Shown piece by piece: positions 1 to 64,000 of a stretch of 64,000 nucleotides of DNA (position 1 is the first letter of the stretch; each line of letters begins with the position of its first letter). The notes beneath the pieces are model-generated. The model saw nothing but the letters and a program-made list of their open reading frames with translations. It searched no databases and had not been told where the DNA came from. The stretch is from NCBI GenBank assembly GCA_965655095.1, contig OZ296657.1, positions 20,770,001-20,834,000 on the forward strand. The letters are read 5' to 3'. Source of the stretch: Haplodiscus bocki (Eukaryota). The translations under genes and the position numbers were made by a program.

Positions 1-2073
1 GCCTCCATTCTTCATAAACGCCAGAGCAAATGGCTTGAGATAAATAAGGGCAGTGACTTCGCCCACATGGCTGCTTTTGCCAGGCATCGCGTTACTGAAA
101 AAACACTGGCATTCGGGAACGCTCTAAAAAAGAAAGTGACAGTAATTTACCTGAACTTGTTCGAAGCATTCAAAAGTGTAAAGATAATTGCATAATTATT
201 GAGGCGCTGGAAGAATGTAACTGTCCTCTGTGGATAATCGAGCTGATGAAGTCAAGGTATGCGGGATGCAAGACAACGCCAGTGAGTGTTGAAGAACTCG
301 CAGGACCAGCACCAGTCACCCGCGGTGTCGAGCAGGGTTGCTCATTGAGCGGACTTTTGTTCAATCTTAATGCGGACACGCTACTCAATGAAGCAACGTC
401 AATTAAATCAGTACATCTAGGATATCTGGACGATTCGGCCATCATCATGCAAGACAAAAAGGAAGTGCAAGAAATTATCAGCAGGACATTAGAATTAGCA
501 GAATCCTGGTTTTTCTTTCAATGCAAAAAAAGCGTGGAGTAGCAAAAGTGAGCTCTATGACTTTGGACATTGACGGAACATCCATCCCTGTGGTCCAAGA
601 CGATAGAGCATACAAGTACCTTGGTATAGAAGCGTTCCCCTCGACAATCCAAGGACTGGATTCGTGTTTCGACAAAACTTTCCTCATGGCTGAACTAATT
701 GAATTCTCAGAGTTGACCCCAATGCAAAAGCTGCATGCACTGCGAACAAAGATTTACCCAATGCTGTTCCACTTGCTTCAGAACTCTAACAGCACAATGA
801 CCCAACTGGAGAAGATGAATCGACAATTTCGGAGAATGGCCAAATGACTACTGTTCCTACCCGAAAGGGCTGCCACGGCATACTTGCATCTTCATCGCAT
901 GTATGGGCATCCCGGTCTGCCAGATCTAGTTCTCGCTAAAAGCAAGATGACTCTCCAAACTTTCATCCGAAGCCTCAATACAACAGAACCATTTGGCGAA
1001 TACCTGAAGCGCGTGTTACTCGACGACAAACATTGCAAGAAACTATAGACGCAATCAACAGTGGTAACGTGAGAGGGTATGGTGACACAATCAAGGAAAC
1101 AGCCAGAGGCTTACGAAGACTAGCAAAGTACCTGGACACAGATGTCGAACTGACCATGCTGGAGGACAATGTCACGCTTTCTATTGAAGACGCCAAGTAC
1201 CGAGACCCTTGGCCTGTTCTTACTCGATACCTCCAGAAGCAGAGTTTAAAAGAAAGACAACGGGCGCCGAATCAAGGACGATTGTGGAGGACTTTGGCCG
1301 AAACACCGCAAACAACTACAGCAGTCTTCAACTTTCACACAACACTCTGTGACTTTAGATTCATCCACCGTGCAAGGCTAAATCTATTCCCTGTAAAATC
1401 AAACTTGGTGCGGAATCAACCTCCTGAAAATCAGAACTGCCGTCGATGCCAAGCTGACTGTGAGACCCTAAATCATACTGCAGCGTGATGAGAAAGAAAA
1501 TCATTGAACGGCACAACTACGTCCGAGACCTTCGAGCCGCCCAGTTTCCTCATCGGCTAAGAATTGTGAAGGAGCAACGTTTTGGAAACATGCAACCAGA
1601 CATCAATGTGCAGGACGAACAGACCAAAGAAGCTGCCATCATCGACATCAAAGTATCTGCTGAATCTAAAGAAACTTTCCAATGGAATGCTCAGCAGATG
1701 GAAGTGAAATATGAGAACTTGAAACGAGCCTATGAAGTCAGTGGATTTTCAACCTCAATCACCACAATCCAGCTGGGTACGCTGGGCAGTTTTTCGAGAT
1801 CCTCAAATCCTGTGCTCCAGAAGTTCATCCGCAACAAGAAGGACATCACAACGTTTATTCGCAAAGCCGCAAGTCTTGTCATCCGCCAATCCCGAAACAT
1901 CTCCACAGAACATCTGACAGGAATTCCCCAAACCTATTAATCAAACTTTTTTTCCGACAAAACCTCAAACCCATTTTTCTCGACATTTACTTTGTAAATG
2001 TATGATTAAACCAGTGTTTTAAGGAAAAATTAGCTCATAAATTTTGTTTTATTCATGCTAATTCAAATGTTTC
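1..2073 (+). mobile_element. Utopia-like (R2/NeSL-type RLE) non-LTR retrotransposon, 3' half, frameshifted
   Basis: RT motifs GVEQGCSLS, GYLDD, YKYLG, LTPMQKLHALR; RLE motifs RARLNL, CRRC..ETLNH, RHN, QPDI..IIDIKV..KYE; 3' end abuts U2 nt 38 at 2074. Confidence 0.9.
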
Positions 2074-2223
2074 ATCTGTTCTCGTCAGCTGAATATCTGG
2101 CATGGTAGGCACCGCCTACCTCCAATATTTAACTGATTTTTGATCCACGGTCTAGGCAAAAAAGCTTGCTTTAGCCGGCCCCGGATTGTCCCGGTCTTAC
2201 ACTCCCACCGGATACGGTCCAAT
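2074..2223 (+). ncRNA. U2: U2 snRNA, 3' part (nt ~38-187), disrupted
   Basis: ATCTGTTCT start, stem IIa GTCAG..CTGGC, stem IIb GGTAGGC-ACC-GCCTACC, Sm site ATTTTTG, stem III with GCTTGC, stem IV CCGGT..ACCGG; colinear with canonical U2. Confidence 0.92.
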
Positions 2224-3123
2224 CGACCATCTTGAACTCAATACCTCCTCAACTGGACCTGAACAGTGATCGTTGCAGTTGAAATATTGAGTGTGTTGAG
2301 TGATGCTATGCATTTTTGTTGAATCGCTTGATGAAGTTCGTCTTTGGGTTTTCGTAATTGCAGTATAGCTGAAGTTTTTGTTTCTCATCTTTTTCTTCCA
2401 GTATCACCCATATGTTAGGTTATTCGACTCAACCATAAGTCTTTTCAGGCTTGAAGACTCCTGTTCGGGAATAAGAAGTGTGCATTAGTCAAAGGTTGCA
2501 TACGTTATCTTTTGGGACGTTTGGTTTTACGGTATTTTCTTTTGCAACTGCAAAACTTTGTTTTTCAAAGTTTTGCTTCACGGGTGCTTGGTTTTGTACC
2601 AATTTAAATCCCATAACTTGTGAATTAGGCCTCTTACGTAATGTTACGGAGAATTGGACATCCTTTTTTGACTTGCCCTTGACGTAGACAAAAAGAGTTT
2701 TTCCAGGTTCCTACAGTTTTCATACGCAGCTCTGTCAGACCAATTTGGCAATTTAGCACGTTTGGGTGTACGTAAACTCCAAAAGTTTCTTACGGAACCA
2801 TTTTGGCATGTGAATTGTTCATTTTGAGATCATTAACGGTTGTCTACTAGCAAAATCATTTTACATGCACTTTCGATGACAACCTGTTTGATAACATAAT
2901 TTTGAAGGTCAAAAGTTGGCGTTTCAGTTTCAGTGTCATGATGTTTGGCAACAACTACCACAAATTGTGCTTACAAAAAAGGCGAAGACGTTGGATCGTT
3001 GTCTTGTCATGTTGTAAGAAGTCAAGGTCATAGCTGGGGTAGCTGAGATTGTGCGAATTTGAAAAACTGCACGATGGAAGTTACATTTGTGATTTATATG
3101 TGGAGATAGAATATTTTTGATTT
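2224..3123 (+). repeat. U2 array intergenic spacer, complete (~0.9 kb; unit ~1087 bp)
   Basis: Links one U2 3' end to the next U2 +1; homologous copies at 17823-18631, 20556-20860, 23905-24449, 52780-53332, 58593-59144, 63437-63625. Confidence 0.88.
3064..3112 (+). promoter_or_regulatory. putative U2 proximal promoter (PSE-type region, about -60 to -12)
   Basis: AACTGCA..A.GGAAGTTACATTTGTGATTTATATGTGGAGATAGAAT lies at a fixed distance upstream of the native U2 +1 sites (3124, 18632, 53333, 59145; diverged before 24450); the position matches snRNA PSE/PSEB. Confidence 0.6.
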
Positions 3124-3142
3124 ATCGCTTCTCGGCCTTTTG
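3124..3142 (+). ncRNA. U2: U2 snRNA 5' end (nt 1-19); nt 6-19 form the left TSD of the Tx1 insertion
   Basis: ATCGCTTCTCGGCCTTTTG is the canonical U2 5' end. Confidence 0.9.
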
Positions 3143-3363
3143 TAGTGAACAGTTACTTCCAGGCCTAACAATTTGCTCATTGGCATTTCAACTCTGCATA
3201 TTTGCTTTTCAATTCTGCTTATTGGCTTTTATTATTGCAATGGTTGAAGATACTTCCTAGTCGATCTTATACTGATCCTAATTAACACATCTCAGCTTAC
3301 TTTGCCAAGTGATCTTATATTATCTCATCTCAGCTTACTTCGCAAAGTGACTTCTGTCCAGCG

Positions 3364-4647
3364 GTGCCCCCCTCCCCGCCTCAGCTGGTGTCAGTCCCCA
3401 AACTGGATCAGGATGCCCTAAACAACCCGAGTAGGCACAATCAAGAACAATCTACAAGTAATGATATTCATGTTGAACCTATTTTGAGCACTCCAGAAAA
3501 AAACAGATACGAAAATGCGTTAAAAACAATGCCTTTGCCCGAAAGCAGAGAAGAAGTACAGGTTCTCAAGATTCCTGTATCTCTTCGCGCTGCAGACTTT
3601 CAGTCGAGAGAAGGTTTAGATCTGGCTTTCAGAAAAGGGTGTTCTGCGATTTTGAAGCAGGCACCGATTTTTTGCCAAAATGAACTGACTTTGTAGAAAA
3701 CTTTTACTGCATTAGGAGGAAGGAACATCCATACAATAACTGTTGTTGCATCATCCAGTGCAAGACCCTATTTTGATGAAGTTAGAACAGGCATTAAGCT
3801 TCTCGGTAAAACAGTTTTCCCTTTGGGGCATAGTGCATTTATAAGTAGCAATCGGCATAATATGTATCCACGAAAAGTGAACATCAAGATTCAGAACCTC
3901 CCTTTAAGCTGCTCGGACGATGAATCAATGAAGTTAATTAGTTTTCCCCCTGAAATTGAAAATATAGATGCCACTGATCGAAGAAAAGAAAATGTTGAAG
4001 GTGTAGATTTCTACACCAGAGAAGCGAAAGTCAAAGTCGGTGTGCGCAATCAGAAACAGTTGAAAAACCTTTCTCGGTGGTCATATCACAAGAGAACCAA
4101 AAATGAACCAACCCTTCGGAACGGAATACCTGTGTCTTTTCACGCTCCCTCGTTGCATAAGTGCGAAGAGTGCAAGAAACAAACTAGGCAATTTCAGGGC
4201 CACCACAAAGACTGGTGCTTCCTGGCGAGGCGAGAAAGTTTGCAAATGGTAGCCAAAAAGACATCAACGATAAAAACTACTTCGACGCCACACCAAACTC
4301 AAATTCAAGCGGTAGAATCGCTAGAAGAATCGCAAGATATATCGCAAGATGAATCGCAAGATAGATCGCAAGATCATAACGAATCGCAAAATGAATCCCA
4401 AGAGGAATCACAACAGGAGTCGCAAGACGAGTCTCAAATTGAAGATGAATTGAAAACTTTGGCGGAAGGAAGTTTAATGACTGCTCATGCAGACAAAAAC
4501 ATAAGAAAAAATGAGATGACAAATGTTAAGAAACAAAAGTATGTAAGGCTTGAGGAACGGTGTAGACAGGCTGCAAAGAAAGAAAACGATGAAGAAGACA
4601 CACACCGTTTACCGTTGACTAACTTCCCACCATTGTCCAAAAAGTAG
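3364..4647 (+). pseudogene. Tx1-type ORF1 (RRM-like region, CCHC zinc knuckle, ESQD repeats), one stop
   Basis: KVNIKIQNLP RRM-like start, CEECKKQTRQFQGHHKDWC knuckle; the same region is uninterrupted in the copy at 21055-21750. Confidence 0.78.
4315..4440 (+). repeat. 12-bp coding minisatellite GAATCGCAAGAT (ESQD/ESQN)
   Basis: About 10 degenerate units; related array at ~11540-11670. Confidence 0.8.
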
Positions 4648-4780
4648 TGAAAGGAATAGAATACTTAACAAGCAAAGAAAAAGAACGAGTCACCTCGCCG
4701 GGAAGCGCTGTAGGAAATGCCAAAACGAAGGCGGCCAAAGCGGGAGGATCCCCCAACAAAGTGAAACCACAGAATTTGAC

Positions 4781-6990
4781 TTGTTAAGTTTGAATGTACG
4801 AGGAAAAACTTCAATTGACTGTTTCGTGGCAACCCTAGACATTATATATAGGAGACAATTCTCTCAAAACATTGTAATTCAAATGCAAGAGACTAAGCTG
4901 AATAAGCTTTCTCAAGACAATATTGACGAAATTAATTTACGGGGACTTTCGTACATTGATATACCTGCAACGGACTCAGCGGGGGATTGCTCACGTTTTG
5001 GTCCAAAAACATGATAGTTCGTCAAATTTTCACAGAAAACAAAATTATCGACATCCTGCTTCTCGACCGCGGGACTCTAATAATAGTTAAATATATGAAC
5101 CAGAAAGTTTTTGGTGAGGAGGAGTCAGTTCTCGGAAACTTTTTGAAAAATAAAAAGGCAGAAGAGACTGACATCATTCTTTCAGGAGACTCAGGCGTAT
5201 GAAAAAACCGATATCTGAAATTGAAGTAACTTTGCCCATAAGAAGTCTCAATAAAAAATCTGCACCTGGTCCTAATGGATTGACCACTCTCTTGTACCAA
5301 GGGCTTGAACAAACGCGGGCTCCAATTTTGAAACAAACTTCAATGAGGTTGAGCGGAAAAGCCAGTTGCCTGAATCCTTTGGTTTCGCAATCATCCAAGT
5401 TTTGCCCAAACAAGAAAGCGCTATTCGAGTAAAAGACTACAGCCAGTGAGTTTATTTATTACTGATCAAAAAATCCTTTCACACGTTTTTGACAATAGAT
5501 TGAAAGAAGGCCTAGATTTTAGTAAAGCTTTTGACAATGTACACAGAAATTATCTTTACAATTTACTTCAGGTGATTGGAACTCCAACAAACATTGTCAA
5601 ATGTTTCAAACCGATCGATGAAAAGACAACTGCAGTTGTTCAAGTCAATCATCATATGACACAATCAGTTGAAATTAAGCGGGGAGTCAGGCAGGGATGC
5701 CCTCTCTCAGCACTATTATTCATTCTAGCCATTGAACCAATGCTGCTTGACATTAAAAACGACCCTTATATACACACCAAGTTCGTCACCAACGTTTCAG
5801 CCTATGCTGATGATATAACTTGTTGCGTTAAAAATAGATCTTTAGAAGCACTATTTGACCGAGTAAAGTGTTCTTGCGATGCCACTCAACTATCTGTTAA
5901 AGTTGATAAAACAAAAATTCTGAGCAGAAGAAGCATGCAATATTATGAAACTCGAAAGAAAATCAAAATACTCGGTATTGAACATAAACTGAATGATCAG
6001 GCAAATAACGACCTGTTTCAGGATAAAATCTCAGAAGTTCAAAACTCGGTTGCAGCGATACCCAAAACGATAATTTCAATGCGGGCAGAAGCAATAAATT
6101 TCGAAACTTTCATTTACTCCAAGTTGATTTACGTGTTACGCCACACAAAAGTGGTAACACAGCGACTCGAAAGATTCCAAAGGTATATAACAAAAGGTAT
6201 ATGGATGGAGAAGAGAACAGACGTGGCTTCAGACATTCTTTGTCTCCCCACACCCAGCGGCGGAATTGGTCTCCCAAATATTGACCTGAAAACTTTTGCA
6301 GCCGTCATTAGTGACTGCGAAAATACATTCTTCCACTCAAATCTAGGAAAAGAAATTCTGCTGAATCAACTCTTCGGATCTGAGGAAGGGTTTCTCCATG
6401 ACCTTAAGAAATCTCTTTTGAAAAGTTTAAAATGCAAATTGATATTTATGGAGAACAAATTCTGTTAGTGGGTGACGGGAGACAATTGCAAATTGTGGAG
6501 CGTACGAAAATGAGAGATATATTTTTTTCCTCTAATTACGGAAAAAAAACGAAACGTAGAAAATCGCCTGGTTCCATCTTGCAGGATTTTCGACGTTTCT
6601 ACGCAACAACTTCTATCTTTTAAGTTCCTATGGAAGGTAACATCACTTTATCCACATGAAGAAAATCTAATGTATCGATTTCTCTACGCTTCTTGCTCAG
6701 ACAAGCCAAAAAAGAAGCAATTAAATTCAATTATGGATGACAGTTGCACTTTTTGAAAAATCCGGCAAGAAACGATAGAACATGTACTTTTCGATTGCCC
6801 AATTTTGGAAATACTCCAAAAAGAGTACAAACTAAAAAGTTGGAAAGAGAGACAGTTTTGTTGAGAAAAATTCCAAGTCAATAAAGTTTGCAACTGACGT
6901 TTTGATTGGAGCGTGGGAAAATGAAGGTGAAAAAACGATGGACTATCTTAATAGAACAATTTCCATATGGAGCCCGGCCGAACATTGGAT
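4781..6990 (+). pseudogene. Tx1/L1 ORF2 (AP endonuclease, RT, CCHC), deleted and frameshifted
   Basis: LSLNVRG, MQETK, SGD; SAPGPNGL, LDFSKAFD, RGVRQGCPLS, AYADD, GGIGLP. Confidence 0.9.
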
Positions 6991-7212
6991 GAAATCCCCC
7001 CCCCCCCCCCCCCAAAATAGATTGGGTTCGGTACAAGAGAAAGATGGAAGATGGAGAGGAGGTAAATAAGTAGGAAAATGGCATTTCTGGACAGTTCAAC
7101 CCACGTCCTTTTTAATAACATATTTAATATGAATTTATTACCGATTAGAATTTTATGCAACCAAGTAGACCAAACATCAAATGTGTAACAAAGCAATGCC
7201 GGACGGTGCGGT

Positions 7213-7273
7213 GGTCCCCGTATCCGCCGTCTTGCGTCGAATGTTGCCTTCTCCGCGGTTGGAGACGGGGACC
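7213..7273 (+). other. GC-rich hairpin in the Tx1 3' UTR
   Basis: GGTCCCCGTATCCGCC pairs with GG(T)TGGA(T/G)ACGGGGACC; a 16-bp stem with one G-U in the copies at 23122-23182 and 41575-41635. Confidence 0.75.
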
Positions 7274-7408
7274 CTAAAAATTTCGGGATCCGGGCCATGT
7301 AATGGGTGAGAATAAGATATAATGTAACTAATTTGAAGTAGTGTAACTAATGGTGCTTCTTTTCTCTTTTTAAAAAACAATGGAACCCGGGACCAAGTCG
7401 ATGATACG

Positions 7409-7698
7409 CAGGGGCTGATGCACAAACTGAGGTCTTGGGGACAAGCCAGCAACTGCAAATTCAAGGTTCTGTGGCTAAGATGGTCAGTGACTGGCAATTC
7501 CAGTCGAGCATTTGAGAATGAGGACTCAGTTGAAATTCCATATCTGGCCTCAAACCCTTGTCAAAGTTCAAACGCAGTTGCTGGGATTCAAACCTCTACC
7601 TTGACATCAGCGCCTCATGCTACAACCACTATACCATCATTGCACAAAACGTGAGGAAATCTGAATGTATATCCGAATAGCGTATGCATCAGCCCCTG
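7409..7698 (-). mobile_element. inverted-repeat-flanked cassette containing an antisense tRNA-derived SINE-like unit, inside the Tx1 3' UTR
   Basis: CAGGGGCTGATGCA (7409-7422) and TGCATCAGCCCCTG (7685-7698); minus-strand A box TGGTATAGTGG and B box GGTTTGAATCC within 7573-7643. Confidence 0.72.
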
Positions 7699-7796
7699 AC
7701 AAAAACTTTGCTTAGTATAAATATGGGTGCTTACATTTATGTTTATCGAACACAGTTAACAAATTATGAGAAATAAGGTAATTTAAATATTTGAAT

Positions 7797-7825
7797 TTCT
7801 CGGACTTTTGGCTAAGATCATGTGT
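7797..7825 (+). ncRNA. U2: U2 nt 6-34 fragment between a Tx1 3' end and a Utopia 5' end
   Basis: TTCTCGGACTTTTGGCTAAGATCATGTGT. Confidence 0.88.
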
Positions 7826-10800
7826 GCAATTTCAGAGTCGTGGCGACGTGTGGCCATGATGCTGATGATTTCGAGTTCGATCCCTACCGGAGGCGACTTT
7901 TTTTAATAATTGAATCAAAGACAGCGAATTCTATATTACCGACATTTTCTTCCCCAAAAATGTCGTCATTTATATTTGATGGATGTGCAGCAATAGTGCC
8001 GTTTCCAGTATCCTTCCCGCTGCTTTGCGCAGCTTGTGACCGCTCAATAAAAGAATCGACTTTCAAACGCGATATCTTTCGACACTCAAAGATCTGCAGG
8101 CAAAGACAACCGGGATTACCAGAAGCGGACGAACTGGTTTTCGAATGTTCCTTCTAAAATTTCACAACCACCGATCGAAGGAAAACAACTTCCCACTAAG
8201 TCTCGCATTTTGGAGACAAAGACTACAACCTGGTAAAATATCCGTGTGGGAGATGCAATCGTTTCTTTGCCACTCAGAAGGCTCTGAGCAGCCACACCCG
8301 GCAATGCAAAGAAGTAGTAGATAAGGCTGGACAGAGTCCAGCAGTTCATCCTTTGCCATGCATTGATCCAGGTCCGAGTGCTCACGATCCAGTAGGTGAG
8401 GAAGTACAATACCATGACCATGCGGTTGAACAAGCACAGACGGTAGAGGCGCAGCCTATTGCAGACAACGACGAAGACCAGAGTGAGATAACATTTGTGT
8501 CAGTGTCGTCTGTTTCCCTGGCTCCTGACGAAGATTTTTATAGACCGCCTGCCTGAGTTGACCCCAATTTTTACTGTGACCTTTCGCTGCAGAAGTTGAT
8601 ACCACCAAAAACTGCAAAGAAAATCAGGCAATCAAAACAGAACTTTCTCTCCTCGAAAATGTCGCCTCGTGACCTGCAAGCCCTCTACATAAAACAACCA
8701 AAGAAAGCCATAGACAATATACAATTTATTCCAAGCATTGACTGTAAAGTCAGGAGTGTAGACCTGCGCCATGGGCTGTTGCTGCAACTTGAAATCCAGA
8801 ATCCGCCATCCCTAAAAGAACAGTTATGGAGACCCTGTCTAGAAGGGATTGAAGAAGAACTAACAATGCCGTTTCAGGTAGAAGAAATCCAAAAAGCACT
8901 TTCCCACCCAAACTCAGCGCCCGGTCCCGATGGGTGGAAATATGAGGACCTTGCTCGTCAAACAGACTTTTCCAAACACTTCGTGGAGGGATTACACCAA
9001 ATCGCTGCCACCTCAAAAACGCCCAATTCTTGGAGGGCATACAACTCAATGATGCTGTTTAAAAAACCTGATGAATTTGTGCCAGGACAAGAGTCCGTTT
9101 TGAAAAACTTTCGCCCTATCGGACACCACGTACAAACTATTAACATCAACACTATGCAAGCGATTAAGCAAATGGTTAGAGAAGAACAAGGGAATCTCTT
9201 ACTCCCAACGAGCAGTGTTTTCACGTCGCGGGGTCCAAGAAAATACCTTATTTGTTGCTGAAGCACTGAAGCAGAAGAAGAGTACTTTTCCTAGACTTAT
9301 CTGATGCGTTCAACAGCGTAGAACATTGCCACATATACGAAGCCCTAAAACAAAGTTCTTGTCCGGAGTGGATCATCAAGCTGCTAAAATCGCTGTACAG
9401 CGGATGCACCACAGTCCCTGTGGATCAAGCTGGCTACCCACTGTCTGGACCAATCCCTGTAACGAGAGGAGTACGCCAAGGATGCCCCCTGAGTGGTCTC
9501 CTGTTTAACCTGGTTTTAGACCCGATAATCCGAAAAGTCTAAAATTCCTCAACTACATGTTCGGGTTATATGGATGATCTGGCGGTGGTTACGGACCCTT
9601 CCACGCTCCCTGGAATCCTAGAAGAGATAGTAGAACTTGCCTCTCTCCTGGGTATTCGTTTCAATCCACAGAAAAGTGGAGTCGCCAACTACGCCCCAAC
9701 ATTAAGGATAGCAGATAAAGATATCAGAGTAGTCAACGAAATGCAACCTTTGGGCACCGAAGCAATTCCCTCGAATCTCGGTGGATTGGAAACCCACTTC
9801 GCAAAGATCTACAAGTCAGCAGAACTGATCGAAATGTCCGCCCTCACACCGATGCAAAAACTACATGCTTTACGCACTTATGTCCTGCCCATGTTGATGC
9901 ATCTGTTGGAAAACTCACATTCAACTCAAAAGCAGCTCCAGAAGATAACAGAGACCTAAGGAAGACGGTGAAGCGAATATTTTATTTACCGGAAAGAGCC
10001 ACAAACACATACTTTCACCTTCACTGGAAGTACGGAGGCCCGGGGCAGCCGAATTTAGAGCTACTGAAAGTTAAACTCACTATCCAAACTTTCACACGAT
10101 CAATGAATCTGCCAGATGAGTTCGGCGACACTACGCAAACCCTCATTACCAAAGGAAAACCAATGTCAAGAAACAATTGGGAAGATCAACAATAGATCAA
10201 GAGCTGGACTGTCCCAACTAACCAATGACGTGGTGTTTGCCACAAAGAAGTTGGAGTCCTTCCTGAGGGTGCAATTGTCCTTTAACCATCATGACAACTG
10301 TGTAAGCTTGGTATTAAACAACATGTGTTACAAAGATCCTGGACCAACTATTGAAAGTTTAATTCAAAAGAAAACACTACAAAGTCTTATTAATACTCCC
10401 AGCCAAGGACCCGCATGGTCCTCGCTTAACCAAACTCCGAGTACCACCAAGCAAATCTACAGTTTTCATACCACAATGTGTGTCTGGCGCTTCGTTCATG
10501 CAGCAAGACTGAGCCTCACTTGAATTCGAGCCAACGTCGTTTGGAACCACCACAACGACCCAAGGTTTAGACGTTGCCAGGTTGCTCGTGAAACAGTAAA
10601 TCATGTTGTCAACTCGTGCTCCACTAACAGACGAGACATTATACTGCGCTACAATGCTGTAAGAGATCTGTTCGCCACTGAAGTACCCGGGACGCTGAAA
10701 GTTGCTTATGAACAAAGATTTGGCTATCTTTGACCAGACCTTGTCCTAGAAGACCCATCAACGAATTCAACCGTTATTCTACATGTCAAGGTTTCTGCTG

Positions 10801-11494
10801 AAGATATCCACATCTTCAATGATACCTCCCGATTCATAGCTGACAAATATGAACCCCTGAGGCGTTCCTATGAAATTTATGGCCACAGAGCTTCAACACA
10901 CACCCTCCAGTTTGATGCCCTTGGCAGTGTTTCTCGCGACAGCTACAACCTCATCAACCGAATCACGAACAAAAAGAATGCATAACTTGTTCTGAGGAAA
11001 ATAACCAACCTAATCACACACTGTACCCGCAACCTCACAGGGCAACATCAACTATCCTGAACTAAAAGCTGATGACGCGCTCTCTGCCAAATCCACGATT
11101 GTGCTAATAATCAATTTTTATGCCATTGTTTCATTATGCCTATTGTTTTACAATGTCAATCTATCTATTCATTTACGCAACTCGCATTCTCCAAAGGTCC
11201 ATATTATTCTTCAACATGTACCCGCCTCATTCCCACAACGAAGCCCCTGTAGCCAAGCAGCGTCATCTTTGGAACGCTCGACCTCCTGCTGGTGTTGGAC
11301 CAGATGGGCTTGGATGGAGGTGGCCCACCAGACTTATAACTGACTACAAACTTGACTTAAACTCCGTAAACATTCACCTAACCTTTACACTGCTTGTATA
11401 AACTTAGCTCTCACATTCTGTATACTAATTTTTCATCATTGTCTCAAGCAACAATTGCGCGTGTATTTTCCATTTCCTTCTAACTAAAATATTT
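7826..11494 (+). mobile_element. Utopia-like RLE element, near full length and degenerate (ORF ~7960-11070)
   Basis: N-terminal zinc fingers (CAAC..RHSKIC, FECSF, YPCGRC..ALSSHTRQC), SAPGPDGW, FRPI, GYMDD, LTPMQKLHALR, AARL, RLE region; U2 fragments on both sides. Confidence 0.9.
11281..11330 (+). other. conserved pseudoknot-type RNA element in the Utopia 3' UTR
   Basis: Crossing stems ACCTCC/GGAGGT and GATGGGC/GCCCA(T/C)C; homologs at 13500-13548 and 20205-20254. Confidence 0.62.
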
Positions 11495-11530
11495 TATATT
11501 CTCGTCAGCTTAACATCTGACATGGTAAGC
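11495..11530 (+). ncRNA. U2: U2 fragment nt ~39-74
   Basis: TTCTCGTCAGCTTAACATCTGACATGGTAAGC, then a deletion junction into Tx1 ORF1. Confidence 0.75.
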
Positions 11531-13497
11531 CGGATGCATCGGGATCGCGAGATGAATCAAAAAATGAGTCGCAAAACGAATCGCACGAGGAATCGCAAGT
11601 TGAGTCTCAAAACGAATCGCAAGATGAATCCAAGAGGAATAGCGAGATGAATCGCATAATGAAACACAAAATGAAACTGAGGTAGAAACTTCGGCTCAAG
11701 GAAGTTCAACGACCAAGCAGGCAATAACAACAATAATAAGAGACCATGAAGAACATGAAGATGAAACCGATCTTCGACTCGCAGCAAAAAATCTATGAGG
11801 TTGAACGAAAGATAATGATTCGGCAACTGGAGCGGATTAAAGAAGTCCGTGCTGATATCAAGAAGTGGAAGAGAAAGAAGTGAACAAAGATTTGAAAACT
11901 CAACAAAATGAGTCTGTAATTTCTAAAATACTGAGTGAGCGAAATCAGGCTCTTGCTGACAATAACACGATAATCTAAGAACTTTCTAGTTTTTACAAAG
12001 AACTCCATGATGCAAAAATTAGAGATGAAGGCCAAAAACAGCAGACACTGGACAGACTTGAAGAACAATCATTTAGGAGAGAAAAAGATGAGACGAATGA
12101 AAAAAAACCGATATCTACAACTGAAATCACTTAAGCCATCAGAAATCTCAAAAATCAGCCCTGGTCCTGATGGATTGCCCACTCTTTTGTAACAAGGAAT
12201 CGAAAAAAAGGGGCCCAACCTTGTCAATGTTATAGACAGCGGGAGTATTTTGCCTGAATCGCTTGGTTTCGCAATCAATGAAGTACTGCCCTAAAAAAAC
12301 GCTCTCCGTGGAAAAGACTATCGGCCGCTGAGTTTAATGAACAGATCAAAAAATCTATTGGCATTTTATAGCCAATAGATTGAGAACAAAAAGCATGGAA
12401 AAACTAATTGGCTAAGAACAAATCAGCTATTTGAGAAAACTCCAGATACATCAAGTGATTGATCACACGAAATTAGCTTGAAGAAATGAAAACTGAAACT
12501 TGAGTTATTGCTACAGACTTCAGAAGACCCTTTGATAGCGTCAACAGAAAATACCTTAATCGTTTACTGCAGGTGATTGGAATGCCGATAAACATTATCC
12601 AATGTATCAAAGCGACAAAAGAAAAGACTACTGCAGTCTTTGAAGTCAATCACCACGTGACAAAATCTGTTGATATTAGGAGTGGGGTCGGAGACGGATG
12701 GCCGCTCTCTGCACTAATATTCATTTTAGCCGTTGAACCACTGCTGTTGGACATTAAAAACGACCATTCCATAAAGACCAGTTTTGTCACCAAAGAATCA
12801 ACCTACGCTGATGACACAAGTTGTTACGTTAAAAGAAGATCTTTGGCGCCATTATTTGAAAGCGTGCAACGATTTTGTGAGGCCACTCAATTGTCTGTAA
12901 AAGTAGAAAAAACGGATATTCGTGGAAGACAGAGCATTGAATATCACACAACGCAAAGGAAATCAAAATACTCGGAATTGACCATATTCTGAACTATCTA
13001 ACGAAAAATGACAGTTTTCAACAGAAAAACTCAAGGGAGGTTCAGAAATCCGTTCCAATGATATCGAAAATTCTAATTTCAATCCGGTCAAAAGCAAAAA
13101 CTTCCGATATTTTTGTTTATTCTAAGTTGATTAACATGTTGCGGTACGCAGGAGTCAAAACATAGCGCCTCGAAAAATTCCAATGTGGTCTAACAAAAGG
13201 TATATGGACAGAGAAAAGAGCAACAGTGGATTCAGACAATTTTTGTCTCCCCACGCACAACGGCGGAATTGGTCTTCCAAACATTATTCTGAAAACTTAT
13301 GCAGCTGTCACTAGTGTCTGAAAAAGGGTTTTTCAGCAATTTTAGGAAATCTCTTTTGAACATTTTGAAAAATACAATTGAAATAGAATTGAGTAGAAGC
13401 AAAATTCTGTTGGTGGGAGAGGGGAGGCAACTTCGATTTTGGACACCACAAAAACCAAGGAGATATATGTTTCTTCTACTGGCTGACAAGGAACGCT
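11531..13497 (+). mobile_element. Tx1-clade fragment, second diverged subfamily (ORF1 ESQ repeats fused to ORF2 RT)
   Basis: SPGPDGL, KDYRP, TYADD; clearly diverged from the 39158-40651 copy. Confidence 0.82.
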
Positions 13498-13713
13498 AGA
13501 CCTCCAGTCGGTATTGGACCAGATGGGCTTGGATAGAGGTGGCCCATCAGACTTAAAAATGACTATTGAACATGACTTGAGTCTGAAAACATTCTCTTAA
13601 CTTTCAGACTGTTTGCATAAACTTAATTGTTACATTCAGTATAATAATTTTTCATCATTGTTTCAAGTGACAATTACGCGTATAATTTATTCTATTTTAA
13701 ATTAAATATTTAT
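13498..13713 (+). mobile_element. Utopia-like 3' UTR fragment
   Basis: Homologous to 11280-11494 and ends at U2 nt 39. Confidence 0.8.
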
Positions 13714-13863
13714 TCTGTTCTTGTCAGCTTAATATCTGGCATGGTAGGCATGGCCTACATCCAACATTCAACTGACTTTTGTTCCACGGTCAAGGCAAAA
13801 AAGCTTGCTTTAGCCGGACCACGGATTGTCCTGGTCTTACACTGCCACCGGGTACGGTCCAAT
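13714..13863 (+). ncRNA. U2: U2 snRNA 3' part (nt 39-~188)
   Basis: Same structure as 2074-2223; followed by spacer to ~13938. Confidence 0.92.
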
Positions 13864-14085
13864 CGACCGTTTTGAACTCAATACCGCCTCAACTGTACCT
13901 GAACAGTGATCCTTGAAGTTGAAATATTGAGTGTGTTGAAACATTAATCTCACTTAACTTTTACGTATTATTATAATTTCCTGTCTACCCCCATTGATAT
14001 AAAAAACACACATTAAAAGTTTTTTTGCGTCAGCGTCCCATTTTATTTTTTTTGCTATAAATTTACTTGCATTTTTTCACCTGCA

Positions 14086-15060
14086 GTGCGTCGTCGCGTC
14101 TGGCGTCAAATGCGATTATATACACTACTATTTTTATTAGTTTTTTCACTCTCCATGGAATACTTCAACTTCGCCGAACGCAAGGCTATCGTGCCATTTC
14201 CAATTGCCTTTTTTCTTGTGTGCATAGCCTGCGACCATTCCATCGAAGAATCCACCTTAAAGAGAGATATCTTCCGGCATTCAAAGAACTGCAGGCAGAG
14301 GAATCCTGGAAGTGCAGAAAAGAATGTGTCAGTGTTTGAATGCACGTTCTGTAAGTATCTAACCGGGAACCGCCGACACGCGACGACTCACCAAGTGACA
14401 CATTGCGCTGATCCCCAGTACAGCTTAGTGAAATACAGTTGCAGTAAATGTACGAGGGATTTTGCCACCCAAAAAGCCTTGAGCAGTCATTTGCGTCAGT
14501 GCGGACCAACTACAAAAGCCCCCGCCAACAACCCCTCGACAGCAAATGCTGGAACTCTTGTATTGGAAGCTGACCACCACCACCACCACTCACCGCCACA
14601 TCCAAATTCCGAAGAGGCCGTGCATTTAGAGCCACAGGCTTATGAGCAAGAAAACCCTCAAACAAGTGGCGTTCCAGACACTGTTGATGACCCATCGGCT
14701 AACTTGTCCTTCAACTCGGTGTCTTCGCTTGAACTGGAGGATTTACCCACAACATTTGACATATATCCTTAGCCAGTAAGCATCGGCTCGAATTTTATGT
14801 GTGATAATAGAACCAATTGAAGAGAAGTTATGGAAGCCACCATGTACAGAGGGCTTGTCAGAACTGAGTAGGTAGTTAAGGCTTAACTTCACCCCGATTC
14901 AGCACCAGGACCCGATGGCTGGTCATACAGTGAACTAGGGAAAATCCCTCAGTCCAGCGAAAAATTTGTACAAGGCATTCATATGATGGCCGCGGCCGGA
15001 GTAAAACCAGAATCTTGGAAATCATACAAAAGTATGATGCTTTTCAAGAAACCAGACAAC
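14086..15060 (+). mobile_element. Utopia-like 5' fragment with three zinc fingers and RT start
   Basis: CIAC..RHSKNC, FECTFC..THQVTH, CSKC..LSSHLRQC; DSAPGPDGW. Confidence 0.85.
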
Positions 15061-15728
15061 ATTGAGCCACAGAATAATGGATAAACTTAATGGATCTGAA
15101 AAAGGGTTTTTCAGTGAATTTAGGAAATCTCTTTTGAAAGGTTTGGAAACTACACTTGAAAGAGAAATGAGTGAAACCAAATTCTGTTAGCAGGTGAGGG
15201 TAGGCAATTTCAGATTTTGGACACAAAAATGAAGGAGATAAACCTTTCTCCGACTAACTGAAAAAAAGAAAAGGAGGGTAGAAAACCACCTAGCTCCATT
15301 TTGCAAGAGATTCTCAACGTTTCAATGAATCAACTTCTATTGTTCAACAGGTTCCTATGGAAGACTAGATCACTTTATTCACATGAAAGGAATGTAATGT
15401 ATCGAGTGCTATATGCCTCTTGGTCTCACACGCCAACAATGAAGCAGCTAAAACTAATAGAAGACGACACCTGCACTTTCTGTAAAGTTGATCAAGAAAC
15501 AGAACAAGTAACTTTTAATGCCAAAATTTGAAATATCTCCTTGAAAATTACTAAATAAACAGTTGGAAAAATATTTTCGTGGACCGGAACGCTATATCAA
15601 AACCATTTCAAGATGGAGCCGGGAAAATACCTAATTTGGATGATACTATGACCAGAAATAAAAAACTTGGATTTGGTACAAGAGAGAAGGCAGAGGACTA
15701 AAAAATAGGCTTTCTGGAGCATTTGAAA
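15061..15728 (+). mobile_element. Tx1 3' fragment (zinc-finger region fused by deletion to the terminal ATTTGAAA)
   Basis: DDTCTFCK..ETE; the end abuts U2 nt 6. Confidence 0.78.
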
Positions 15729-15760
15729 TTCTAGGATTTCTGGCTAAAATCATGTGTAGT
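15729..15760 (+). ncRNA. U2: U2 nt 6-37 fragment including the branch-point recognition GTAGT
   Basis: TTCTAGGATTTCTGGCTAAAATCATGTGTAGT. Confidence 0.8.
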
Positions 15761-17822
15761 TGACGAGCAAGAAGTCATGAAGAGACAGACATTCACGAAG
15801 TCAAGACGATACCATTGCCGACAATAACTGGAGAAAGTTCACCTGACGAACTTGATGACACAGCAGCCCTTTGAAACGTCTGGCAACCGCTTTCACGGTT
15901 GTACGGCTATCATGCTTTTCCTGCCACTCCCAATATTGTGTGATGCTTGTCAGATCACAATCGGAGAATCCTCTCCTAAAAGAGACGTGAATCAGGAAGG
16001 GAGGGAGACAACGTGCTCCGGGCAGTGTAGATAAGAAGGATGGGCAGTTCAATAGTGTCTACTGCCTCTGGCTCATGATAGAAGGAAGGCAACCGACCAC
16101 CAAGGCCTGCACTTTTGTGACCCTCATTAACAACGGGAACATACGATTGTACGAACTGCAACCACTCGTTTGGGATACAGAAGGCACTGAGCAGTCACAC
16201 GAGACAAAGTACACAGCAGAGCAGTGTCGTGACTACAGTGATAAAAACAACACTGGTAGCTGCAGTGTGTCCCCCTCTACCCGATGAACCCCTCCGCCTA
16301 CACCACCGCTGCCTCCAGCGTTGCCTTCCACCAAGGAGTATATGACAGGGACTTCGGTAGGAGTTGCTGAAGAACTAGACCATATCATCTCACTGAGCAA
16401 TGTGTCCCGTACATATCAGGCAGAAATCGACAAAGAAAGATAAAACCCGCCATTTTACGAGACTTATTAAGTGCAGGAACGCATAATCGAATGGCAAGAA
16501 GCAGAATGCAATGAAGGCATGAATACTCCACTTTCAACGAGGGAAAAGAAGGTCTAGTTACAAGAATAGTGGGCTGAGACAGCAGCAACCTCGGAGGACT
16601 GCTGCGGAACTGCAAAGGTTATACAGCACAGATATGAAGAAAGTATGAACAAAATTCAATTCTTCCTTGAGATACTGTGTGAGGTACACCCAAATGATTT
16701 GCATTGTGGCTTTTTCCTACAGTTAGGGGCAGAAGAAAAAACACCCACTGAGAGGCAAAGACTTTGCCTGCCGTGCGGAAAGGGGACAATGATTTGTCTG
16801 CTGTTTCAGATCGTATGAAGTGGAGCAGGCACTACAAAATAAAATTTAGCTTCAGGGACAGATCAATGGACCTACGACACAGTAAGACCGACACATTCTG
16901 CCAAGAAGTTTGTGGAGTGTCTGCACGCGATGGGACTCACGAGATTAACACCTGACTGCTGGAAGAAATACAACAGCATGCTGCAATTAAAGAAACCGAG
17001 TTGAGTATGAAGTAGTCCAAGAGAAGGAGTTAAGATGTTTCAGGCCAATGGCTTTTTCAGATGTCTGCAATAAATTATTTGCCTCCATCCTGTGCAGGTG
17101 ACGCAACAGTTGGTTGAAGACTAACAAGAGCGTTGGCTTCTCTCAGCGGGCTGTGTTTGGCAGGCACGGCGTTGCAGAAAACGCACTGGCAGTTAGCAAT
17201 GCCCTTAGAAAGAAGAAGACAGTGGTCTACCTGGATCTAAGTGACGCCTTCAACAGTGTGGAGCAATGTCTGATTTTTGAAGCACTACGAAAATGCAACT
17301 GTTCATGATGGATCATTGGTCTCATCAAATCGATGTACTCCGGATGCAAGACGACGCCAGTCAGTGTGAAAGGAGAAGAATTCTCGGGCCCTGTTCCTGT
17401 TAGCCGTGGAGTGAAGCAAGGATGGCCCCTTAGTGGACTGTTGTTGAACCTCGTGCTGGACCCTTTGTTGAAAGAAGCCACATCAGATGTGTCAACGTGC
17501 CTTGGCTACATGGATGACTTGGCCATCATCATAGAGGACGAGAACAAAGTGGAAAAAGTTTTCTCAAAAACAGTGAATCTGGCAAAGAGCCCGGGTTTCA
17601 GCTTCAATGCAAAGAACTGCGGGGTGGCAAGATTTCCACTCCTCCTCCTCCTTGACGTTAAGCATTGACGGGGCAACCATTCCAGTGGTCAACGATGACA
17701 AGGACTGAAAGAACACTGTAACAGAAGCATTCCCATCAACAGTCGAAGGACTAGTATCCTGCTTCGAAATGGCCCTTCGCATCGCCGAACCAAGAGAGTA
17801 CTCTGAGTTAACATCAATACAC
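15761..17822 (+). mobile_element. Utopia-like element, 5' two-thirds, degenerate
   Basis: FHGCTAIMLF.LP..CDAC, QRAVFGRHGV, YLDLSDAFNSV, GVKQG.PLS, GYMDD. Confidence 0.85.
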
Positions 17823-18631
17823 ATTGAATCGTTTGATGGAATTCGTTTTTGGGTTTCCGTTTTTGCAGTATAGCTGTATTTTCTGTTTTTCATTTTTTTC
17901 CAGTGCCGCCCATATGTCAGGTTTTTCAACTAAACTAGAAGTCTTTTCAGGCTTGATGACTCTTTTTGGAGAATAAGGAGTGTGCATCAGTCAAAAGGTT
18001 GCATACATTAATTTATAGGACGTTTAGTTTCACCGTATTTTTTGCCACTGCAAAACTTTGTTTTCCAAGGTTTTGCTTCACGGGTGCTTGGTTTTGTGCC
18101 AATTTCAAGCCCATAACTTGTGAATTAGGCCTCTCATGTAAAGTTACGGAGAATTGGACATCCTTTTTTTGGCTTGCCGTTGACGTAGACAAAAAGAGTT
18201 TTTGCAGGTTCCTACAGTCCTGTCAGACCTAGGTAGCTCTGTCAGACCAATTTGGCGATTTAGCACGTTTGGGTGTACGAAAATTTCAAAAGTTTCTCAC
18301 GGAACCATTTTGGCAAGTGAATTGCTCATTTTGAGACCATTAACGGGTGTCTACTAACGAAATCATTTTACATGAATTTTCGATGACAACCTGTTCCATA
18401 ATATAATTTTGAAGGTCAAAACTTTGCGTTTCAGTTTCAGTGTCATGATGTTTGGCAACAACTACCACAATTTGTGCTTAAAGTGAATGCAATGACGTTG
18501 GATCGTTGTCTTGTCATGTTGTAAGAAGTCAAGGTCATAGCTGGGGTCGCTGAGATTGTGCGAATTTGAAAAACTGCATCATGGAAGTTACATTTGTGAT
18601 TCATATGTGGAGATAGAATATCTTTTGTTTT
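17823..18631 (+). repeat. U2 spacer/promoter copy
   Basis: Colinear with 2320-3123. Confidence 0.88.
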
Positions 18632-18662
18632 ATCGCTTCTCGGCCGTCTGGCTAAGATCATG
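18632..18662 (+). ncRNA. U2: U2 nt 1-31
   Basis: ATCGCTTCTCGGCCGTCTGGCTAAGATCATG. Confidence 0.9.
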
Positions 18663-20404
18663 AAAAAAAATGAATAAGATCAGCAATGTTCACCAGAGGT
18701 TCCTGGATGGTGTCCATGGAATTTGTGGCACCCAAAAAGTGCCCTCTTCTTGGAAAACATACAATACTTTACTCCTATTCAAAAAGCCTAAAGACTACAA
18801 CCCCGGTGAAGAAGAAATACTGAAAAAATTCCGCCCTATTGCTCCATCGAATGTGGGGTACAAAGTTTTTGCGTCCATGCTAGGAACTCGCCTGATCAAA
18901 TGGTTGCAGCTCAACAATGGGGTACAATGGTCCCAAAGAGCCATATTCAACCACAATGGTGTACGGGACAACACTTTAGTTAATGCAGCAATACAAACGA
19001 ATCAGAAAGTTGTATTCTTTGATTTATCTGATGCATTCAATAGTGTCAATCATGAGTTATTGATTGAAGGCCTCAGCAAAATAGGTGCCCAAATTGGATT
19101 GTCGAAACTATTCGAGAGTTATATCTTCAATGCTCTACTACTCCTGTTTCTATGCAAAAGCAACAACTCTCCAGCCCAATCTTCATCAACAGCAGAGTCA
19201 AGCAAGGGTACCCAATGTCATCAACACTTTTTAATTTTTATATCAGCCCCATACTAGCGATGGTACATCAACTTGGCGCTACGTGTCTTGGCTATATGGA
19301 CGACCTAGCGGTAATCATCCCCAAGAATCTTGACGTGCAGTTCATACTCGATGAAGTCACACGGGTAGCTGATGCTCTAAAAATGTCATTCAACATCAAG
19401 AAATGCGGCATCATCAATCAAGAAAAACCAACAACCTTGAAGTCAGAAACGATTCCTCAAATAACATCCAGATGTTCCTACCAATATCTAGGTGCAAGTG
19501 CGGCCGACAAGAAGTTAGAAGGACTCATGGAATCGTTTGAAAAGTTCAAAAATGACTGCCAAACTGTTCTTAACAGCGCCCTTACTCCAATGCAAAAACT
19601 GAATTCTTTGAGAACCCACCTCCTCCCTAAACTCTACCACCTGGTTGAGAACACTTCTCCAAAACAGTCTACACTTCGGAAGATAAATTCTTTCCTTCGG
19701 AAGATAACTAAAACGCTGTGCTTCCTACCTGAAAAAGCGACAAACTCTTATGTTCACCTAAGTAGACTCCACGGTGGTCCTGGAATTCCTGATATGGTCT
19801 GGTTAACACGCACCAAAATCTTGGTCGCTTTTTTCCAAACAATGAACAATGACCAGAACTTTACGAGCGCCTTCTGTGACCTCGTCCATTGTGAAAACTT
19901 GGTTGATCAGATACATATCCGGCATGATTGTCCACCTTTAAAGAAAAAAAGTTACAGGCCATATCATAGGAACTCAACAAACTTTCTGAGAATAGCTTTG
20001 AGCTCATAACAAAAATTCAAACACTCATGATATGTTTTTGTTGTTCCTTCTATTTTTACTCCCCCTTAATTTTCTATTTTTTTTTCACAGTTTGCTTCGA
20101 GACATGTGTACGTACACTTATATTACTTTTAGTCAAAAGGTCCACACACAAGCAACAAGTTCTGATCGTAACCAAGCAAAAATGTAATTCTGTGGTTTAA
20201 ACGTCCTCCTGCTGGAATTGGACCTGATGGGAATTGGATGGAGGTGTCCCATCAACAAACTATTCTTAATCTCTTTTAACTAGAACATTCTTTGACTCTA
20301 TGCTTTTTACTAGTTGTAAATACATCATTTATTAATTTATAACCAACAATATGAAGCTCTTTTACCCGTATATTTTGTTTTGTTATACCTAATTTAAATA
20401 TTCC
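18663..20404 (+). mobile_element. 5'-truncated Utopia-like element (RLE part deleted), flanked by both halves of one U2 gene
   Basis: FRPIA, FFDLSDAFNSV, VKQG.PMS, GYMDD, LTPMQKL, HGGPGIPD; U2 nt 1-31 on the left and nt 38+ on the right, no TSD. Confidence 0.88.
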
Positions 20405-20555
20405 ATCTGTTCTTGTCAGCTTAATATCTGGCATGGTAGGCACCGCCTACCTCCAATATTAAACTGATTTTTGATCCACGGTCTAGGCAAAAAAGCTTGC
20501 TTTAGCCGGACCACGGATTGTCCTGGTCTTACACTCCCACCGGGTACGGTCCAAT
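20405..20555 (+). ncRNA. U2: U2 snRNA 3' part (nt 38-~188)
   Basis: Best-preserved copy; spacer follows to ~20860. Confidence 0.93.
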
Positions 20556-23253
20556 CGACCATTTTGGATTCAATATCTCCTCAACTGGACCTGCACAGTG
20601 GTCCTTGAATTTGGAATATTGAGTGTGTTGAGTGATGCTAAGCATTTTTGTTGAATTGTTTGATGAAGTTCGTTTTTGGGTTTTCGTGTTTGCAGTATAG
20701 CTGATTATTTTGTTTCTCATCTTTTTCTTCCAGTATCGCCCATATTCGACTCAACCAGAAGTCTTTTTCAGGCTTGAGGACTCCTCTTGGCGAATAAGAA
20801 GTGTGCATTAGTCAAAGGTTGCATACGTTGTCTTTTGCGACGTTTGCTTTTACGGTATTTTCAACGGTTTATCGTTGAGTAACTTTCCACCATGGTCCAA
20901 AAGTTGCTCATTGGCATTTCAATTCTGCTTATTTGCTTTTCAATTCTGCTTAATGGATTTTATTATTGCAATGGTTGAAGATACTTCCTAGTCGATCTTA
21001 TATTGATCTTAATTAACTCATCTCAGGTTACTTTGCCAAAACGCGTTAAAAACAATGCCTTTGCCCGAAAGCAGAGAAGAAGTACAGGTTCTTAGGATTC
21101 CTGTACCTCTTCGCGCTGCAGATTTTCAGTCAAGAGAAGATTTAGATTTGGCTTTCAGAAAAGGGTGTTCTCCGATTTTGAAGCGGGCACCGAATTTTTG
21201 CCAAAATGAAGTGACTTTGTCAAAAACTTTTAATGCATTAGGAGGAAGGAACATTCATACAATAACTGTTGTTGCATCGTCCGATGCAAGACCCTATTTT
21301 GATGAAATTAGAACAAGAGGCATTAAGCTTCTCGGTAAAATAGTTTTCCCTTTGGGGCATAGTGCATTTATAAGTAGCAATCGGCATAATATATATCCAC
21401 GAAAAGTGAACATCAAAATTCAGAACCTCCCCATCATCTGCTCGGACGATGAAGCAATGAAGTTATTTAGTTTTCCACCTGAAATTGAAAATATAGATGA
21501 AATTGATCGAAGAAAAGAAAATGTTGAAGGTGTAGATTTCTACATCAGAGAAGCGCAAGTCAAAGTCGGTGTGCGCAATGAGAAACAGTTGAAAAACCTT
21601 ACTCTGTGGTCATATGACAAGAGAACCAAAAATGAACCAACCCTTTTGAACGGAAAACCTGTGTCTTTTCACGCTCCGTCGTTGCATAAGTGCGAAGAGT
21701 ACAAGAAAACTAGGCAATTTCAGGGCCACCACAAAAACTGGTGCTTCCTACAAGATCTTTCGAAGCACTATTTGACAGAATAAAGTGTTCTTGCGATGCC
21801 ACTCAATTATCTGTTAAAGTTGATAAAACAAAAATTCTGAGCAGAAGAAGCATGCAATATTATGAAACTCGAAAGAAAATCAAAATACTCGGTATTGAAC
21901 AAAAATTGAATGATCAGGCAAATAAGGACCTCTTTCAGGAAAAAATCTCAGAAGTTCAAAACTCGGTTGCAGCGATATCCAAAAGGATAATTTCAATGCG
22001 GGCAAAAGCAATAAATTTCGAAACTTTCATTTACTCCAAGTTGATTTACGTGTTACGCCACACAAAAGTGGTAACACAGCGATTCGAAAGATTCCAAAGG
22101 TATATAACAAAAGGTATATGGATGGAGAAGAGAACAGCAGTGGCTTCAGACATTCTGTCTCCCCACACACAGCGGCGGAATTGGTCTCCCAAAAATTGAC
22201 CTGAAAACTTTTGCAGCCGTCATTAGTGACTGGAAAAATACATTCTTCAACTCAAATCTAGGAAAAGAAATTCTGCTGAATCAACTCTTCGGATCTGAGG
22301 AAGGGTTTCTCCATGACCTTAAGAAATCTTTTTGAAAAGTTTGAAATGAAAATTGATATCTAGGGAGAACAAATTCTGTTGATGGGTGACGGGAGACAAT
22401 TGCAAAATGTGGAGCGTACGAAAACGAAAGAGATTTATCTTTTTCCTCTAATTACGGAAAAAAAACGAAAAGTAGAAAACCGCCTGGCTCCATCTTGCAG
22501 GATTTTCGACGTTCCTGCACAACAACTTCTATCTTTTAAAAAGTTCCTTTGGTAGGCTTCTTCAATGTATCCACATGAAGAGAATCTAATGTATCGAGTT
22601 CTCTAGACTTCTTGCTCAGACAAGCCAAAAATGAAGCAATTAAATTTAATTCAAGATGATAACTGTACTTTTTGTAAACGTGTGCAAGAAACGACAGAAC
22701 ATATACTTTTCGATTGCCAAATTTTGGATAATCTCCGCAAAGAAAACAAACTAAAACATTGGAAAAACATTTTTGTTGACAAAAACTCCATGTCAAAACA
22801 TTTTGCCACGAACGTTTTGATTGGAGCGTGGAAAAACGAAAGTGAAAAAACGATGGACTATCTTAATAAAAACATATCCAGATGGAGCCGGGCAAACACC
22901 AAAATTGGATGAAATCTACACAGAAAAAATAATTGGTTTGGTACAAGAGAAAAATGGAAGATGGAAAGGAAGTATAAAGGTAGGGAATAGGTATTTCTGG
23001 AGAGTTCAACCCCGTTCTTTTTAATAGCATATTTAATATATATTTAAAACCGATTAGAATTTCATGCAACCAAGTTGACGGAAAATCAATTGTGAAACCA
23101 AGTAATGCCGGATGGTGCGGTGGTCCCCGTATCCGCCGTCTTGCGTCGAATGCTGCCTTCTCCGCGGGTGGATACGGGGACCCTAAAAAACTTTTCGGGA
23201 CCCGGGCCTTGTAATGGGTGACTAATGTAACGTGATGTAATGTGAAAGATTGG

Positions 23254-23365
23254 AACTAATGGTGATATATTGCAACTAATGGTGAAATATTGCAACTAAT
23301 GGTGAAAGATAGCAACTAATGGTGAAATATTGCAACTAATGGTGAAATATTGCAACTAATGGTGC
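23254..23365 (+). repeat. 20-bp tandem repeat AACTAATGGTGAAATATTGC (~5.5 units)
   Basis: Direct reading; same array at ~41707-41818; only about 2 units at ~7326-7355. Confidence 0.9.
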
Positions 23366-23438
23366 TTTTCGTTTTGTTTTTTTCTTTCTTTTTTTTATCA
23401 AAATAAATAATGGCTCCGGGAACCAAGTGGAAGAGACG

Positions 23439-23807
23439 CAGGGGCTGATGATCAAACTCAGGTCTTGGGGACGAGCCAGCAACTACAATTTCAAGGTTCT
23501 GGACACTGTGTCTAAGATGGACACTGACTGGCGATTCCAGTCGAGCATTTGAGAAACAGGACTCAGTTGGAATTCCATATCTGGCCTCAAACACCTGTCT
23601 CGAACTTCGTCTACAGAGCCACCCGCCTCATGCAATGCAATCACCACCGTGCAACAGATCTTCCACCTTTCAAAGATTAGACGCCGTTGCTGGGATTCGA
23701 ACCCCCTACCTTGAAATCGGAGACTCAGGCGTTGACCATTATACCAACATTTCATAAAAACGTAGAAAGCTGAATGTAACTCGTAATGGTTTATGCATCA
23801 GCCCCTG
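23439..23807 (-). mobile_element. IR-flanked antisense tRNA-derived cassette (copy 2)
   Basis: CAGGGGCTGATG / CATCAGCCCCTG ends; tRNA-like head 23682-23753 with TGGTATAATGG and GGTTCGAATCC. Confidence 0.75.
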
Positions 23808-23894
23808 ACAAAACCTTTGCATAATTTATGGGTGCTTAAAAGTTTATTGACAAATTATGGAACAAAAAACTCAAGTTAATTTAAATATTCGAAA

Positions 23895-23907
23895 TTCTCG
23901 ACCTTTT
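23895..23907 (+). ncRNA. U2: U2 nt 6-18 remnant
   Basis: TTCTCGACCTTTT, then joined through a T-run to spacer DNA. Confidence 0.65.
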
Positions 23908-24477
23908 TCAAAGTTTTGCTTCACGGGTGCTTGGTTTTGTGCCAATTTCAAGCCCATAACTTGTGAATTAGGCCTCTTACGTAATGTTACGGAGAATTGG
24001 ACATCCTTTTTTGACTTGCCGTTGACGTAGACAAAAAGAGTTTTTGCAGGTTCCTACAGTTTTCATACGTAGTTTTGTCAGACCAATTTGGCACCAATCT
24101 ATGGGTGTACGTAATCTCCAAAAATTTCTCACGGAACAATTTTGGCAAGTGAATTGCTCATTTTGAGACAGTGTCTGCTAGCGAAATCACTTTACATGCA
24201 CTTTCGATGACAACCTGTTTGATAACATAATTTTGAAGGTCAAAAGTTTGCGTTTCAGTTTCATGATGTTTGGCAACAACTACCACAATTTGTGTTAAAA
24301 TTGAATGCAGAGGCGTTGGAAGTTTGTCTTGTCATGTTGCAAGAGGTCAATGTCATGGCTGGGGTAGCTGACTTTGTGCGAAGTTGAAAAACTGCATCGT
24401 CAAAATTACATCTGTGATTTATATGGTAAGGTAGATTATTATCTATTTCACTGCTCCTCGGCCTTTTTGTTAAGATC
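23908..24477 (+). repeat. U2 spacer plus degenerate U2 nt 1-28 (24450-24477)
   Basis: Spacer homology; ACTGCTCCTCGGCCTTTTTGTTAAGATC. Confidence 0.82.
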
Positions 24478-27400
24478 GCACCCTTTCAAATTGAACTACA
24501 CCCTCGAGTGCATTGTAACGAAGCTTATTCCGATGATTTCAAGCCACTCCGATGAAAATAGATCTACTGAACCCGCAGGGGTTAGATATGATGACAGACT
24601 CGCACTGATACCTTTTCATACAGTTTCGCTCGTTCTTTGCGAACCCTGACAGTTTTTATTTAAAGAGGGACTTGGAATACTACGGAAAATTCAGAGGAAT
24701 CCCCCGAACTCTACCATCGATGATGCCAAGTTCGAGTGCAGATATTGTCCGCATTTTTCCGACGGCAGAAAGCCCGCCACAACACACCAAGGAACACGCG
24801 TTGGCAAAAGAAGTTACACCTTCATTACATATCCGGGTCACCAGTACAACCAAGTTTTGTGATGTGGCTGCAAGTGTCCCCATTGCAGATTCAGAAGCTG
24901 TGGAAGATATGAATGCAGTGACCAATGTTGCTCTTTCTGGTAACACCATTGACACGTTGACAGACACCCTTTCGTGCCTCAACAATCACGCCAGAAGAAC
25001 CCATTGTTATGACAGAACAAGCTCCCCCTGAACAGTACCCCATATGACGTGTTAACGAGTTCAGAGCACGATCCAACCCCGAAGAACATATGCTACTTTG
25101 CGATCACAAAAAACATCACTCCTAGAAGATAACACCGACAGTATGGCCTTTAAGAACACGCCAATGCCAACCTTGACATAAATGCATGATTGCAAGAACT
25201 CGTCCCTGTCAAACCCAAATAAACGAAACGCATGCTGAGAAGGGGTAACCTGGAGACTTTCAAATCTCTACTCGAAGCGCATGAGACAAGCTAGAATGAA
25301 AAACAAAATTACTCCTGAGATCGAGTACAAAGTCCATCGTACCGAGCATTTGAATCAAATGACAAAAATGTTACGAGAGAAGTTAGCCCCATGGACTTTG
25401 GGGCACCCTTGCTTGGAAGGTCTGGACGCCTCTCAACCCCGTTTATAAAACAAGAGTGAAACAGATTTTATAACACACTAACTCAGCTGCCGGGCCAGAT
25501 GGATGCACATACAAAGAGTTTGCCGACATACGCGAGTTCCCCAAAAAAGTTTGTATAAGGACTGAATCAAATCGCAATAAGCCGCATCACACATGACGAC
25601 TGGCACCACTATAATAGCAAAATGCTTTTCGAGAAACCTTATGATTACAAGAACGACCGAAATTCTACACTACAGTGTTTCAAACCTATCATACTTTCAA
25701 ATGTCAGCTACCAGCTAATCACTTCGATACTGATAATTGCCATAACGGCCAAAATTCTACTCTTAAGTGTTTCAGACATATCACACTTTCAAATGTCAGC
25801 TACCAGCTAATCACTTCGATACTGATAATTGCCATAACGGCCAAAATTCTACTCTTAAGTGTTTCAGACATATCACACTTTCAAATGTCAGCTACCAGCT
25901 AATCACTTCGATACTGATAATTGCCATAACGGCCAAAATTCTACTCTTAAGTGTTTCAGACATATCACACTTTCAAATGTCAGCTACCAGCTCATCACTT
26001 CGATACTGGGCAGAAGCATGAGTAACTGGTAGAAAACCAACAATGGCATTTCATTTGGTCAACGGGCTGCCTATTAGAGACGTGGATGTAAAGAAATAAC
26101 AGCGACTGCTTTGGAAGCCCTTAGACAGGAAACGGTAGTTTACTTAGACTTTAGCGACACTATCAATAGTGTAGAAAATGACTTAATTTTGGAAAACCTG
26201 AACCAGTCCAAGTGCCCAAGTTGAATTATGAAAGTGAAAGAGTCATTTTACAGGGAGTCTGCAACAATCCCAACTAATATGGGTTAAGAGCAACTCTGTG
26301 ACCAATTTGAAGTCAGAGATGGCGCACCACAAGGATGCCCGCTCAGTGAAATCCATTTAACCTAGGACTCAAACGCCATCAATCAATGATTAAGCCTTTC
26401 CCCGAGTAACCGAAGGATGCCTATACAAGTTCATGGGCACAAAAGTGTTCACAGCCACCTTGGGAATGAAATTGTGTTTTATGGAGGCCTGGACTATAGC
26501 CGAATGCATCGAAGTTTCTGACCTTAAGCCAATGCAAAAGCTTCATCTATTAACATCGAAGGTAGTGCCCATGTTGTACCACTTGCTAGAAAACACATGC
26601 CAAGCAAGTTGATATCCGCAGAATCAACAAATCATCATAAAAATGACAAAACGCCTGTTACTTTCCTGAAGGTGCACGAATGCACGCGTTCGTTCACATA
26701 CTGTAAGGTGGCCCTGGAATTCCTGACCCAATCTTGACTGCAGTTCAGATGGTTATTCGGTCTCTAACAAGAACAATGAATCTGGGCGACTAATTGGGTC
26801 AAATACCAAGAAAACGGATACTCATTGAAAAGGCAGAGGAAGAATTCATCCAAACTATCAACCAGCGTTCAAGACATGGATTGTCCGAGTTCGGCATAGA
26901 TGTGCAAATGACAAAGATCAGACTAGATTACACAATGGCCCACATCCACTCACTTGAACGAAGAGGTCCTTATATTGGATGGGCGAAGAATGGGATGTTA
27001 TATAAAGACCCAGGACCGACATCGAGTAGTGATTCAAAACCGCAGCCTGGCAGTTCTAAAAGCGTGCACCAGCTAAAGCTGATTTTGGCAGATCCTGATA
27101 TTCAACACAATGACAACTAGAACGAAGACAACAAATTGTGTGATGTGAGAGTTTCTTTCAGCTCGAGGGACACGAGGAATCCGTGCTAGGGAAGCAAGGA
27201 AACTGTCAGCCACGTCATCAACAACTGCTACTCTTCCAAACGTGCAAGAAGCCATCCGACGCCACAAAAAGGTGCACGGTTTTTTCATTAAGGCCATACC
27301 GAGTGATTTCACAGTGGGGAAGATCAGAGTTTCGGCAAATCACAACCCGACATCGTGGTACAAGTCGAACAAGCCCGAAAAATTTTTATCATCGACGTCA

Positions 27401-27660
27401 AAGTGACATCCGAGGTAGAAGTTTCCATTTTAGCCAAAGACAAAGAAATGGCCCAAAAGTACGAAACCCTCAGAAGAGCTCCGTGGGTAACAGGCGACCA
27501 CAAACACCCTCCAGTGAGGTACCTTGGGCGGCCTTTCCTGTCATGCAGCGCACCAGTTGGAGAAAATTATCCGAGCTGAAGGAAAACGACACTCCCCAAT
27601 CCTGAAATTGACGCCAGTTGTGAACAGCTCACACAGCATAATGGTTCAGCACATTACTCG
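24478..27660 (+). mobile_element. Utopia-like element, heavily decayed
   Basis: FECRYC..ATTHQ, SAAGPDG, LSNVSYQL, PMQKLH, YKDPGP, PDIVV..IIDVKV..KYETLRRA; follows a U2 5' fragment. Confidence 0.82.
25660..26007 (+). repeat. 92-bp tandem repeat (~3.8 copies) inside Utopia RT
   Basis: Direct reading; ORF-track duplicates offset by 92 nt (25675, 25767). Confidence 0.92.
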
Positions 27661-27929
27661 GAAGAATCAGCACTGCTGCAGACTTTGAGTACGTCCGGAC
27701 AGTGTGGCTGAGTGGACAGGTTGGTATTTTTACCCAAGCATTTGAGAATAAACACTGTCGGGTAACGCCTCAGATTTAACAAAATAGGGGGTCGCTCGGT
27801 TGTAATGCAACCCCTAAGGTGAGCCTCGACGTTTTTTATTAGCTTCATTATCTTCACTAAATTGGTAATCTTCGTATTGTTGATTTCACAGCGATTTTAA
27901 CTAAATTATTACGGTCGTTTTCCGATTTG

Positions 27930-30900
27930 TGATGTCTGACCAGAAATTAATTGTAATTTTTCTCTATAACCGATATAAGACCTTTAACCTCTGATAGGCT
28001 TTCGGCTAACTTTGTACCTAGGTAAATTTTAATTAGAACATCTTCATCATTAGAGGGTTTGAAGTTTGTTGTTATCTTTTCATCTTTCATGCAAAATTCG
28101 GTAACCTTAAGTTTTAATTGGTTATGATTTATATCCTGTAGTCTATCTTTTGCAGACTCAATATTATAAAACTCACTTCTCCATAATTTACCGTAACTTG
28201 TATATCCCATTGTTTAGTTAATTTAATTTGCTTAAATAGCCTTTCCTTCATTTCTGTCATAAATATAGCTGCCTTTCCATCATCATTTATCTGTTTCATC
28301 TCTTTAGACAGGCTTGCTTTTGATTCTTACAGCCAATTCTCTTCGTAGGATCCTATTTTATTTTTCAAAGTCTCAGTTTCAGTACAAAATTTCCCTATAT
28401 CCAATTAAATCAAAAGCTTTTTAAATAGAGGGCATCATGGAAACTAATTGCTCCCTTTTCTAGGCTTGTGTTTTACGGATTAAAAACTGAACTTTTCTAT
28501 ATCTTGAAGTGTATTACTCCTTACAGTTTTGTCATTTGACAACTTGCATTGCCAATTCTAATATTTATTACTATTTATTTTGAAAGATTTCATGTAAATA
28601 TGCTTCGTATATTACGTTAATACCTAGATTTCCACCTGCTTTATTTGAGTCCTTTGGGAGCTAACCACCAAACTACAAGATTTTGGGTGCAAATGAGGTC
28701 TTTTGATGCCATTATTATCTGCTTTGACTCTACGAGTTTGAGGTTGTTGGGGTCCAAAGGACCCATCGGGGTCTCTACGGGACAGTTGAGAGCAACTATT
28801 CATGTTTACGATAGCTCTATAACGTTTTTTTTTGGGAATGAGAATAAACTAAACCTTTTGCCAATTGTTTTCGTCTTAATTTTGGGTTGATGGATTTAAT
28901 CTCCAAAAACCGAGACATTAAATCTGATTTAACTTCGCGTATAATTAAATTAGCGTCAATATTTCGTGTTTTAGATATTTGCTTTAAAGAAAAAGTATTA
29001 TTCATTCAGGTAATTATATAGAAAAAAAACAAACGAAGATAAAATTAAAAATGAAACTAATTATTTTGAAGTATGTATTTTTTTCTTTATAATATTATCA
29101 GAAGATCCAACAAATCTTTCAAGTAAATTTGTTTAAATGTTCATTGATTTAGAGAGTAGAAAGTTAGAAACAACATACATTTTGATGGTTATACATGGAT
29201 TACTATTTCACAGAAGATTATCATGGAAAAAGATTTCTATTTAAAATGAATAAGTTAAAACTTTCCATTATTAGAATAGACATTAGGGATAAAGTATGAG
29301 AAGCGTTGAGTATTTTTATACGTTAAAGTTGATTATATGAAATGACTGAAAATTCGGGCGCTAAGGTTGCTAACAAATGGAATGGGGATTCTATTTTATT
29401 TGGTTTACGAGATAAACATGTGTTTGTTGGGGATTCTGTAAACTGTTTCGAAACCCCTGGGGATAAATTCATAAAATTCAGTTCTAATCTCGGAAGAAAA
29501 ATCTACCTCATCCTGTTGCGTATGGTGAAAAAATTATATGAATTACATGATAAAAAATCAATTTGTACCATATGATTCTGAGCAAGACGAAAACATCCGC
29601 AAAAATATTTGTGACATGGATGTATCATATGAGTGTTATAGATTCTTGTATGATAGGTCCTGAGGACCGATTGTGAGAAAAAAAGGAGATTAGCTCCAAG
29701 ACAATATTAGCTGAAAGGTTTTCAGAGAGCATTGATTATGGTATTGATAAGGAAAGCGAGGATGTTATTGATGATGAAGACATAGAGGAAATGAAATTTT
29801 GTAATGGTACGAATGAAATAGTAAACACTTCTAATCAGAGATGTGTTGTTTAGAGAAAGATAGTGTTTATGCTTTCCGTCAATGTGGTCATCAGTGTTTA
29901 TGTGAGAGTTTTTATCACTCCAATAAAAAGAGAACATAAGTATAATCGTGAGAAAAAAATCTAAGTTTGAAGCCCAAGGAATCCGACTCAAATAAGATTA
30001 ATGCTTACATATCTAGTCAAGGACCATATCGTGATCCATAATATCCCGTTACTTTATCGAAAATATATTCCCCATAGTTTGATAGATGAAAAAGGATTGG
30101 TGAAAAAAAGAAACATATGATGCAAAGCAGTATATTTATATAAAGAGGTTACTTTGACAAAGGTTTTGAGGATGATGAAAAAGAACATGAAAAGTATAAT
30201 GAAAACTTCCTAAATTATGAATAAAAACCTGGACGCTTCGATGATGTGTGTATCGAGTATATTTCTCAAACTCGCTTTGAATGCATTCGATGAAAAACAC
30301 CGATACTTAAAGAATGATCGTAAAAAAAACGATTAAGTAAAAGAGAATAGAAAATTAGACCAGTTGGTTTTCATTTCAATTCAAAAGCATTCATTTTTCA
30401 GTAAGTCTCTAGCTTGTATAAAAGTTCAGTAACGTGCTTTTCAAATGGCTGCTAAACAAAATCTTTTATCGAATGCAAATAAAGAGTTCGTACTTTGGGG
30501 AAGAAAAATGAAGCAACAACTGCAGTAAAATTGGGGCAGTTGTCTGACAATTCTCAGAAAACCCTGACTAAATTCCTTGACTATCTTTATGTGATTGAAT
30601 TCCTGCGGGAAGAAGATGAAAGCCCATAAAAAGAAAACAATAAGGAGCCAGCAACCAAAGAGGACATGTTCAAAACTGAAATCTTACCAAGCATTAAACG
30701 ACAAGTTGATATAAATCGATCTTCAACAAAAATGGATGATTTCAGTCCGGAATTGATGGAAAATTTCCATTCCTTTCACAAACTCCGAAATGGTGGGATC
30801 ATAAGTCCATCTGTTGAGAAAAAGTTGGGCTATTCGGAGAAATTGAATCATTAACTCAACGTTTACTTCTGATGATAACACCTGACAAAGAATTTATGTT

Positions 30901-31700
30901 CGACTAAATCAACACTGAGTATAAAAAAATATCACACAGCTTTTGGAACAACATGGGTATTGTTGAACGACTAAAGAATTAAAAAATCTAAACGAGCTCC
31001 TGAAAAATTATCCAAAACTCTCAGTTTAGGGTTAACAATCACGGACATTTTACGTACCGAGGTATGATTAAAAACATCCTAACTCTGACGAAGAGCTGGA
31101 AGGCAAAACTTGCCCGAAATTAAAAAAAATAGAGAATTATCCCACTAATATATTACAAAAGTATGAAACAAAAACTCAGTGTAAATAAATTTGAATACGA
31201 TTTTCTACTTGAATAGATATTAACCATCGACATTTCTTTTCAAGCATCTCAAAGAGACAAACAGAAATATGAATACATGGTGACCGAAAGACCGACATTT
31301 CCCAGCATATAGAGCCGGAAAAAAGTTGACTAAATTCTATTGTGAGTGATGTAATTAAAATCAATCACGTGTTCAGTTTTTACTCTGAAGGAGCTCTGGT
31401 TTGATTTGAGAAAAATAGTCATTTGAGTGATCTTGATTATACCAACTATGTAAATGATTTCGAAAATGATCTGAAAGTCACCAAATACGGATGAAAAACA
31501 CAAGTATGCTAACTTATACGTTAACCTATGCAAAAAAGTAGGTCAAAAGTGGCAATTACACATGAAAGATTTGTAATTTTCTTGAAAACGGACATTCGGG
31601 ATATCTTTGACACGAACGAGGCGAAGCGACTGGATAAGTTGTCTTGGATGTGGGTTGTACGAAAATTACAAAAAAACGTATATAAAAGGGCCTTTTTTGA
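27930..31700. other. AT-rich block of decayed short ORFs unrelated to the retroelements; possible endogenous DNA virus/Polinton-like remnant
   Basis: No RT or U2 homology; HTH-like remnant 28817-29005(-); remnant 29342-29580(+) GDSIL..KHVFVG..FET..G..(frameshift)PHPVAYGEK. Confidence 0.35.
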
Positions 31701-31709
31701 CAAACTCGC

Positions 31710-34673
31710 GGTGTTCTATTCCAATTGCAGTCACAGAAACCACGACAATTGACATCGCAATTGTGGCATCCGTGTTCAGGAGGCACGGAAAACTTGACAA
31801 TGCCCTTTCAAGGAAAGGAAATACGGAAACCTCTAACCTAGAAAACTCAGCTCCAGGCCCTGATGGCTGGAAAAACGATATGCTTTCTCGTGAGAAAGAT
31901 TTCACGAAGGAGTTCGATGAAGACCTGCACCAAATTGCTTCATCCTCCATTACAACCGACTGCTGGAGGTCCTACAACTCAATTATGTTGAATAAGAAAC
32001 CAGGGGTCTATGTGCCGCAAGAGGAAACAGTGTTCAAAAATTTCCTAACGACGGGTCTCTCCAGCACACCTAACAAACTGGTGTCAGCAACATTATGTTA
32101 GATACTAACAAGTGGCGGGAAAAAAGTAGAGGCATCTCCACCACTCAACGTGCAATTTTGCTCTCGCCATGAGTGGAAAAAAACAGCTTGGTTGTTGCTC
32201 AAGCGTTAAAATAGCAAATATGTGTGCTGTTTCTGGATTTGTCGGAAACTGAGAAACATAGAGCACAGTTACACATACGAGGTTCTACGACAATGTGATT
32301 GCCCAATATGGATCATCAAGATGATAAAATCCCTGTACATTGGATGCCCTACAGTGCCTGTGGAGCAGGGCGGCAATGAATCTCAGGCCCTGTACCAGTC
32401 TCGACAGGGGTTCGTCAAAGTTGCCAGCTGAGTGGTCTACTTTTGAAGCTGGCCTAGGACTCAAACGTTCAAAAAGCTTTAAATTCTGACTCTACCTGCT
32501 TGGGATAAATGGACGACCTGGCTGTCAATGCAGACTCCTCGACTCTCTCTTCAGTGTTGGAAGAGATAGTCTCACTTGCAACCTGTCTTTGATAATCCTT
32601 CAATCTTAAGAAGTGAGTGGCCAACTATGCAGCAAGTATCATGATTGCCGGAGAAAAAAACTTTGAAAGCGAAGCTGGAGCACCCAATCTGGTAGGATTA
32701 GCTGCCCGATTTGACAAAACGTGGAAATTACCTGAACTGATTGTCAGCTCTAATACCAATGCAGAAACTACATGCCCTTCGTATATAAGTCCTACCCTAA
32801 TTGATGCACCTCCTGAAAAAAGCTCAATCGACACAGAAAACAATACAGAGGATCAACTGATGCCTACCGAAAATGGTAAGAAAAAGCTGTGGTCTACCTG
32901 AAAGATCATCGAATCATTACATCTACCTCCATCGAAATTATGGATGCCCTGGTATGCCGAACCTTGATCAAATCATTGTATAAAGGCTGCAAAACGACAC
33001 CAATTGACGTGAGTGGTACAGAACTAGCTGGACCAATACCTGAGGCTCGAGGAGTAAAGCAGGGTTGCCCCTGAATGCGCTTATGTTCAATTTAGTGCTA
33101 GAGTCAGTCCTGAAGAGAGCCACTACGAACAGCTCGATGTGTGTGTGTTGGCTAAACGGACGATTTGGCGATTGTGGTAGACAACGCATCATGTGTGAAG
33201 GACATCGTACAGAATGAGGATAGTATGACAAGGAGACTGGGGATGAAAATCAATGCCAGCAAATGTGGAGTGGCCAATTACGATGACACAATCATGATTG
33301 ATGGAGTAATTGTGCCCGCGGTAACTGAAGAAAGGGCGTACAAATACCTTGGGACCGAGGCGCTGCCAAGAAAGATGAAAGGCATTGATGATTGTTTCAA
33401 GAAAGCATGGCGTGTGGCCGAGCTGATTGAATTTCCTGAGATTACGCCGATGTAAAAAGCCTTGCGACGCTGCTGTTCCTACCAGAAAGAGCAGCAAACG
33501 CCTATCTGCATCTTCAGAGAATCTGCGGTGGAACAGGTATACCAGATCTGATCTTAACCAAGAGCAAGCTGGCATTGAAGACAGTGGTGACAATGCTGAA
33601 CCTTGAGGGAGAATTCGGTGACTACTGCAAGAAACTGATTTCTGGAGCACTACCCTCGGAGTCGATCATGAACCTCATCAATGAGATCAAGACAGTTGGA
33701 TGCAGCAATACCGTTAAGAAAGCAACACGGGCACTGAAAAAGATCAGCCAGGATTTGGGATTGCCTGTGAAACTGGAACTCTGCGAAGACCAAGTAACTC
33801 TGTCAATCAATGGCACGGTGTTCAGGAACCCGTGGCCGATGTTGAACAAAAATATGCAAAAGCAAAGTCTGAAACAACTCCAAAATGCACCCAACCAAGG
33901 ACGTTTTTGGAACACTCTGTCAACAACTCCACTAACGACGGAGAACATCTACAGTTTCCACACAATGATGTGCGACTGGAGATTTGTGGACAGAGCCCGT
34001 CTGAATCTAATACCAGTAAGAGCAAACTTCTTGTGGCATCAAGGAAACGATAACTGCAGAAGATGTCAAGGAGCTCGAGAAACCCTGAGTTACACGATTA
34101 ACAACTGCAGTGTGCACCGGCGGAAGATCATAAGAAGACACAATGAAAAACGAGACTGAGTCGATGCTATGGCGCCCAGTAACTACCGAGTTGGAAAAGA
34201 ACAGCGATTTAGTAACCTTCAACCCGACCTGATCCTGCAAGATGATATGAACCAGACAGCCCACATCGCCGAGGTCATTATCTCAGCAGAGAGCAGTGAA
34301 ACCACGACCTCATTGCCTCAAAATATGAGCCCCTAAGACGTGCCTACACAATCGAAGGATACGCTGCCCAACTCCACACGATTCAGTTAGGTTGTCTTGT
34401 AGGAATCGCACGAAGTAAAATGAGCAGTCTCTGGACCATCTTCAGAAATAAACGGACTATCTCAACATTTGCACGAAGAGCGTCACAGATGACAATTCAC
34501 CACTCCCGCAACTTGTCAGTCGAACATCTAACTGGCTCCCCCCAAAAGTTTTGAAAATTGTTCACAAATTCTTCTAGTCGACATTATTGTAAATAATTTT
34601 TCTATTATCTTTCTTTGTTTGAAGTGACATTTCCGAGTATAATTTGTTTTATTCATGCTAATTCAAAAATTTA
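31710..34673 (+). mobile_element. chimera of two Utopia-like families (junction ~32965), ending at U2 nt 38
   Basis: SAPGPDGW..; RT motifs occur twice (second LIKSLYKGCK..GVKQGCP); RARLNL, CRRC, RHN, QPDL. Confidence 0.85.
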
Positions 34674-34741
34674 ATCTGTTCTTGTCAGTTTAATATCTGG
34701 CATGGCAGGCACCGCCTACCTCCAATATTAAACTGGTTTTG
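34674..34741 (+). ncRNA. U2: U2 nt 38-~105, ending in the left TSD at the Sm site
   Basis: ATCTGTTCTTGTCAG...CCAATATTAAACTGGTTTTG. Confidence 0.9.
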
Positions 34742-36195
34742 CTTGGAAATTGGACCAAAATAGCCACCGAGGTACAGCAGTTCACTGTGCCATATATAAA
34801 GCCTACTCGGGCATTATTCATGAAAGACTGAAAGTGTGGTCAGAATTTTATAGCAATTTACCTGCGACCCAACATGGCTTTAGGAGTGGTTTTTCGACGT
34901 TTACAGCGATACAGACCCTGTACGACACCATAAAGGAGGCCATTGTGTTCAAACCATACTTTGTTTGCTTCGTCGACTTCGAAAAAGCCTTTGATAGCAT
35001 AAATCGAACGAGTCTCCTCTCCAAACTTAGAAGTCTCGGAGTATCCCATCACTTCGTAAAAGTGATTTTCTCGATGATAGATAGAAACAGCATCTCGTTA
35101 TCCACTGGAAAATATCTACAGGAACCGATCACTCAAACAGTGGGGTTAGCACAGGGGGACAAACTATCCCCGTTACTGTTTGCTATTTCTCCTATGATCC
35201 TTTCCTATGCTGATGACCTTGCAATTGGTACCACAGACTTATCTTCTTTACAAGAATACCTCAATACCTTATATAAATATTGCAAGATGAATCACCTCTC
35301 CGTGAATGTTAAGAAAACTAAGATTATGACATTTTGTAAATGTAGAGGACTCAAAAAAACCCAACATCTGCTATGGAAAAGAGCCAATCGAATTAGTTAA
35401 CGAATTCGTTTATTTGGGTGTCAAATTCCAAACAAACTTGAAACCAACAAAACACTTGAAACACCTGGTGACCAAAGCTGTAATTGCTACAAATATTCTT
35501 AACACCATGTTAGATTTGAATCAAATTTCTCTGATTAGTGCTACTCGACTTTTCAATACTGTTAGTATTCCTGCTGCAACATATGGTCATCATATCTTCA
35601 AAGATTTATTCTCTGCAGAAGTTTGGAACAATCACAAACGACAAATTTACAGCATATTTTTCAAAAGACGGGCGGCCATACCAAGACGATTGCCGACGAT
35701 GCCGCTGATTGAGAAATTTTTGGCCCCGATCCTTTGAAAGTAGCTGAAAGACAGCCAAGAACCTGAACCATTATAGCTATGTATTATAGCAATGGATGCC
35801 ACCTCAGGTTATGTGTCAATGGAAATTGTTTTTCTTCTTTTAATCAAGGGAGACTGCCCTGTCAGTGTATCTTTTGCCTTGATGAGATCTGTGATAATGG
35901 CCATGAATGTTGCTGTCCTGCCCTTCACGGAGTCACAATTCTAGAATAAAAGAAATTGGTTTATGGCCATTGTGTACCATCAATCAATCGAGAACCAGAA
36001 ACAAAGTTATAAAATAACAGAATGCATTGTGACGAATCGGACTCCAGCTTGTGAATTTGCTATATATAATTCGCTTTCTTAATTTTATTTTTATTTATTT
36101 CTCTGGAATACGTGATGAAGCATTTGTGACCACTATTATCACCATTTCTCTTTATATTCCATTTGTCAAAGATTGACGTTGAATTCAATATTTCG
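34742..36195 (+). mobile_element. 5'-truncated non-LTR element of a third clade (RTE-X/CR1-group-like RT) inserted at the U2 Sm site
   Basis: QHGFRSGFST, FVDFEKAFDSINR, GLAQGDKLSPLLF, YADDL, VNVKKTKIM, FVYLGVKF, Cys-rich C-terminus; TSD TTAAACTG(G/A)TTTT(T)G at 34728-34741 and 36196-36210. Confidence 0.85.
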
Positions 36196-36292
36196 TTAAA
36201 CTGATTTTTGATCCACGGTCTAGGCAAAAAAGCTTGCTTTAGCCGGACCACGGATTGCTCCGGTCTTACACTACCACCGGGTACGGTCCAAT
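36196..36292 (+). ncRNA. U2: U2 nt ~92-188
   Basis: Sm site, stems III and IV; spacer to ~36340. Confidence 0.92.
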
Positions 36293-36344
36293 CGACCATT
36301 TTGAACTCAATATCTCCTCAACTTGACCTGAATAGCGATATCGT

Positions 36345-37280
36345 GAAAATTACATAATTAGTAGTAGGCGAACCTTTATGTGGAGAAATTTCAGTTACAA
36401 AAGGAGTGAAGCAAGGGTGTCTTCCATCATCTCTATTGTTTAACTTGGTATTACATCTCCTTTTATTAACCCTGAAAACCGAAAAGGTTATATGGACGAC
36501 ATGGCTATTGTACTAGATAAAGACTTGGACCCAACCCTGCTTCTCAACGAAAAAAAAAGATATGGCAAAGAAAATTGGGCTGACTTTCAACATTCTGATG
36601 TGTGGAGTCTTCAACAATGTAAAAGACTTCTACATTGGAACACAACGTATACCCCCGACATCAGAAAGTGAAACCCAAAACTACAAGTTCCTGGGCACCG
36701 AAGCCAAATCGACGAAACTAACCGGCGTTCTACAGAAGTTTGATGACGAGATCAAACCGATGACGGAAAAAATCATGGGTAGCGAACTCGCACCCACGCA
36801 GAAACTTCATAGCTTCCGGACCTGTGTCATTCCTAAAATTTTGCACCTAGTTACAAACTCCTGACCCTTATATAGTGACTTGGACAACATTAACAAATTC
36901 TGTAGGGCGACAGTGAAGAAGATATGCTACCTACCTGGGAAATCCATAAATGCGTATGCTCACCAGGCCAGATCTTACGGAGGACCAGATATCGCTGGCT
37001 TGATATTGCTTCGTAGGTGCCTGGTGCTTGCAAACACCATCACCGTCCTCAACTCTTCTGATCGATGCGCAGATCTGCTTAAAATCTTAACCAGATGGAG
37101 AAATGCCGAAGATCTTGTCTGTCAAATCAATTCGGGGAAGAAGTCCGGTTTGCACACTATGATAAGGGGAAGAAGTCCGGTTTAAGGGGAAGAAGTCCGG
37201 TTTGCACACTATGATAAAAGAATTGGCACAGTCGTTGGATTCCCTCTCCAAACTAACTGGATCAACTCACAAACTCTTCT
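36345..37280 (+). mobile_element. Utopia-like RT/thumb fragment from a divergent family
   Basis: GVKQG, GYMDD, YKFLG, LAPTQKLHSFR, YGGP; local 19-32 bp tandem duplications at ~37133-37217. Confidence 0.8.
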
Positions 37281-37284
37281 ATTA

Positions 37285-37770
37285 AAGTGCAAAAAAGTTG
37301 AAAAAAATGCTTAAAAGTTGAAAAAAAGTGCAAAAAAATTGAAAAAATGTGTAGAAAAGTCGAAAAAAAGTGCAAAAAGGTTGAAAAAAAGTGCAAAAAT
37401 TGAGGAAAAACGTTCAAGAAAATGAGAAAAATCATCAAAAAAATGAAAAAAATTGATTACTTGTGGAGTGGAAAAAAAGAAAATTTGTGAAAAGTGTTAG
37501 AAAAATTGAAAAAAAAATGCCAAAAAGTTGATTAAATAACTTTCACGAAGTCGAATAAAGTGTAAAAAAAGTTGAAAATTGCAAAAAACTCATCTAAAAA
37601 GTGAAAAATGGTTTCTAAAGTGAAAAAAACTTGAAAAATACTGCCAAAAACTAACAAAAAAAGTGTTTAAAAGTTCAAAGAAAGTGTGGAAAAGTTGAAA
37701 ATAGTGCAAAAAAACTCTGGCGAAAAGCAAAAAAAATCAGAAAAAGTTTAAGGAAGTTGAAAAAATTATT
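37285..37770. repeat. A-rich degenerate satellite (AAAAAAGTGC / AAAAGTTG units)
   Basis: Direct reading. Confidence 0.75.
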
Positions 37771-38451
37771 CTCGATTTGTCATCTATGCGCGAAGAAATT
37801 GTAATTATGAGTGTGTGAAAAAGGCAATGTCCTCACTTAAGAGTCGTAAATCATTGAAGAGTGAAAAATGCTCTCGAAAAAACATCTATGCGAAAAATTT
37901 CTAATCATCAGAGTGCGATAAACGTCAATGTCCTCACTTAATAGAGCTCTAATCAATGGAGAATTAAGAAGATCAATTACTGGAGTCCATCACTCAACAA
38001 AAAGCTCATTCGAACTCAATTAGTTGAAATTCAAAACATTGATCGGTGAAAGAGATGATGAAGAATTGAAAACTTTATCTGTCTATCAATCAGGAAGAAG
38101 CTGAGGTAAATGTAAAAAAATGAATTGGGCACAGAATGGAAAATCAAACTTGTAGACGCTAAACATATTTATACAAAAAGATTAGGTATCAATGATTATA
38201 TATTGAGAGGTTTGGTATGAATTCCATCACTGAGTACTAACGTTTCGGATAAAAATAAGACAGTCCATTTTACTTCAGCTCGTAGTTACATACCTTACTG
38301 CTTCCAACAATCCGGAAACCTCTAATGCATGTTTTTACTCTTTCTTTTTCCTCCAACACTGCGCGATATTTACTGATGGGTTCATCATTCAATGAGTTTT
38401 CATTAAGTCGCTTGCAACTCAACTTAGTTGATCCCGACGGTTCAACTCAAG

Positions 38452-41400
38452 ACCAGAAAATCTTTGATGAGGAGGTGTCAGTTCTCGGAAACTTTTTGAA
38501 AAATAAAACAGCAGAAGAGACTGACATCATTCTTTCAGGAGACTTTAATAGTTTCCGTAGGAAATCTGACACAGCGAACGTTGAAAAGAATTGGGACGTC
38601 CGAATTAATCGATTCCAAAAACTGACACCTCTTCTGAATAAACATGACCTACATGATATGGCCGAAGTTAATAAAAACTTTGAGCATACACATTTCGACA
38701 AAAATAATGGGTCCTCATCAAGAATTGATTTTGTTTTCACGAACTGTCTAACAGTTTAATACGCTCAAGGTTTACTCCAACCCTTTTTCTGACCATTCGA
38801 TAATTCACTGTCTGAAAACGAAGGACAAAAAAATGAGAGAGGTCAAGGAAGATGGAAGCTAAATGATCAAATCATAGAAGACAATTATAGTTATCAATAA
38901 AATTATCAATAAATTTATCACTGTCCATAGAGAGAATCTCTCTGATGTGAAAAAGTATGATAGTTGCAAAAATGATATGAAAGATTTCTTGAGATCAATG
39001 TGTTTAGTGAGGACCCAGTTTGAACAAGAAATCGAAATGAAAAGAAAAAAGAAAATAGAAAAAATTGAGTGTGAATTGAAATTGAATTACCGGAGACAAT
39101 GAAAAATAAGGAGATCTATGATTTACGGCAGAAAATCAGCGAAATGGAACAAAAAAAATGATTCGGAAACTAGATCGGATAAAAGAAATTCGTACTGATA
39201 TTAAAGAAGGAGTATCAAAAGAAGTAAAGAAAATCTTGAGAACGCAACAAAATAAATCTACCATTACGAAATTATTGAAAGGACAAAATCAGATGCTAGT
39301 TGAGAATGAAACAATAATGCAAGAATTTTTTACTTTTTATAGAGAAATCTGTGATGAAAAAGTCACGGATGAAGTCGAAAAACAGCAGATATTGGACAGA
39401 TTTGTAAAAGAGAAACATTTCGCAGAGAAAATGATCAGGCGTATGAAAAAACCGATATCTGAAATTGAAGTAACTTCGGCAATAAGTTTCAATAAAAAAT
39501 CTGCACATGGTCCTGATGGATTGACCACTCTATGGTACAAAGGGTTTGAAAAAACGTGGGCTTCAATTTTGAAAAAACTTTTCAATGATGTAGAGCGGGG
39601 GGGGGGGGGCTCGTTGCCTGACTCCTTTGGCTTAGCAATCATCAAGGTTTTACCCAAAAAGGAAAACGCTATCCGAGTAAAAGATTACAGGCCAGTGAGT
39701 TTAATTAACACTGATCAAAAAATCTTTTCGCACGTTGTAGCCAATAGATTGAAAAAAGGCTTGCAAAAATTAATTGGCGAAGAACAAATTGCTTACCTGA
39801 AATACCGTCAGACTCATCAAGTAATCAATCTCACGAGATTAGCATGTGAAGGAATGAAAAATGAATCTTGTGTTGTCGCCTTAGATTTTAGTAAAGCCTT
39901 TGACAGTGTAGATAGAAATTATCTCTACAATTTACTTCAGGTGATCGGAACTCCAGCAAATATTGTCAAATGTATTAAAGCGATCTATGAAAAGACAACT
40001 GCAGTTGTCGAAGTCACACATCATATGACAAAATCAGTTGAAATTAAGCGGGGAGTCAGGCAAGGATGCCCGCTCTTAGCACTATTAATTATTCTAGCCA
40101 TTGAACCACTGCTGCTTGACATTAAAAACGACCCTTATATACACACCAAGTTCGTCACCAACGTTTCAGCCTATGCTGATAATATAACTTGTTGCGTTAA
40201 AAATAGATCTTTAGAAGCACTATTTGACAGAGTAAAGTGTTTTTGCGATGCCACTCAACTATCTGTAAATGTTGATAAAACGGAGATTCTGAGCAGAAAA
40301 AGCATACAATATTATGAAACACAAAAGAAAATCAAAATACTCGGTATTGAGCATAAATTGAATGATCAGGCAAAAAACGACCTGTTTCAGCAAAAAATCT
40401 CAGAAGTTCAAAAATCGGCTGCAACGATATCCAAAAGAATATTTTCAATGCGGGCAAAAGCAATAAATTTCGAAATTTTCATCTACTCCAAGTTGATTTA
40501 CGTGCTACGCCATACAAAAGTGGTGACACAACGACTCGAAAGATTCCAAAGTTATATAACAAAAGAAATATGGATGGAGAAGAGAGCAGCAGTGGCTTCA
40601 GACATTCTGTATCCCCACACACAGCGGCGGAATTGGTCTCCCAAATATTGACCTGAAAACTTTTGCAGCCGTCATTAGTGACTGGAAAAATACATTCTTC
40701 AACTCAAACCTAGGAAAAGATACTTCGTTGAATCAACTCTTCGGATCTGAGAAAGGATTTCTCCATGACCTTAAAAAATCTATTTTGAAAAGTTTAAATT
40801 GAAAATTGATATTTATGGAGACCAAATTCTGATGATGGGTGACGGGAGACAATTGCAAAATGTGGAGCGTACGAAAACGAAAGAGATTTATCTTTTTCCT
40901 CTAATTACGGAAAAAAAACGAAAAGTAGAAAACCGCCTGGCTCCATCTTGCAGGATTTTCGACGTTCCTGCACAACAACTTCTATCTTTTAATAAGTTCC
41001 TTTGGTAGGCTTCTTCAATGTATCCACATGAAGAGAATCTAATGTATCGAGTTCTCTAGACTTCTTGCTCAGACAAGCCAAAAATGAAGCAATTAAATTT
41101 AATTCAAGATGATAACTGTACTTTTTGTAAACGTGTGCAAGACACGACAGAACATATACTTTTCGATTGCCAAATTTTGGATAATCTCCGCAAAGAATAC
41201 AAACTAAAACATTGGAAAAACATTCTTGTTGACAAAAACTCCATGTCAAAACATTTTGCCACGAACGTTTTGATTGGAGCGTGGAAAAACGAAAGTGAAA
41301 AAACGATGGACTATCTTAATAAAAACATATCCAGATGGAGCCGGGCAAACACCAAAATTGGATGAAATCTACACAGAAAAAATAATTGGTTTGGTACAAG

Positions 41401-42201
41401 AGAAAAATGGAAGATGGAAAGGAAGTATAAAGGTAGGGAATAGGTATTTCTGGAGAGTTCAACCCCGTTCTTTTTAATAGCATATTTAATATATATTTAA
41501 AACCGATTAGAATTTCATGCAACCAAGTTGACGGAAAATCAATTGTGAAACCAAGTAATGCCGGATGGTGCGGTGGTCCCCGTATCCGCCGTCTTGCGTC
41601 GAATGCTGCCTTCTCCGCGGGTGGATACGGGGACCCTAAAAAACTTTTTGGGACCCGGGCCTTGTAATGGGTGACTAATGTAACGTGATGTAATGTGAAA
41701 GATTGGAACTAATGGTGATATATTGCAACTAATGGTGAAATATTGCAACTAATGGTGAAAGATAGCAACTAATGGTGAAATATTGCAACTAATGGTGAAA
41801 TATTGCAACTAATGGTGCTTTTCGTTTTGTTTTTTTCTTTCTTTTTTTTATCAAAATAAATAATGGCTCCGGGAACCAAGTGGAAGAGACGCAGGGGCTG
41901 ATGATCAAACTCAGGTCTTGGGGACGAGCCAGCAACTACAATTTCAAGGTTCTGGACACTGTGTCTAAGATGGACACTGACTGGCGATTCCAGTCGAGCA
42001 TTTGAGAAACAGGACTCAGTTGGAATTCCATATCTGGCCTCAAACCCCTGTCTCGACCTTCGTCTACAGAGCCACCCGCCTCATGCAATGCAATCACCAC
42101 CGTGCAACAGATCTTCCACCCTTCAAAGATTAGACGCCGTTGCTGGGATTCGAACCCCCTACCTTGAACTCGGAGACTCAGGCGTTGACCATTATACCAA
42201 C
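38452..42201 (+). mobile_element. Tx1 element ORF2 (most complete copy) plus 3' UTR, truncated in the tRNA-like cassette
   Basis: SGDFN, SSRIDFVF, PFSDH, WKLN; 497-aa RT ORF 39158-40651; CTFC..TTEHILFDC. Confidence 0.92.
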
Positions 42202-42964
42202 AATCTGAGCTCTAGTATCAATTTTACTGCTTCTAAAACTCTCTATGAATAGAACCAATATGAAACTTACGGGCAACCAAAATCGTTTTCAGCTTCATCT
42301 TTGCACTAGTGTTGGGTTAGGGTGTCGTTTGTGTTTCCCAATAGAAGTAGATTTCCCAATCTTCTGGTTTTTGGCAAGATCGTCCCGCTGTTTCTTCTGT
42401 TTTATACCAGTAGTCCAGATTTCGTCAGTTGTCGTTGTAGATGATCACAGTGTAGCTCGTCGTCGCACACTCCTGTCACCATCTAAGATCGCACCTCGTC
42501 TTCTTGTTTTATTGAGTTTTCTTTTAGCCTGAGCGGGTATTGAGTATTCTCAAAGTATTTCAGATTCAATGTTCTTGTTGGATGCGAGGTCCCGCGGTTA
42601 GACTTGCTACAAGTGATCTGTTCTACAACTCCTCAAGCTGTCGAAGAATTGGTTAGTTTTGCAGATTTTTGAATTCAACTTTTCTGTACTGCGTCGCTGC
42701 TTGTTGTGTATCAAAATTTATATGTGCCGAAGTTAATGATAAGAGATAATTTAAATCATGAGGTATTTCCGTAATTTGACATATTTATCTAAATTAAGCA
42801 TCGTTATGACTCCAAGATAAGTTCTAAAGTTTGAAGTTCATCGAAAGAATGTGGCGTCATTAAATGATTAAGAGATTAGGAGATTAAGAGTTTTGAGTTT
42901 AAATGGGCGTTCTTCTCATATGAACTTTGCTTTCAGCATTCCGATCGTAACATGGAATGTTACA
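42202..42964 (-). mobile_element. possible LTR plus gag-start fragment on the minus strand
   Basis: Minus strand starts TGTAACA exactly at the junction with Utopia DNA (42964); ACAACA and a degenerate PBS-like GCAGCGACG near 42700. Confidence 0.35.
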
Positions 42965-43454
42965 CTTGGTTACATGGATGACTTTGCGCTAACAATTGAA
43001 GATGACCAGAAAACTGAACAAATTCTCACTGATTTGCAATCAATGTCCAGTCGCCTTGGCCTCACTTTTAATGCCAAGAAATGAGGAGCCGCCAACACTT
43101 CCCATCAATTACGGATTAACGGTGAGCCAATGTCACATGTCTCAGAAGAACGTGCTTACAGGTACTTGGGAACTGAAGCTTTTACAACGTCTTTGGGTGG
43201 TCAAGAAATGTGTTTCAAAGAAGCTTGGACAATCTCTGATCTTACGCCGATGCAGAAACTGCACGCTCTGAGATCAAAAGTTGTACCAATGCTCTACCAT
43301 ATCCTTGAGAACTCGCAGTGTAGCCAGTCACAGCTCCACCGAATAATAGAAGTTTGCGACGAATGGTGAAACACATCTGCTATCTGCCCGAACGAGCTGC
43401 AAACGCGTATATTCACCTTCACAGAGTCTAGGGAGGACCGAGGCTGCCCGATTA
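42965..43454 (+). mobile_element. Utopia-like RT fragment
   Basis: LGYMDD, YRYLGTE, LTPMQKLHALR, LPERAANAY. Confidence 0.85.
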
Positions 43455-43854
43455 CAGTCAAGCATTTGAGTGAGAGGACTCAGTTGGAATTCCATATCTG
43501 GCCTCAAACCCTTGTCTCAACCTTCCTCTACAGAGCCACCCGCCTCATGCATTGCAATCACCACCGTGCAACAGATCTTCCACCTTAAAGTTTTGTCGCA
43601 GTTGCTGGGATTCGAACCCTCTACCTTGACAACAGCCACTCATGCTATGACCACTATACCATCATTGTACAAATGCGTGGCAATCTGAATGTATATCCGA
43701 ATAGCGTATGCATCAGTCCCTGGCAAAAACAGTATAAATCTGAGTGCTTACTTATATGTTTCAGTTAACAAATTATGTGTATGTTTTTAAGTTAACAAAT
43801 TATGTATATGTTTCAGTTAACAAATAATGAGAAAGGTAATTTAAATATTTGAAA
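43455..43854 (+). mobile_element. Tx1 3' end with antisense tRNA-like head (43597-43668), right IR and ~25-bp triplication
   Basis: Homologous to 7500-7796; ends GGTAATTTAAATATTTGAAA at U2 nt 6. Confidence 0.85.
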
Positions 43855-43880
43855 TTCTCGGCCTTTTGGCTAAGATCACG
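43855..43880 (+). ncRNA. U2: U2 nt 6-31
   Basis: TTCTCGGCCTTTTGGCTAAGATCACG. Confidence 0.9.
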
Positions 43881-44699
43881 CTATTTTATTGTCACGTCTA
43901 ATCACTGTACTGTATGATATGCTCCGCTTATCTCCTGCTGTGATCTGACTCTTGGAATTTCAAGTGTGTGTGTGTGTGTGTGTCGTGATCGCAAGATCAC
44001 CCTGCGGGGACAACGACGAACCTGACAATATTGACTGTTGGGGTCAATATTGGTTGAAGGGAAGAGTCAACGTCTGGGCACTACCCCACCAGCTGACAAC
44101 TGTGTGGTTACCGATTTTGCCTGGCGGCTTGGAGTAGTAATCAAAAGGCTCCAAGTCTATAACCACCGTTGTGTGGGTGTCCCATTTCCCAGAAAATGAG
44201 AAGAACTGCAAGACGTGACGTGCGAGGAAGAGCTGCAAGACGTGACGTGCGACGAAGAATAGCGAGAAAGAGCAAAGTTAATTCACTGTTGTTTCACTAC
44301 GAACCGTAATGCAGCTGTGGCCGTGTTTTGCCATGTGAGCTGAAAGTTACTAAGTAGTGATACTTCAAGACTTGACTTGCAAGTAATTTCTTCGCTCAAG
44401 ACGTGATGTTCGAGGAAAAACAGGCAAGGCAAGACGAGATGACGTCGACGTTTGACAAGCTAGATGACACCCAGACTGTTGCCATACCTCACCCCACTGT
44501 GTGACCGATCAAGTGCGCTTCTTGCGAGTGTGTGTACGTAAACGAAATCAGCTACAAAAGAGACATTCGACGCCACATCAGTTGTTTCTGTCGATCTTGA
44601 AGTCAACACCAGACGTCAAAGACGCTCCACAACTACAAGTTGACGAGACGGGCGAGGATTCTTCAAGTTCTCCAATCTGCCCAGAAGAGACGTTGAAAA

Positions 44700-47600
44700 A
44701 CCATTGACACCAACCAGTTGTCCAGCTTCTACTTCGATGGTCTAACTGCAGTGGTGCTATTCCCTGTGGTTTTCCCACTTGTCTGTGTGGCATGTAAGCG
44801 CTCAATCAAGGAGTCGACCTTCAAAAGAGACATCTTTCATCAAAAACTTGCAGGCAGCGGCAACCTGGATGTGCTGAGGCAAACGAACTTGTGTTTGAAT
44901 GCACTCACTGCAAGTTTTTAGCGACTGACCGAAGGAAGGCAACGACACATCAAGCCTCTCATTTTGGTGATGAAAGTTACAACCTGGCCCAGTACCCTTG
45001 TGCACAGTGCAAACGCTTCTTCGCAACCCAAAAGGCACTTAGTAGTCACACTCGTCAGTGCAAGAGCAATGTTGTGCCATCGGCGAGGGACACTCCAGCT
45101 ACAGAAGACGTTTCAGCAGCTCAAATATCACTTCTTGTCCCCAAAACTTCAATCGATGGCAGCACTAGTGGACCAGTGGGGCTGGTGCGTGATGAAGTTG
45201 TAGATGTTGCGATTCCCAGTACAGAGACAGCCCGTGTCTCATGTCAGTCGAACCAGTGCGAATTGTCTTTTGATTCAGTGTCATCTGGCTCTCTGGGCCC
45301 TGATGTTGACTTGTATGCGATGCCCATTGACGCAGACCCCAACTTTGATTGTGATCAGTGGTTGAAAAAGTTGATTCCGCCGAAGACTACGAAGAAGAAT
45401 CAGATGCACCCTAAAAACAATCTAGCTTCATCGAAACTTACCGCACGTGAGATGCAAGCGCTGTACGCGAAACAGCCCAAGAAAGCACTGGATAAACTGC
45501 AATTCATCCCTAACATCAGCTGCAAGGTTGACCCAATAGACTTGCGCCACTGTCTTCTACTCCAACTGCAGTCACAGAATCCACCACAATTGACATCGCA
45601 GTTGTGGCATACCTGCTTGGGAGTCAACTTATAAGAGGGATATATTCAGACACTCCAAAAAATGTCGTCAGAGGAGCCCCGATGCCGCGCCAGCCGACGA
45701 ATTAGTATTTGAATGCAGCTACTGTAATTTCTGGGTGGCCGACAGGCGTAAGGCGACTACCCACCAAGCGACACACTTTGGTGAGGAGAATTACGTGTTA
45801 CCCAGTTATCTTTGCAACTGTAACAGAAAATTTGCAACTCAGAAAGCTCTCAGCAGCCACCAAGTTCGATGCCCAGCTGCGAAACAATTAGTGCAGAATG
45901 CAGACACGAACACGAACGGGGACAACCATAAGGCCAACACCCCACCAATTCTTCCTCCCCGAAGTTCCAGTCACAGAGAAGAGACTCATGCAGACCCAGG
46001 GAGCCATGTGCAAGACGAACCGATCTCTTCCCCTCGAAGCTCCAGTCTCACAGGAGACAATCATACAGAACTCGGTTACTCGTTTGTCTCCATAAACAGC
46101 CTCCCCGACAACGAGCACGACATTTATCCAGTGGCGCCACCAGGTACTCCAGTAGAGTCAGACCACGCGTTTGCTACCCTAATACCAGCGAAACCAGTAG
46201 CAGCCAAACGGAAAGCCCCTAAATCGACCTTCCGCATCACCGCAGCCGCTCTCCAAAAACTATACACCAGCAATTCTAAACGAGCAATGGCCAAGATCCA
46301 AATGCTACCCACCATCAACTGTGAGGTCAACCCTGTGGACCTGAGATTCGGTCTTTTGCAGCAATTGGAAACAAAAGGTATAGATATACTCCAAGACCAA
46401 TTATGGACAAGATGCAAGGAAGGCGTGGATATCCTGTCAGCTACGTTCAATGAAAATGAAATTAATGAAGCCCTTAAGCACCCGGACACAGCCCCTGGCC
46501 CTGATGGCTGGAAGTACAGGGAGCTCTCGAAGATCGAAAACTTCTCGCCTCAGTTCCTAGAACTGCTGCACCGAATGGCAGCCAAAGGTGAAACGCCAGA
46601 TGCCTGGAGGAGATACAACACAATGCTCCTCTTCAAGAAACCGAGCGAATATGTCCCGGGTCAAGAAAAAGTCATGAAAAACTTCCGCCCCATTGCCCAA
46701 TCGAATGTTTCCTACAAACTCCTGGCAGCAATCCTCTGCAAACGATTGACGAAATGGTTGGAAGCCAATAAAGGGATTTCTTATTCACAACGAGCTGTAT
46801 TCTCAAGAAGATGAGTCCAGGAAAACACTCTCAGTTGCTGAAGCGTTGCGAGCCAAGAAAATAGTGATACATCTAGAACTTAGTGATGCTTTCAACACAG
46901 CCGAGCACTCCCTCCTATTAGAAGCCTTTGGACAATCGGGATGTCCGAGGTGGATAATGGACATCATTGCATCAGTTTACAGGAATTGCATAACCACACC
47001 CGTGGACATTTCTGGAGTCCCGCTAGCTGGTGACGTACCTGTTTCACGTGGTGTACGGCAGGGCTGCCCCCTGAATGCACTACTCTTCAACCTCGTACTA
47101 GACTCAGTTCTGCAAGCTGCTTCGGGTCCAGGATCTTTATGCCTCGGATATATGGATGACATTGCAATTATTGCCGACAATCCAGAGGACGTGCCGTCTA
47201 CAATCAACCAAACAGTTACAACTGCCCAGTCACTGGGCTCCACCTTCAACATAGTGAAGTGTGGAATCGCCAATCACCAAAGCGAAGTGAAGATAAATGA
47301 ATCGGGCTTACCGCCATTATTCCTTTCCCTACTAATTTTCCGCTCAATTGTGAAGCATGTAACCAGCTGATAAAGGAGTCAACTTACAAGAGAGATATAT
47401 TTAGACACTCCAAGAAATGTCGTCAAAGGAGCCCCGTTGCCGCTCCAGCGGACGAGCTAGTATTTGAATGCAGCTACTGTAATTTCTGGGTGGCCGACAG
47501 GCGTAAGGCGACTACCCACCAAGTGACACACTTTGGTGAGGAGCATTACGTGTTACCCAGTTACTCCTGCGACTGTAAAAGAAAATTCGCAACTCAAAAA

Positions 47601-48723
47601 GCTCTCAGCAGCCACCAGGTTCGATGCCCCTCTGCAAAACAGACCCGTCTATGACAGTGATGACGTATGACTGTGCCTTTTGCAACAACTCCTTTGGCAC
47701 ACAGAAGGCGCTGAGCAGCCACAAGCGCCAGTGCAAACAGTGGTACAGTGCGAACACAGTTGTCGAGGTCTGGTGCTACACGAAGCGTGCTGCCAAGAGT
47801 GGAGGAGGTTGTGCCTCAGGTAACCACGGCGCACAGCAACGACCTGAACGTTGATGCAGTACCAGAGACGACTACCATACCAGTGTGGCGGTGCTTGTGG
47901 ATGATGACGAAATGGTAGCAGCCAATGTGTCGCTGAGGTCAGTGTCCAGTGTGCCTCTTGATGAGAGAGTAGACCAAGAAATGTACGATGACTACACTGT
48001 GATGGAGTATGATATGGACATGGTGGACTGCAGTGACTGGATGAATGTATTGCTGCCATCAAAGACGAAGAAAAGTAGTGGAGATGTCAGTGAGAGCATG
48101 AAAGCGCAGTATGAGAGACAGCGGCGCTTTTCCAAGATGAGCCCGGCTGATTTGCAGAAGTTGTACAGCAAGGACATGAAAAGGGCGCTGCAGAAGATTC
48201 AGTTCTCGCCAGAGATTGAATACAAGGTGGACCCAGTTGATCTGCGATATGGTCTACTTCAACAACTGAGCGCGGCAGAACAACAGCCAGTGGTAGAAGC
48301 AAATGTCTGTTCACCTTGCCCTGTTGGCCTTGACCAGTTGAGCAGCCGATTTTCACCGTGTGAGGTGGAAAAAGCGTTGGATCACAAGAATTCAGCGCCT
48401 GGTCCTGATGGCTGGACGTATGAGGCAGTGAGGAAGGAGAAAGACTTTGCGAAAAGATTCACAGCTGGCTTGCATGCAATGGCCCGCAGTGAAGTGACAC
48501 CGGACGGATGGAAAACGTACAACAGCATGCTGCTGTTTAAGAAGCCAGAAGAGTTCCAGCCTGGTGATGAATGTGAGCTGCGTTGTTTCCGTCCAATCGC
48601 CTTGTCGAATGTGTCTTACAAGTTGCTGACGTCAATGCTGTGTAAGAGATTCAGCAAATGGCTAGAGGCGAACAAAGGTGTGGGTTTCACTCAACGAGCC
48701 GTGTTTGGCAGACATGGAGTGTC
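44700..48723 (+). mobile_element. head-to-tail mosaic of four Utopia-like 5' fragments (junctions ~45625, ~47305, ~47640)
   Basis: Zinc-finger N-termini recur four times (KESTxKRDIF, FEC..ATTHQ, ATQKALSSH); RT starts APGPDGW; 45625-45875 nearly equals 47375-47630. Confidence 0.88.
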
Positions 48724-51700
48724 TGTGAGATTTGTGCCATAGTTTTTTTTTCTATAAATGTTTATTAAATTTTCATTGTCATCTAAAATTAGTTAAATTG
48801 AAAGGTACTCGATAAGATATAAGATATACAAATGATTAATGGTGAAATGAGAGCCAATGAGAACGCTCTACGCGAGTAAACAGCACTGCAGCAAAAGTTG
48901 GTCTAATTCGAACCCCAACTATAACGTCCATTTTCTCGAAGACTATTATAGATAGAGCAAAACAGTTTTCACCAATAAAAACTATATTCCAAGACGAACA
49001 AGTTGGGTGATTTTCACCGCATTCTGAAAATCAAAAGTTTCGAAAAATTAAAACGAAAAATATTACGGTCCGGAAAATGGTAAAATCGTGATTTCACAGT
49101 TCAGTTGCAACTTTAGAAGCGTATAAAAGTGAAAGCGGAGTGGACACAAATTGTTATAAATACAATAGGAATACAATAGGAGTGATTTTGGAATGAATTT
49201 TGACCACGCGCACGGCCGCCACCACCCCACGTATTAGCATATTTACGCTCTCGCTGATCAAAATTAGACCTGTTTTTTTAATGCTCCCCAATGTTTGCTT
49301 GCTTATTTCTCGAAGATGAGAAAAGATATCAACAAACGGTTTTCACCATTGTAAACTACATCTATAGGAGAGCTTAAGTTTGGAATATGAGCAAAATCGG
49401 ACGAATTTAAGATATTGAAAAATCGTAGTAACCGAAAAGTGTACCCCCGAAATTGCCAAATTGAGTTCAGTTAAAAATTTATTCTGAGCGAACCACGCAT
49501 CAGAAAAGGCTCGTATTAGTCTGAAACGGAAGATATTCGAATGGACTAATGTCCCTGAAAAGATGAATCGATTATATTCAGTCATTTTGGAGAACTGAGT
49601 AAGAAATCGCCAAAAAACGCCCAAAATAGCCTAAAATCGTCAAAAATCGCAGTTTTTCGCCTATTAGTTAACGAACAGCCAATAGAAATCGACCATATTA
49701 TTAGCGATCGAAAGCTTATTATTAGGAGGAATAGAAAATAACAATAGAACAAGCTTAGCAAGCTACAAATGCCCGCCCCACAAAATTGCAACTAGCTAAA
49801 TTCACGGATTTTGGAAAATGTCGACTTGCAAAACGGCTAGCGGTCCACCCCGCACCTTTTTGAAGATAGAAAGCTCAAAATTTAACACAATGTTTTTAAC
49901 AACCTCCCCCAGGAAACTGACCGAGGTTTTTTCGAAATTTTGCCTGTACGTTGAGAAAATCGACTTTGAAGGTGGACCCAGGTAGTCAAAAATGGCCAAA
50001 ATCGGTACTTTTGCGGAAAATTGAATAACTTTTTTTTGAGACCAGCTAGAGAGCTCATCTTTTCGTTAAAATACTCTTACTTGAATATACTAACAGGAAA
50101 ATACCACCCCCGCCCTGGGAAAAATTTATACGTTGAGAAAAATGACCTCAAAGTGACCAAAAATCGATTTTTCGGATATGGAATTTTGACTACTTTCAGG
50201 AAATCGCATTTTTCGACCATCAATATTGAAAATAACTATAACAAAGTATACATTGCCAGAAACTACATCAAACACCGCGTGTAATATTGTGCTCATTTCA
50301 TTTTTATGACGTTTATGATAGGCACAATTAATTATTGAATTCTACTCAAAAATTACGCCTTTTTTTGGACATTTCTTTTTGCATGGATATTATGACGGGA
50401 ATGGTTAGGGAAGATATGTTAACCACTTATTTTGGAAGTACTTGGTCACGCGCGACGAGTAGAATAGCTGACACATCAACCGAAAGAGCATGTCAATCAA
50501 AATGGTGACATAAACGAATTGAAACGAAGAGGAATTTTCTTAATCATTTTTAACACCCCCGTTTTGCCAGTGGATACGACCAAAATCAATTAATCATAAC
50601 TGATGTAAGCGAAGAAAATAGACACCGAGTAGTACCAAAACTGATGATTACTGTACCGAAGTGAAATAAACGATATAACCAACGAAAATTGATAAGTCAT
50701 TTTATGAATTATTGGACACGAATAACCGGATGACTGACAGTAATGCCGAAAGTAATTGAATGGTACCGAAAGCGAGAAAAGTGGCTAAAAACGGAACTTT
50801 CAATTGGTAATAGATGACGAATAGAACAGAAAGTGATAATATTGGAAACGAGTTAAACGAATGACTAAGATGTATAACTAGATGAAAATACGCCCGAAGA
50901 CTAACGAAAAAGTGAAGTGCTAGGCACACAAAGTGAGTTGAAATCTGGAGAACGGTTTGCTACTTTGCTGTCAACGGATAGAGTACGAGTCTTTGAGTCC
51001 GGGACTAAAGATTGCAGATTTACTTTATCAACCCTTGTTAGAGAGTCTGGGACTTTTTGACTCTAGATTGTGATCCAGGATCATAGTCTGTTGTCGTGAC
51101 TGAATTGGGAAGTTGGACTTCCCCAGATTCTTTTGAGATGTTCTTCTTTAACGCCGTGAGACGCGGGTTAGAGAGTAATTTGGGCCGCAGCGGTGGCTGA
51201 ACCGTGGATTAGTTAGAGATAGCAGTCCGGGACTGTTTCGCATCACTCCAAGAACGTTGGAGAAAGGCGGCAAGTTATTGAAATACAACTTTATTTTCTC
51301 AATCATTTGCTGGTTGAGTACCTTTCAATTCTTCCTTCGGGAAATCTTCTTGTTGTTTTAACCCCGTTTGATCTGATTTGTTTATTGGTTCTGTGAACAA
51401 TATATTACTCAAAGTATTATCCATTATTTAATTGATATCCAGTAATAAAAGTATTATTCTGTGAAAGATATTATTTAGCATGATTGTATTATTCTATTAC
51501 TTTGTGTCATTTAATTAACTTTGAGATAGTTTCTCATGAGAGAAAATTTTATTTAACAGACAAGAGCTACGAGACACCCTTTAAAAGAAGAATCAAGACA
51601 GAACCGCGTTTCTTAGCGCATCTTACCCCCACCGCCTCCGAATTATTAGACTTGTCTTTTCTTTCGGAGTTATAAATTTTTTGTGGATGCTCCGCCGATC

Positions 51701-51831
51701 CCCCGTCTCGTGCATCTGGTACACGCGCTTAATGGAGTAGTAGTGGAGCATTTTAAAAACAGAGTAGAAAAACTCCTCAGTGATTCGATTCCTCTTTGGC
51801 GGTTGTTAAAGCTACTTTTCAAAATTCTACA
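48724..51831 (+). mobile_element. long terminal repeat, copy 1 (3108 bp)
   Basis: TGTGAGATTT...AAATTCTACA termini; interrupts the Utopia RHGVS motif; followed by PBS; near-identical to 54943-58030. Confidence 0.85.
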
Positions 51832-51832
51832 G

Positions 51833-51850
51833 TGGCGCTCCTGGGTGGGC
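51833..51850 (+). promoter_or_regulatory. primer binding site complementary to the tRNA-Asn 3' end
   Basis: TGGCGCTCCTGGGTGGGC, 1 nt after CA; animal tRNA-Asn ends ..GCCCACCCAGG(GA)CGCCA; repeated at 58032-58049. Confidence 0.8.
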
Positions 51851-52779
51851 TGTCCCTGTTTTGAATTCATCTTCAAACCTTCATTTTATTTTTTTTAAAT
51901 CCCAGTTGCTTCCATTTAATTATTTCACCTCACTGGTTATTTGCCGGCGAAGAATGTCGATGACAGCACCCCGCAGTAGCAGCAGGTGGAACCGGAGGAG
52001 AAAAGTCCAATCAAGGGTACCAGGAGCCTAATGCCTTGGGTATAAGGATATTGCAGTTATTTTCGACAACCCAGAGGACGTGCTGCCTACAATCAACCGA
52101 ACAATTAGATCTGCTCAGCCACTAGATTTCACCTTCAACTGTTCTTTACCCAGCCCAAAGCAAGTTTTTCTCCTCCATTGGACTTTCTCCTTAATCCCAA
52201 GAAAAACCTCGCTATTCGGACCAATATCATCTACCCAATGCTTTTCTATTGGCTGAAAAAGTAAAACAGCTGGATACAACGATCTGAGCAACCCAGGCCC
52301 ACGTTCAAGGAAAAAAGTACTATCTCAACCTTTGAAGGAAAAACGTCCGAAACGACAATACACCACTCCAGCAACTTGTCAGTTGAGCATCTAACTGGTA
52401 TCCGCTCATGTTTAAAATATAGCCCACCAAGACGGATAGGAATGGGGAAAACTTGGATAACCACGGGCTGCTCCTCCCCTCAACCCGAATTCCGTTTCCC
52501 ACCGGAGTGGTATAAATGAACTCAAAACTTACCGGGTTTTACCCGTTCACAAGTATAAGGACAAGGAAACAAGAAAAAAAAACAATTTTACCCGATTTGC
52601 GCACTCTCACCGCTATTATGACGGTTATTATGGTCCCTCCTGTATTTCCATTCACCTTTGCTGCGTTTTAACTTCTCTAATTTATAGAAAGTCACAGGAA
52701 AAACTTAATTTTGCAAGAGTTCACAAAAAATTGTAGGAAAAAGCGTCAAAAGAAACAAAAACCAAGTAACATTACAATT

Positions 52780-53354
52780 ACTGTGTAAAATTATCCGAAA
52801 ACTTCAACAAGTCCAAACAAAGGTTGTGCTTTATTCACAGATTGCATGTGTTGTTTCATGCGACCTTTGTTTTTTTAAGGTATTTGGGCAAATGCAGAAG
52901 TTTGTCTTTAATAGTTTTTGTCTACGGATCCTTTGTTTAACGTCCATTTCAAGCCAAAGACTTGTGAAATAGTTTTTTGACATAACGTTTCCGAGATCTC
53001 GACATCCTTTTTTCAGGCAAGCGAAACGCTCATTTTGAGACCAGTAGGTTTCTACAAGCGAATTCATTATAAACGCACCTTCGAATTTATCTTGTTTAAT
53101 AACATAATTTTGAAGATCAAAGTTTGCGTTTCAGTTTCAGTGTCATGATGCTTGTTAACAAATACCACAATTTGAGTTAAAACTGAATGCAGTGACGTTG
53201 GATTTTTGTCTTGCCATGTTGTAAGAAGTCAAGGTCATGGCTGGGGTGGCTGACATTGTCCGAAGTTGAAAAACTGCATCACGGAAGTTACATTTGTGAT
53301 TTATATGTGGAGATAGAATTCTTTTTTGTTTCATCCTTTCTCGGTCTTTTGGCT
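52780..53354 (+). repeat. U2 spacer/promoter plus U2 nt 1-22 (53333-53354)
   Basis: Spacer homology; ATCCTTTCTCGGTCTTTTGGCT; duplicate at 58593-59166. Confidence 0.85.
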
Positions 53355-53720
53355 GTCTCGGTTACACGGATGAGTTGGCTGTTGTGAATGATGTCTCAAC
53401 TCTGCCATTGGTTTTGGAAGAGATAGTCTCGCTTGCTACCCTTCTCGGACTGTCCTACAATCCGAAGAAATGCGGTGTCGCTAATTACTCACCGAGTCTC
53501 ATGATTAACGGAGAAAAAATACCAATAGTAGATGATACCCATGCTTACAAATATTTGGGTACCAAAGCAATTTCCTCCAAGCTGGGTGGACTGGAAGCTA
53601 CTTTCGACAAGACATGGAAAATGGCCGATTTCGTTGAAATGTCGTCTCTAACACCAATGCAAAAACTCCATGCTCTTCGAACATACATTCTACCCAAACT
53701 GATGCACCTCCTTGAAAATA
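53355..53720 (+). mobile_element. Utopia-like RT fragment (duplicate at 59167-59532)
   Basis: CLGYTDE, YKYLG, LTPMQKLHALRTY. Confidence 0.88.
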
Positions 53721-53780
53721 ACCCCCTTTCTGTAGCATTTTATAGTATCTTTCCGCGGTTGATAAAGTTGACAAAGAAAA

Positions 53781-54626
53781 ATGGAACCGTACAACAGACA
53801 AACGGCCAGTAGTTTCGTCGGAAGGGCCCCTATTTCGGAGACAACTACCTCTGGGGTGATGTATAGCCAGGCCCCCGAAGAAGCTCGAATGGCCAACATG
53901 CCGGCTACCGCGGGGATATTACCTCTGACAATAAGAGCAGGGAACCCCCAGAGCACATATCGCCTGAACAAGATCGAAACACCCCGTCCCAACACGGAGT
54001 ATGTGTATTTTCATTTGGAAAAATATTGTACACTAGACGCATTGTGGTCCCCGCAATGGTTAAAGTTGAGTATCTACTGTGCAATGACGAGGGAAATTTT
54101 AATGGCTGTCATCAACGCAGCAATGGAACGACCGGAACGAACCCATTTCCTTCTTACTCTCACCCGAGTCCTGGCTCTACCGGATTTGGCCCCGCGTGCA
54201 GAAGGAAATCCACTTAGTACGCGGTTTCATTGGAAAACACCCATGCACGAGGTTATGTGGTCTTGACTGCAAACAGGAGAATCGCCATGGGATTTTCCTT
54301 ATCAGATGTATCCCCAGCCACCGGCCCGACCCCGAGTGGACATCGCGACTTTCCAACGGGCGATGTTTACACATTTGCTACCATCGACATCCGCGACACC
54401 GGCGGCGACGACTGCTACCCCCACCCCGTCGACTGCAACAAGCGCGGAAACGGCAATTCAGGAGCTGGGAGTTAACGTTGACGTAGAAAAAGACACCGAT
54501 AGCGTGGATACAACTGCCGCAGTGATTTTCACTCCCCCGAGGGTAGTCAAGAAAGATATTAAACGACCAGTACCGATATCTCCTCCTGGAACGAAGAAGA
54601 ACCAGCCCGGTACCTCGGCATTGTAA
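53781..54626 (+). pseudogene. ~280-codon ORF of unknown function upstream of the PPT, one internal TGA
   Basis: ORFs 53781-54266 and 54306-54626 are in the same frame; P/T-rich C-terminus; 5' part duplicated at 59593-59858. Confidence 0.55.
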
Positions 54627-54921
54627 GGTAGAAGAAGAGAAGATACATAACAGGGCGGAAAGTTTTGGTTCGGTAATGTTAATAAACTTTCTAATTTTGA
54701 CACCGTTGTACTGAAGCTAAGAAGTGCATTTTAGTAACCGTTAATTGTAATTGTTGTTCAAAGGTACTTCAGTGTACATTATATATCTATTATTCGTGAC
54801 AGGAAGTTATTAAAGATGTGATTGATACAATGCACTTTGACCAAACAGTCATTAAAAAATTGACAAAACAGAAAAGAACACGAAAAATTCAATAAACCGA
54901 CTACTCAGGAGAGTAGTAGTC

Positions 54922-54942
54922 GAAGTGGGGCGGGGGGGGGAA
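54922..54942 (+). promoter_or_regulatory. polypurine tract
   Basis: GAAGTGGGGCGGGGGGGGGAA immediately before the TG of LTR copy 2. Confidence 0.85.
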
Positions 54943-57900
54943 TGTGAGATTTCTGCCATAGTTTTTTTTTCTATAAATGTTTATTAAATTTTCATTGTCA
55001 TCTAAAATTAGTTAAATTGAAAGGTACTCGATAAGATATAAGATATACAAATGATTAATGGTGAAATGAGAGCCAAGGAGAACGCTCTACGCGAGTAAAC
55101 AGCACTGCAGCAAAAGTTGGTCTAATTCGAACCCCAAATATAACGTCCATTTTCTCGAAGACTATTATAGATAGAGCAAAACGGTTTTCACCAATGAAAA
55201 CTACATTCCAAGACGAACAAGTTGGGTGATTTTCACCGCATTCTGAAAATTAAAAGTTGTCGAAAAATTAAAACGAAAAATATTACGGTCCGGAAAATGG
55301 TAAAATCGTGATTTCACAGTTCAGTTGCAACTTTAGAAGCGTATAAAAATGAAAGCGGAGTGGACACAAATTGTTATAAATACAATAGGAATACAATAGG
55401 AGTGATTTTGGAATGAATTTTGACCACGCGCACGGCCGCCACCACCCCACGTTTTTGCATATTTACGCTCTCGCTGATCAAAAATAGACCTGTTTTTTTA
55501 ATGCTCCCCAATGTTTGCTTGCTTATTTCTCGAAGATGAGAAAAGATATCGACAAACGGTTTTCACCATTGTAAACTACATCTATGTGAGAGCTTAAGTT
55601 TGGAATATGACCAAAATCGGACGAATTTAAGATATTGAAAAATCGTAGTAACCGAAAAGTGTACCCCCGAAATTGCCAAAATGAGTTTAGTTAAAAATTT
55701 ATTCTGAGCGAACCACGCATCAGAAAAGGCTCGTATTAGTCTTAAACGGAAGATATTTGAATGGACTAATGTCCCTGAAAAAATGAATCGATTATATTCA
55801 GTCATTTTGGAGAACTGAGTAAGAAATCGCCAAAAAACGCCCAAAATAGCCTAAAATCGTCAAAAATCGCAGTTTTTCGCCTACCATATTATTAGCGATC
55901 GAAAGCTTATTATTAGGAGGAATAGAAAATAACAATAGAACAAGCTTAGCCAGCTACAAATGGCCGCCCCACAAAATTGCAACTAGCTAAATTCACGGAT
56001 TTTGGAAAATGTCGACTTGCAAAACGGCTAGCGGTCCACCCCGCACCTTTTTGAAGATAGAAAGCTCAAAATTTAACACAATGTTCCTAACAACCTCCCC
56101 CAGGAAACTGACCGAGGATTTTTCGAAATTTTGCCTGTACGTTGAGAAAATCGACTCTGAAGGTGGACCCAGGTAGTCAAAAATGGCCAAAATCGGTACT
56201 TTTGCGGAAAATTGAATAACTTTTTTTTGAGACCAGCTAGAGAGCTCATCTTTTCGTTAAAATACTCTTACTTGAATGTACTAACAGGAAAATACCACCC
56301 CCGCCCTGGGAAAAATTTATACGTTGAGAAAAATGACCTCAAATGTGACCAAAAATCGATTTTTCGGATATGGAATTTTGACTACTTTCAGGAAATCGCA
56401 TTTTTCGACCATCAATATTGAAAATAACTATAACAAAGTATACATTGCCAGAAACTACATCAAACACCGCGTGTAATAATGTGCTCATTTCATTTTTATG
56501 ACGTTTATGATAGGCACAATTAATTATTGAATTCTACTCAAAAATTACGCCTTTTTTTGGACATTTCTTTTTGCATGGATATTATGACGGGAATGGTTAG
56601 GGAAGATATGTTAACCACTTATTTTGGAAGTACTTGGTCACGCGCGACGAGTAGAATAGCTGACACATCAACCGAAAGAGCATGTCAATCAAAATGGTGA
56701 CATAAACGAATTGAAACGAAGAGGAATTTTCTTAATCATTTTTAACACCCCCGTTTTGCCAGTGGATACGACCAAAATCAATTAATCATAACTGATGTAA
56801 GCGAAGAAAATAGACACCGAGTAGTACCAAAACTGATGATTACTGTACCGAAGTGAAATAAACGATATAACCAACGAAAATTGATAGTCATTTTATGAAT
56901 TATTGGACACGAATAACCGGATGACTGACAGTAATGCCGAAAGTAATTGAATGGTACCGAAAGCCAGAAAAGTGGCTAAAAACGGAACTTTCAATTAGTA
57001 ATAGATGACGAATAGAACAGAAAGTGATAATATTGGAAACGAGTTAAACGAATGACTAAGATGTAACACTAGATGAAAATACGCCCGAAGACGAACGAAA
57101 AAGTGAAGTGCTAGGCACACAAAGGGGGTTGAAATCTGGAGAACGGTTTGCTACTTTGCTGTCAACGGATAGAGTACGAGTCTTTGAGTCCGGGACTAAA
57201 GATTGCAGATTTACTTTATCAACCCTTGTTAGAGGGTCTGGGACTTTTTGACTCCAGATTGTGAGATTGTGATCCAGGATCATCGTCTGTTGTCGTGACT
57301 GAATTGGGAAGTTGGACTTCGCCAGATTCTTTTGAGATGTTCTTCTTTAACGCCGTGAGACGCGGGTTAGAGAGTAATTTGGGCCCCAGCGGTGGCTGAA
57401 CCGTGGATTAGTTAGAGATAGCAGTCCGGGACTGTTTCGCATCACTCCAAGAACGTTGGAGAAAGGCGGCAAGTTATTGAAATACAACTTTATTTTCTCA
57501 ATCATTTGCTGGTTGAGTACCTTTCAATTCTTCCTTCGGGAAATCTTCTTGTTGTTTTAACCCCGTTTGATCTGATTTGTTTATTGGTTCTGTGAACAAT
57601 ATATTACTCAAAGTATTATCCATTATTTAATCGATATCCAGTAATAAAAGTATTATTCTGTGAAAGATATTATTTAGCATGATTGTATTATTCTATTACT
57701 TTGTGTCATTTAATTAACTTTGAGATAGTTTCTCATGAGAGAAAATTTTATTTAACAGACAAGAGCTACGAGACACCCTTTAAAAGAAGAATCAAGACAG
57801 AACCGCGTTTCTTAGCGCATCTTACCCCCACCGCCTCCGAATTATTAGACTTGTCTTTTCTTTCGGAGTTATAAATTTTTTGTGGATGCTCCGCCGATCC

Positions 57901-58030
57901 CCCGTCTCGTGCATCTGGTACACGCGCTTAATGGAGTAGTAGTGGAGCATTTTAAAAACAGAGTAGAAAAACTCCTCAGTGATTCGATTCCTCTTTGGCG
58001 GTTGTTAAAGCTACTTTTCAAAATTCTACA
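54943..58030 (+). mobile_element. long terminal repeat, copy 2 (3088 bp), with PPT before and PBS after
   Basis: Same termini as copy 1; few substitutions and a ~29-bp indel. Confidence 0.85.
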
Positions 58031-60146
58031 GTGGCGCTCCTGGGTGGGCTGTCCCTGTTTTGAATTCATCTTCAAACCTTCATTTTATTTTTTTTAAATC
58101 CCAGTTGCTTCCATTTAATTATTTCACCTCACTGGTTATTTGCCGGCGAAGAATGTCGATGACAGCACCCCGCAGTAGCAGCAGGTGGAACCGGAGAAAA
58201 GTCCAATCAAGGGTACCTGGATGCCTCTGGGGGAATAAGTTGTTCTCGTAACCGTGAGAAAAACCTGTTTTAATAACTTTGATTCTTTTATAATCACTCT
58301 CCCACCTGTATTTATTTGCCCCCATGAAAGATTTACTTTAACTTTTGAGTGATTTACTTTAATTTTCTCCCTTAGTGATCAATTCCCGTGAAGGAAATTC
58401 TAAAGTCTTTCCCCACTTGGACAAATAAAAAAATTATATAAGTTAGGGAAATGCAAATGTTAACCAGGGAAAACCCTGGAAATGATGAGTAAGGACGTAG
58501 TTGATAATTTCTCAGTCACTGCTCAATTCATTCCGTCCTAAAAATTGTTGCTAGTCAGTTGATTGCTCGATCGAACAAAAAAAAACGATCGAACTGTGTA
58601 AAATTATCCGAAAACTTCAACAAGTCCAAACAAAGGTTGTGCTTTATTCACAGATTGCATGTGTTGTTTCATGCGACCTTTGTTTTTTTAAGGTATTTGG
58701 GCAAATGCAGAAGTTTGTCTTTAATAGTTTTTGTCTACGGATCCTTTGTTTAACGTCCATTCAAGCCAAAGACTTGTGAAATAGTTTTTTGACATAACGT
58801 TTCCGAGATCTCGACATCCTTTTTTCAGGCAAGCGAAACGCTCATTTTGAGACCAGTAGGTTTCTACAAGCGAATTCATTATAAACGCACCTTCGAATTT
58901 ATCTTGTTTAATAACATAATTTTGAAGATCAAAGTTTGCGTTTCAGTTTCAGTGTCATGATGCTTGTTAACAAATACCACAATTTGAGTTAAAACTGAAT
59001 GCAGTGACGTTGGATTTTTGTCTTGCCATGTTGTAAGAAGTCAAGGTCATGGCTGGGGTGGCTGACATTGTCCGAAGTTGAAAAACTGCATCACGGAAGT
59101 TACATTTGTGATTTATATGTGGAGATAGAATTCTTTTTTGTTTCATCCTTTCTCGGTCTTTTGGCTGTCTCGGTTACACGGATGAGTTGGCTGTTGTGAA
59201 TGATGTCTCAACTCTGCCATTGGTTTTGGAAGAGATAGTCTCGCTTGCTACCCTTCTCGGACTGTCCTACAATCCGAAGAAATGCGGTGTCGCTAATTAC
59301 TCACCGAGTCTCATGATTAACGGAGAAAAAATACCAATAGTAGATGATACCCATGCTTACAAATATTTGGGTACCAAAGCAATTTCCTCCAAGCTGGGTG
59401 GACTGGAAGCTACTTTCGACAAGACATGGAAAATGGCCGATTTCGTTGAAATGTCGTCTCTAACACCAATGCAAAAACTCCATGCTCTTCGAACATACAT
59501 TCTACCCAAACTGATGCACCTCCTTGAAAATAACCCCCTTTCCGTAGCATTTTATAGTATCTTTCCGCGGTTGATAAAGTTGACAAAGAAAAATGGAACC
59601 GTACAACAGACAAACGGCCAGTAGTTTCGTCGGAAGGGCCCCTATTTCGGAGACAACTACCTCTGGGGTGATGTATAGCCAGGCCCCCGAAGAAGCTCGA
59701 ATGGCCAACATGCCGGCTACCGCGGGGATACTACCTTCGACAATAAGAGCAGGGAACCCCCAGAGCACATATCGCCTGAACAAGATCGAAACACCCCGTC
59801 CCAACACGGAGTATGTGTATTTTCATTTGGAAAAATATTGTACACTAGACGCATTGTGGTACCAGCCCCGGAGCTCCAGACTTTCCCACCAGACGACACA
59901 ACGTTATTAATAAATTAGTTAACGACATCCATCCGGCAGTTTCACCAATAACCATGCTCAAACTACGACAGAAGCCGCAGAATCAACACCCCTGGACATC
60001 TCTCTCTTCTGGGCCCGTGATTAGGAGCGCGGCTGGGGAAGCACTAGACGGGGGAGGCTGCCCAACCGCATAACAGCAAGTAAATCACCAGTCGAACGAA
60101 TGGTCTGGAAAAACTTACGGTAATTATTAAATAAACACCCCGTGAC

Positions 60147-60296
60147 AAACTATGGTGAACATGCAGTGCTGTTTTTTTGCTTTATTCGAAAAACAAAAGC
60201 GCTAATTTCATTTACAAATATGTGAAAAATTATGATGTAGAATAACGGAAATTAATTTGAATATCAGAAATTCTCAGCTTTTTGGGTAAGATCATG
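60147..60296 (+). other. diverged Tx1-type 3' end plus U2 nt 6-31 (60271-60296)
   Basis: AAATTATG...TAATTTGAATATCAGAAA|TTCTCAGCTTTTTGGGTAAGATCATG. Confidence 0.7.
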
Positions 60297-63282
60297 CCTC
60301 ACTCCAGTTCGGGCCAACGCCGTTAGTATGGCCGCAAAGGCCCGAAGTAGCCATACTCGCCAATGTCATGGCAGCGTAGCCAACCCAACCACCAACACTC
60401 TACCTTTTGTACCCACATTCAACACGGACACTTTCCAGGCGCCACGCTCAGTTGATGCAGATGTAGCCACACCTTCAGCTTCCCCCACCCGACAACGTAA
60501 CGTCGACCATGTACGGTGCGACAATCAATACTCGCCAATATCAACGGCCAACCTCCCCAGTTCGACTGCTGACGATTATCCAATGACTGTTTAAGACCCA
60601 ACTCCTGATGTGAATGAAGTCATTGCTGCCCCAATTCTGACGAAACCCGCGCCAGCAAAACAGGACGGTCTGAAGTCCTTGTTCCGTCTAACTCCTACAA
60701 AAACTTCACAGCTCTAACCCCAAACGCGCGCTAGACAAAATACAGATGTTGCCAACGATCAACTGCGAAGTTGACCCTGTGGACCTCCGTTACGAGCTGC
60801 TTCAACAACTCGAGTCAAAAGGCACACAGGTCCCGCACAAAGTACTCTGGTCCAGATGCAGAGATGATGTGGAAGTACTCTCCGCACCCTTTACTGACGC
60901 TGAAGTCAAGGAAGCCCTGAAGCACCCGGATAAGGCGCCCGGACCTGATTGCTGAAAGTACAGAGAGCTAGCACAGATGGACGACTTCGTGCCAAAATTC
61001 ACAGAGCTCCAGCACTTGATTACTAGCAGAGGAGAAATACCAAACTGCTGGAGGGTGTACAACACAATGCTCCGGTTCAAGAAGCCAGAAGAATATGGAC
61101 CTGAGAAAGAGAAAGTATTAAAGAACTTTCGCCTGATCGCCTTGTCGAACGTGGCATACAAGACCATGGCAGCTAATTTGTGTCGAAGGCTGGGAAAATG
61201 GTTGGAACAGAATAAGGGGAATAGAAAAGGTATTCACAGAGGTCAGTGTTTTCAAGAAGAGGTGTCCAAGAAAACACCCTCTCAGTAGCAGAGGCTTTAC
61301 GTGCCAAGAAGCCTGTTGTATACCTTGACCTCAGCGACGCCTTCAACACTGTAGAATATCCGTTGATACACGCAGCCCTCCAACAGTCATGATGCCCAGG
61401 ATGGATACTGGAGATCGTGCAGTCAGTGTACATCAACTGCATCACAACCCCTGTGGATCTGTCTGGGAAGCCTCTCGACGGTCCTGTTCCTGTATCATGC
61501 GGTGTACGACAAGGCTGCCCCCTGAGCAGTCTGATTTTCAGCCTGGTACTAGATCTGGTGCTCCAAGCAGCCTCGGGGGCCAGGAACAATCTGTCTCGGG
61601 TATATGGACGACATCGCCATTATTTTCGACAACCCTGATGACGTCACAAACACCCTTGACCGCACAGTCAAAGCTGCACAGTCACTTGGTTTCTTTTTCA
61701 ATATATCCAAGTGTGGAATCACTAACTACAAGGGTGCTGTCGCAATCAACAACACAGCGCTACCACGTGTCACCGATGATGATAGAGCGTACAAATACTT
61801 TGGAACGGAAACCTCCACCAGCACCGTTGGCGGACAAGATATTTGTTTACAGAAGACATGGGAACTGGCGGAGAAGACTGAAACATCAGATCTTACGCCT
61901 ATGCAGAAACTCCATGCTGTACGAACCAACGTCTTGCCAATGATGTACCACCTGGTCGAAAACTCATACACAACACAAGACAGACTGTACGGCATCAACA
62001 GAAGACTCAGGAAGCTGACCAAACGGCTGTGCTGCCTTCCGGAAAGAGCAGCAAATGCCTACATTCAATTAGACTGAATGTATGGGGGACCGGGCATTCC
62101 AGATTTTGTTGTATGAAAGCGAGATTGACTTTGCAAACCTTCATCCCAGCAATCAATCTGGGCGATGAATTCGGTGAAAAAGTGCGTACCCTAATCCAGA
62201 AGAATCTCAGCTCGTCCGAATTGATACAGAAGATCAACAGCGGCTCCAAGTCTGGTCTGTCACTACTTGGAAAAGAAGTGAGCATGGCGATAACACGAAT
62301 TGAAAAGTACCTGGGCTGTGACTTGAGACTTGACTTACACGAATCAGAAAGCTTTGTCTTGTACATTAACAACATGATGTACAAAGACCCAAACCCTACC
62401 CTAAATCTGCTGATACGAAAACAAGGCCTGAAAAACCTATGTAATGCCACGAATCAAGGACGCTTCTGGAAATCGCTAAGCAAAAAAACTATAGCTACCA
62501 AACTGGTCTACAGTTTCCACACAAAGATGTGCGACTAGAGACATGCACATTCAGCAAGACTAAATCTGACCTCACTGAAAGGAAGCTTCAATTGGAGTAC
62601 TAGACGTAACGAGGCATGCAGATGTCAGACAGGACGAGAAATTTTAAATCATGTACTGAATAACTGCCCTGTTCAGAGACGTGACATAATTCAACGGCAT
62701 AACAACATCAGGGACACTCTTATACACAAGCTTCCAAAAGACCCCAAAATTTTTCGAGAGGAACGTTTTGGCAACCTCCAAGCAGACATGATTGTGGAAG
62801 ATTCCATGAAGAATGAAGCATACATACTGGACGTCAAAATCTCATCTGAAGACACCAACCTTTTCGCGGAGAATGAGCATCGGATGAAAGAGAAATACGA
62901 GCCCCTACGACGAGCATATGAACTCAGAGGCACAAGGGCGACAACGTCAACAATACAGCTTGGCTGCCTCGGTTCCATATCAAGGTCCACAAGCGAAACA
63001 CTTCTGAGACTTCTCGGGAACAGAAGAGAAACCAGACGCCTTATGGTCCAGCTTTCCTGTCAGGCCTCGCATGCAGCTCGTAACCTGATGGTTCACTTTC
63101 TCAGTGGTCAAAAACAAAACATGTGAAGCTAATGAAGACAGAACTCAACAGTTCTCCTCAAACTCAAATTTAACCGTATTCCCGTGTTTCTTTCTAATCA
63201 ATTTATTCTTCTACTTCCACCAATATATTGAATTGACAATTCCACGTATAATTTATCTTATTTATGCCAATTTAAACACTTC
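60297..63282 (+). mobile_element. 5'-truncated Utopia-like element flanked by both U2 halves
   Basis: SSHTRQC, APGPD, YLDLSDAF, GVRQGCPLS, YMDD, LTPMQKLH, ARLNL, RHN, ILDVKI..KYEPLRRAY. Confidence 0.9.
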
Positions 63283-63436
63283 ATCTGTTCTTGTCAGCTT
63301 AAAATCTGGCACGGTGGGCACCGCCTACCTCCAATAATAAACTGATTTTTGATCCACGGTCTAGGCAAAAACGCTTGCTTCAGCCGGACCACGGACTGTC
63401 CTGGTCTTACACTCCCACCAGGTACGGTCCTCCAAT
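63283..63436 (+). ncRNA. U2: U2 snRNA 3' part; spacer follows to ~63625
   Basis: Same structure as the other copies. Confidence 0.9.
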
Positions 63437-64000
63437 CGATAATTTCGAACTCATTATCTTCTCAACTGGATCTGACTAGTGATGCTTGAAGATTCGATAT
63501 TGACCTTGGTGAGTGAATGCTTTGCCTTTTTTGTTGAATCGTTTGATGAAGTTCGTTTTTGCGTTTTCGTCTTTGCAGTATAGCTGAATTTTTTGTTTTT
63601 CATCTTCTTCCAGTGCCGCCCATATGTGTCAGGTTACCTACCTCCTCCAACCTATTACCAGGAGTTTCATATTGTTGACACGAGTGTCTGTCTACTGGAG
63701 TAACTTGTCATCCGACAACAACAGCGCAGTCACAGAATATCTCTCGCAGAACAATAGCTGCAGCGGGGACCGATTTAACCCTAAGTGGTCCAGGGGTACG
63801 AAAACGTACCGAAAGTCAATTCAAGCTGCAGCGGAAGTCACGTGACTTGTAATTCTTTCGGATCCAGGAGCTTTTAACCAATCAAATTTGAGAATGAAAG
63901 AACGAAAGCGGAATGTTGTTTTGACCGCTGATGGTACTCGCTTACAAAATCAATATTACAAAATGCAAGATGCGCCTTGAGTTATGCGCAGCAAAACTGC

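Follow-up and report, generated by a model that had tools for sequence, protein, structure and literature searches.

Site-specific LINEs serve as models for how retroelements find a safe harbour in the genome, and as starting points for programmable insertion tools.

Elements of this kind are known from the U2 snRNA gene. Utopia is a non-LTR retrotransposon of the NeSL clade that carries a restriction-like endonuclease (RLE), targets U2 and is followed by downstream U2 sequence from about nt 38/39 (Kojima and Jurka, 2015, PMC4640811); the hosts tabulated there include no cnidarian. Keno, as it is cited in PMC4640811 and PMC4494074, is a Tx1-clade element of the APE type that also targets U2 (Kojima and Fujiwara, 2004). 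A single U2 insertion site, common to Keno and Utopia, was described in 2015 (PMC4640811), and our literature search found no later report of another U2 insertion site.

Here we analyse a locus of Haplodiscus bocki in which a variant U2 gene carries LINEs at more than one nucleotide; the window, by which we mean the whole 64,000-nucleotide stretch of DNA analysed, lies inside an array of such genes. We consider it highly probable that this is a decayed variant-U2 array saturated by two unrelated site-specific non-LTR lineages, one RLE-encoding and Utopia-like, the other an APE-encoding LINE of the L1 group (family A) that inserts into U2 preferentially, and that a further LINE, found at the U2 Sm site, landed there once. 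The original prediction for this DNA had been of an rDNA-like ecosystem in which three lineages partition the gene between them, and of this the two-site guild stands while the third lineage falls away.

Results

The window is part of a degenerate array of about 220 kb, built from a variant U2 snRNA gene with a unit of 1065-1090 bp. A clean reference unit, taken from C10:13.307 Mb, is 1065 bp long (190 bp of U2 and 875 bp of spacer), and the array units inside the window measure about 1087 bp. Using blastn against this reference we recover 16 unit fragments in the window and no intact U2, as expected from the predicted repeat of about 1.09 kb that lacks an intact copy. Rfam gives five above-threshold U2 matches in the window, each on the + strand, and all five are without the true first 37 nt of the gene, in whose place stands the 3' tail of an element. 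Genome-wide, we detect only two intact U2 genes in the 1.5-Gb assembly and at least 20 copies that start at nt 37-39, and in the variant array each sampled unit is occupied. The element-coding matches in the window all lie on the + strand and so in the sense orientation of U2, again as predicted for all insertions. When the whole window was searched with Rfam at a permissive threshold U2 alone was found, with no HDV-like or other ribozyme at the 5' ends of the elements. The U2 variant and the 3' tails of the elements are absent from the supplements of the Utopia paper (PMC4640811).

The U2 remnants can be placed on the reference unit as follows, all features given here and below being on the + strand. 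Positions 2074-3142 comprise U2 nt 38-192, a full spacer and nt 1-19 of the next unit (unit positions 38-1061 by blastn, junctions read), 34674-34740 is U2 nt 38-104 (unit blastn, junctions read), 36196-36362 is nt 92-192 with the start of the spacer, and 63283-63627 is nt 38-192 with spacer (the last two by Rfam and unit blastn). Segmental duplications are also present in the array; within the zone 48724-59866, the blocks 48724-54054 and 54943-59866 are 97-99% identical, and within each block lie a 3.3-kb sequence, a stretch of spacer, nt 1-22 of U2 and a Utopia fragment truncated at its 5' end (53355-53722 in one block, 59167-59534 in the other).

The six 3' junctions of RLE elements that had been predicted at nt 38/39 (2074, 11495, 13714, 20405, 34674 and 63283) all read as U2 nt 37|38, with 13714 also given as 38|39, and this agrees with the location, about nt 38, described for both Utopia and Keno (PMC4640811). 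Within the window the 5' junctions of the same elements fall at nt 22, 28, 29, 31, 31, 34 and 37, and outside it they lie at nt 29-32; the 3' junction is precise, the 5' junction is ragged, and 0-15 nt of the target are lost. The elements encode zinc fingers at the N terminus and an RT, followed by a CCHC motif and a restriction-like endonuclease of the PD-D/E-K type. The CCHC...RHN...PD...D...K..KY motifs, C-terminal to the RT, can be read in the translations of three copies, and a C-terminal half that is intact over 466 aa aligns with the nuclease region at the C terminus of R2 proteins of solved structure (E 1.8e-13). Two C2H2/C2HC motifs occur in each of the translations of 44798-45631 and 14017-14769 and one in that of 8200-8553, the Pfam zf-C2H2 match in these elements being sub-threshold. 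Protein matches across the genome, at 35-100% identity, lie nearly all in U2 loci; among them are frames that run without interruption for 1059 and 1063 aa. A protein search with a Utopia-like query returned unnamed matches and one spider protein. Judged by architecture and insertion site, we take the nt 37|38 elements to be several deeply diverged Utopia-like lineages. A full uninterrupted Utopia copy was also noted at C10:13.31 Mb.

Within the window the copy cut by the window start (1-2073) runs from RT through CCHC-RLE to its 3' end (RVT_1, motifs, tblastx; 3' junction nt 37|38), and 7826-11494 is a degenerate copy of full-length size (3.67 kb) with a C2HC finger, a 5' junction at nt 34 and a 3' junction at nt 37|38. 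A 3' end fragment lies at 13490-13713 (tblastx, 3' junction at 13714), and 13940-15076 is a 5' part that encodes two zinc fingers and abuts spacer position 264 (tblastx, finger motifs). The copy at 15761-17823 has its 5' junction at U2 nt 37, is 3'-deleted within the RT and is joined to spacer position 284. The 5'-truncated copy at 18663-20404 (1.74 kb) separates U2 nt 31 from nt 38 (tblastx, junctions), and its 3' end has only three genomic matches, all within the array. The stretch 24478-34673, with a 5' junction at U2 nt ~28 and a 3' junction at nt 37|38, holds two copies (~24478-27571 and ~30437-34673) with an AT-rich stretch between them. Zinc fingers and RT with few frameshifts are found at 43879-48723 (5' junction nt 29; tblastx, finger motifs), and 60297-63282, which encodes CCHC and RLE motifs, is a 2.99-kb copy bounded by U2 nt 31 and nt 38.

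Family A joins U2 at nt 5|6 on its 3' side and at nt 18-19|20 on its 5' side, with a 14-bp target duplication. Its 3' junctions at nt 5|6 are found in the window at 7797, 15729, 43855 and 60271, and in at least eight places when those outside are included; three 5' junctions are known, at nt 18-19, and that in the window is nt 19|20 at 3142/3143. The predicted site at nt 6-19 is therefore borne out by the window junctions and by further cases outside it. Of the two additional, unrecognised sites that had been proposed, only nt 5/6 survives: the nt 37|38 site is already known (PMC4640811) and nt 5/6 differs from this Keno/Utopia site, and our literature search found no report of a U2 insertion site at nt 5/6.

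The family is a small one; its element is 5.6-5.9 kb long and has an ORF1 and an ORF2 of about 1046 aa (APE, RT, C-terminal zinc finger). One of its relatives, P0121, aligns to residues 139-884 of human L1 ORF2p (E 4e-64); the relatives P0121 to P0123 carry PF14529 (APE), and zf-RVT domains are also precomputed in relatives. In the window copy the APE Pfam match is weak (E 0.002), and aa 73-310 of P0121 map to 38451-39158 (tblastn). In an RT tree with arbitrary rooting and unverified labels, family A and its invertebrate relatives form their own clade and group neither with Danio BAC82621.1, the sole candidate Tx1 reference and an accession that none of the papers searched cites, nor with the vertebrate L1 group. 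Of the predicted Tx1/L1 APE type, the L1-group part is upheld by the alignment of P0121 to L1 ORF2p and the Tx1 part is not confirmed.

The copy at 3143-7796 is internally deleted (it lacks aa 104-396 by tblastn of P0121) and has U2 nt 1-19 on one side and nt 6-34 on the other, with the 14-bp TSD TTCTCGGCCTTTTG (junctions, RVT_1). The U2 nt 6-34 that follows it, at 7797-7825, links family A to a Utopia-like element, so that one U2 gene is doubly occupied. A diverged lineage, family A' (~73% DNA identity), is represented by a 5'-truncated copy joined to U2 nt 74 at 11531-13489 (dN/dS 0.40 against the 39152-41362 copy) and by a 3' part at 15077-15728 with its 3' junction at nt 5|6 (15729; junctions, tblastn). 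One family A copy sits in spacer; the internally deleted copy at 20862-23916 has a spacer context (unit positions 504/512) and is followed by the U2 nt 6-19-like TTCTCGACCTTTTT. A near-complete ORF2 (APE-RT-C-terminal zinc finger) is found at 38235-43854, the start being approximate, in a copy with a 3' junction at U2 nt 5|6 and a rearranged 3' UTR that contains a Utopia fragment (42959-43455).

Among close family A copies (at least 82% identity), 6/16 are in U2 and 10/16 (~60%) outside it, and 6 of the 14 complete 3' ends are in U2. With about 60% of close copies dispersed, U2 specificity amounts to a strong preference and is not exclusive. A LINE is classed as target-specific in PMC4494074 when more than 20% of its flanks are one sequence type; family A lies above this share, and the Sm-site family, with 1/15 in U2, below it. 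The 3' flank of nearly all dispersed family A copies starts with TTC(T), which is also how the U2 target begins, and past TTC(T) the flanks show no U2 similarity. That they might be degenerate U2 was rejected by local alignment against shuffled controls. Since 10/16 copies are outside U2 and their flanks are alike only in TTC(T), specificity of the family A endonuclease is not proven. The U2-resident copies form four lineages that interleave with dispersed copies on the tree, with dN/dS of 0.32-0.44 and dS of 0.2-0.8 between them, and a neutral simulation through the same pipeline gave dN/dS of 0.73-1.12. At least four lineages of family A at one exact U2 nucleotide have thus diverged under purifying selection. 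The original prediction was to fall if most copies of the APE family lay outside U2, and it is half affected: most do lie outside, and those in U2 share their exact nucleotide across these lineages.

Discussion

The LINE at the Sm site (34741-36195; RVT_1) has a jockey/CR1-like RT, and ESM Atlas returned generic RT names with "jockey-like" as a lead only. It had been predicted that insertions cluster at the Sm site, nt ~92-106, and that this third clade is a U2 lineage, which would make it a specialist in a three-way partitioning of the gene. Its insertion is indeed clean, with a 13-bp TSD at U2 nt 92-104, and at C10:20857644 there is another fragment of U2, whose first nucleotide is nt 95. 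However, it is the only such insertion, and of 15 genomic 3' ends of the family that were scored, 14 lie on other contigs in unrelated DNA and the remaining one is the window copy itself; a body probe finds no second copy in any U2 locus. Moreover, the tail of the element, CAATATTTCG, matches the CAATAT just upstream of the U2 nick, a microhomology that is enough for a chance landing. The original prediction was to fall if most copies of the third clade lay outside U2, and for this family they do. We conclude that the LINE is of an ordinary, dispersed kind and reached U2 a single time; three-way partitioning with an Sm specialist is largely refuted, and we regard it as very improbable. We give still less credence to the idea that the locus is a mosaic assembled from collapsed or mis-joined repeats. 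Blocks that are 100% identical do occur 36 kb apart (window 43455-43854 and C10:20850073), and several pieces of the array are on small unplaced contigs (C279, C2945 and C4377), yet junctions of the same types are found again, in different sequences, on many contigs and both strands, and spacer words are present in independent public runs.

A further possibility, which we think unlikely but which deserves more weight than these, is that family A has no target specificity, and that a single ancient insertion at nt 5/6 was multiplied by unequal crossing-over, transcribed from the U2 promoter and dispersed at random with a TTCT tag. This would fit the 60% of copies that are dispersed, nearly all of them tagged with TTC(T), and the DNA-level duplication in the array, where unequal crossing-over can multiply copies; the family A 5' junction in the window is identical to that of the 20949k copy, and the first 216 nt of the family A 5' UTR are found in array copies only. 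Decay in situ, however, would be expected to give a dN/dS of about 1, against the low ratios between U2-resident lineages whose dS reaches 0.2-0.8; these lineages interleave with dispersed copies on the tree, and the copy on C279 has both another 5' junction (nt 18) and another 5' sequence.

We therefore return to two lineages with separate sites. A model built on the anatomy, junctions, genome-wide distribution and purifying selection that we observe directly would have both lineages insert by target-primed reverse transcription, each at its own U2 nucleotide. The Utopia-like elements would nick U2 at nt 37|38, the cleavage chemistry being presumed, and family A would insert at nt 5|6 / 19|20, often in a U2 copy that also holds a Utopia element. 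The 3' end of the family A template RNA may carry, or pair with, the target, which the TTC(T) at dispersed 3' flanks fits, and the TTCT tag would then have a role in insertion; the elements may be co-transcribed from the U2 promoter. The APE and RLE lineages also share a 14-nt 3'-terminal motif, TAATTYAAATRTTT, which the tail of the dispersed Sm-site LINE loosely resembles. With confidence a little short of even, we suggest that family A represents an L1-group lineage not described before, which has the extreme 5' end of U2 (nt 5|6-19|20) as a target of its own and forms an R1/R2-like two-site guild with Utopia, and that the shared TAATTYAAATRTTT hints at an exchange of tails or at a common factor by which the 3' end of the template RNA is recognised.

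With a second, APE-driven site 32 nt upstream that is occupied together with Utopia's, U2 would be, after rDNA, the second RNA gene to host a guild of APE and RLE elements on two sites. Family A, with U2 copies and tagged off-target copies in one family, would in addition be a natural example of leaky specificity in which to study target choice. The locus also shows that a whole variant snRNA array can become completely inactivated.

Comparison with known systems

The RLE elements described here resemble Utopia in where they insert, the U2 downstream of them opening with ATCTGTTCTT at about nt 38/39, in lying in sense orientation with an exact 3' and a variable 5' junction, and in an architecture of N-terminal zinc fingers (one to three in Utopia), RT, CCHC and RLE. 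As with Utopia in Phytophthora, several diverged lineages coexist in one U2 array. They differ in that all sampled units of the variant array are occupied, and their clade is set by architecture and site.

Keno, like family A, is an APE-encoding L1-group LINE associated with U2 in sense orientation. However, Keno is at the Utopia site, whereas family A sits at nt 5|6, which is 32 nt further upstream, makes a 14-bp TSD, has many off-target copies and does not group with Danio BAC82621.1, the sole candidate for a Tx1 reference.

The arrangement as a whole resembles that of R1 (APE) and R2 (RLE) in 28S rDNA, where APE and RLE elements likewise occupy two nearby fixed sites in a tandem RNA gene, units are often doubly occupied and inserted units are inactivated. 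Unlike R2, the window elements gave no R2-like 5' ribozyme with Rfam, and unlike R1 the APE partner, family A, is leaky; here the two sites, only about 20-30 nt apart, lie in a Pol II snRNA gene.

State of the U2 array

The window spans C10:20770001-20834000. A scan of it with Rfam recovered five U2 matches over threshold, all on the + strand, and in all five foreign sequence was misaligned to the first ~37 positions; a permissive threshold gained two further U2 fragments and, besides U2, nothing else of note in the window. The 1.5 Gb genome holds two intact U2 genes (C5:44649671 and C10:44863130, 175 bits). Using blast with a clean 1065 bp reference unit (190 bp of U2 and 875 bp of spacer), taken from a two-unit mini-array at C10:13.307 Mb, we found 16 unit fragments in the window, which end at a few recurrent U2 positions. 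None of the 16 holds an intact U2, in agreement with the original prediction, and its view that every element lies in U2 sense orientation also stands, as coding matches are on the + strand throughout the window.

The U2 variant of the array departs from the intact type in, among other places, a stem where both partners of a pair have changed in a compensatory way (GCTAGGC/GCCTAGC versus GGTAGGC/GCCTACC), so this variant was formerly under structural constraint. Today the array is a graveyard with turnover at the DNA level. Window positions 48724-54054 and 54943-59866 are a segmental duplication with 97-99% identity, the block at 43455-43854 is identical to one at C10:20850073, and several elements abut spacer positions through deletions.

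Other features were seen in and around the array. A 3.3-kb sequence present twice at 97% identity (window 48724-52029 and 54943-58226) has no ORF of at least 110 aa on either strand and is assigned to none of the three element families. There is a 92-bp tandem repeat at window 25638-26008. Elsewhere on the contig, a two-unit U2 mini-array (loci L006/L008/L028, C10:13298000-13310231, minus strand) ends at U2 nt 121, where an LTR-retrotransposon-like integrase ORF with a YYWPGM motif adjoins it.

Utopia-like elements at nt 37|38

The six 3' junctions assigned to Utopia-type elements in the original prediction were read directly, and all six lie at U2 nt 37|38, while the 5' junctions of these elements are spread over U2 nt 22-37. 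Their translations have two N-terminal C2H2/C2HC fingers and, downstream of the reverse transcriptase (RT), a CCHC followed by RHN..PD..D..K..KY motifs; the uninterrupted 466-aa C-terminal half of the copy at C10:13.31 Mb is similar to solved R2 proteins over their nuclease end (E 1.8e-13). Genome-wide, at least 20 U2 copies begin at nt 37-39, and 18 of these have a restriction-like endonuclease (RLE)-type protein match directly upstream. Apart from three outliers, protein matches, with identities from 35 to 100%, are confined to U2 loci (C10 20.75-20.98 Mb, 13.31 Mb, 45.13 and 45.43 Mb; C279; C2945). In two copies that are mutually 45% identical, the reading frame runs uninterrupted for 1059 and 1063 aa. 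The insertions at C10:45126546-45129120 (-) and C10:45430244-45432187 (+) are young, because the U2 copies that host them match the intact functional type at 100% identity.

Upstream of the mini-array L006/L008/L028 lies a Utopia-like copy with a 1059-aa uninterrupted frame, and in the window an unassigned AT-rich stretch (27572-30436, 31-35% GC) separates two tandem copies. Satellites with units of ~35 bp, each unit being U2 nt 1-32, the exact stump that remains upstream of a Utopia 5' junction, are found at C10:21197546-21200687 (L027), C10:21134786-21138034 and C10:21315218-21315494; they are at least 3.1 kb long and ~365 kb downstream of the window.

An L1-group LINE at nt 5|6

The site predicted at nt 6-19 is real. 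In the window, the element occupying it, here family A, has its 3' junctions at nt 5|6 (7797, 15729, 43855 and 60271); its 5' junction at 3142/3143 falls at nt 19|20, which gives a 14-bp duplication, TTCTCGGCCTTTTG. Outside the window, family A meets U2 nt 5|6 or 6|7 on its 3' side at C10:20914183, C10:20975415, C279, C2945 and C10:45373864; at C10:20949043 a 5' junction has U2 nt 1-19 followed by TAGTGAACAGTT, and on C279 another falls at nt 18, followed by different 5' sequence. One copy lies in the spacer, where a string like U2 nt 6-19 adjoins its 3' side.

ORFs of the window copies match RVT_1 and, weakly, Exo_endo_phos_2. Among database proteins the nearest is P0121 (1046 aa, 70-87% identical), which has precomputed APE, RT and zf-RVT domains and matches human L1 ORF2p residues 139-884 at E 4e-64, versus 1e-20 to 1e-25 for R2 proteins; family A is thus an L1-group APE LINE. 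In a tree with few named proteins, family A and unnamed invertebrate relatives form a separate clade, nested neither with Danio BAC82621.1, presumably a protein from the Tx1-family survey, nor with vertebrate L1-like proteins.

Family A is small. Of the 16 copies whose RT region is at least 82% identical, 6 are in U2 context and 10 are dispersed; U2 similarity is undetectable in the flanks of 8 of the 14 complete 3' ends. In seven of these eight non-U2 flanks the sequence opens with TTC, extended to TTCT in five and to TTCTCG in one; the U2 target starts with these bases. One possibility is that the U2 residents descend from a single insertion amplified by crossing-over. However, in a tree built from the terminal 1.4-1.7 kb at the 3' end they form four lineages, with dispersed copies branching between them, and dN/dS between these lineages is 0.32-0.44 (at dS 0.2-0.8), below the 0.73-1.12 that neutral simulations gave when analysed with tblastx and Nei-Gojobori in the same way. 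These results oppose a single amplified insertion; the lineages thus separated while still active and reached U2 independently, each at this one nucleotide. By the criterion of more than 20% of flanks (PMC4494074), family A counts as target-specific, yet it is leaky.

In the 5' UTR of family A, the initial 216 nt (window 3143-3358) are confined to array copies, and dispersed full-length copies match from ORF1 onward only, so that their 5' leader differs. The first ~270 bp of a 3' UTR probe (window 43455-43700) match many dispersed sequences (loci L037-L043, L046-L049 and L054-L060), some with a tRNA-like box B (GGGATTCGAA); this similarity may reflect a SINE partner or a common 3' UTR module.

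The Sm-site element and a shared 3' terminus

The LINE at window 34741-36195 is flanked on both sides by a 13-bp duplication of U2 nt 92-104. PDB searches put its RT roughly as far from R2 as from L1, and its Atlas label, jockey-like, is a lead only. The original prediction had made it a third U2 specialist, completing a partitioning of U2 among three lineages. This is unsupported: when all 15 genomic matches to its last 400 bp were scored, U2 adjoined one, the window's own copy. The other 14 (C1, C2, C3, C4, C6, C10:72 Mb, C12 and C131) have unrelated flanks, often beginning ATTTC, and a probe of the element body found no further copy in any U2 locus of the genome. For this lineage most copies lie outside U2, the outcome that the original prediction had itself named as refuting it. 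Immediately before the duplicated U2 segment stands CAATAT, which the tail CAATATTTCG resembles, and microhomology at this A/T-rich spot is enough to explain the landing. A U2 fragment at C10:20857644-20857738 begins at nt 95, near the Sm site, and is preceded by none of the probes used.

The 14-mer TAATTYAAATRTTT occurs eight times in the window, with 0.35 expected. All seven + strand occurrences (2059-2072, 7779-7792, 13698-13711, 20390-20403, 23877-23890, 34659-34672 and 43837-43850) are at 3' termini, of both Utopia-like (RLE) and family A (APE) copies, and the single - strand match overlaps a family A terminus (7779-7798). In a genome-wide sample, 18/18 distinct Utopia 3' ends carry it or a close variant (three mismatches or fewer). 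A similar sequence, GAATTCAATATTTC, forms the end of the Sm-site LINE.

Comparison with known U2 elements

Published Utopia elements have zinc fingers, RT, a zinc finger and RLE in that order, a precise 3' junction with downstream U2 beginning at ~nt 39, a ragged 5' junction, and several lineages inside one U2 array (PMC4640811). The nt 37|38 elements agree on every point checked (site, junction types, domain order and co-existing lineages), and are a further case of an already known type, possibly in a new host group. The Utopia host table includes no cnidarian (PMC4640811); words of the array spacer are present in coral metagenome runs.

Keno and Utopia were the only U2-targeting elements known in 2015 (PMC4640811), and no later report of another insertion site was found in the literature searched. 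Whereas these two have one common site, family A is an APE LINE at a second one, nt 5|6, and U2 genes can hold both it and Utopia, much as R1 and R2 occur together.

What the first reader, a model, noticed from the sequence alone, without database searches (positions are those of the whole stretch)
2055..63282. One shared 3'-terminal motif (AATTYAA(A)TATT) ends all three unrelated element types, with no poly(A)
Seen just before U2 resumes. Tx1: TAATTTAAATATTTGAA (7779, 43837), TAATTTAAATATTCGAA (23877), TAATTTGAATATCAGAA (60253). Utopia: TAATTCAAATGTTTC (2059), AAATTAAATATTT (13699), TAATTTAAATATTCC (20390), TAATTCAAAAATTT (34659), CAATTTAAACACTTC (63268). Third clade: GAATTCAATATTTCG (36181). 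The motif is absent from the native U2 upstream sequence. Inference: convergence on a host signal, for example a variant poly(A)/cleavage signal placed so that the RNA ends 10-25 nt inside the flanking U2 and carries target-complementary sequence for target-primed reverse transcription. Exchange of 3' tails between families is an alternative.
Basis: partly seen in the sequence, partly recalled or inferred. Interest (0 to 1): 0.75.

Follow-up and report, generated by a model that had tools for sequence, protein, structure and literature searches.

The report
Shared 3' end of three retrotransposons
Three unrelated jumping-gene lineages in a decayed U2 snRNA gene array all end in the same ~14-letter A/T-rich block with no poly(A) tail; the block is real, conserved across species, and marks the exact last letters of every copy, which points to a shared start site for reverse transcription rather than a poly(A) signal.

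Summary
AATTYAAATATTT with at most 1 mismatch occurs 8 times on the + strand (0.44 expected). Seven hits lie exactly at Tx1 or Utopia 3' ends abutting U2; the eighth ends a Utopia-like region.

The third element's match is its own tail, not a U2 duplication: a copy outside U2 (L009) ends identically.

The three lineages are distinct:
- Tx1 resembles L1 ORF2p.
- Utopia has an R2-like C-terminus.
- The third is APE-bearing and resembles neither.

Similarity between lineages is confined to the last ~14 nt (0 of 20,000 shuffles reach it). Within each lineage this block is among the best-kept parts of the 3' UTR, in other host species too.

Tx1 RNA does run into U2: an ectopic copy with a sequenced empty site carries U2 nt 6-14. 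Ectopic copies also carry U2 heads and land at TYCT sites. A poly(A)-type signal is not supported: there is no consistent hexamer and no A tail, and Tx1 and Utopia copies end at a fixed nucleotide.

Best reading: a short terminal module where target-primed reverse transcription starts, shared through tail capture or a common host factor. No RNA data were available.

The parts
7779..7796 (+). Tx1 3' terminal block TAATTTAAATATTTGAAT; U2 nt 6-34 follows at 7797-7826
23877..23894 (+). Tx1 3' terminal block TAATTTAAATATTCGAAA of the ectopic copy
23895..23903 (+). U2 nt 6-14 (TTCTCGACC) carried along by the ectopic Tx1 copy (3' transduction); the spacer resumes at 23904
   Evidence: The empty-site joint 20861->23904 with 19-20 replaced letters has depth in the thousands. 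Alignment with intact spacers agrees.
20862..23903 (+). Tx1 copy inserted in the U2 spacer, not in U2
43837..43854 (+). Tx1 3' terminal block TAATTTAAATATTTGAAA; U2 nt 6-29 follows at 43855-43878
60253..60270 (+). Diverged Tx1-type terminal block TAATTTGAATATCAGAAA; U2 nt 6-30 follows. Assigned to Tx1 only by its tail and insertion site.
2058..2073 (+). Utopia terminal block CTAATTCAAATGTTTC; U2 nt 38 onward starts at 2074
11480..11497 (+). Utopia terminal block (CTAACTAAAATATTTTAT) followed by only 32 nt of U2 (11499-11530)
13697..13713 (+). Utopia terminal block TTAAATTAAATATTTAT; U2 starts at 13714
20388..20404 (+). Utopia terminal block CCTAATTTAAATATTCC; U2 nt 38 onward starts at 20405
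34658..34673 (+). Utopia terminal block CTAATTCAAAAATTTA; U2 nt 38-104 at 34674-34740
63267..63282 (+). Utopia terminal block CCAATTTAAACACTTC; U2 starts at 63283
28552..28568 (+). Probable further Utopia-type tail (CCAATTCTAATATTTAT) at the end of a Utopia-like coding region, with no recognisable U2 behind it
36165..36177 (+). Third-clade 3' hairpin GTCAA-AGA-TTGAC, one base upstream of the terminal block
   Evidence: Folding. Relatives in another host have TCTC-AAT/ATT-GAGA at the same place.
36179..36194 (+). Third-clade terminal block TTGAATTCAATATTTC; U2 resumes at 36196
   Evidence: The tail is identical in the copy outside U2, L009 8589-8604.
34741..36195 (+). 5'-truncated third-clade element (RT open reading frame 34750-35400) inside U2
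3124..3142 (+). Native U2 nt 1-19 with its upstream spacer, then the Tx1 5' end. With 7797 onward this gives the 14-bp target-site duplication (nt 6-19).

Best explanation
The block AATTYAA(A)TATTT, with 1-5 further bases, is the extreme 3' end of three distinct non-LTR retrotransposon lineages:
- an L1-like Tx1 family with an AP-type endonuclease, which inserts at U2 nt 5/6;
- R2-like Utopia elements, which insert at U2 nt 37/38;
- a third, dispersed, AP-endonuclease-bearing lineage.

It most likely works as the cis-acting terminal module at which target-primed reverse transcription starts, that is, a 'stringent-type' LINE 3' tail.

SHOWN
- In Tx1 and Utopia the block marks the same last nucleotide in every copy examined; the third clade's four copies also share one end point, though its exact position is not confirmed by a target-site duplication.
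- It is among the best conserved parts of the 3' UTR.
- It is predicted to be single-stranded.
- For Tx1, the RNA starts at U2 +1 (transcribed together with U2) and reads at least 9-13 nt into the downstream U2.

INFERRED
- The U2 read-through pairs with the nicked target, and cDNA synthesis then enters the element through the block.
- The block is bound by the element's own protein or by a common host factor.
- Three lineages carry it because a short terminal module was captured or exchanged, for example by 3' transduction or template switching among elements that share the same arrays. It was then kept by selection in each lineage.
For: ENRICHMENT AND POSITION
- 8 hits against 0.44 expected, all at element ends.
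- In 134 kb of related contigs, every 13-mer hit at 1 mismatch or fewer on the elements' sense strand is again at these termini. The only other hits are one minus-strand near-match in L004 and two exact 12-mer hits in L003.

THREE DISTINCT LINEAGES
- RT identity between families is 22-29% or undetectable.
- Tx1 matches L1 ORF2p at 1e-60 and has an AP-endonuclease hit.
- A Utopia C-terminal protein matches the C-terminal endonuclease region of R2 proteins.
- The third lineage matches both only weakly. Its relatives carry Exo_endo_phos_2.

CONSERVATION
- Tx1: the terminal 19 nt have 0.89 mean pairwise identity, against 0.47 for the 45 columns upstream. This is across 8 copies, including one from another species whose ORF is 60% identical in amino acids.
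- Utopia: 0.77 against 0.62 across 10 copies whose proteins are 30-60% identical.
- Third lineage: relatives 42-44% identical in amino acids, from another host, end GTTGAATTCACATATTAT and have a compensated hairpin.

END POINT OUTSIDE U2
- Tx1 copies in L006, L007 and L008 end precisely at ...TATTTGAAA, followed directly by 13-bp target-site duplications.
- The third-lineage copy in L009 diverges from the window's flank right after ...AATATTTC.

READ-THROUGH AND TRANSCRIPTION WITH U2
- Empty site plus transduced U2 nt 6-14.
- U2 nt 1-13, 10-15 or 12-19 at the 5' ends of ectopic copies, and targets that start TYCT.

SIMILARITY LIMITED TO THE BLOCK
- The similarity between families is confined to the block and is not due to chance.
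Against: - No RNA data exist for this organism in the run index. Transcript ends and the start point of cDNA synthesis are inferred from DNA copies only.
- An RT-recognition tail is normally specific to a family. No known mechanism makes an R2-like protein and two L1-like or other proteins prefer the same 14 nt. This favours a host factor or a role in RNA processing, which I cannot exclude.
- Only the third lineage has the hairpin typical of stringent-type tails.
- Utopia tails published for ants, reptiles and sea urchin contain AATAAA about 8-12 nt from the end (PMC4640811, S1 Fig). This keeps a processing-signal reading alive.
- The Tx1-to-third similarity alone is weak (p about 0.04).
- For the third lineage no clear target-site duplication was found, so 3' transduction there is not excluded.
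Confidence: 0.5

Rival explanations
1. Host 3'-end processing signal. The block is a lineage-specific variant of a cleavage/polyadenylation signal. It makes the RNA end a short way into the flank, so that the RNA carries target-complementary sequence.
For: - Tx1 RNA does extend into U2.
- Utopia tails of ants, reptiles and sea urchin carry AATAAA at the equivalent place and also lack A tails.
- Two variants of the block here read ATTAAA (13699 in the window; L001 8894).
- A host signal would explain why three protein machineries share the block.
Against: - There is no consistent AAUAAA or AUUAAA.
- No poly(A) is found at any of more than 20 copy ends.
- The three ectopic Tx1 copies run straight from ...GAAA into their target-site duplications, with no carried flank or A tail. 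The third-clade copies also show no A tail.
- Even under this model the RT would have to start internally at a fixed base, which again needs recognition of the block.
Confidence: 0.2
2. Binding site for a common host RNA-binding factor, acting in stability, export or RNP assembly. It was acquired independently (true convergence) and plays no direct part in priming.
For: - The block is predicted to be single-stranded and A/U-rich in all three lineages.
- It is conserved across host species in each lineage.
- It is shared by elements with unrelated proteins.
Against: - The identity spans 13-14 contiguous positions and always lies within 1-5 nt of the terminus. That is more than a typical RNA-binding-protein site needs.
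- The model does not explain why copies end at a fixed nucleotide.
Confidence: 0.15
3. The block is U2-derived sequence: a target-site duplication, a captured flank or a mimic of the target. Alternatively, it is spread among copies by gene conversion within the U2 array.
For: - The Rfam U2 model aligns the Utopia tail to U2 nt 1-37.
- U2 has CAATATT just upstream of the third element's insertion point.
- The U2 3' flank TTGAACTCAATATC resembles the third element's tail (post hoc p = 0.0015).
Against: - The tails do not resemble the upstream target or any part of the U2 unit beyond shuffles (p = 0.08-0.98).
- The third element's tail is identical in a copy outside U2.
- Ectopic Tx1 copies keep the block.
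- Array homogenisation cannot act on a dispersed family, or on two different positions within U2.
Confidence: 0.03
4. Chance resemblance of A/T-rich 3' ends.
For: - The tails are about 80% A+T.
- The Tx1-to-third similarity alone gives p about 0.04.
Against: - The joint shuffle test gives 0 of 20,000.
- The block coincides with the most conserved segment in each lineage.
- All hits at 1 mismatch or fewer are terminal.
Confidence: 0.02

Closest known systems
Utopia (U2 snRNA gene-specific, RLE-encoding non-LTR retrotransposons; Kojima & Jurka 2015, PMC4640811)
   Same: - Insertion just before U2 TCTGTTC (nt 37/38-39), in the U2 orientation, with precise 3' junctions and variable 5' junctions.
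- Several divergent lineages live together in one U2 array.
- R2-like C-terminal region.
- No poly(A).
   Different: - Published tails (ants ...AAAATAAAGTGAGCTAA, reptiles ...CTAATAAAAGTCAA, sea urchin ...TTAATAAA) do not carry AATTYAAATATTT.
- The paper does not discuss 3' tails or any sharing of tails with other clades.
Keno and Tx1-Mar (Tx1 clade; Kojima & Fujiwara 2004, cited from memory and as cited in Kojima 2015, PMC4494074)
   Same: - An L1-like RT with AP endonuclease that targets U2.
- Tx1 relatives that carry U2- or U1-derived heads at their 5' ends are described for crocodilian Tx1-Mar. This matches the U2 heads on the ectopic copies here.
   Different: - Keno shares the Utopia site. 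This family inserts at U2 nt 5/6, with a 14-bp duplication of nt 6-19.
- It has no poly(A), whereas the SINEU partners of Tx1-Mar have poly(A) tails.
- A tail shared with Utopia has not been reported.
Stringent-type LINE 3' tails (eel UnaL2/UnaSINE1; Kajikawa & Okada 2002, from memory and as cited in PMC4494074)
   Same: - A short conserved 3' terminal sequence, with a hairpin in the third lineage, defines where copies end.
- No dependence on poly(A).
- The tail is shared between different elements.
   Different: - The known sharing is between a LINE and its non-autonomous SINE partner, which use the same RT.
- Here three autonomous elements, with unrelated RTs and different endonuclease types, share the terminal 14 nt.
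R1/R2-type use of downstream target sequence on read-through RNA (Eickbush and Fujiwara laboratories; from memory)
   Same: - Transcription together with the host gene.
- RNA that runs into the downstream target.
- Pairing with the nicked target sets a precise 3' junction.
   Different: - Here this is shown only indirectly and only for Tx1.
- The host gene is a Pol II snRNA gene, not rDNA.

Membership tests
Utopia | 3' junction at U2 nt 38/39 (…|(A)TCTGTTCTT.TCAG), same orientation as U2 | tested here: met
   Six junctions in the window and four in L001 and L010.
Utopia | RT followed by a C-terminal zinc finger and a restriction-like endonuclease, with N-terminal zinc fingers and no AP endonuclease | tested here: inconclusive
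   RT is found. There is a weak C2H2 hit in the N-terminal open reading frame. The C-terminal relative P0067 matches R2 residues 965-1074 and 1187-1295 at 2e-5. The catalytic PD..D/ExK residues were not inspected.
Tx1 clade | L1-like RT with an N-terminal AP endonuclease; sequence-specific insertion with a target-site duplication | tested here: met
   L1 ORF2p match at 1e-60. Exo_endo_phos hits. 14-bp duplication of U2 nt 6-19. Clade placement by RT phylogeny was not done.
Keno (Tx1 clade, U2-specific) | Insertion at the same U2 site as Utopia (nt 38/39) | tested here: not met
   All four junctions in the window, and the one in L001, resume at U2 nt 6.
Cleavage/polyadenylation signal | AAUAAA or AUUAAA hexamer 10-30 nt upstream of the RNA end | tested here: not met
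   The consensus blocks lack it. Only two single-base variants read ATTAAA.
Cleavage/polyadenylation signal | Poly(A) tail or carried flank on retrotransposed copies | tested here: not met
   No A-run at any copy end. The three ectopic Tx1 copies run from ...GAAA straight into their target-site duplications. The third-clade copies have no A tail, but their target-site duplications are unclear.
Cleavage/polyadenylation signal | Transcripts end downstream of the signal | not testable with these tools
   No RNA run holds this sequence.
Stringent-type LINE 3' tail | Terminal sequence conserved within the family far above the rest of the 3' UTR | tested here: met
   Tx1 0.89 against 0.47; Utopia 0.77 against 0.62. 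Third lineage conserved across 42-44% amino-acid divergence.
Stringent-type LINE 3' tail | Conserved stem-loop next to the terminal sequence | tested here: inconclusive
   Present with compensatory changes in the third lineage only. No conserved hairpin in Tx1 or Utopia.
Stringent-type LINE 3' tail | The tail is required for recognition by the element's own RT | not testable with these tools
   This needs a retrotransposition assay or an in vitro target-primed reverse-transcription assay.

The most novel reading that the evidence does not exclude
In this host lineage a single 13-14-nt single-stranded A/U-rich RNA element replaces the poly(A) tail as the 3'-terminal identity mark for retrotransposition. 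It is read by one common (host) factor, and three lineages with unrelated reverse transcriptases and two different endonuclease types depend on it. This would be a host-specific '3' end code' for LINEs. The element has either spread horizontally between the lineages or evolved in each of them.
Probability: 0.25. Interest if true: 0.8.

Novelty: new variant of a known kind. Interest (0 to 1): 0.62.

Why it matters
LINE 3' tails are thought to be private to a family and to the SINEs that parasitise it, because the family's own RT reads them. Here a terminal block is shared and selectively kept by an R2-like element, an L1-like element and a third lineage. That implies one of two things:
- short 3' modules move between autonomous elements and still work; or
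- a host factor, not the RT, reads the 3' end.

Either would change how initiation of target-primed reverse transcription is understood in elements without poly(A). Either would also be testable with the R2-type and L1-type in vitro systems that now exist.

The data also give sequence-level evidence that a Tx1 element living in U2 is transcribed from U2 +1 and reads into the downstream U2.

Tried and rejected
1. The third element's match as a U2 target-site duplication (CAATATT is U2 sequence just upstream). Rejected: the L009 copy outside U2 has the identical tail.
2. The Utopia tail as diverged U2 nt 20-37, suggested by the Rfam alignment and by eye. Rejected: anchored shuffle tests give p = 0.16-0.98, and free local alignment against the whole U2 unit gives p above 0.05 for all tails.
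3. The Tx1 tail as a mimic of the native sequence upstream of U2. Not significant.
4. A mimic of an snRNA 3' box.
   - The third element's tail resembles the U2 3' flank (post hoc p = 0.0015).
   - The flank is only partly conserved in the L001 species.
   - No other snRNA genes were available to define a 3' box.
   - From textbook knowledge of Integrator, cleavage upstream of a 3' box would remove the block from the RNA.
   - Left as unexplained.
5. Homology between families upstream of the block. None found.
6. RNA evidence. No RNA run holds the sequence, and the four runs laid were contigs of unknown kind.
7. A scan of JGI metagenomes for GAAA plus U2 nt 6-28. No match.
8. More distant Tx1 relatives (L003, L004, L005; 36-38% identical). 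None is flanked by U2, and none has the block on the + strand.
9. A first fuzzy-regex motif scan gave inconsistent counts. It was replaced by an explicit Hamming-distance scan.
10. A search for target-site duplications around the third-lineage copies in L009 and L012. Inconclusive.

Full report
SETTING

The window is a decayed U2 snRNA array. Rfam finds five U2 3' parts, and BLAST finds two further fragments.
- U2 nt 38 onward resumes at 2074, 13714, 20405, 34674 and 63283.
- Native U2 starts, with their upstream spacer, lie at 3124, 18632, 24450 and around 53333 and 59145.
- All retroelement copies are degraded; the longest open reading frame is 497 aa.
- The window has no N runs.

THE THREE ELEMENT TYPES ARE DISTINCT

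Tx1:
- An RT of 497 aa at 39158-40651 and a weak AP-endonuclease hit at 38325-38759.
- Its 811-aa relative P0002 matches human L1 ORF2p at 1e-60.

Utopia:
- RT open reading frames, plus an N-terminal open reading frame with a weak C2H2 hit.
- A relative of its C-terminal open reading frame matches the C-terminal endonuclease region of R2 proteins.
- The many copies are only 30-60% identical in protein, so they are old lineages.

Third element (34741-36195):
- Its RT is 26-29% identical to the Tx1 RT and has no tblastn match to Utopia.
- It matches R2 and L1 structures only weakly.
- Its relatives carry an AP endonuclease.

OBSERVATION

- I add a Utopia tail at 11482-11497 and a probable one at 28554.
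- AATTYAAATATTT with at most 1 mismatch gives 8 + strand hits against 0.44 expected, all at element 3' ends.
- There is no A-run at any junction.

THE THIRD ELEMENT

I first suspected that its match was U2 sequence, because CAATATT lies just upstream in U2.
- A copy 88.7% identical lies in contig L009, outside U2. It has the same tail...GATTGACGTTGAATTCAATATTTC, followed by an unrelated flank. The block therefore belongs to the element.
- This lineage is dispersed, not U2-specific.
- Relatives 42-44% identical in RT, from another host sample (L011, L012), end ...GAGATGTTGAATTCACATATTAT.
- The hairpin GTCAA-AGA-TTGAC (window 36165-36177) is replaced there by TCTC-AAT/ATT-GAGA, which is a compensatory change.

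CONSERVATION IN OTHER GENOMES

L001 comes from a different species; its U2 stem differs. It has:
- a Tx1 relative (60% amino-acid identity) that ends ...TAATTAAAATATTTGAAA|TTCTCGGCC;
- a Utopia that ends ...CCAATTCAAATATTTC|ATCTGTTC.

L010 has the same U2 as the window. It adds three Utopia tails, all ...AATTCAAATATTTC.

Pairwise identity within families:
- Tx1, eight copies: 0.89 in the terminal 19 nt, against 0.47 just upstream.
- Utopia, ten copies: 0.77 against 0.62.

SIMILARITY BETWEEN FAMILIES

- It is confined to the last ~14 nt: Tx1 TAATTTAAATATTT, Utopia TAATTCAAATATTT, third AATTC-AATATTTC.
- Sequence upstream shows no similarity.
- Shuffling the three 25-nt tails never reaches the observed summed score (0 of 20,000).

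WHAT THE RNA LOOKS LIKE (DNA EVIDENCE ONLY)

No RNA run holds this sequence. Four contig runs of one organism were laid on 19000-24100.
- A joint 20861->23904, with 19-20 letters between (TTGCTACTGCAAAACTTTG), has depth in the thousands. This is the empty spacer site.
- The Tx1 copy at 20862-23903 is therefore an ectopic insertion. Its inserted end is ...TATTCGAAA+TTCTCGACC, which is U2 nt 6-14. It joins the spacer at TTTTT, matching U2 nt 15-18.
- The template RNA therefore reached at least nt 14-18 of the downstream U2.
- Three further ectopic copies (L006, L007, L008) end exactly at ...TATTTGAAA and have 13-bp target-site duplications that start TTCT or TCCT.
- The same three copies carry U2 nt 1-13, 12-19 or 10-15 at their 5' ends.
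- So the RNA starts at U2 +1, and a short U2 read-through probably guides the choice of target.
- Tx1 relatives with U2 heads are known from crocodilians (PMC4494074).

WHAT THE BLOCK IS NOT

- Not U2-derived.
- Not a product of array homogenisation. It occurs at two different U2 positions, in ectopic copies and in a dispersed family.
- Not a canonical poly(A) signal. There is no consistent hexamer and no A tail, and Tx1 and Utopia copies end at a fixed nucleotide.
- Published Utopia tails differ from it, but they do contain AATAAA near the end. A role in RNA processing therefore cannot be dismissed.

MOST LIKELY MECHANISM

The block is a terminal cis-module at which first-strand synthesis begins. 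Two lines of evidence support this.
- It is predicted to be unpaired.
- It defines the same end point for all Tx1 and Utopia copies. The third clade's end is consistent with this but is not pinned down by a target-site duplication.

Why three protein machineries share it is unresolved. My reasoning on that is as follows.
- I favour capture or exchange of a short tail for its origin.
- The contiguous 13-14-nt identity, with no flanking homology, fits a terminal swap.
- Its persistence in every lineage across species implies selection.
- That selection may act through a common host factor.

Confidence in the mechanism is moderate (0.5). Confidence that the shared block is real and not chance is high.

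NOVELTY

U2-specific Utopia and Tx1-clade elements, LINE 3' tails and read-through priming are all known. I did not find a terminal block shared by autonomous LINEs of different clades in the papers searched. I rate the finding as a new variant of a known kind.

Noticed in passing
window 20862-23903: A Tx1 copy inserted in the U2 spacer. It replaced about 19 bp (TTGCTACTGCAAAACTTTG). The empty allele dominates in sequencing contigs. The copy carries U2 nt 6-14 at its 3' end.
   Followed up: yes
L007 5831-5870; L006 4404-4430; L008 5712-5735: Ectopic full-length Tx1 copies carry U2 heads (nt 1-13, about 12-19, about 10-15) right after 13-bp target-site duplications that start TCCT or TTCT. L007 has 13 extra letters (ACCCAACAGGGTT) between the duplication and U2 nt 1.
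   Followed up: partly
window 20368-20880 and 23788-24100: Summed contig depth over the U2 3' part and spacer is in the thousands, against about 3-20 for unique flanks. The U2 unit seems to be present in very many copies.
   Followed up: no
window 20560-20580, 36297-36315, 2228-2245: The U2 3' flank ATTTTGAACTCAATATCTCC resembles the third element's tail GTTGAATTCAATATTTC (14/16; post hoc p = 0.0015). It is only partly conserved in the L001 species. Whether it is a 3' box or an old tail remnant is unknown.
   Followed up: partly
window 11271-11530 and 13490-13749: An 80%-identical direct repeat (228 nt of Utopia tail plus U2 nt 38-69) brackets a Tx1 fragment that is truncated at both ends (11544-13489). 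The origin is unclear: recombination or patch repair.
   Followed up: no
window 42956-43452: A Utopia-like RT fragment lies between the body of a Tx1 copy and its terminal 3' UTR.
   Followed up: no
L010 16115-16372: U2 nt 1-36 is followed by a second copy of nt 21-35, then only about 200 nt of Utopia tail before U2 nt 38. This is a strongly 5'-truncated Utopia with a duplicated U2 segment at its 5' junction.
   Followed up: no
window 48724-52029 / 54943-58226 and 52780-54054 / 58593-59866: A recent segmental duplication (97.4% and 99.5% identity). It includes a U2 5' fragment with a 5'-truncated Utopia RT right behind U2 nt 21 or so (53338, 59150).
   Followed up: no
window 2037, 13682, 20370, 36141, 63253: The Rfam U2 hits are reported as covering model positions 1-192. 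In fact the model's first 37 positions are forced onto the Utopia tail, or onto the third element's tail. None of these is an intact U2 gene.
   Followed up: yes
window 20405 (loose end) and 7820-7826: U2 nt 29-37 in this species reads ATGTGTAGT, with T rather than the usual A at nt 30.
   Followed up: partly

Follow-up and report, generated by a model that had tools for sequence, protein, structure and literature searches.

What kind of element interrupts a U2 snRNA gene 19 nt behind its start, and does it belong to a lineage with an insertion site of its own? The question is raised by copy A1, which occupies positions 3143-7796 of the window (the whole 64-kb stretch analysed, from Haplodiscus bocki contig OZ296657.1) and is a decayed 4.65-kb L1-like element with APE endonuclease, reverse transcriptase (RT) and zinc finger. 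With nt 1 of U2 set at the A of ATCGC, which coincides with position 1 of the Rfam model in intact genes, A1 is flanked by U2 nt 1-19 on the 5′ side (3124-3142, forward strand, as are all features below) and by U2 nt 6-34 on the 3′ side (7797-7825, followed by a Utopia-like element from 7826). The 5′ junction reads ATCGCTTCTCGGCCTTTTG/TAGTGAAC at 3124-3142/3143 (slashes mark junctions or nicks throughout) and the 3′ junction ..ATATTTGAAT/TTCTCGGACTTTTGGCTAAGATCATGTG at 7796/7797. The 14-bp target-site duplication of U2 nt 6-19 that the sequence-only reading had claimed can be read at both ends, at 3129-3142 and 7797-7810, with one mismatch. An intact promoter-side U2 spacer (2228-3123) is found upstream of the 5′ flank. 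Inside A1, the 5′ UTR (3143-3378, from the junction to the first ORF1 match) holds a 21-nt tandem repeat at 3179-3230, and is followed by a frameshifted ORF1 remnant (3379-4769, aa 17-479 of the intact ORF1 by tblastn, 73-81% identical to ORF1 of the intact copy L007) in which a Pfam search found no domain. The ORF2 remnant (4763-6979, delimited by protein matches and the domains of an intact relative) carries several frameshifts and comprises the APE N-terminus (4763-5190, aa 2-144) and the RT and zinc-finger region (5172-6979, aa 438-1082), an internal deletion of about 900 bp having removed aa ~145-437. The 3′ UTR (6980-7796) ends in ..GGTAATTTAAATATTTGAAT without poly(A). With its frameshifts and its deletion A1 is a dead copy, an old member within a decaying portion of the U2 array.

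Better preserved relatives show the family to be a ~5.9-kb L1-superfamily non-LTR retrotransposon, in the same orientation as U2 and without a poly(A) tail. ORF1 has no known domain; ORF2 encodes APE endonuclease, RT and zinc finger. In the L007 ORF2 (L007:10001-13264), Pfam places Exo_endo_phos_2 and Exo_endo_phos at 24-232, RVT_1 at 516-747 and zf-RVT at 961-1027, which is the L1-superfamily layout of N-terminal APE, central RT and C-terminal cysteine-rich zf-RVT, and the closest PDB match of ORF2 is human L1 ORF2p (1e-65), ahead of R2 (1e-24). In a tree of 27 ORF2s that held no labelled Tx1 or Keno sequences, the family and the L003 type form a starred clade with unnamed invertebrate elements (the deep forks are weak), apart from the vertebrate L1-like rows and from the group with the Danio 'pol-like' BAC82621.1, the single named zebrafish reference contributed by the describers of Keno. 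Almost all of the database relatives carry no family name, and none could be attached to BAC82621.1. The Tx1 label (the clade of Tx1, Keno, Kibi, Koshi, Mutsu and Dewa) given by the sequence-only reading goes beyond what this tree shows, and its independently evolved or Keno-shifted APE specificity stays a conjecture. Insertion is strongly preferential, as is common in the Tx1 clade. The 19-nt 3′ terminus, searched as an exact pattern in JGI metagenomes and GTDB genomes, gave ~240 AT-rich chance matches, none with a U2 flank.

The 3′ junction of A1 (..GAAA/TTCT) has four further occurrences in the window. Allowing up to two mismatches, U2 nt 6-19 is matched 9 times there against 0.79 expected, and the pattern of element 3′ end plus TTCT four times against 0.54 expected, a count reached in 0 of 100 shuffles; the four sites behind that count leave out the junction at 15729, which has diverged further. 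The recurrence claimed at 7797, 15729, 23895, 43855 and 60271 is real, except that 23895 lies in a spacer and 60271 is preceded by only ~19 family-like nt. At 15729-15765, U2 nt 6-37 follow the 3′ part of a diverged subfamily (15092-15728, ending ..GCATTTGAAA; 73% nucleotide identity, 80% to 13317-13489). Another fragment of that subfamily (11531-13489; ~64% amino acid and 74% nucleotide identity to the main family) breaks off at 13489 and gives way to the final 222 bp of a Utopia-like 3′ UTR; given this break, 11531-13712 was rejected as a 60%-related sister family ending at nt 38, the Keno site. Copy A2 (20863-23894), which has internal deletions, is inserted in the U2 intergenic spacer (unit positions 503/523, by comparison with an empty spacer) and not in a U2 gene. 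Its 5′ end reads ..TTTATCG/TTGAGTAAC, and behind it stand U2 nt 6-18 (TTCTCGACCTTTT, 23895-23907), with the spacer resuming directly after; since these 13 U2-like bases are absent from the empty spacer, they were copied into the new insertion from 3′ read-through. The 5′-truncated copy A3 (38451-43854) starts at ORF2 aa ~114 according to protein matches, retains a 497-aa RT ORF at 39158-40651, has a nested Utopia-like fragment in its 3′ UTR (about 42203-43450) and is followed by U2 nt 6-29 (43855-43878). Finally, U2 nt 6-31 (60271-60296) stand behind a family-like 3′ terminus (TTAATTTGAATATCAGAAA, 60252-60270, matching at 14/19 positions) of otherwise unclassified sequence; 59167-60270 was considered as a short family member and discarded, its first ~430 bp being Utopia-like RT and the remainder unclassified up to that terminus. 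Contigs of four DNA runs (one study) fall on 3000-7900 as fragmented pieces, which show only that the bin with U2 and spacer is far deeper than the element.

Ten further loci from a public assembly (same or sister species) were picked through protein matches, giving 17 sampled copies in all, and five of the ten are at the site between U2 nt 5 and 6, the other five being off-target. Together with window positions 7797, 15729, 43855 and 60271, the junctions at L003:12912, L006:14241, L007:14174, L010:9436 and 14666, L011:10310 and L249:10313 make eleven 3′ junctions at U2 nt 6; both junctions, with 11-14 bp duplications, are present in A1, L006, L007, L011 and L249. All fully intact copies (L006, L007 and L010, with both ORFs intact) are U2-resident, as is the near-intact L011. 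L003, from a second assembly, is a relative with 55% amino acid identity, an intact 1081-aa ORF2 and the same U2 nt 6 site. The sequence-only reading was right that at least two diverged subfamilies share one junction (the main and ~64%-aa lineages, also in the second assembly) and that the site, U2 nt 5/6, is distinct from that of Keno and Utopia, whose 3′ flank TCTGTTCTT starts 37 nt into U2. In the U2-resident copies, U2 nt 1-18 and the whole U2 promoter are kept directly upstream.

The off-target copies are informative on how the element could be expressed. Four of them (L002, L004, L005 and L008) have clean 13-bp duplications of non-U2 sequence directly behind ..GAAA, and uninterrupted paralogous sites exist for L008. 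The nick contexts are CGC/TTCT in U2, CGC/TCCT in L002, TGC/TTCT in L004, TGC/TTCA in L008 and CTA/TTCT in L005; YGCTTCW has a single occurrence in the 1086-bp U2 unit, at nt 3-9. Three of these four copies, as well as the spacer copy A2, start with U2 5′ bases: L002 with ATCGCTTCTCGGCG/TCAGTTG, L005 with CGGCC/TCAGTTG, L004 with GCCTTC/TGAACAG and A2 with ATCG/TTGAGTAAC. A copy nested in L010 likewise starts TCGGCCTT/TCAGAAC, and the leader was seen in these four off-target copies and this nested one only. In every case its U2 part ends at nt 13-19, which is the join point of resident copies (compare L006, ATCGCTTCTCGGCCTT/CAGTTGG). A few extra bases precede ATCG in L002 (an inverted CAACAGG) and A2 (a duplicated ACGGT..TTT); we read them as target-derived filler, but they may also reflect a start upstream of +1. 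In a DNA tree the U2-resident L006 (terminal branch 0.0015) groups with the off-target L008, L002 and L005 with a support of 99/100. The U2 5′ bases on stray copies suggest that the element is transcribed from the U2 promoter, and lend indirect backing to the U2-promoter drive with a U2 leader that had been proposed from A1. They could instead come from a template switch of the RT onto U2 snRNA at the cDNA end or, in a weaker variant, the leader could by now be passed on as part of the 5′ UTR. In favour of this rival, U2 snRNA is abundant, Kojima 2015 (PMC4494074) explained the U1 and U2 heads of Tx1-11_Crp and SINEU by template switching, and the L007 5′ UTR has five tandem 26-nt units with a core resembling U2 nt 4-19, so U2-like sequence can be internal to the element. 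(Such repeats were also considered as a general 5′ UTR feature, an idea we dropped, as they are clear only in L007, weaker in L249 and elsewhere not above shuffled controls.) Yet template switching predicts arbitrary ends along the 190-nt RNA, and not ends confined to nt 13-19; the end point is the U2 join of the matching resident subfamily, with the same first element bases (L002 and L005 vs L006), and the leader carriers are the copies nearest the resident master in the tree. We therefore regard a template-switch origin as unlikely and retain transcription from the U2 promoter as the probable source of the leaders.

In regards to targeting, the claim of U2 specificity holds for the recurrent site and fails for exclusivity, given that half of the protein-sampled loci, plus A2, lie outside U2 genes; insertion into U2 is a strong preference, and the second of the refuting observations named in the sequence-only reading, many non-U2 insertions, has been made in part. 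Those off-target loci, together with a common motif of only ~7 nt and the crowding of U2 arrays by other elements, would also suit a common dispersed LINE of L1-like type that nicks with a weak (Y)GC/TTCW preference and whose excess in U2 reflects retention bias instead of targeting. This is a quite improbable account. The other half of the sample and every fully intact copy sit at a single U2 position, although a 7-nt motif is expected every 4 kb or so on each strand and the few U2 genes thus represent a minute share of the available sites. All 11 events inside U2 genes are at nt 6, the four remaining forward TTCT sites in the unit being unused, and the site is kept across lineages 45% apart in protein sequence. 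The preference for U2 may come from a longer endonuclease footprint, from RNA pairing or from both. As for a single ancestral insertion multiplied along with the array through unequal crossing-over or segmental duplication, which the sequence-only reading had itself raised and which would make the recurrence uninformative on targeting, concerted evolution of U2 arrays and young segmental duplications in the window (48724-52029 vs 54943-58226 at 97%; 52780-54054 vs 58593-59866 at 99.5%) speak for it, but it is hardly credible, since in L007, L010 and L011 the elements are ~9-11% apart inside U2 units 99.7-99.9% identical, with 5′ UTRs and 5′ junctions unlike one another (joins across copies vary among nt 16, 18, 18+T and 19, and 5′ UTRs are unrelated), which makes them independent insertions and not array duplicates, while the 55%-aa and ~64%-aa lineages share one 3′ junction and transposition by the family is evident from the off-target copies with clean duplications.

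We thus consider it likely that this is a U2-preferring but non-exclusive LINE, in which resident masters would be read from the U2 promoter and dispersed copies would be dead-end progeny. From the junctions, the bottom strand is nicked first, between U2 nt 5 and 6 (top strand CGC/TTCT), and the second cut comes ~13 nt further downstream. Reverse transcription that starts at the first nick links the element 3′ end (..TTTGAAA) to nt 6, and U2 nt 6 to 16-19 end up duplicated. The U2 promoter would transcribe resident copies into RNAs that begin at U2 +1 (ATCGC), some of them presumably extending into the downstream U2 remainder; the U2 nt 6-18 that A2 brought into its spacer site are a footprint of 3′ read-through. 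U2 sequence at both RNA ends could then help to steer priming and the 5′ join to other U2 genes. If homing fails, the element would land at short look-alike sites ((Y)GC/TTCW) with 13-bp duplications, the U2 leader being carried along, and U2 arrays would remain the hosts of the intact masters. A wider reading of the same sequence data, possible but in our opinion short of probable, is that the lineage now depends on a Pol II snRNA promoter to be transcribed, having settled 18 nt behind the U2 start; its U2-headed, non-polyadenylated RNA would home via both U2 ends, cycles of escape and re-entry would stack heads, and snRNA-headed retroposons in general (SINEU, Tx1-Mar heads) could originate in this way, the family itself being a third, independently evolved case of U2 parasitism.

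In the literature searched, only Keno and Utopia are described as retrotransposons of U2 genes, and they share one site. With a third lineage inserting 32 nt upstream of it, the 190-nt U2 gene is split among parasites much like rDNA, which R1, R2 and others divide between them. Because natural intact copies exist (L006, L007 and L010), endonuclease specificity and target-derived RNA ends are testable without reconstruction, and site-specific LINEs also have practical appeal as templates for inserting genes at a chosen target. Stray copies with U2 heads suggest, in concrete and testable form, how snRNA-headed SINEs and LINEs may arise.

Among known systems, the Tx1-clade, APE-type Keno, specific for U2 snRNA genes (Kojima & Fujiwara 2004, as cited in PMC4494074, PMC4640811 and PMC6136364), is similar: it is an APE-type LINE of U2 genes that is oriented like U2, lacks poly(A), has a precise 3′ junction and comprises several lineages. 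However, the 3′ flank of Keno is TCTGTTCTTATCAG, 37 nt in (the site shared with Utopia; PMC6136364, PMC4640811), whereas all U2-resident copies of the present family have TTCTCGGCC at nt 6, 32 nt upstream, leaving only an 18-nt U2 leader and a ~13-bp duplication. Utopia, an RLE-type U2-specific element (PMC4640811), also lives in U2 arrays, and Utopia-like elements are found here at nt 29-31/38-39 of the same units; its architecture (RLE C-terminal to RT, no APE) differs from that of the family, which has an APE and another site, and better fits the other U2 residents of the window, whose best solved relatives are R2 proteins and whose RT is 22-25% identical to that of the present family. R2 and R1 are co-transcribed with their rDNA target (Eickbush 2000 and Fujimoto 2004, cited in PMC4494074), and we propose the same logic for the present family, which would lack a promoter of its own, be transcribed together with the host gene and be helped towards precise reinsertion by RNA ends derived from the target; in our case the promoter would be of Pol II snRNA type, 18 nt upstream, and not Pol I, and off-target leakage appears much higher. 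Kibi, Koshi and the crocodilian Tx1 elements target (TC)n, (TTC)n and (TTTC)n microsatellites (PMC4494074), pyrimidine-rich repeats that the nick context TTCT/TTCW resembles, which we take as a lead only, the present family showing no microsatellite insertion. Finally, the crocodilian Tx1-11_Crp and SINEU, which carry U1 or U2 heads ascribed to template switching and have a Mariner transposon as target (PMC4494074), share with our copies a U2 5′ sequence as 5′ end and signs of repeated 5′ addition (the 26-nt units of L007); resident masters lying directly behind the U2 start would provide a simpler source for such heads.

In A1, the first family copy of the window, positions 3124-3142 match U2 nt 1-19 (nt 1 being the A of ATCGC) and are followed by foreign sequence that ends at 7796|7797 with ..ATATTTGAAT, where U2 restarts at nt 6 and continues to nt 34; the 14-mer of U2 nt 6-19 thus flanks the copy on both sides, with one mismatch. 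Strings resembling U2 nt 6-19 were found nine times in the window against 0.79 expected, and the fusion of the element terminus with TTCT four times against 0.54 expected, a count reached by no shuffle; a fifth, more diverged junction lies at 15729. The A1 flanks and the excess of fusions over shuffles uphold the recurrent junction at U2 nt 6 described in the sequence-only reading. Comparison with an intact relative delimits A1 (3143-7796, plus strand) as a 5′ UTR, an ORF1 remnant (3379-4769), an ORF2 remnant (4763-6979) with several frameshifts and lacking aa ~145-437, and a 3′ UTR without poly(A). On the same strand, the 5′-truncated copy A3 (38451-43854) joins U2 nt 6-29 at its 3′ end, and a diverged subfamily (~64% aa) is represented by one fragment at 11531-13489 and another at 15092-15728, the latter joining U2 nt 6-37. 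Upstream of 60271, family likeness is confined to the terminal ~19 nt. The A3 3′ UTR also holds a nested Utopia-like RT fragment of ~1.25 kb (42203-43450; 89% aa identity to the L007 element).

Tandemly arrayed U2 snRNA genes, now decayed, make up the window; the unit of ~1.09 kb comprises a 190-nt gene and a spacer. In the window the Rfam search recovered U2 as 3′ parts only (59-108 bits), while intact genes of related loci score 172 bits and have the A of ATCGC at model position 1. Spacer pieces share 84-95% identity with the intact unit of locus L007, and all RT-bearing insertions in the window lie on the plus strand, in the U2 orientation. The decayed array also contains young segmental duplications (48724-52029 versus 54943-58226, 97.4% identical; 52780-54054 versus 58593-59866, 99.5% identical). 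Contigs from public runs over 3121-7823 rejoin U2 nt ~32 to the bases just upstream of nt 1, with gaps of 1-3 or ~34 letters, which suggests that the first ~33 nt of U2 are tandemly arrayed at some genomic location.

Protein searches located further family members in the public assembly ENA ERZ26859043, which represents the same or a sister species since its U2 promoter region matches that of the window. Ten independent loci were sampled through protein hits (L008 and L009 being one locus), and five of them lie in U2 at the same site. Both ORFs are intact in L006 (5′ junction after U2 nt 16, 3′ junction at 14241), in L007 (U2 nt 1-18|element, 3′ junction at 14174 with the complete U2 remainder behind it) and in L010 (3′ junction at 9436, second fragment at 14666). 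L011 (U2 nt 1-18, 3′ junction at 10310) has nearly intact ORFs, and in L249 (U2 nt 1-18, 3′ junction at 10313) ORF1 is frameshifted and ORF2 shortened. In a second assembly (ERZ25074608), a relative at 55% aa identity (L003), its 1081-aa ORF2 intact, ends as ..ATATTTGAAA|TTCTCGGCC. The last five element bases plus U2 nt 6-190 score as full-length U2 in Rfam (L007:14169-14360 and L011:10305-10496, 160-163 bits), so each resident copy leaves a nearly complete, promoterless U2 downstream.

The other five sampled loci lie outside U2. L002, L004, L005 and L008 each carry a clean 13-bp non-U2 duplication directly behind ..TTTGAAA, giving a stagger of 13 nt, and L008 has uninterrupted paralogous sites nearby. 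Because these copies duplicate non-U2 sequence, the duplicated U2 bases are a true target-site duplication and not an element-borne mimic of U2. The nick context is CGC|TTCT in U2 and CGC|TCCT, TGC|TTCT, TGC|TTCA or CTA|TTCT off target. The U2 unit as a whole contains a single YGCTTCW (nt 3-9) and five TTCT on that strand, and nt 6 was used by all 11 events within U2 genes. The 7-nt motif alone cannot account for the presence in U2 of half of the sample and every intact copy, and a further contribution is needed. Targeting of this site by an active family is genuine and repeated, and the family prefers U2 strongly rather than being U2-specific; of the specificity claimed earlier for the U2 5′ end, the recurrent targeting stands and the exclusivity does not.

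Four off-target copies and one nested copy start with U2 bases and not with element sequence. L002 begins with ATCGCTTCTCGGCG then TCAGTTG (after 13 bases of filler, among them part of the target in inverted form), L005 with CGGCC then TCAGTTG, L004 with GCCTTC then TGAACAG, and an L010 copy lodged in the 5′ end of a Utopia-like element with TCGGCCTT then TCAGAAC. The window copy A2 (20863-23894, plus strand), which splits a U2 spacer at unit position 503|523, begins with ATCG then TTGAGTAAC. In all five the U2 stretch stops at nt 13-19, the point at which resident copies are joined to U2, and then come the bases with which the resident relative opens (L006: ATCGCTTCTCGGCCTT|CAGTTGG). Resident L006, whose terminal branch is near zero, groups with off-target L008, L002 and L005 in the DNA tree (99/100). 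Most simply, RNAs of resident copies would start at U2 +1, with the promoter directly upstream, and stray insertions would be full-length or slightly 5′-truncated copies of such RNAs. Template switching onto U2 snRNA, as proposed for the U2-headed Tx1 and SINEU of crocodilians (PMC4494074), fits less well, since it predicts arbitrary U2 end points. Transcription from U2 +1 is what had been proposed, and the predicted leader is indeed found on off-target copies, lending indirect support to the promoter role. Between the A2 3′ end and the restart of the spacer are 13 bases equal to U2 nt 6-18 which, being foreign to the spacer, arrived with the element; some template RNAs would thus run past the element 3′ end into U2. 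For rDNA elements, target-derived RNA ends are described as sharpening reinsertion (work cited in PMC4494074), and by analogy they may do so here. The 5′ UTR of the intact L007 copy contains about five tandem 26-nt units (8285-8408), whose cores differ from U2 nt 4-19 at 1-4 positions, and weaker traces occur in L249; these may be U2 leaders stacked through repeated re-entry.

The spread of a single ancestral insertion by array duplication is ruled out, since the L007, L010 and L011 elements differ by about 9-11% within U2 units that are 99.7-99.9% identical, they are unlike in 5′ UTR and in 5′ junction position, and the family DNA tree is star-like with terminal branches of 2-8%. Element divergence does not track flank divergence, as the array-copying objection raised at the outset would require, and the U2 copies are independent insertion events.

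The intact ORF2 (1087 aa) encodes an APE endonuclease, an RT and a zf-RVT domain, and its top solved-structure relative is human L1 ORF2p (1e-65), R2 proteins scoring far lower. In the ORF2 tree the family, its 55%-identical relative and unnamed invertebrate elements form a well-supported clade that includes neither vertebrate L1-like proteins nor the zebrafish 'pol-like protein' BAC82621.1, the deep branches of the tree being poorly resolved. Domains, structural match and tree place the family in the L1 superfamily; the narrower Tx1 label is plausible, the deep branching being too weak to sustain it as first given. A second, unrelated APE-type LINE of this genome (L008:14616-19229, minus strand; ORF2 of 1081 aa, 31% identical to the family) has no U2 association at that locus.

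As listed in 2015, the U2-targeting retrotransposons were Keno and Utopia only, and our literature searches found no later addition. The classical site of both is occupied in this genome by RT-only, R2-like elements with 22-25% RT identity to the family. These Utopia-like elements lie on the plus strand of the window (1-2074, 7826-11498, 18663-20405, 24478-34674, 44000-48700 and 60297-63283) and at L006:4654-7220 and L007:17155-21608. They comprise several lineages 40-60% identical to one another, have N-terminal zinc fingers and no APE, with R2 proteins as best solved relatives, and join U2 after nt 29-31 at the 5′ end and as ..AAATATT(T/C)CA|TCTGTTC at the 3′ end. The sole insert of one U2 gene (L007:16032-16231), 16 bp (TAATTTAAATATTCCA) between nt 30 and 38, looks like an extremely 5′-truncated Utopia-like insertion. 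A third kind of RT element (34675-36296; RT element at 34741-36195) interrupts U2 at nt ~91 to ~104, in the region of the Sm site, with ~13 nt of U2 occurring at either flank. Keno (APE, Tx1 clade) and Utopia (RLE) both insert 37 nt into U2, where the 3′ flank is TCTGTTCTT (PMC4640811, PMC6136364), whereas the present family has U2 nt 6 as its 3′ flank; it was rightly set apart from the Keno site and lacks the defining feature of Keno.
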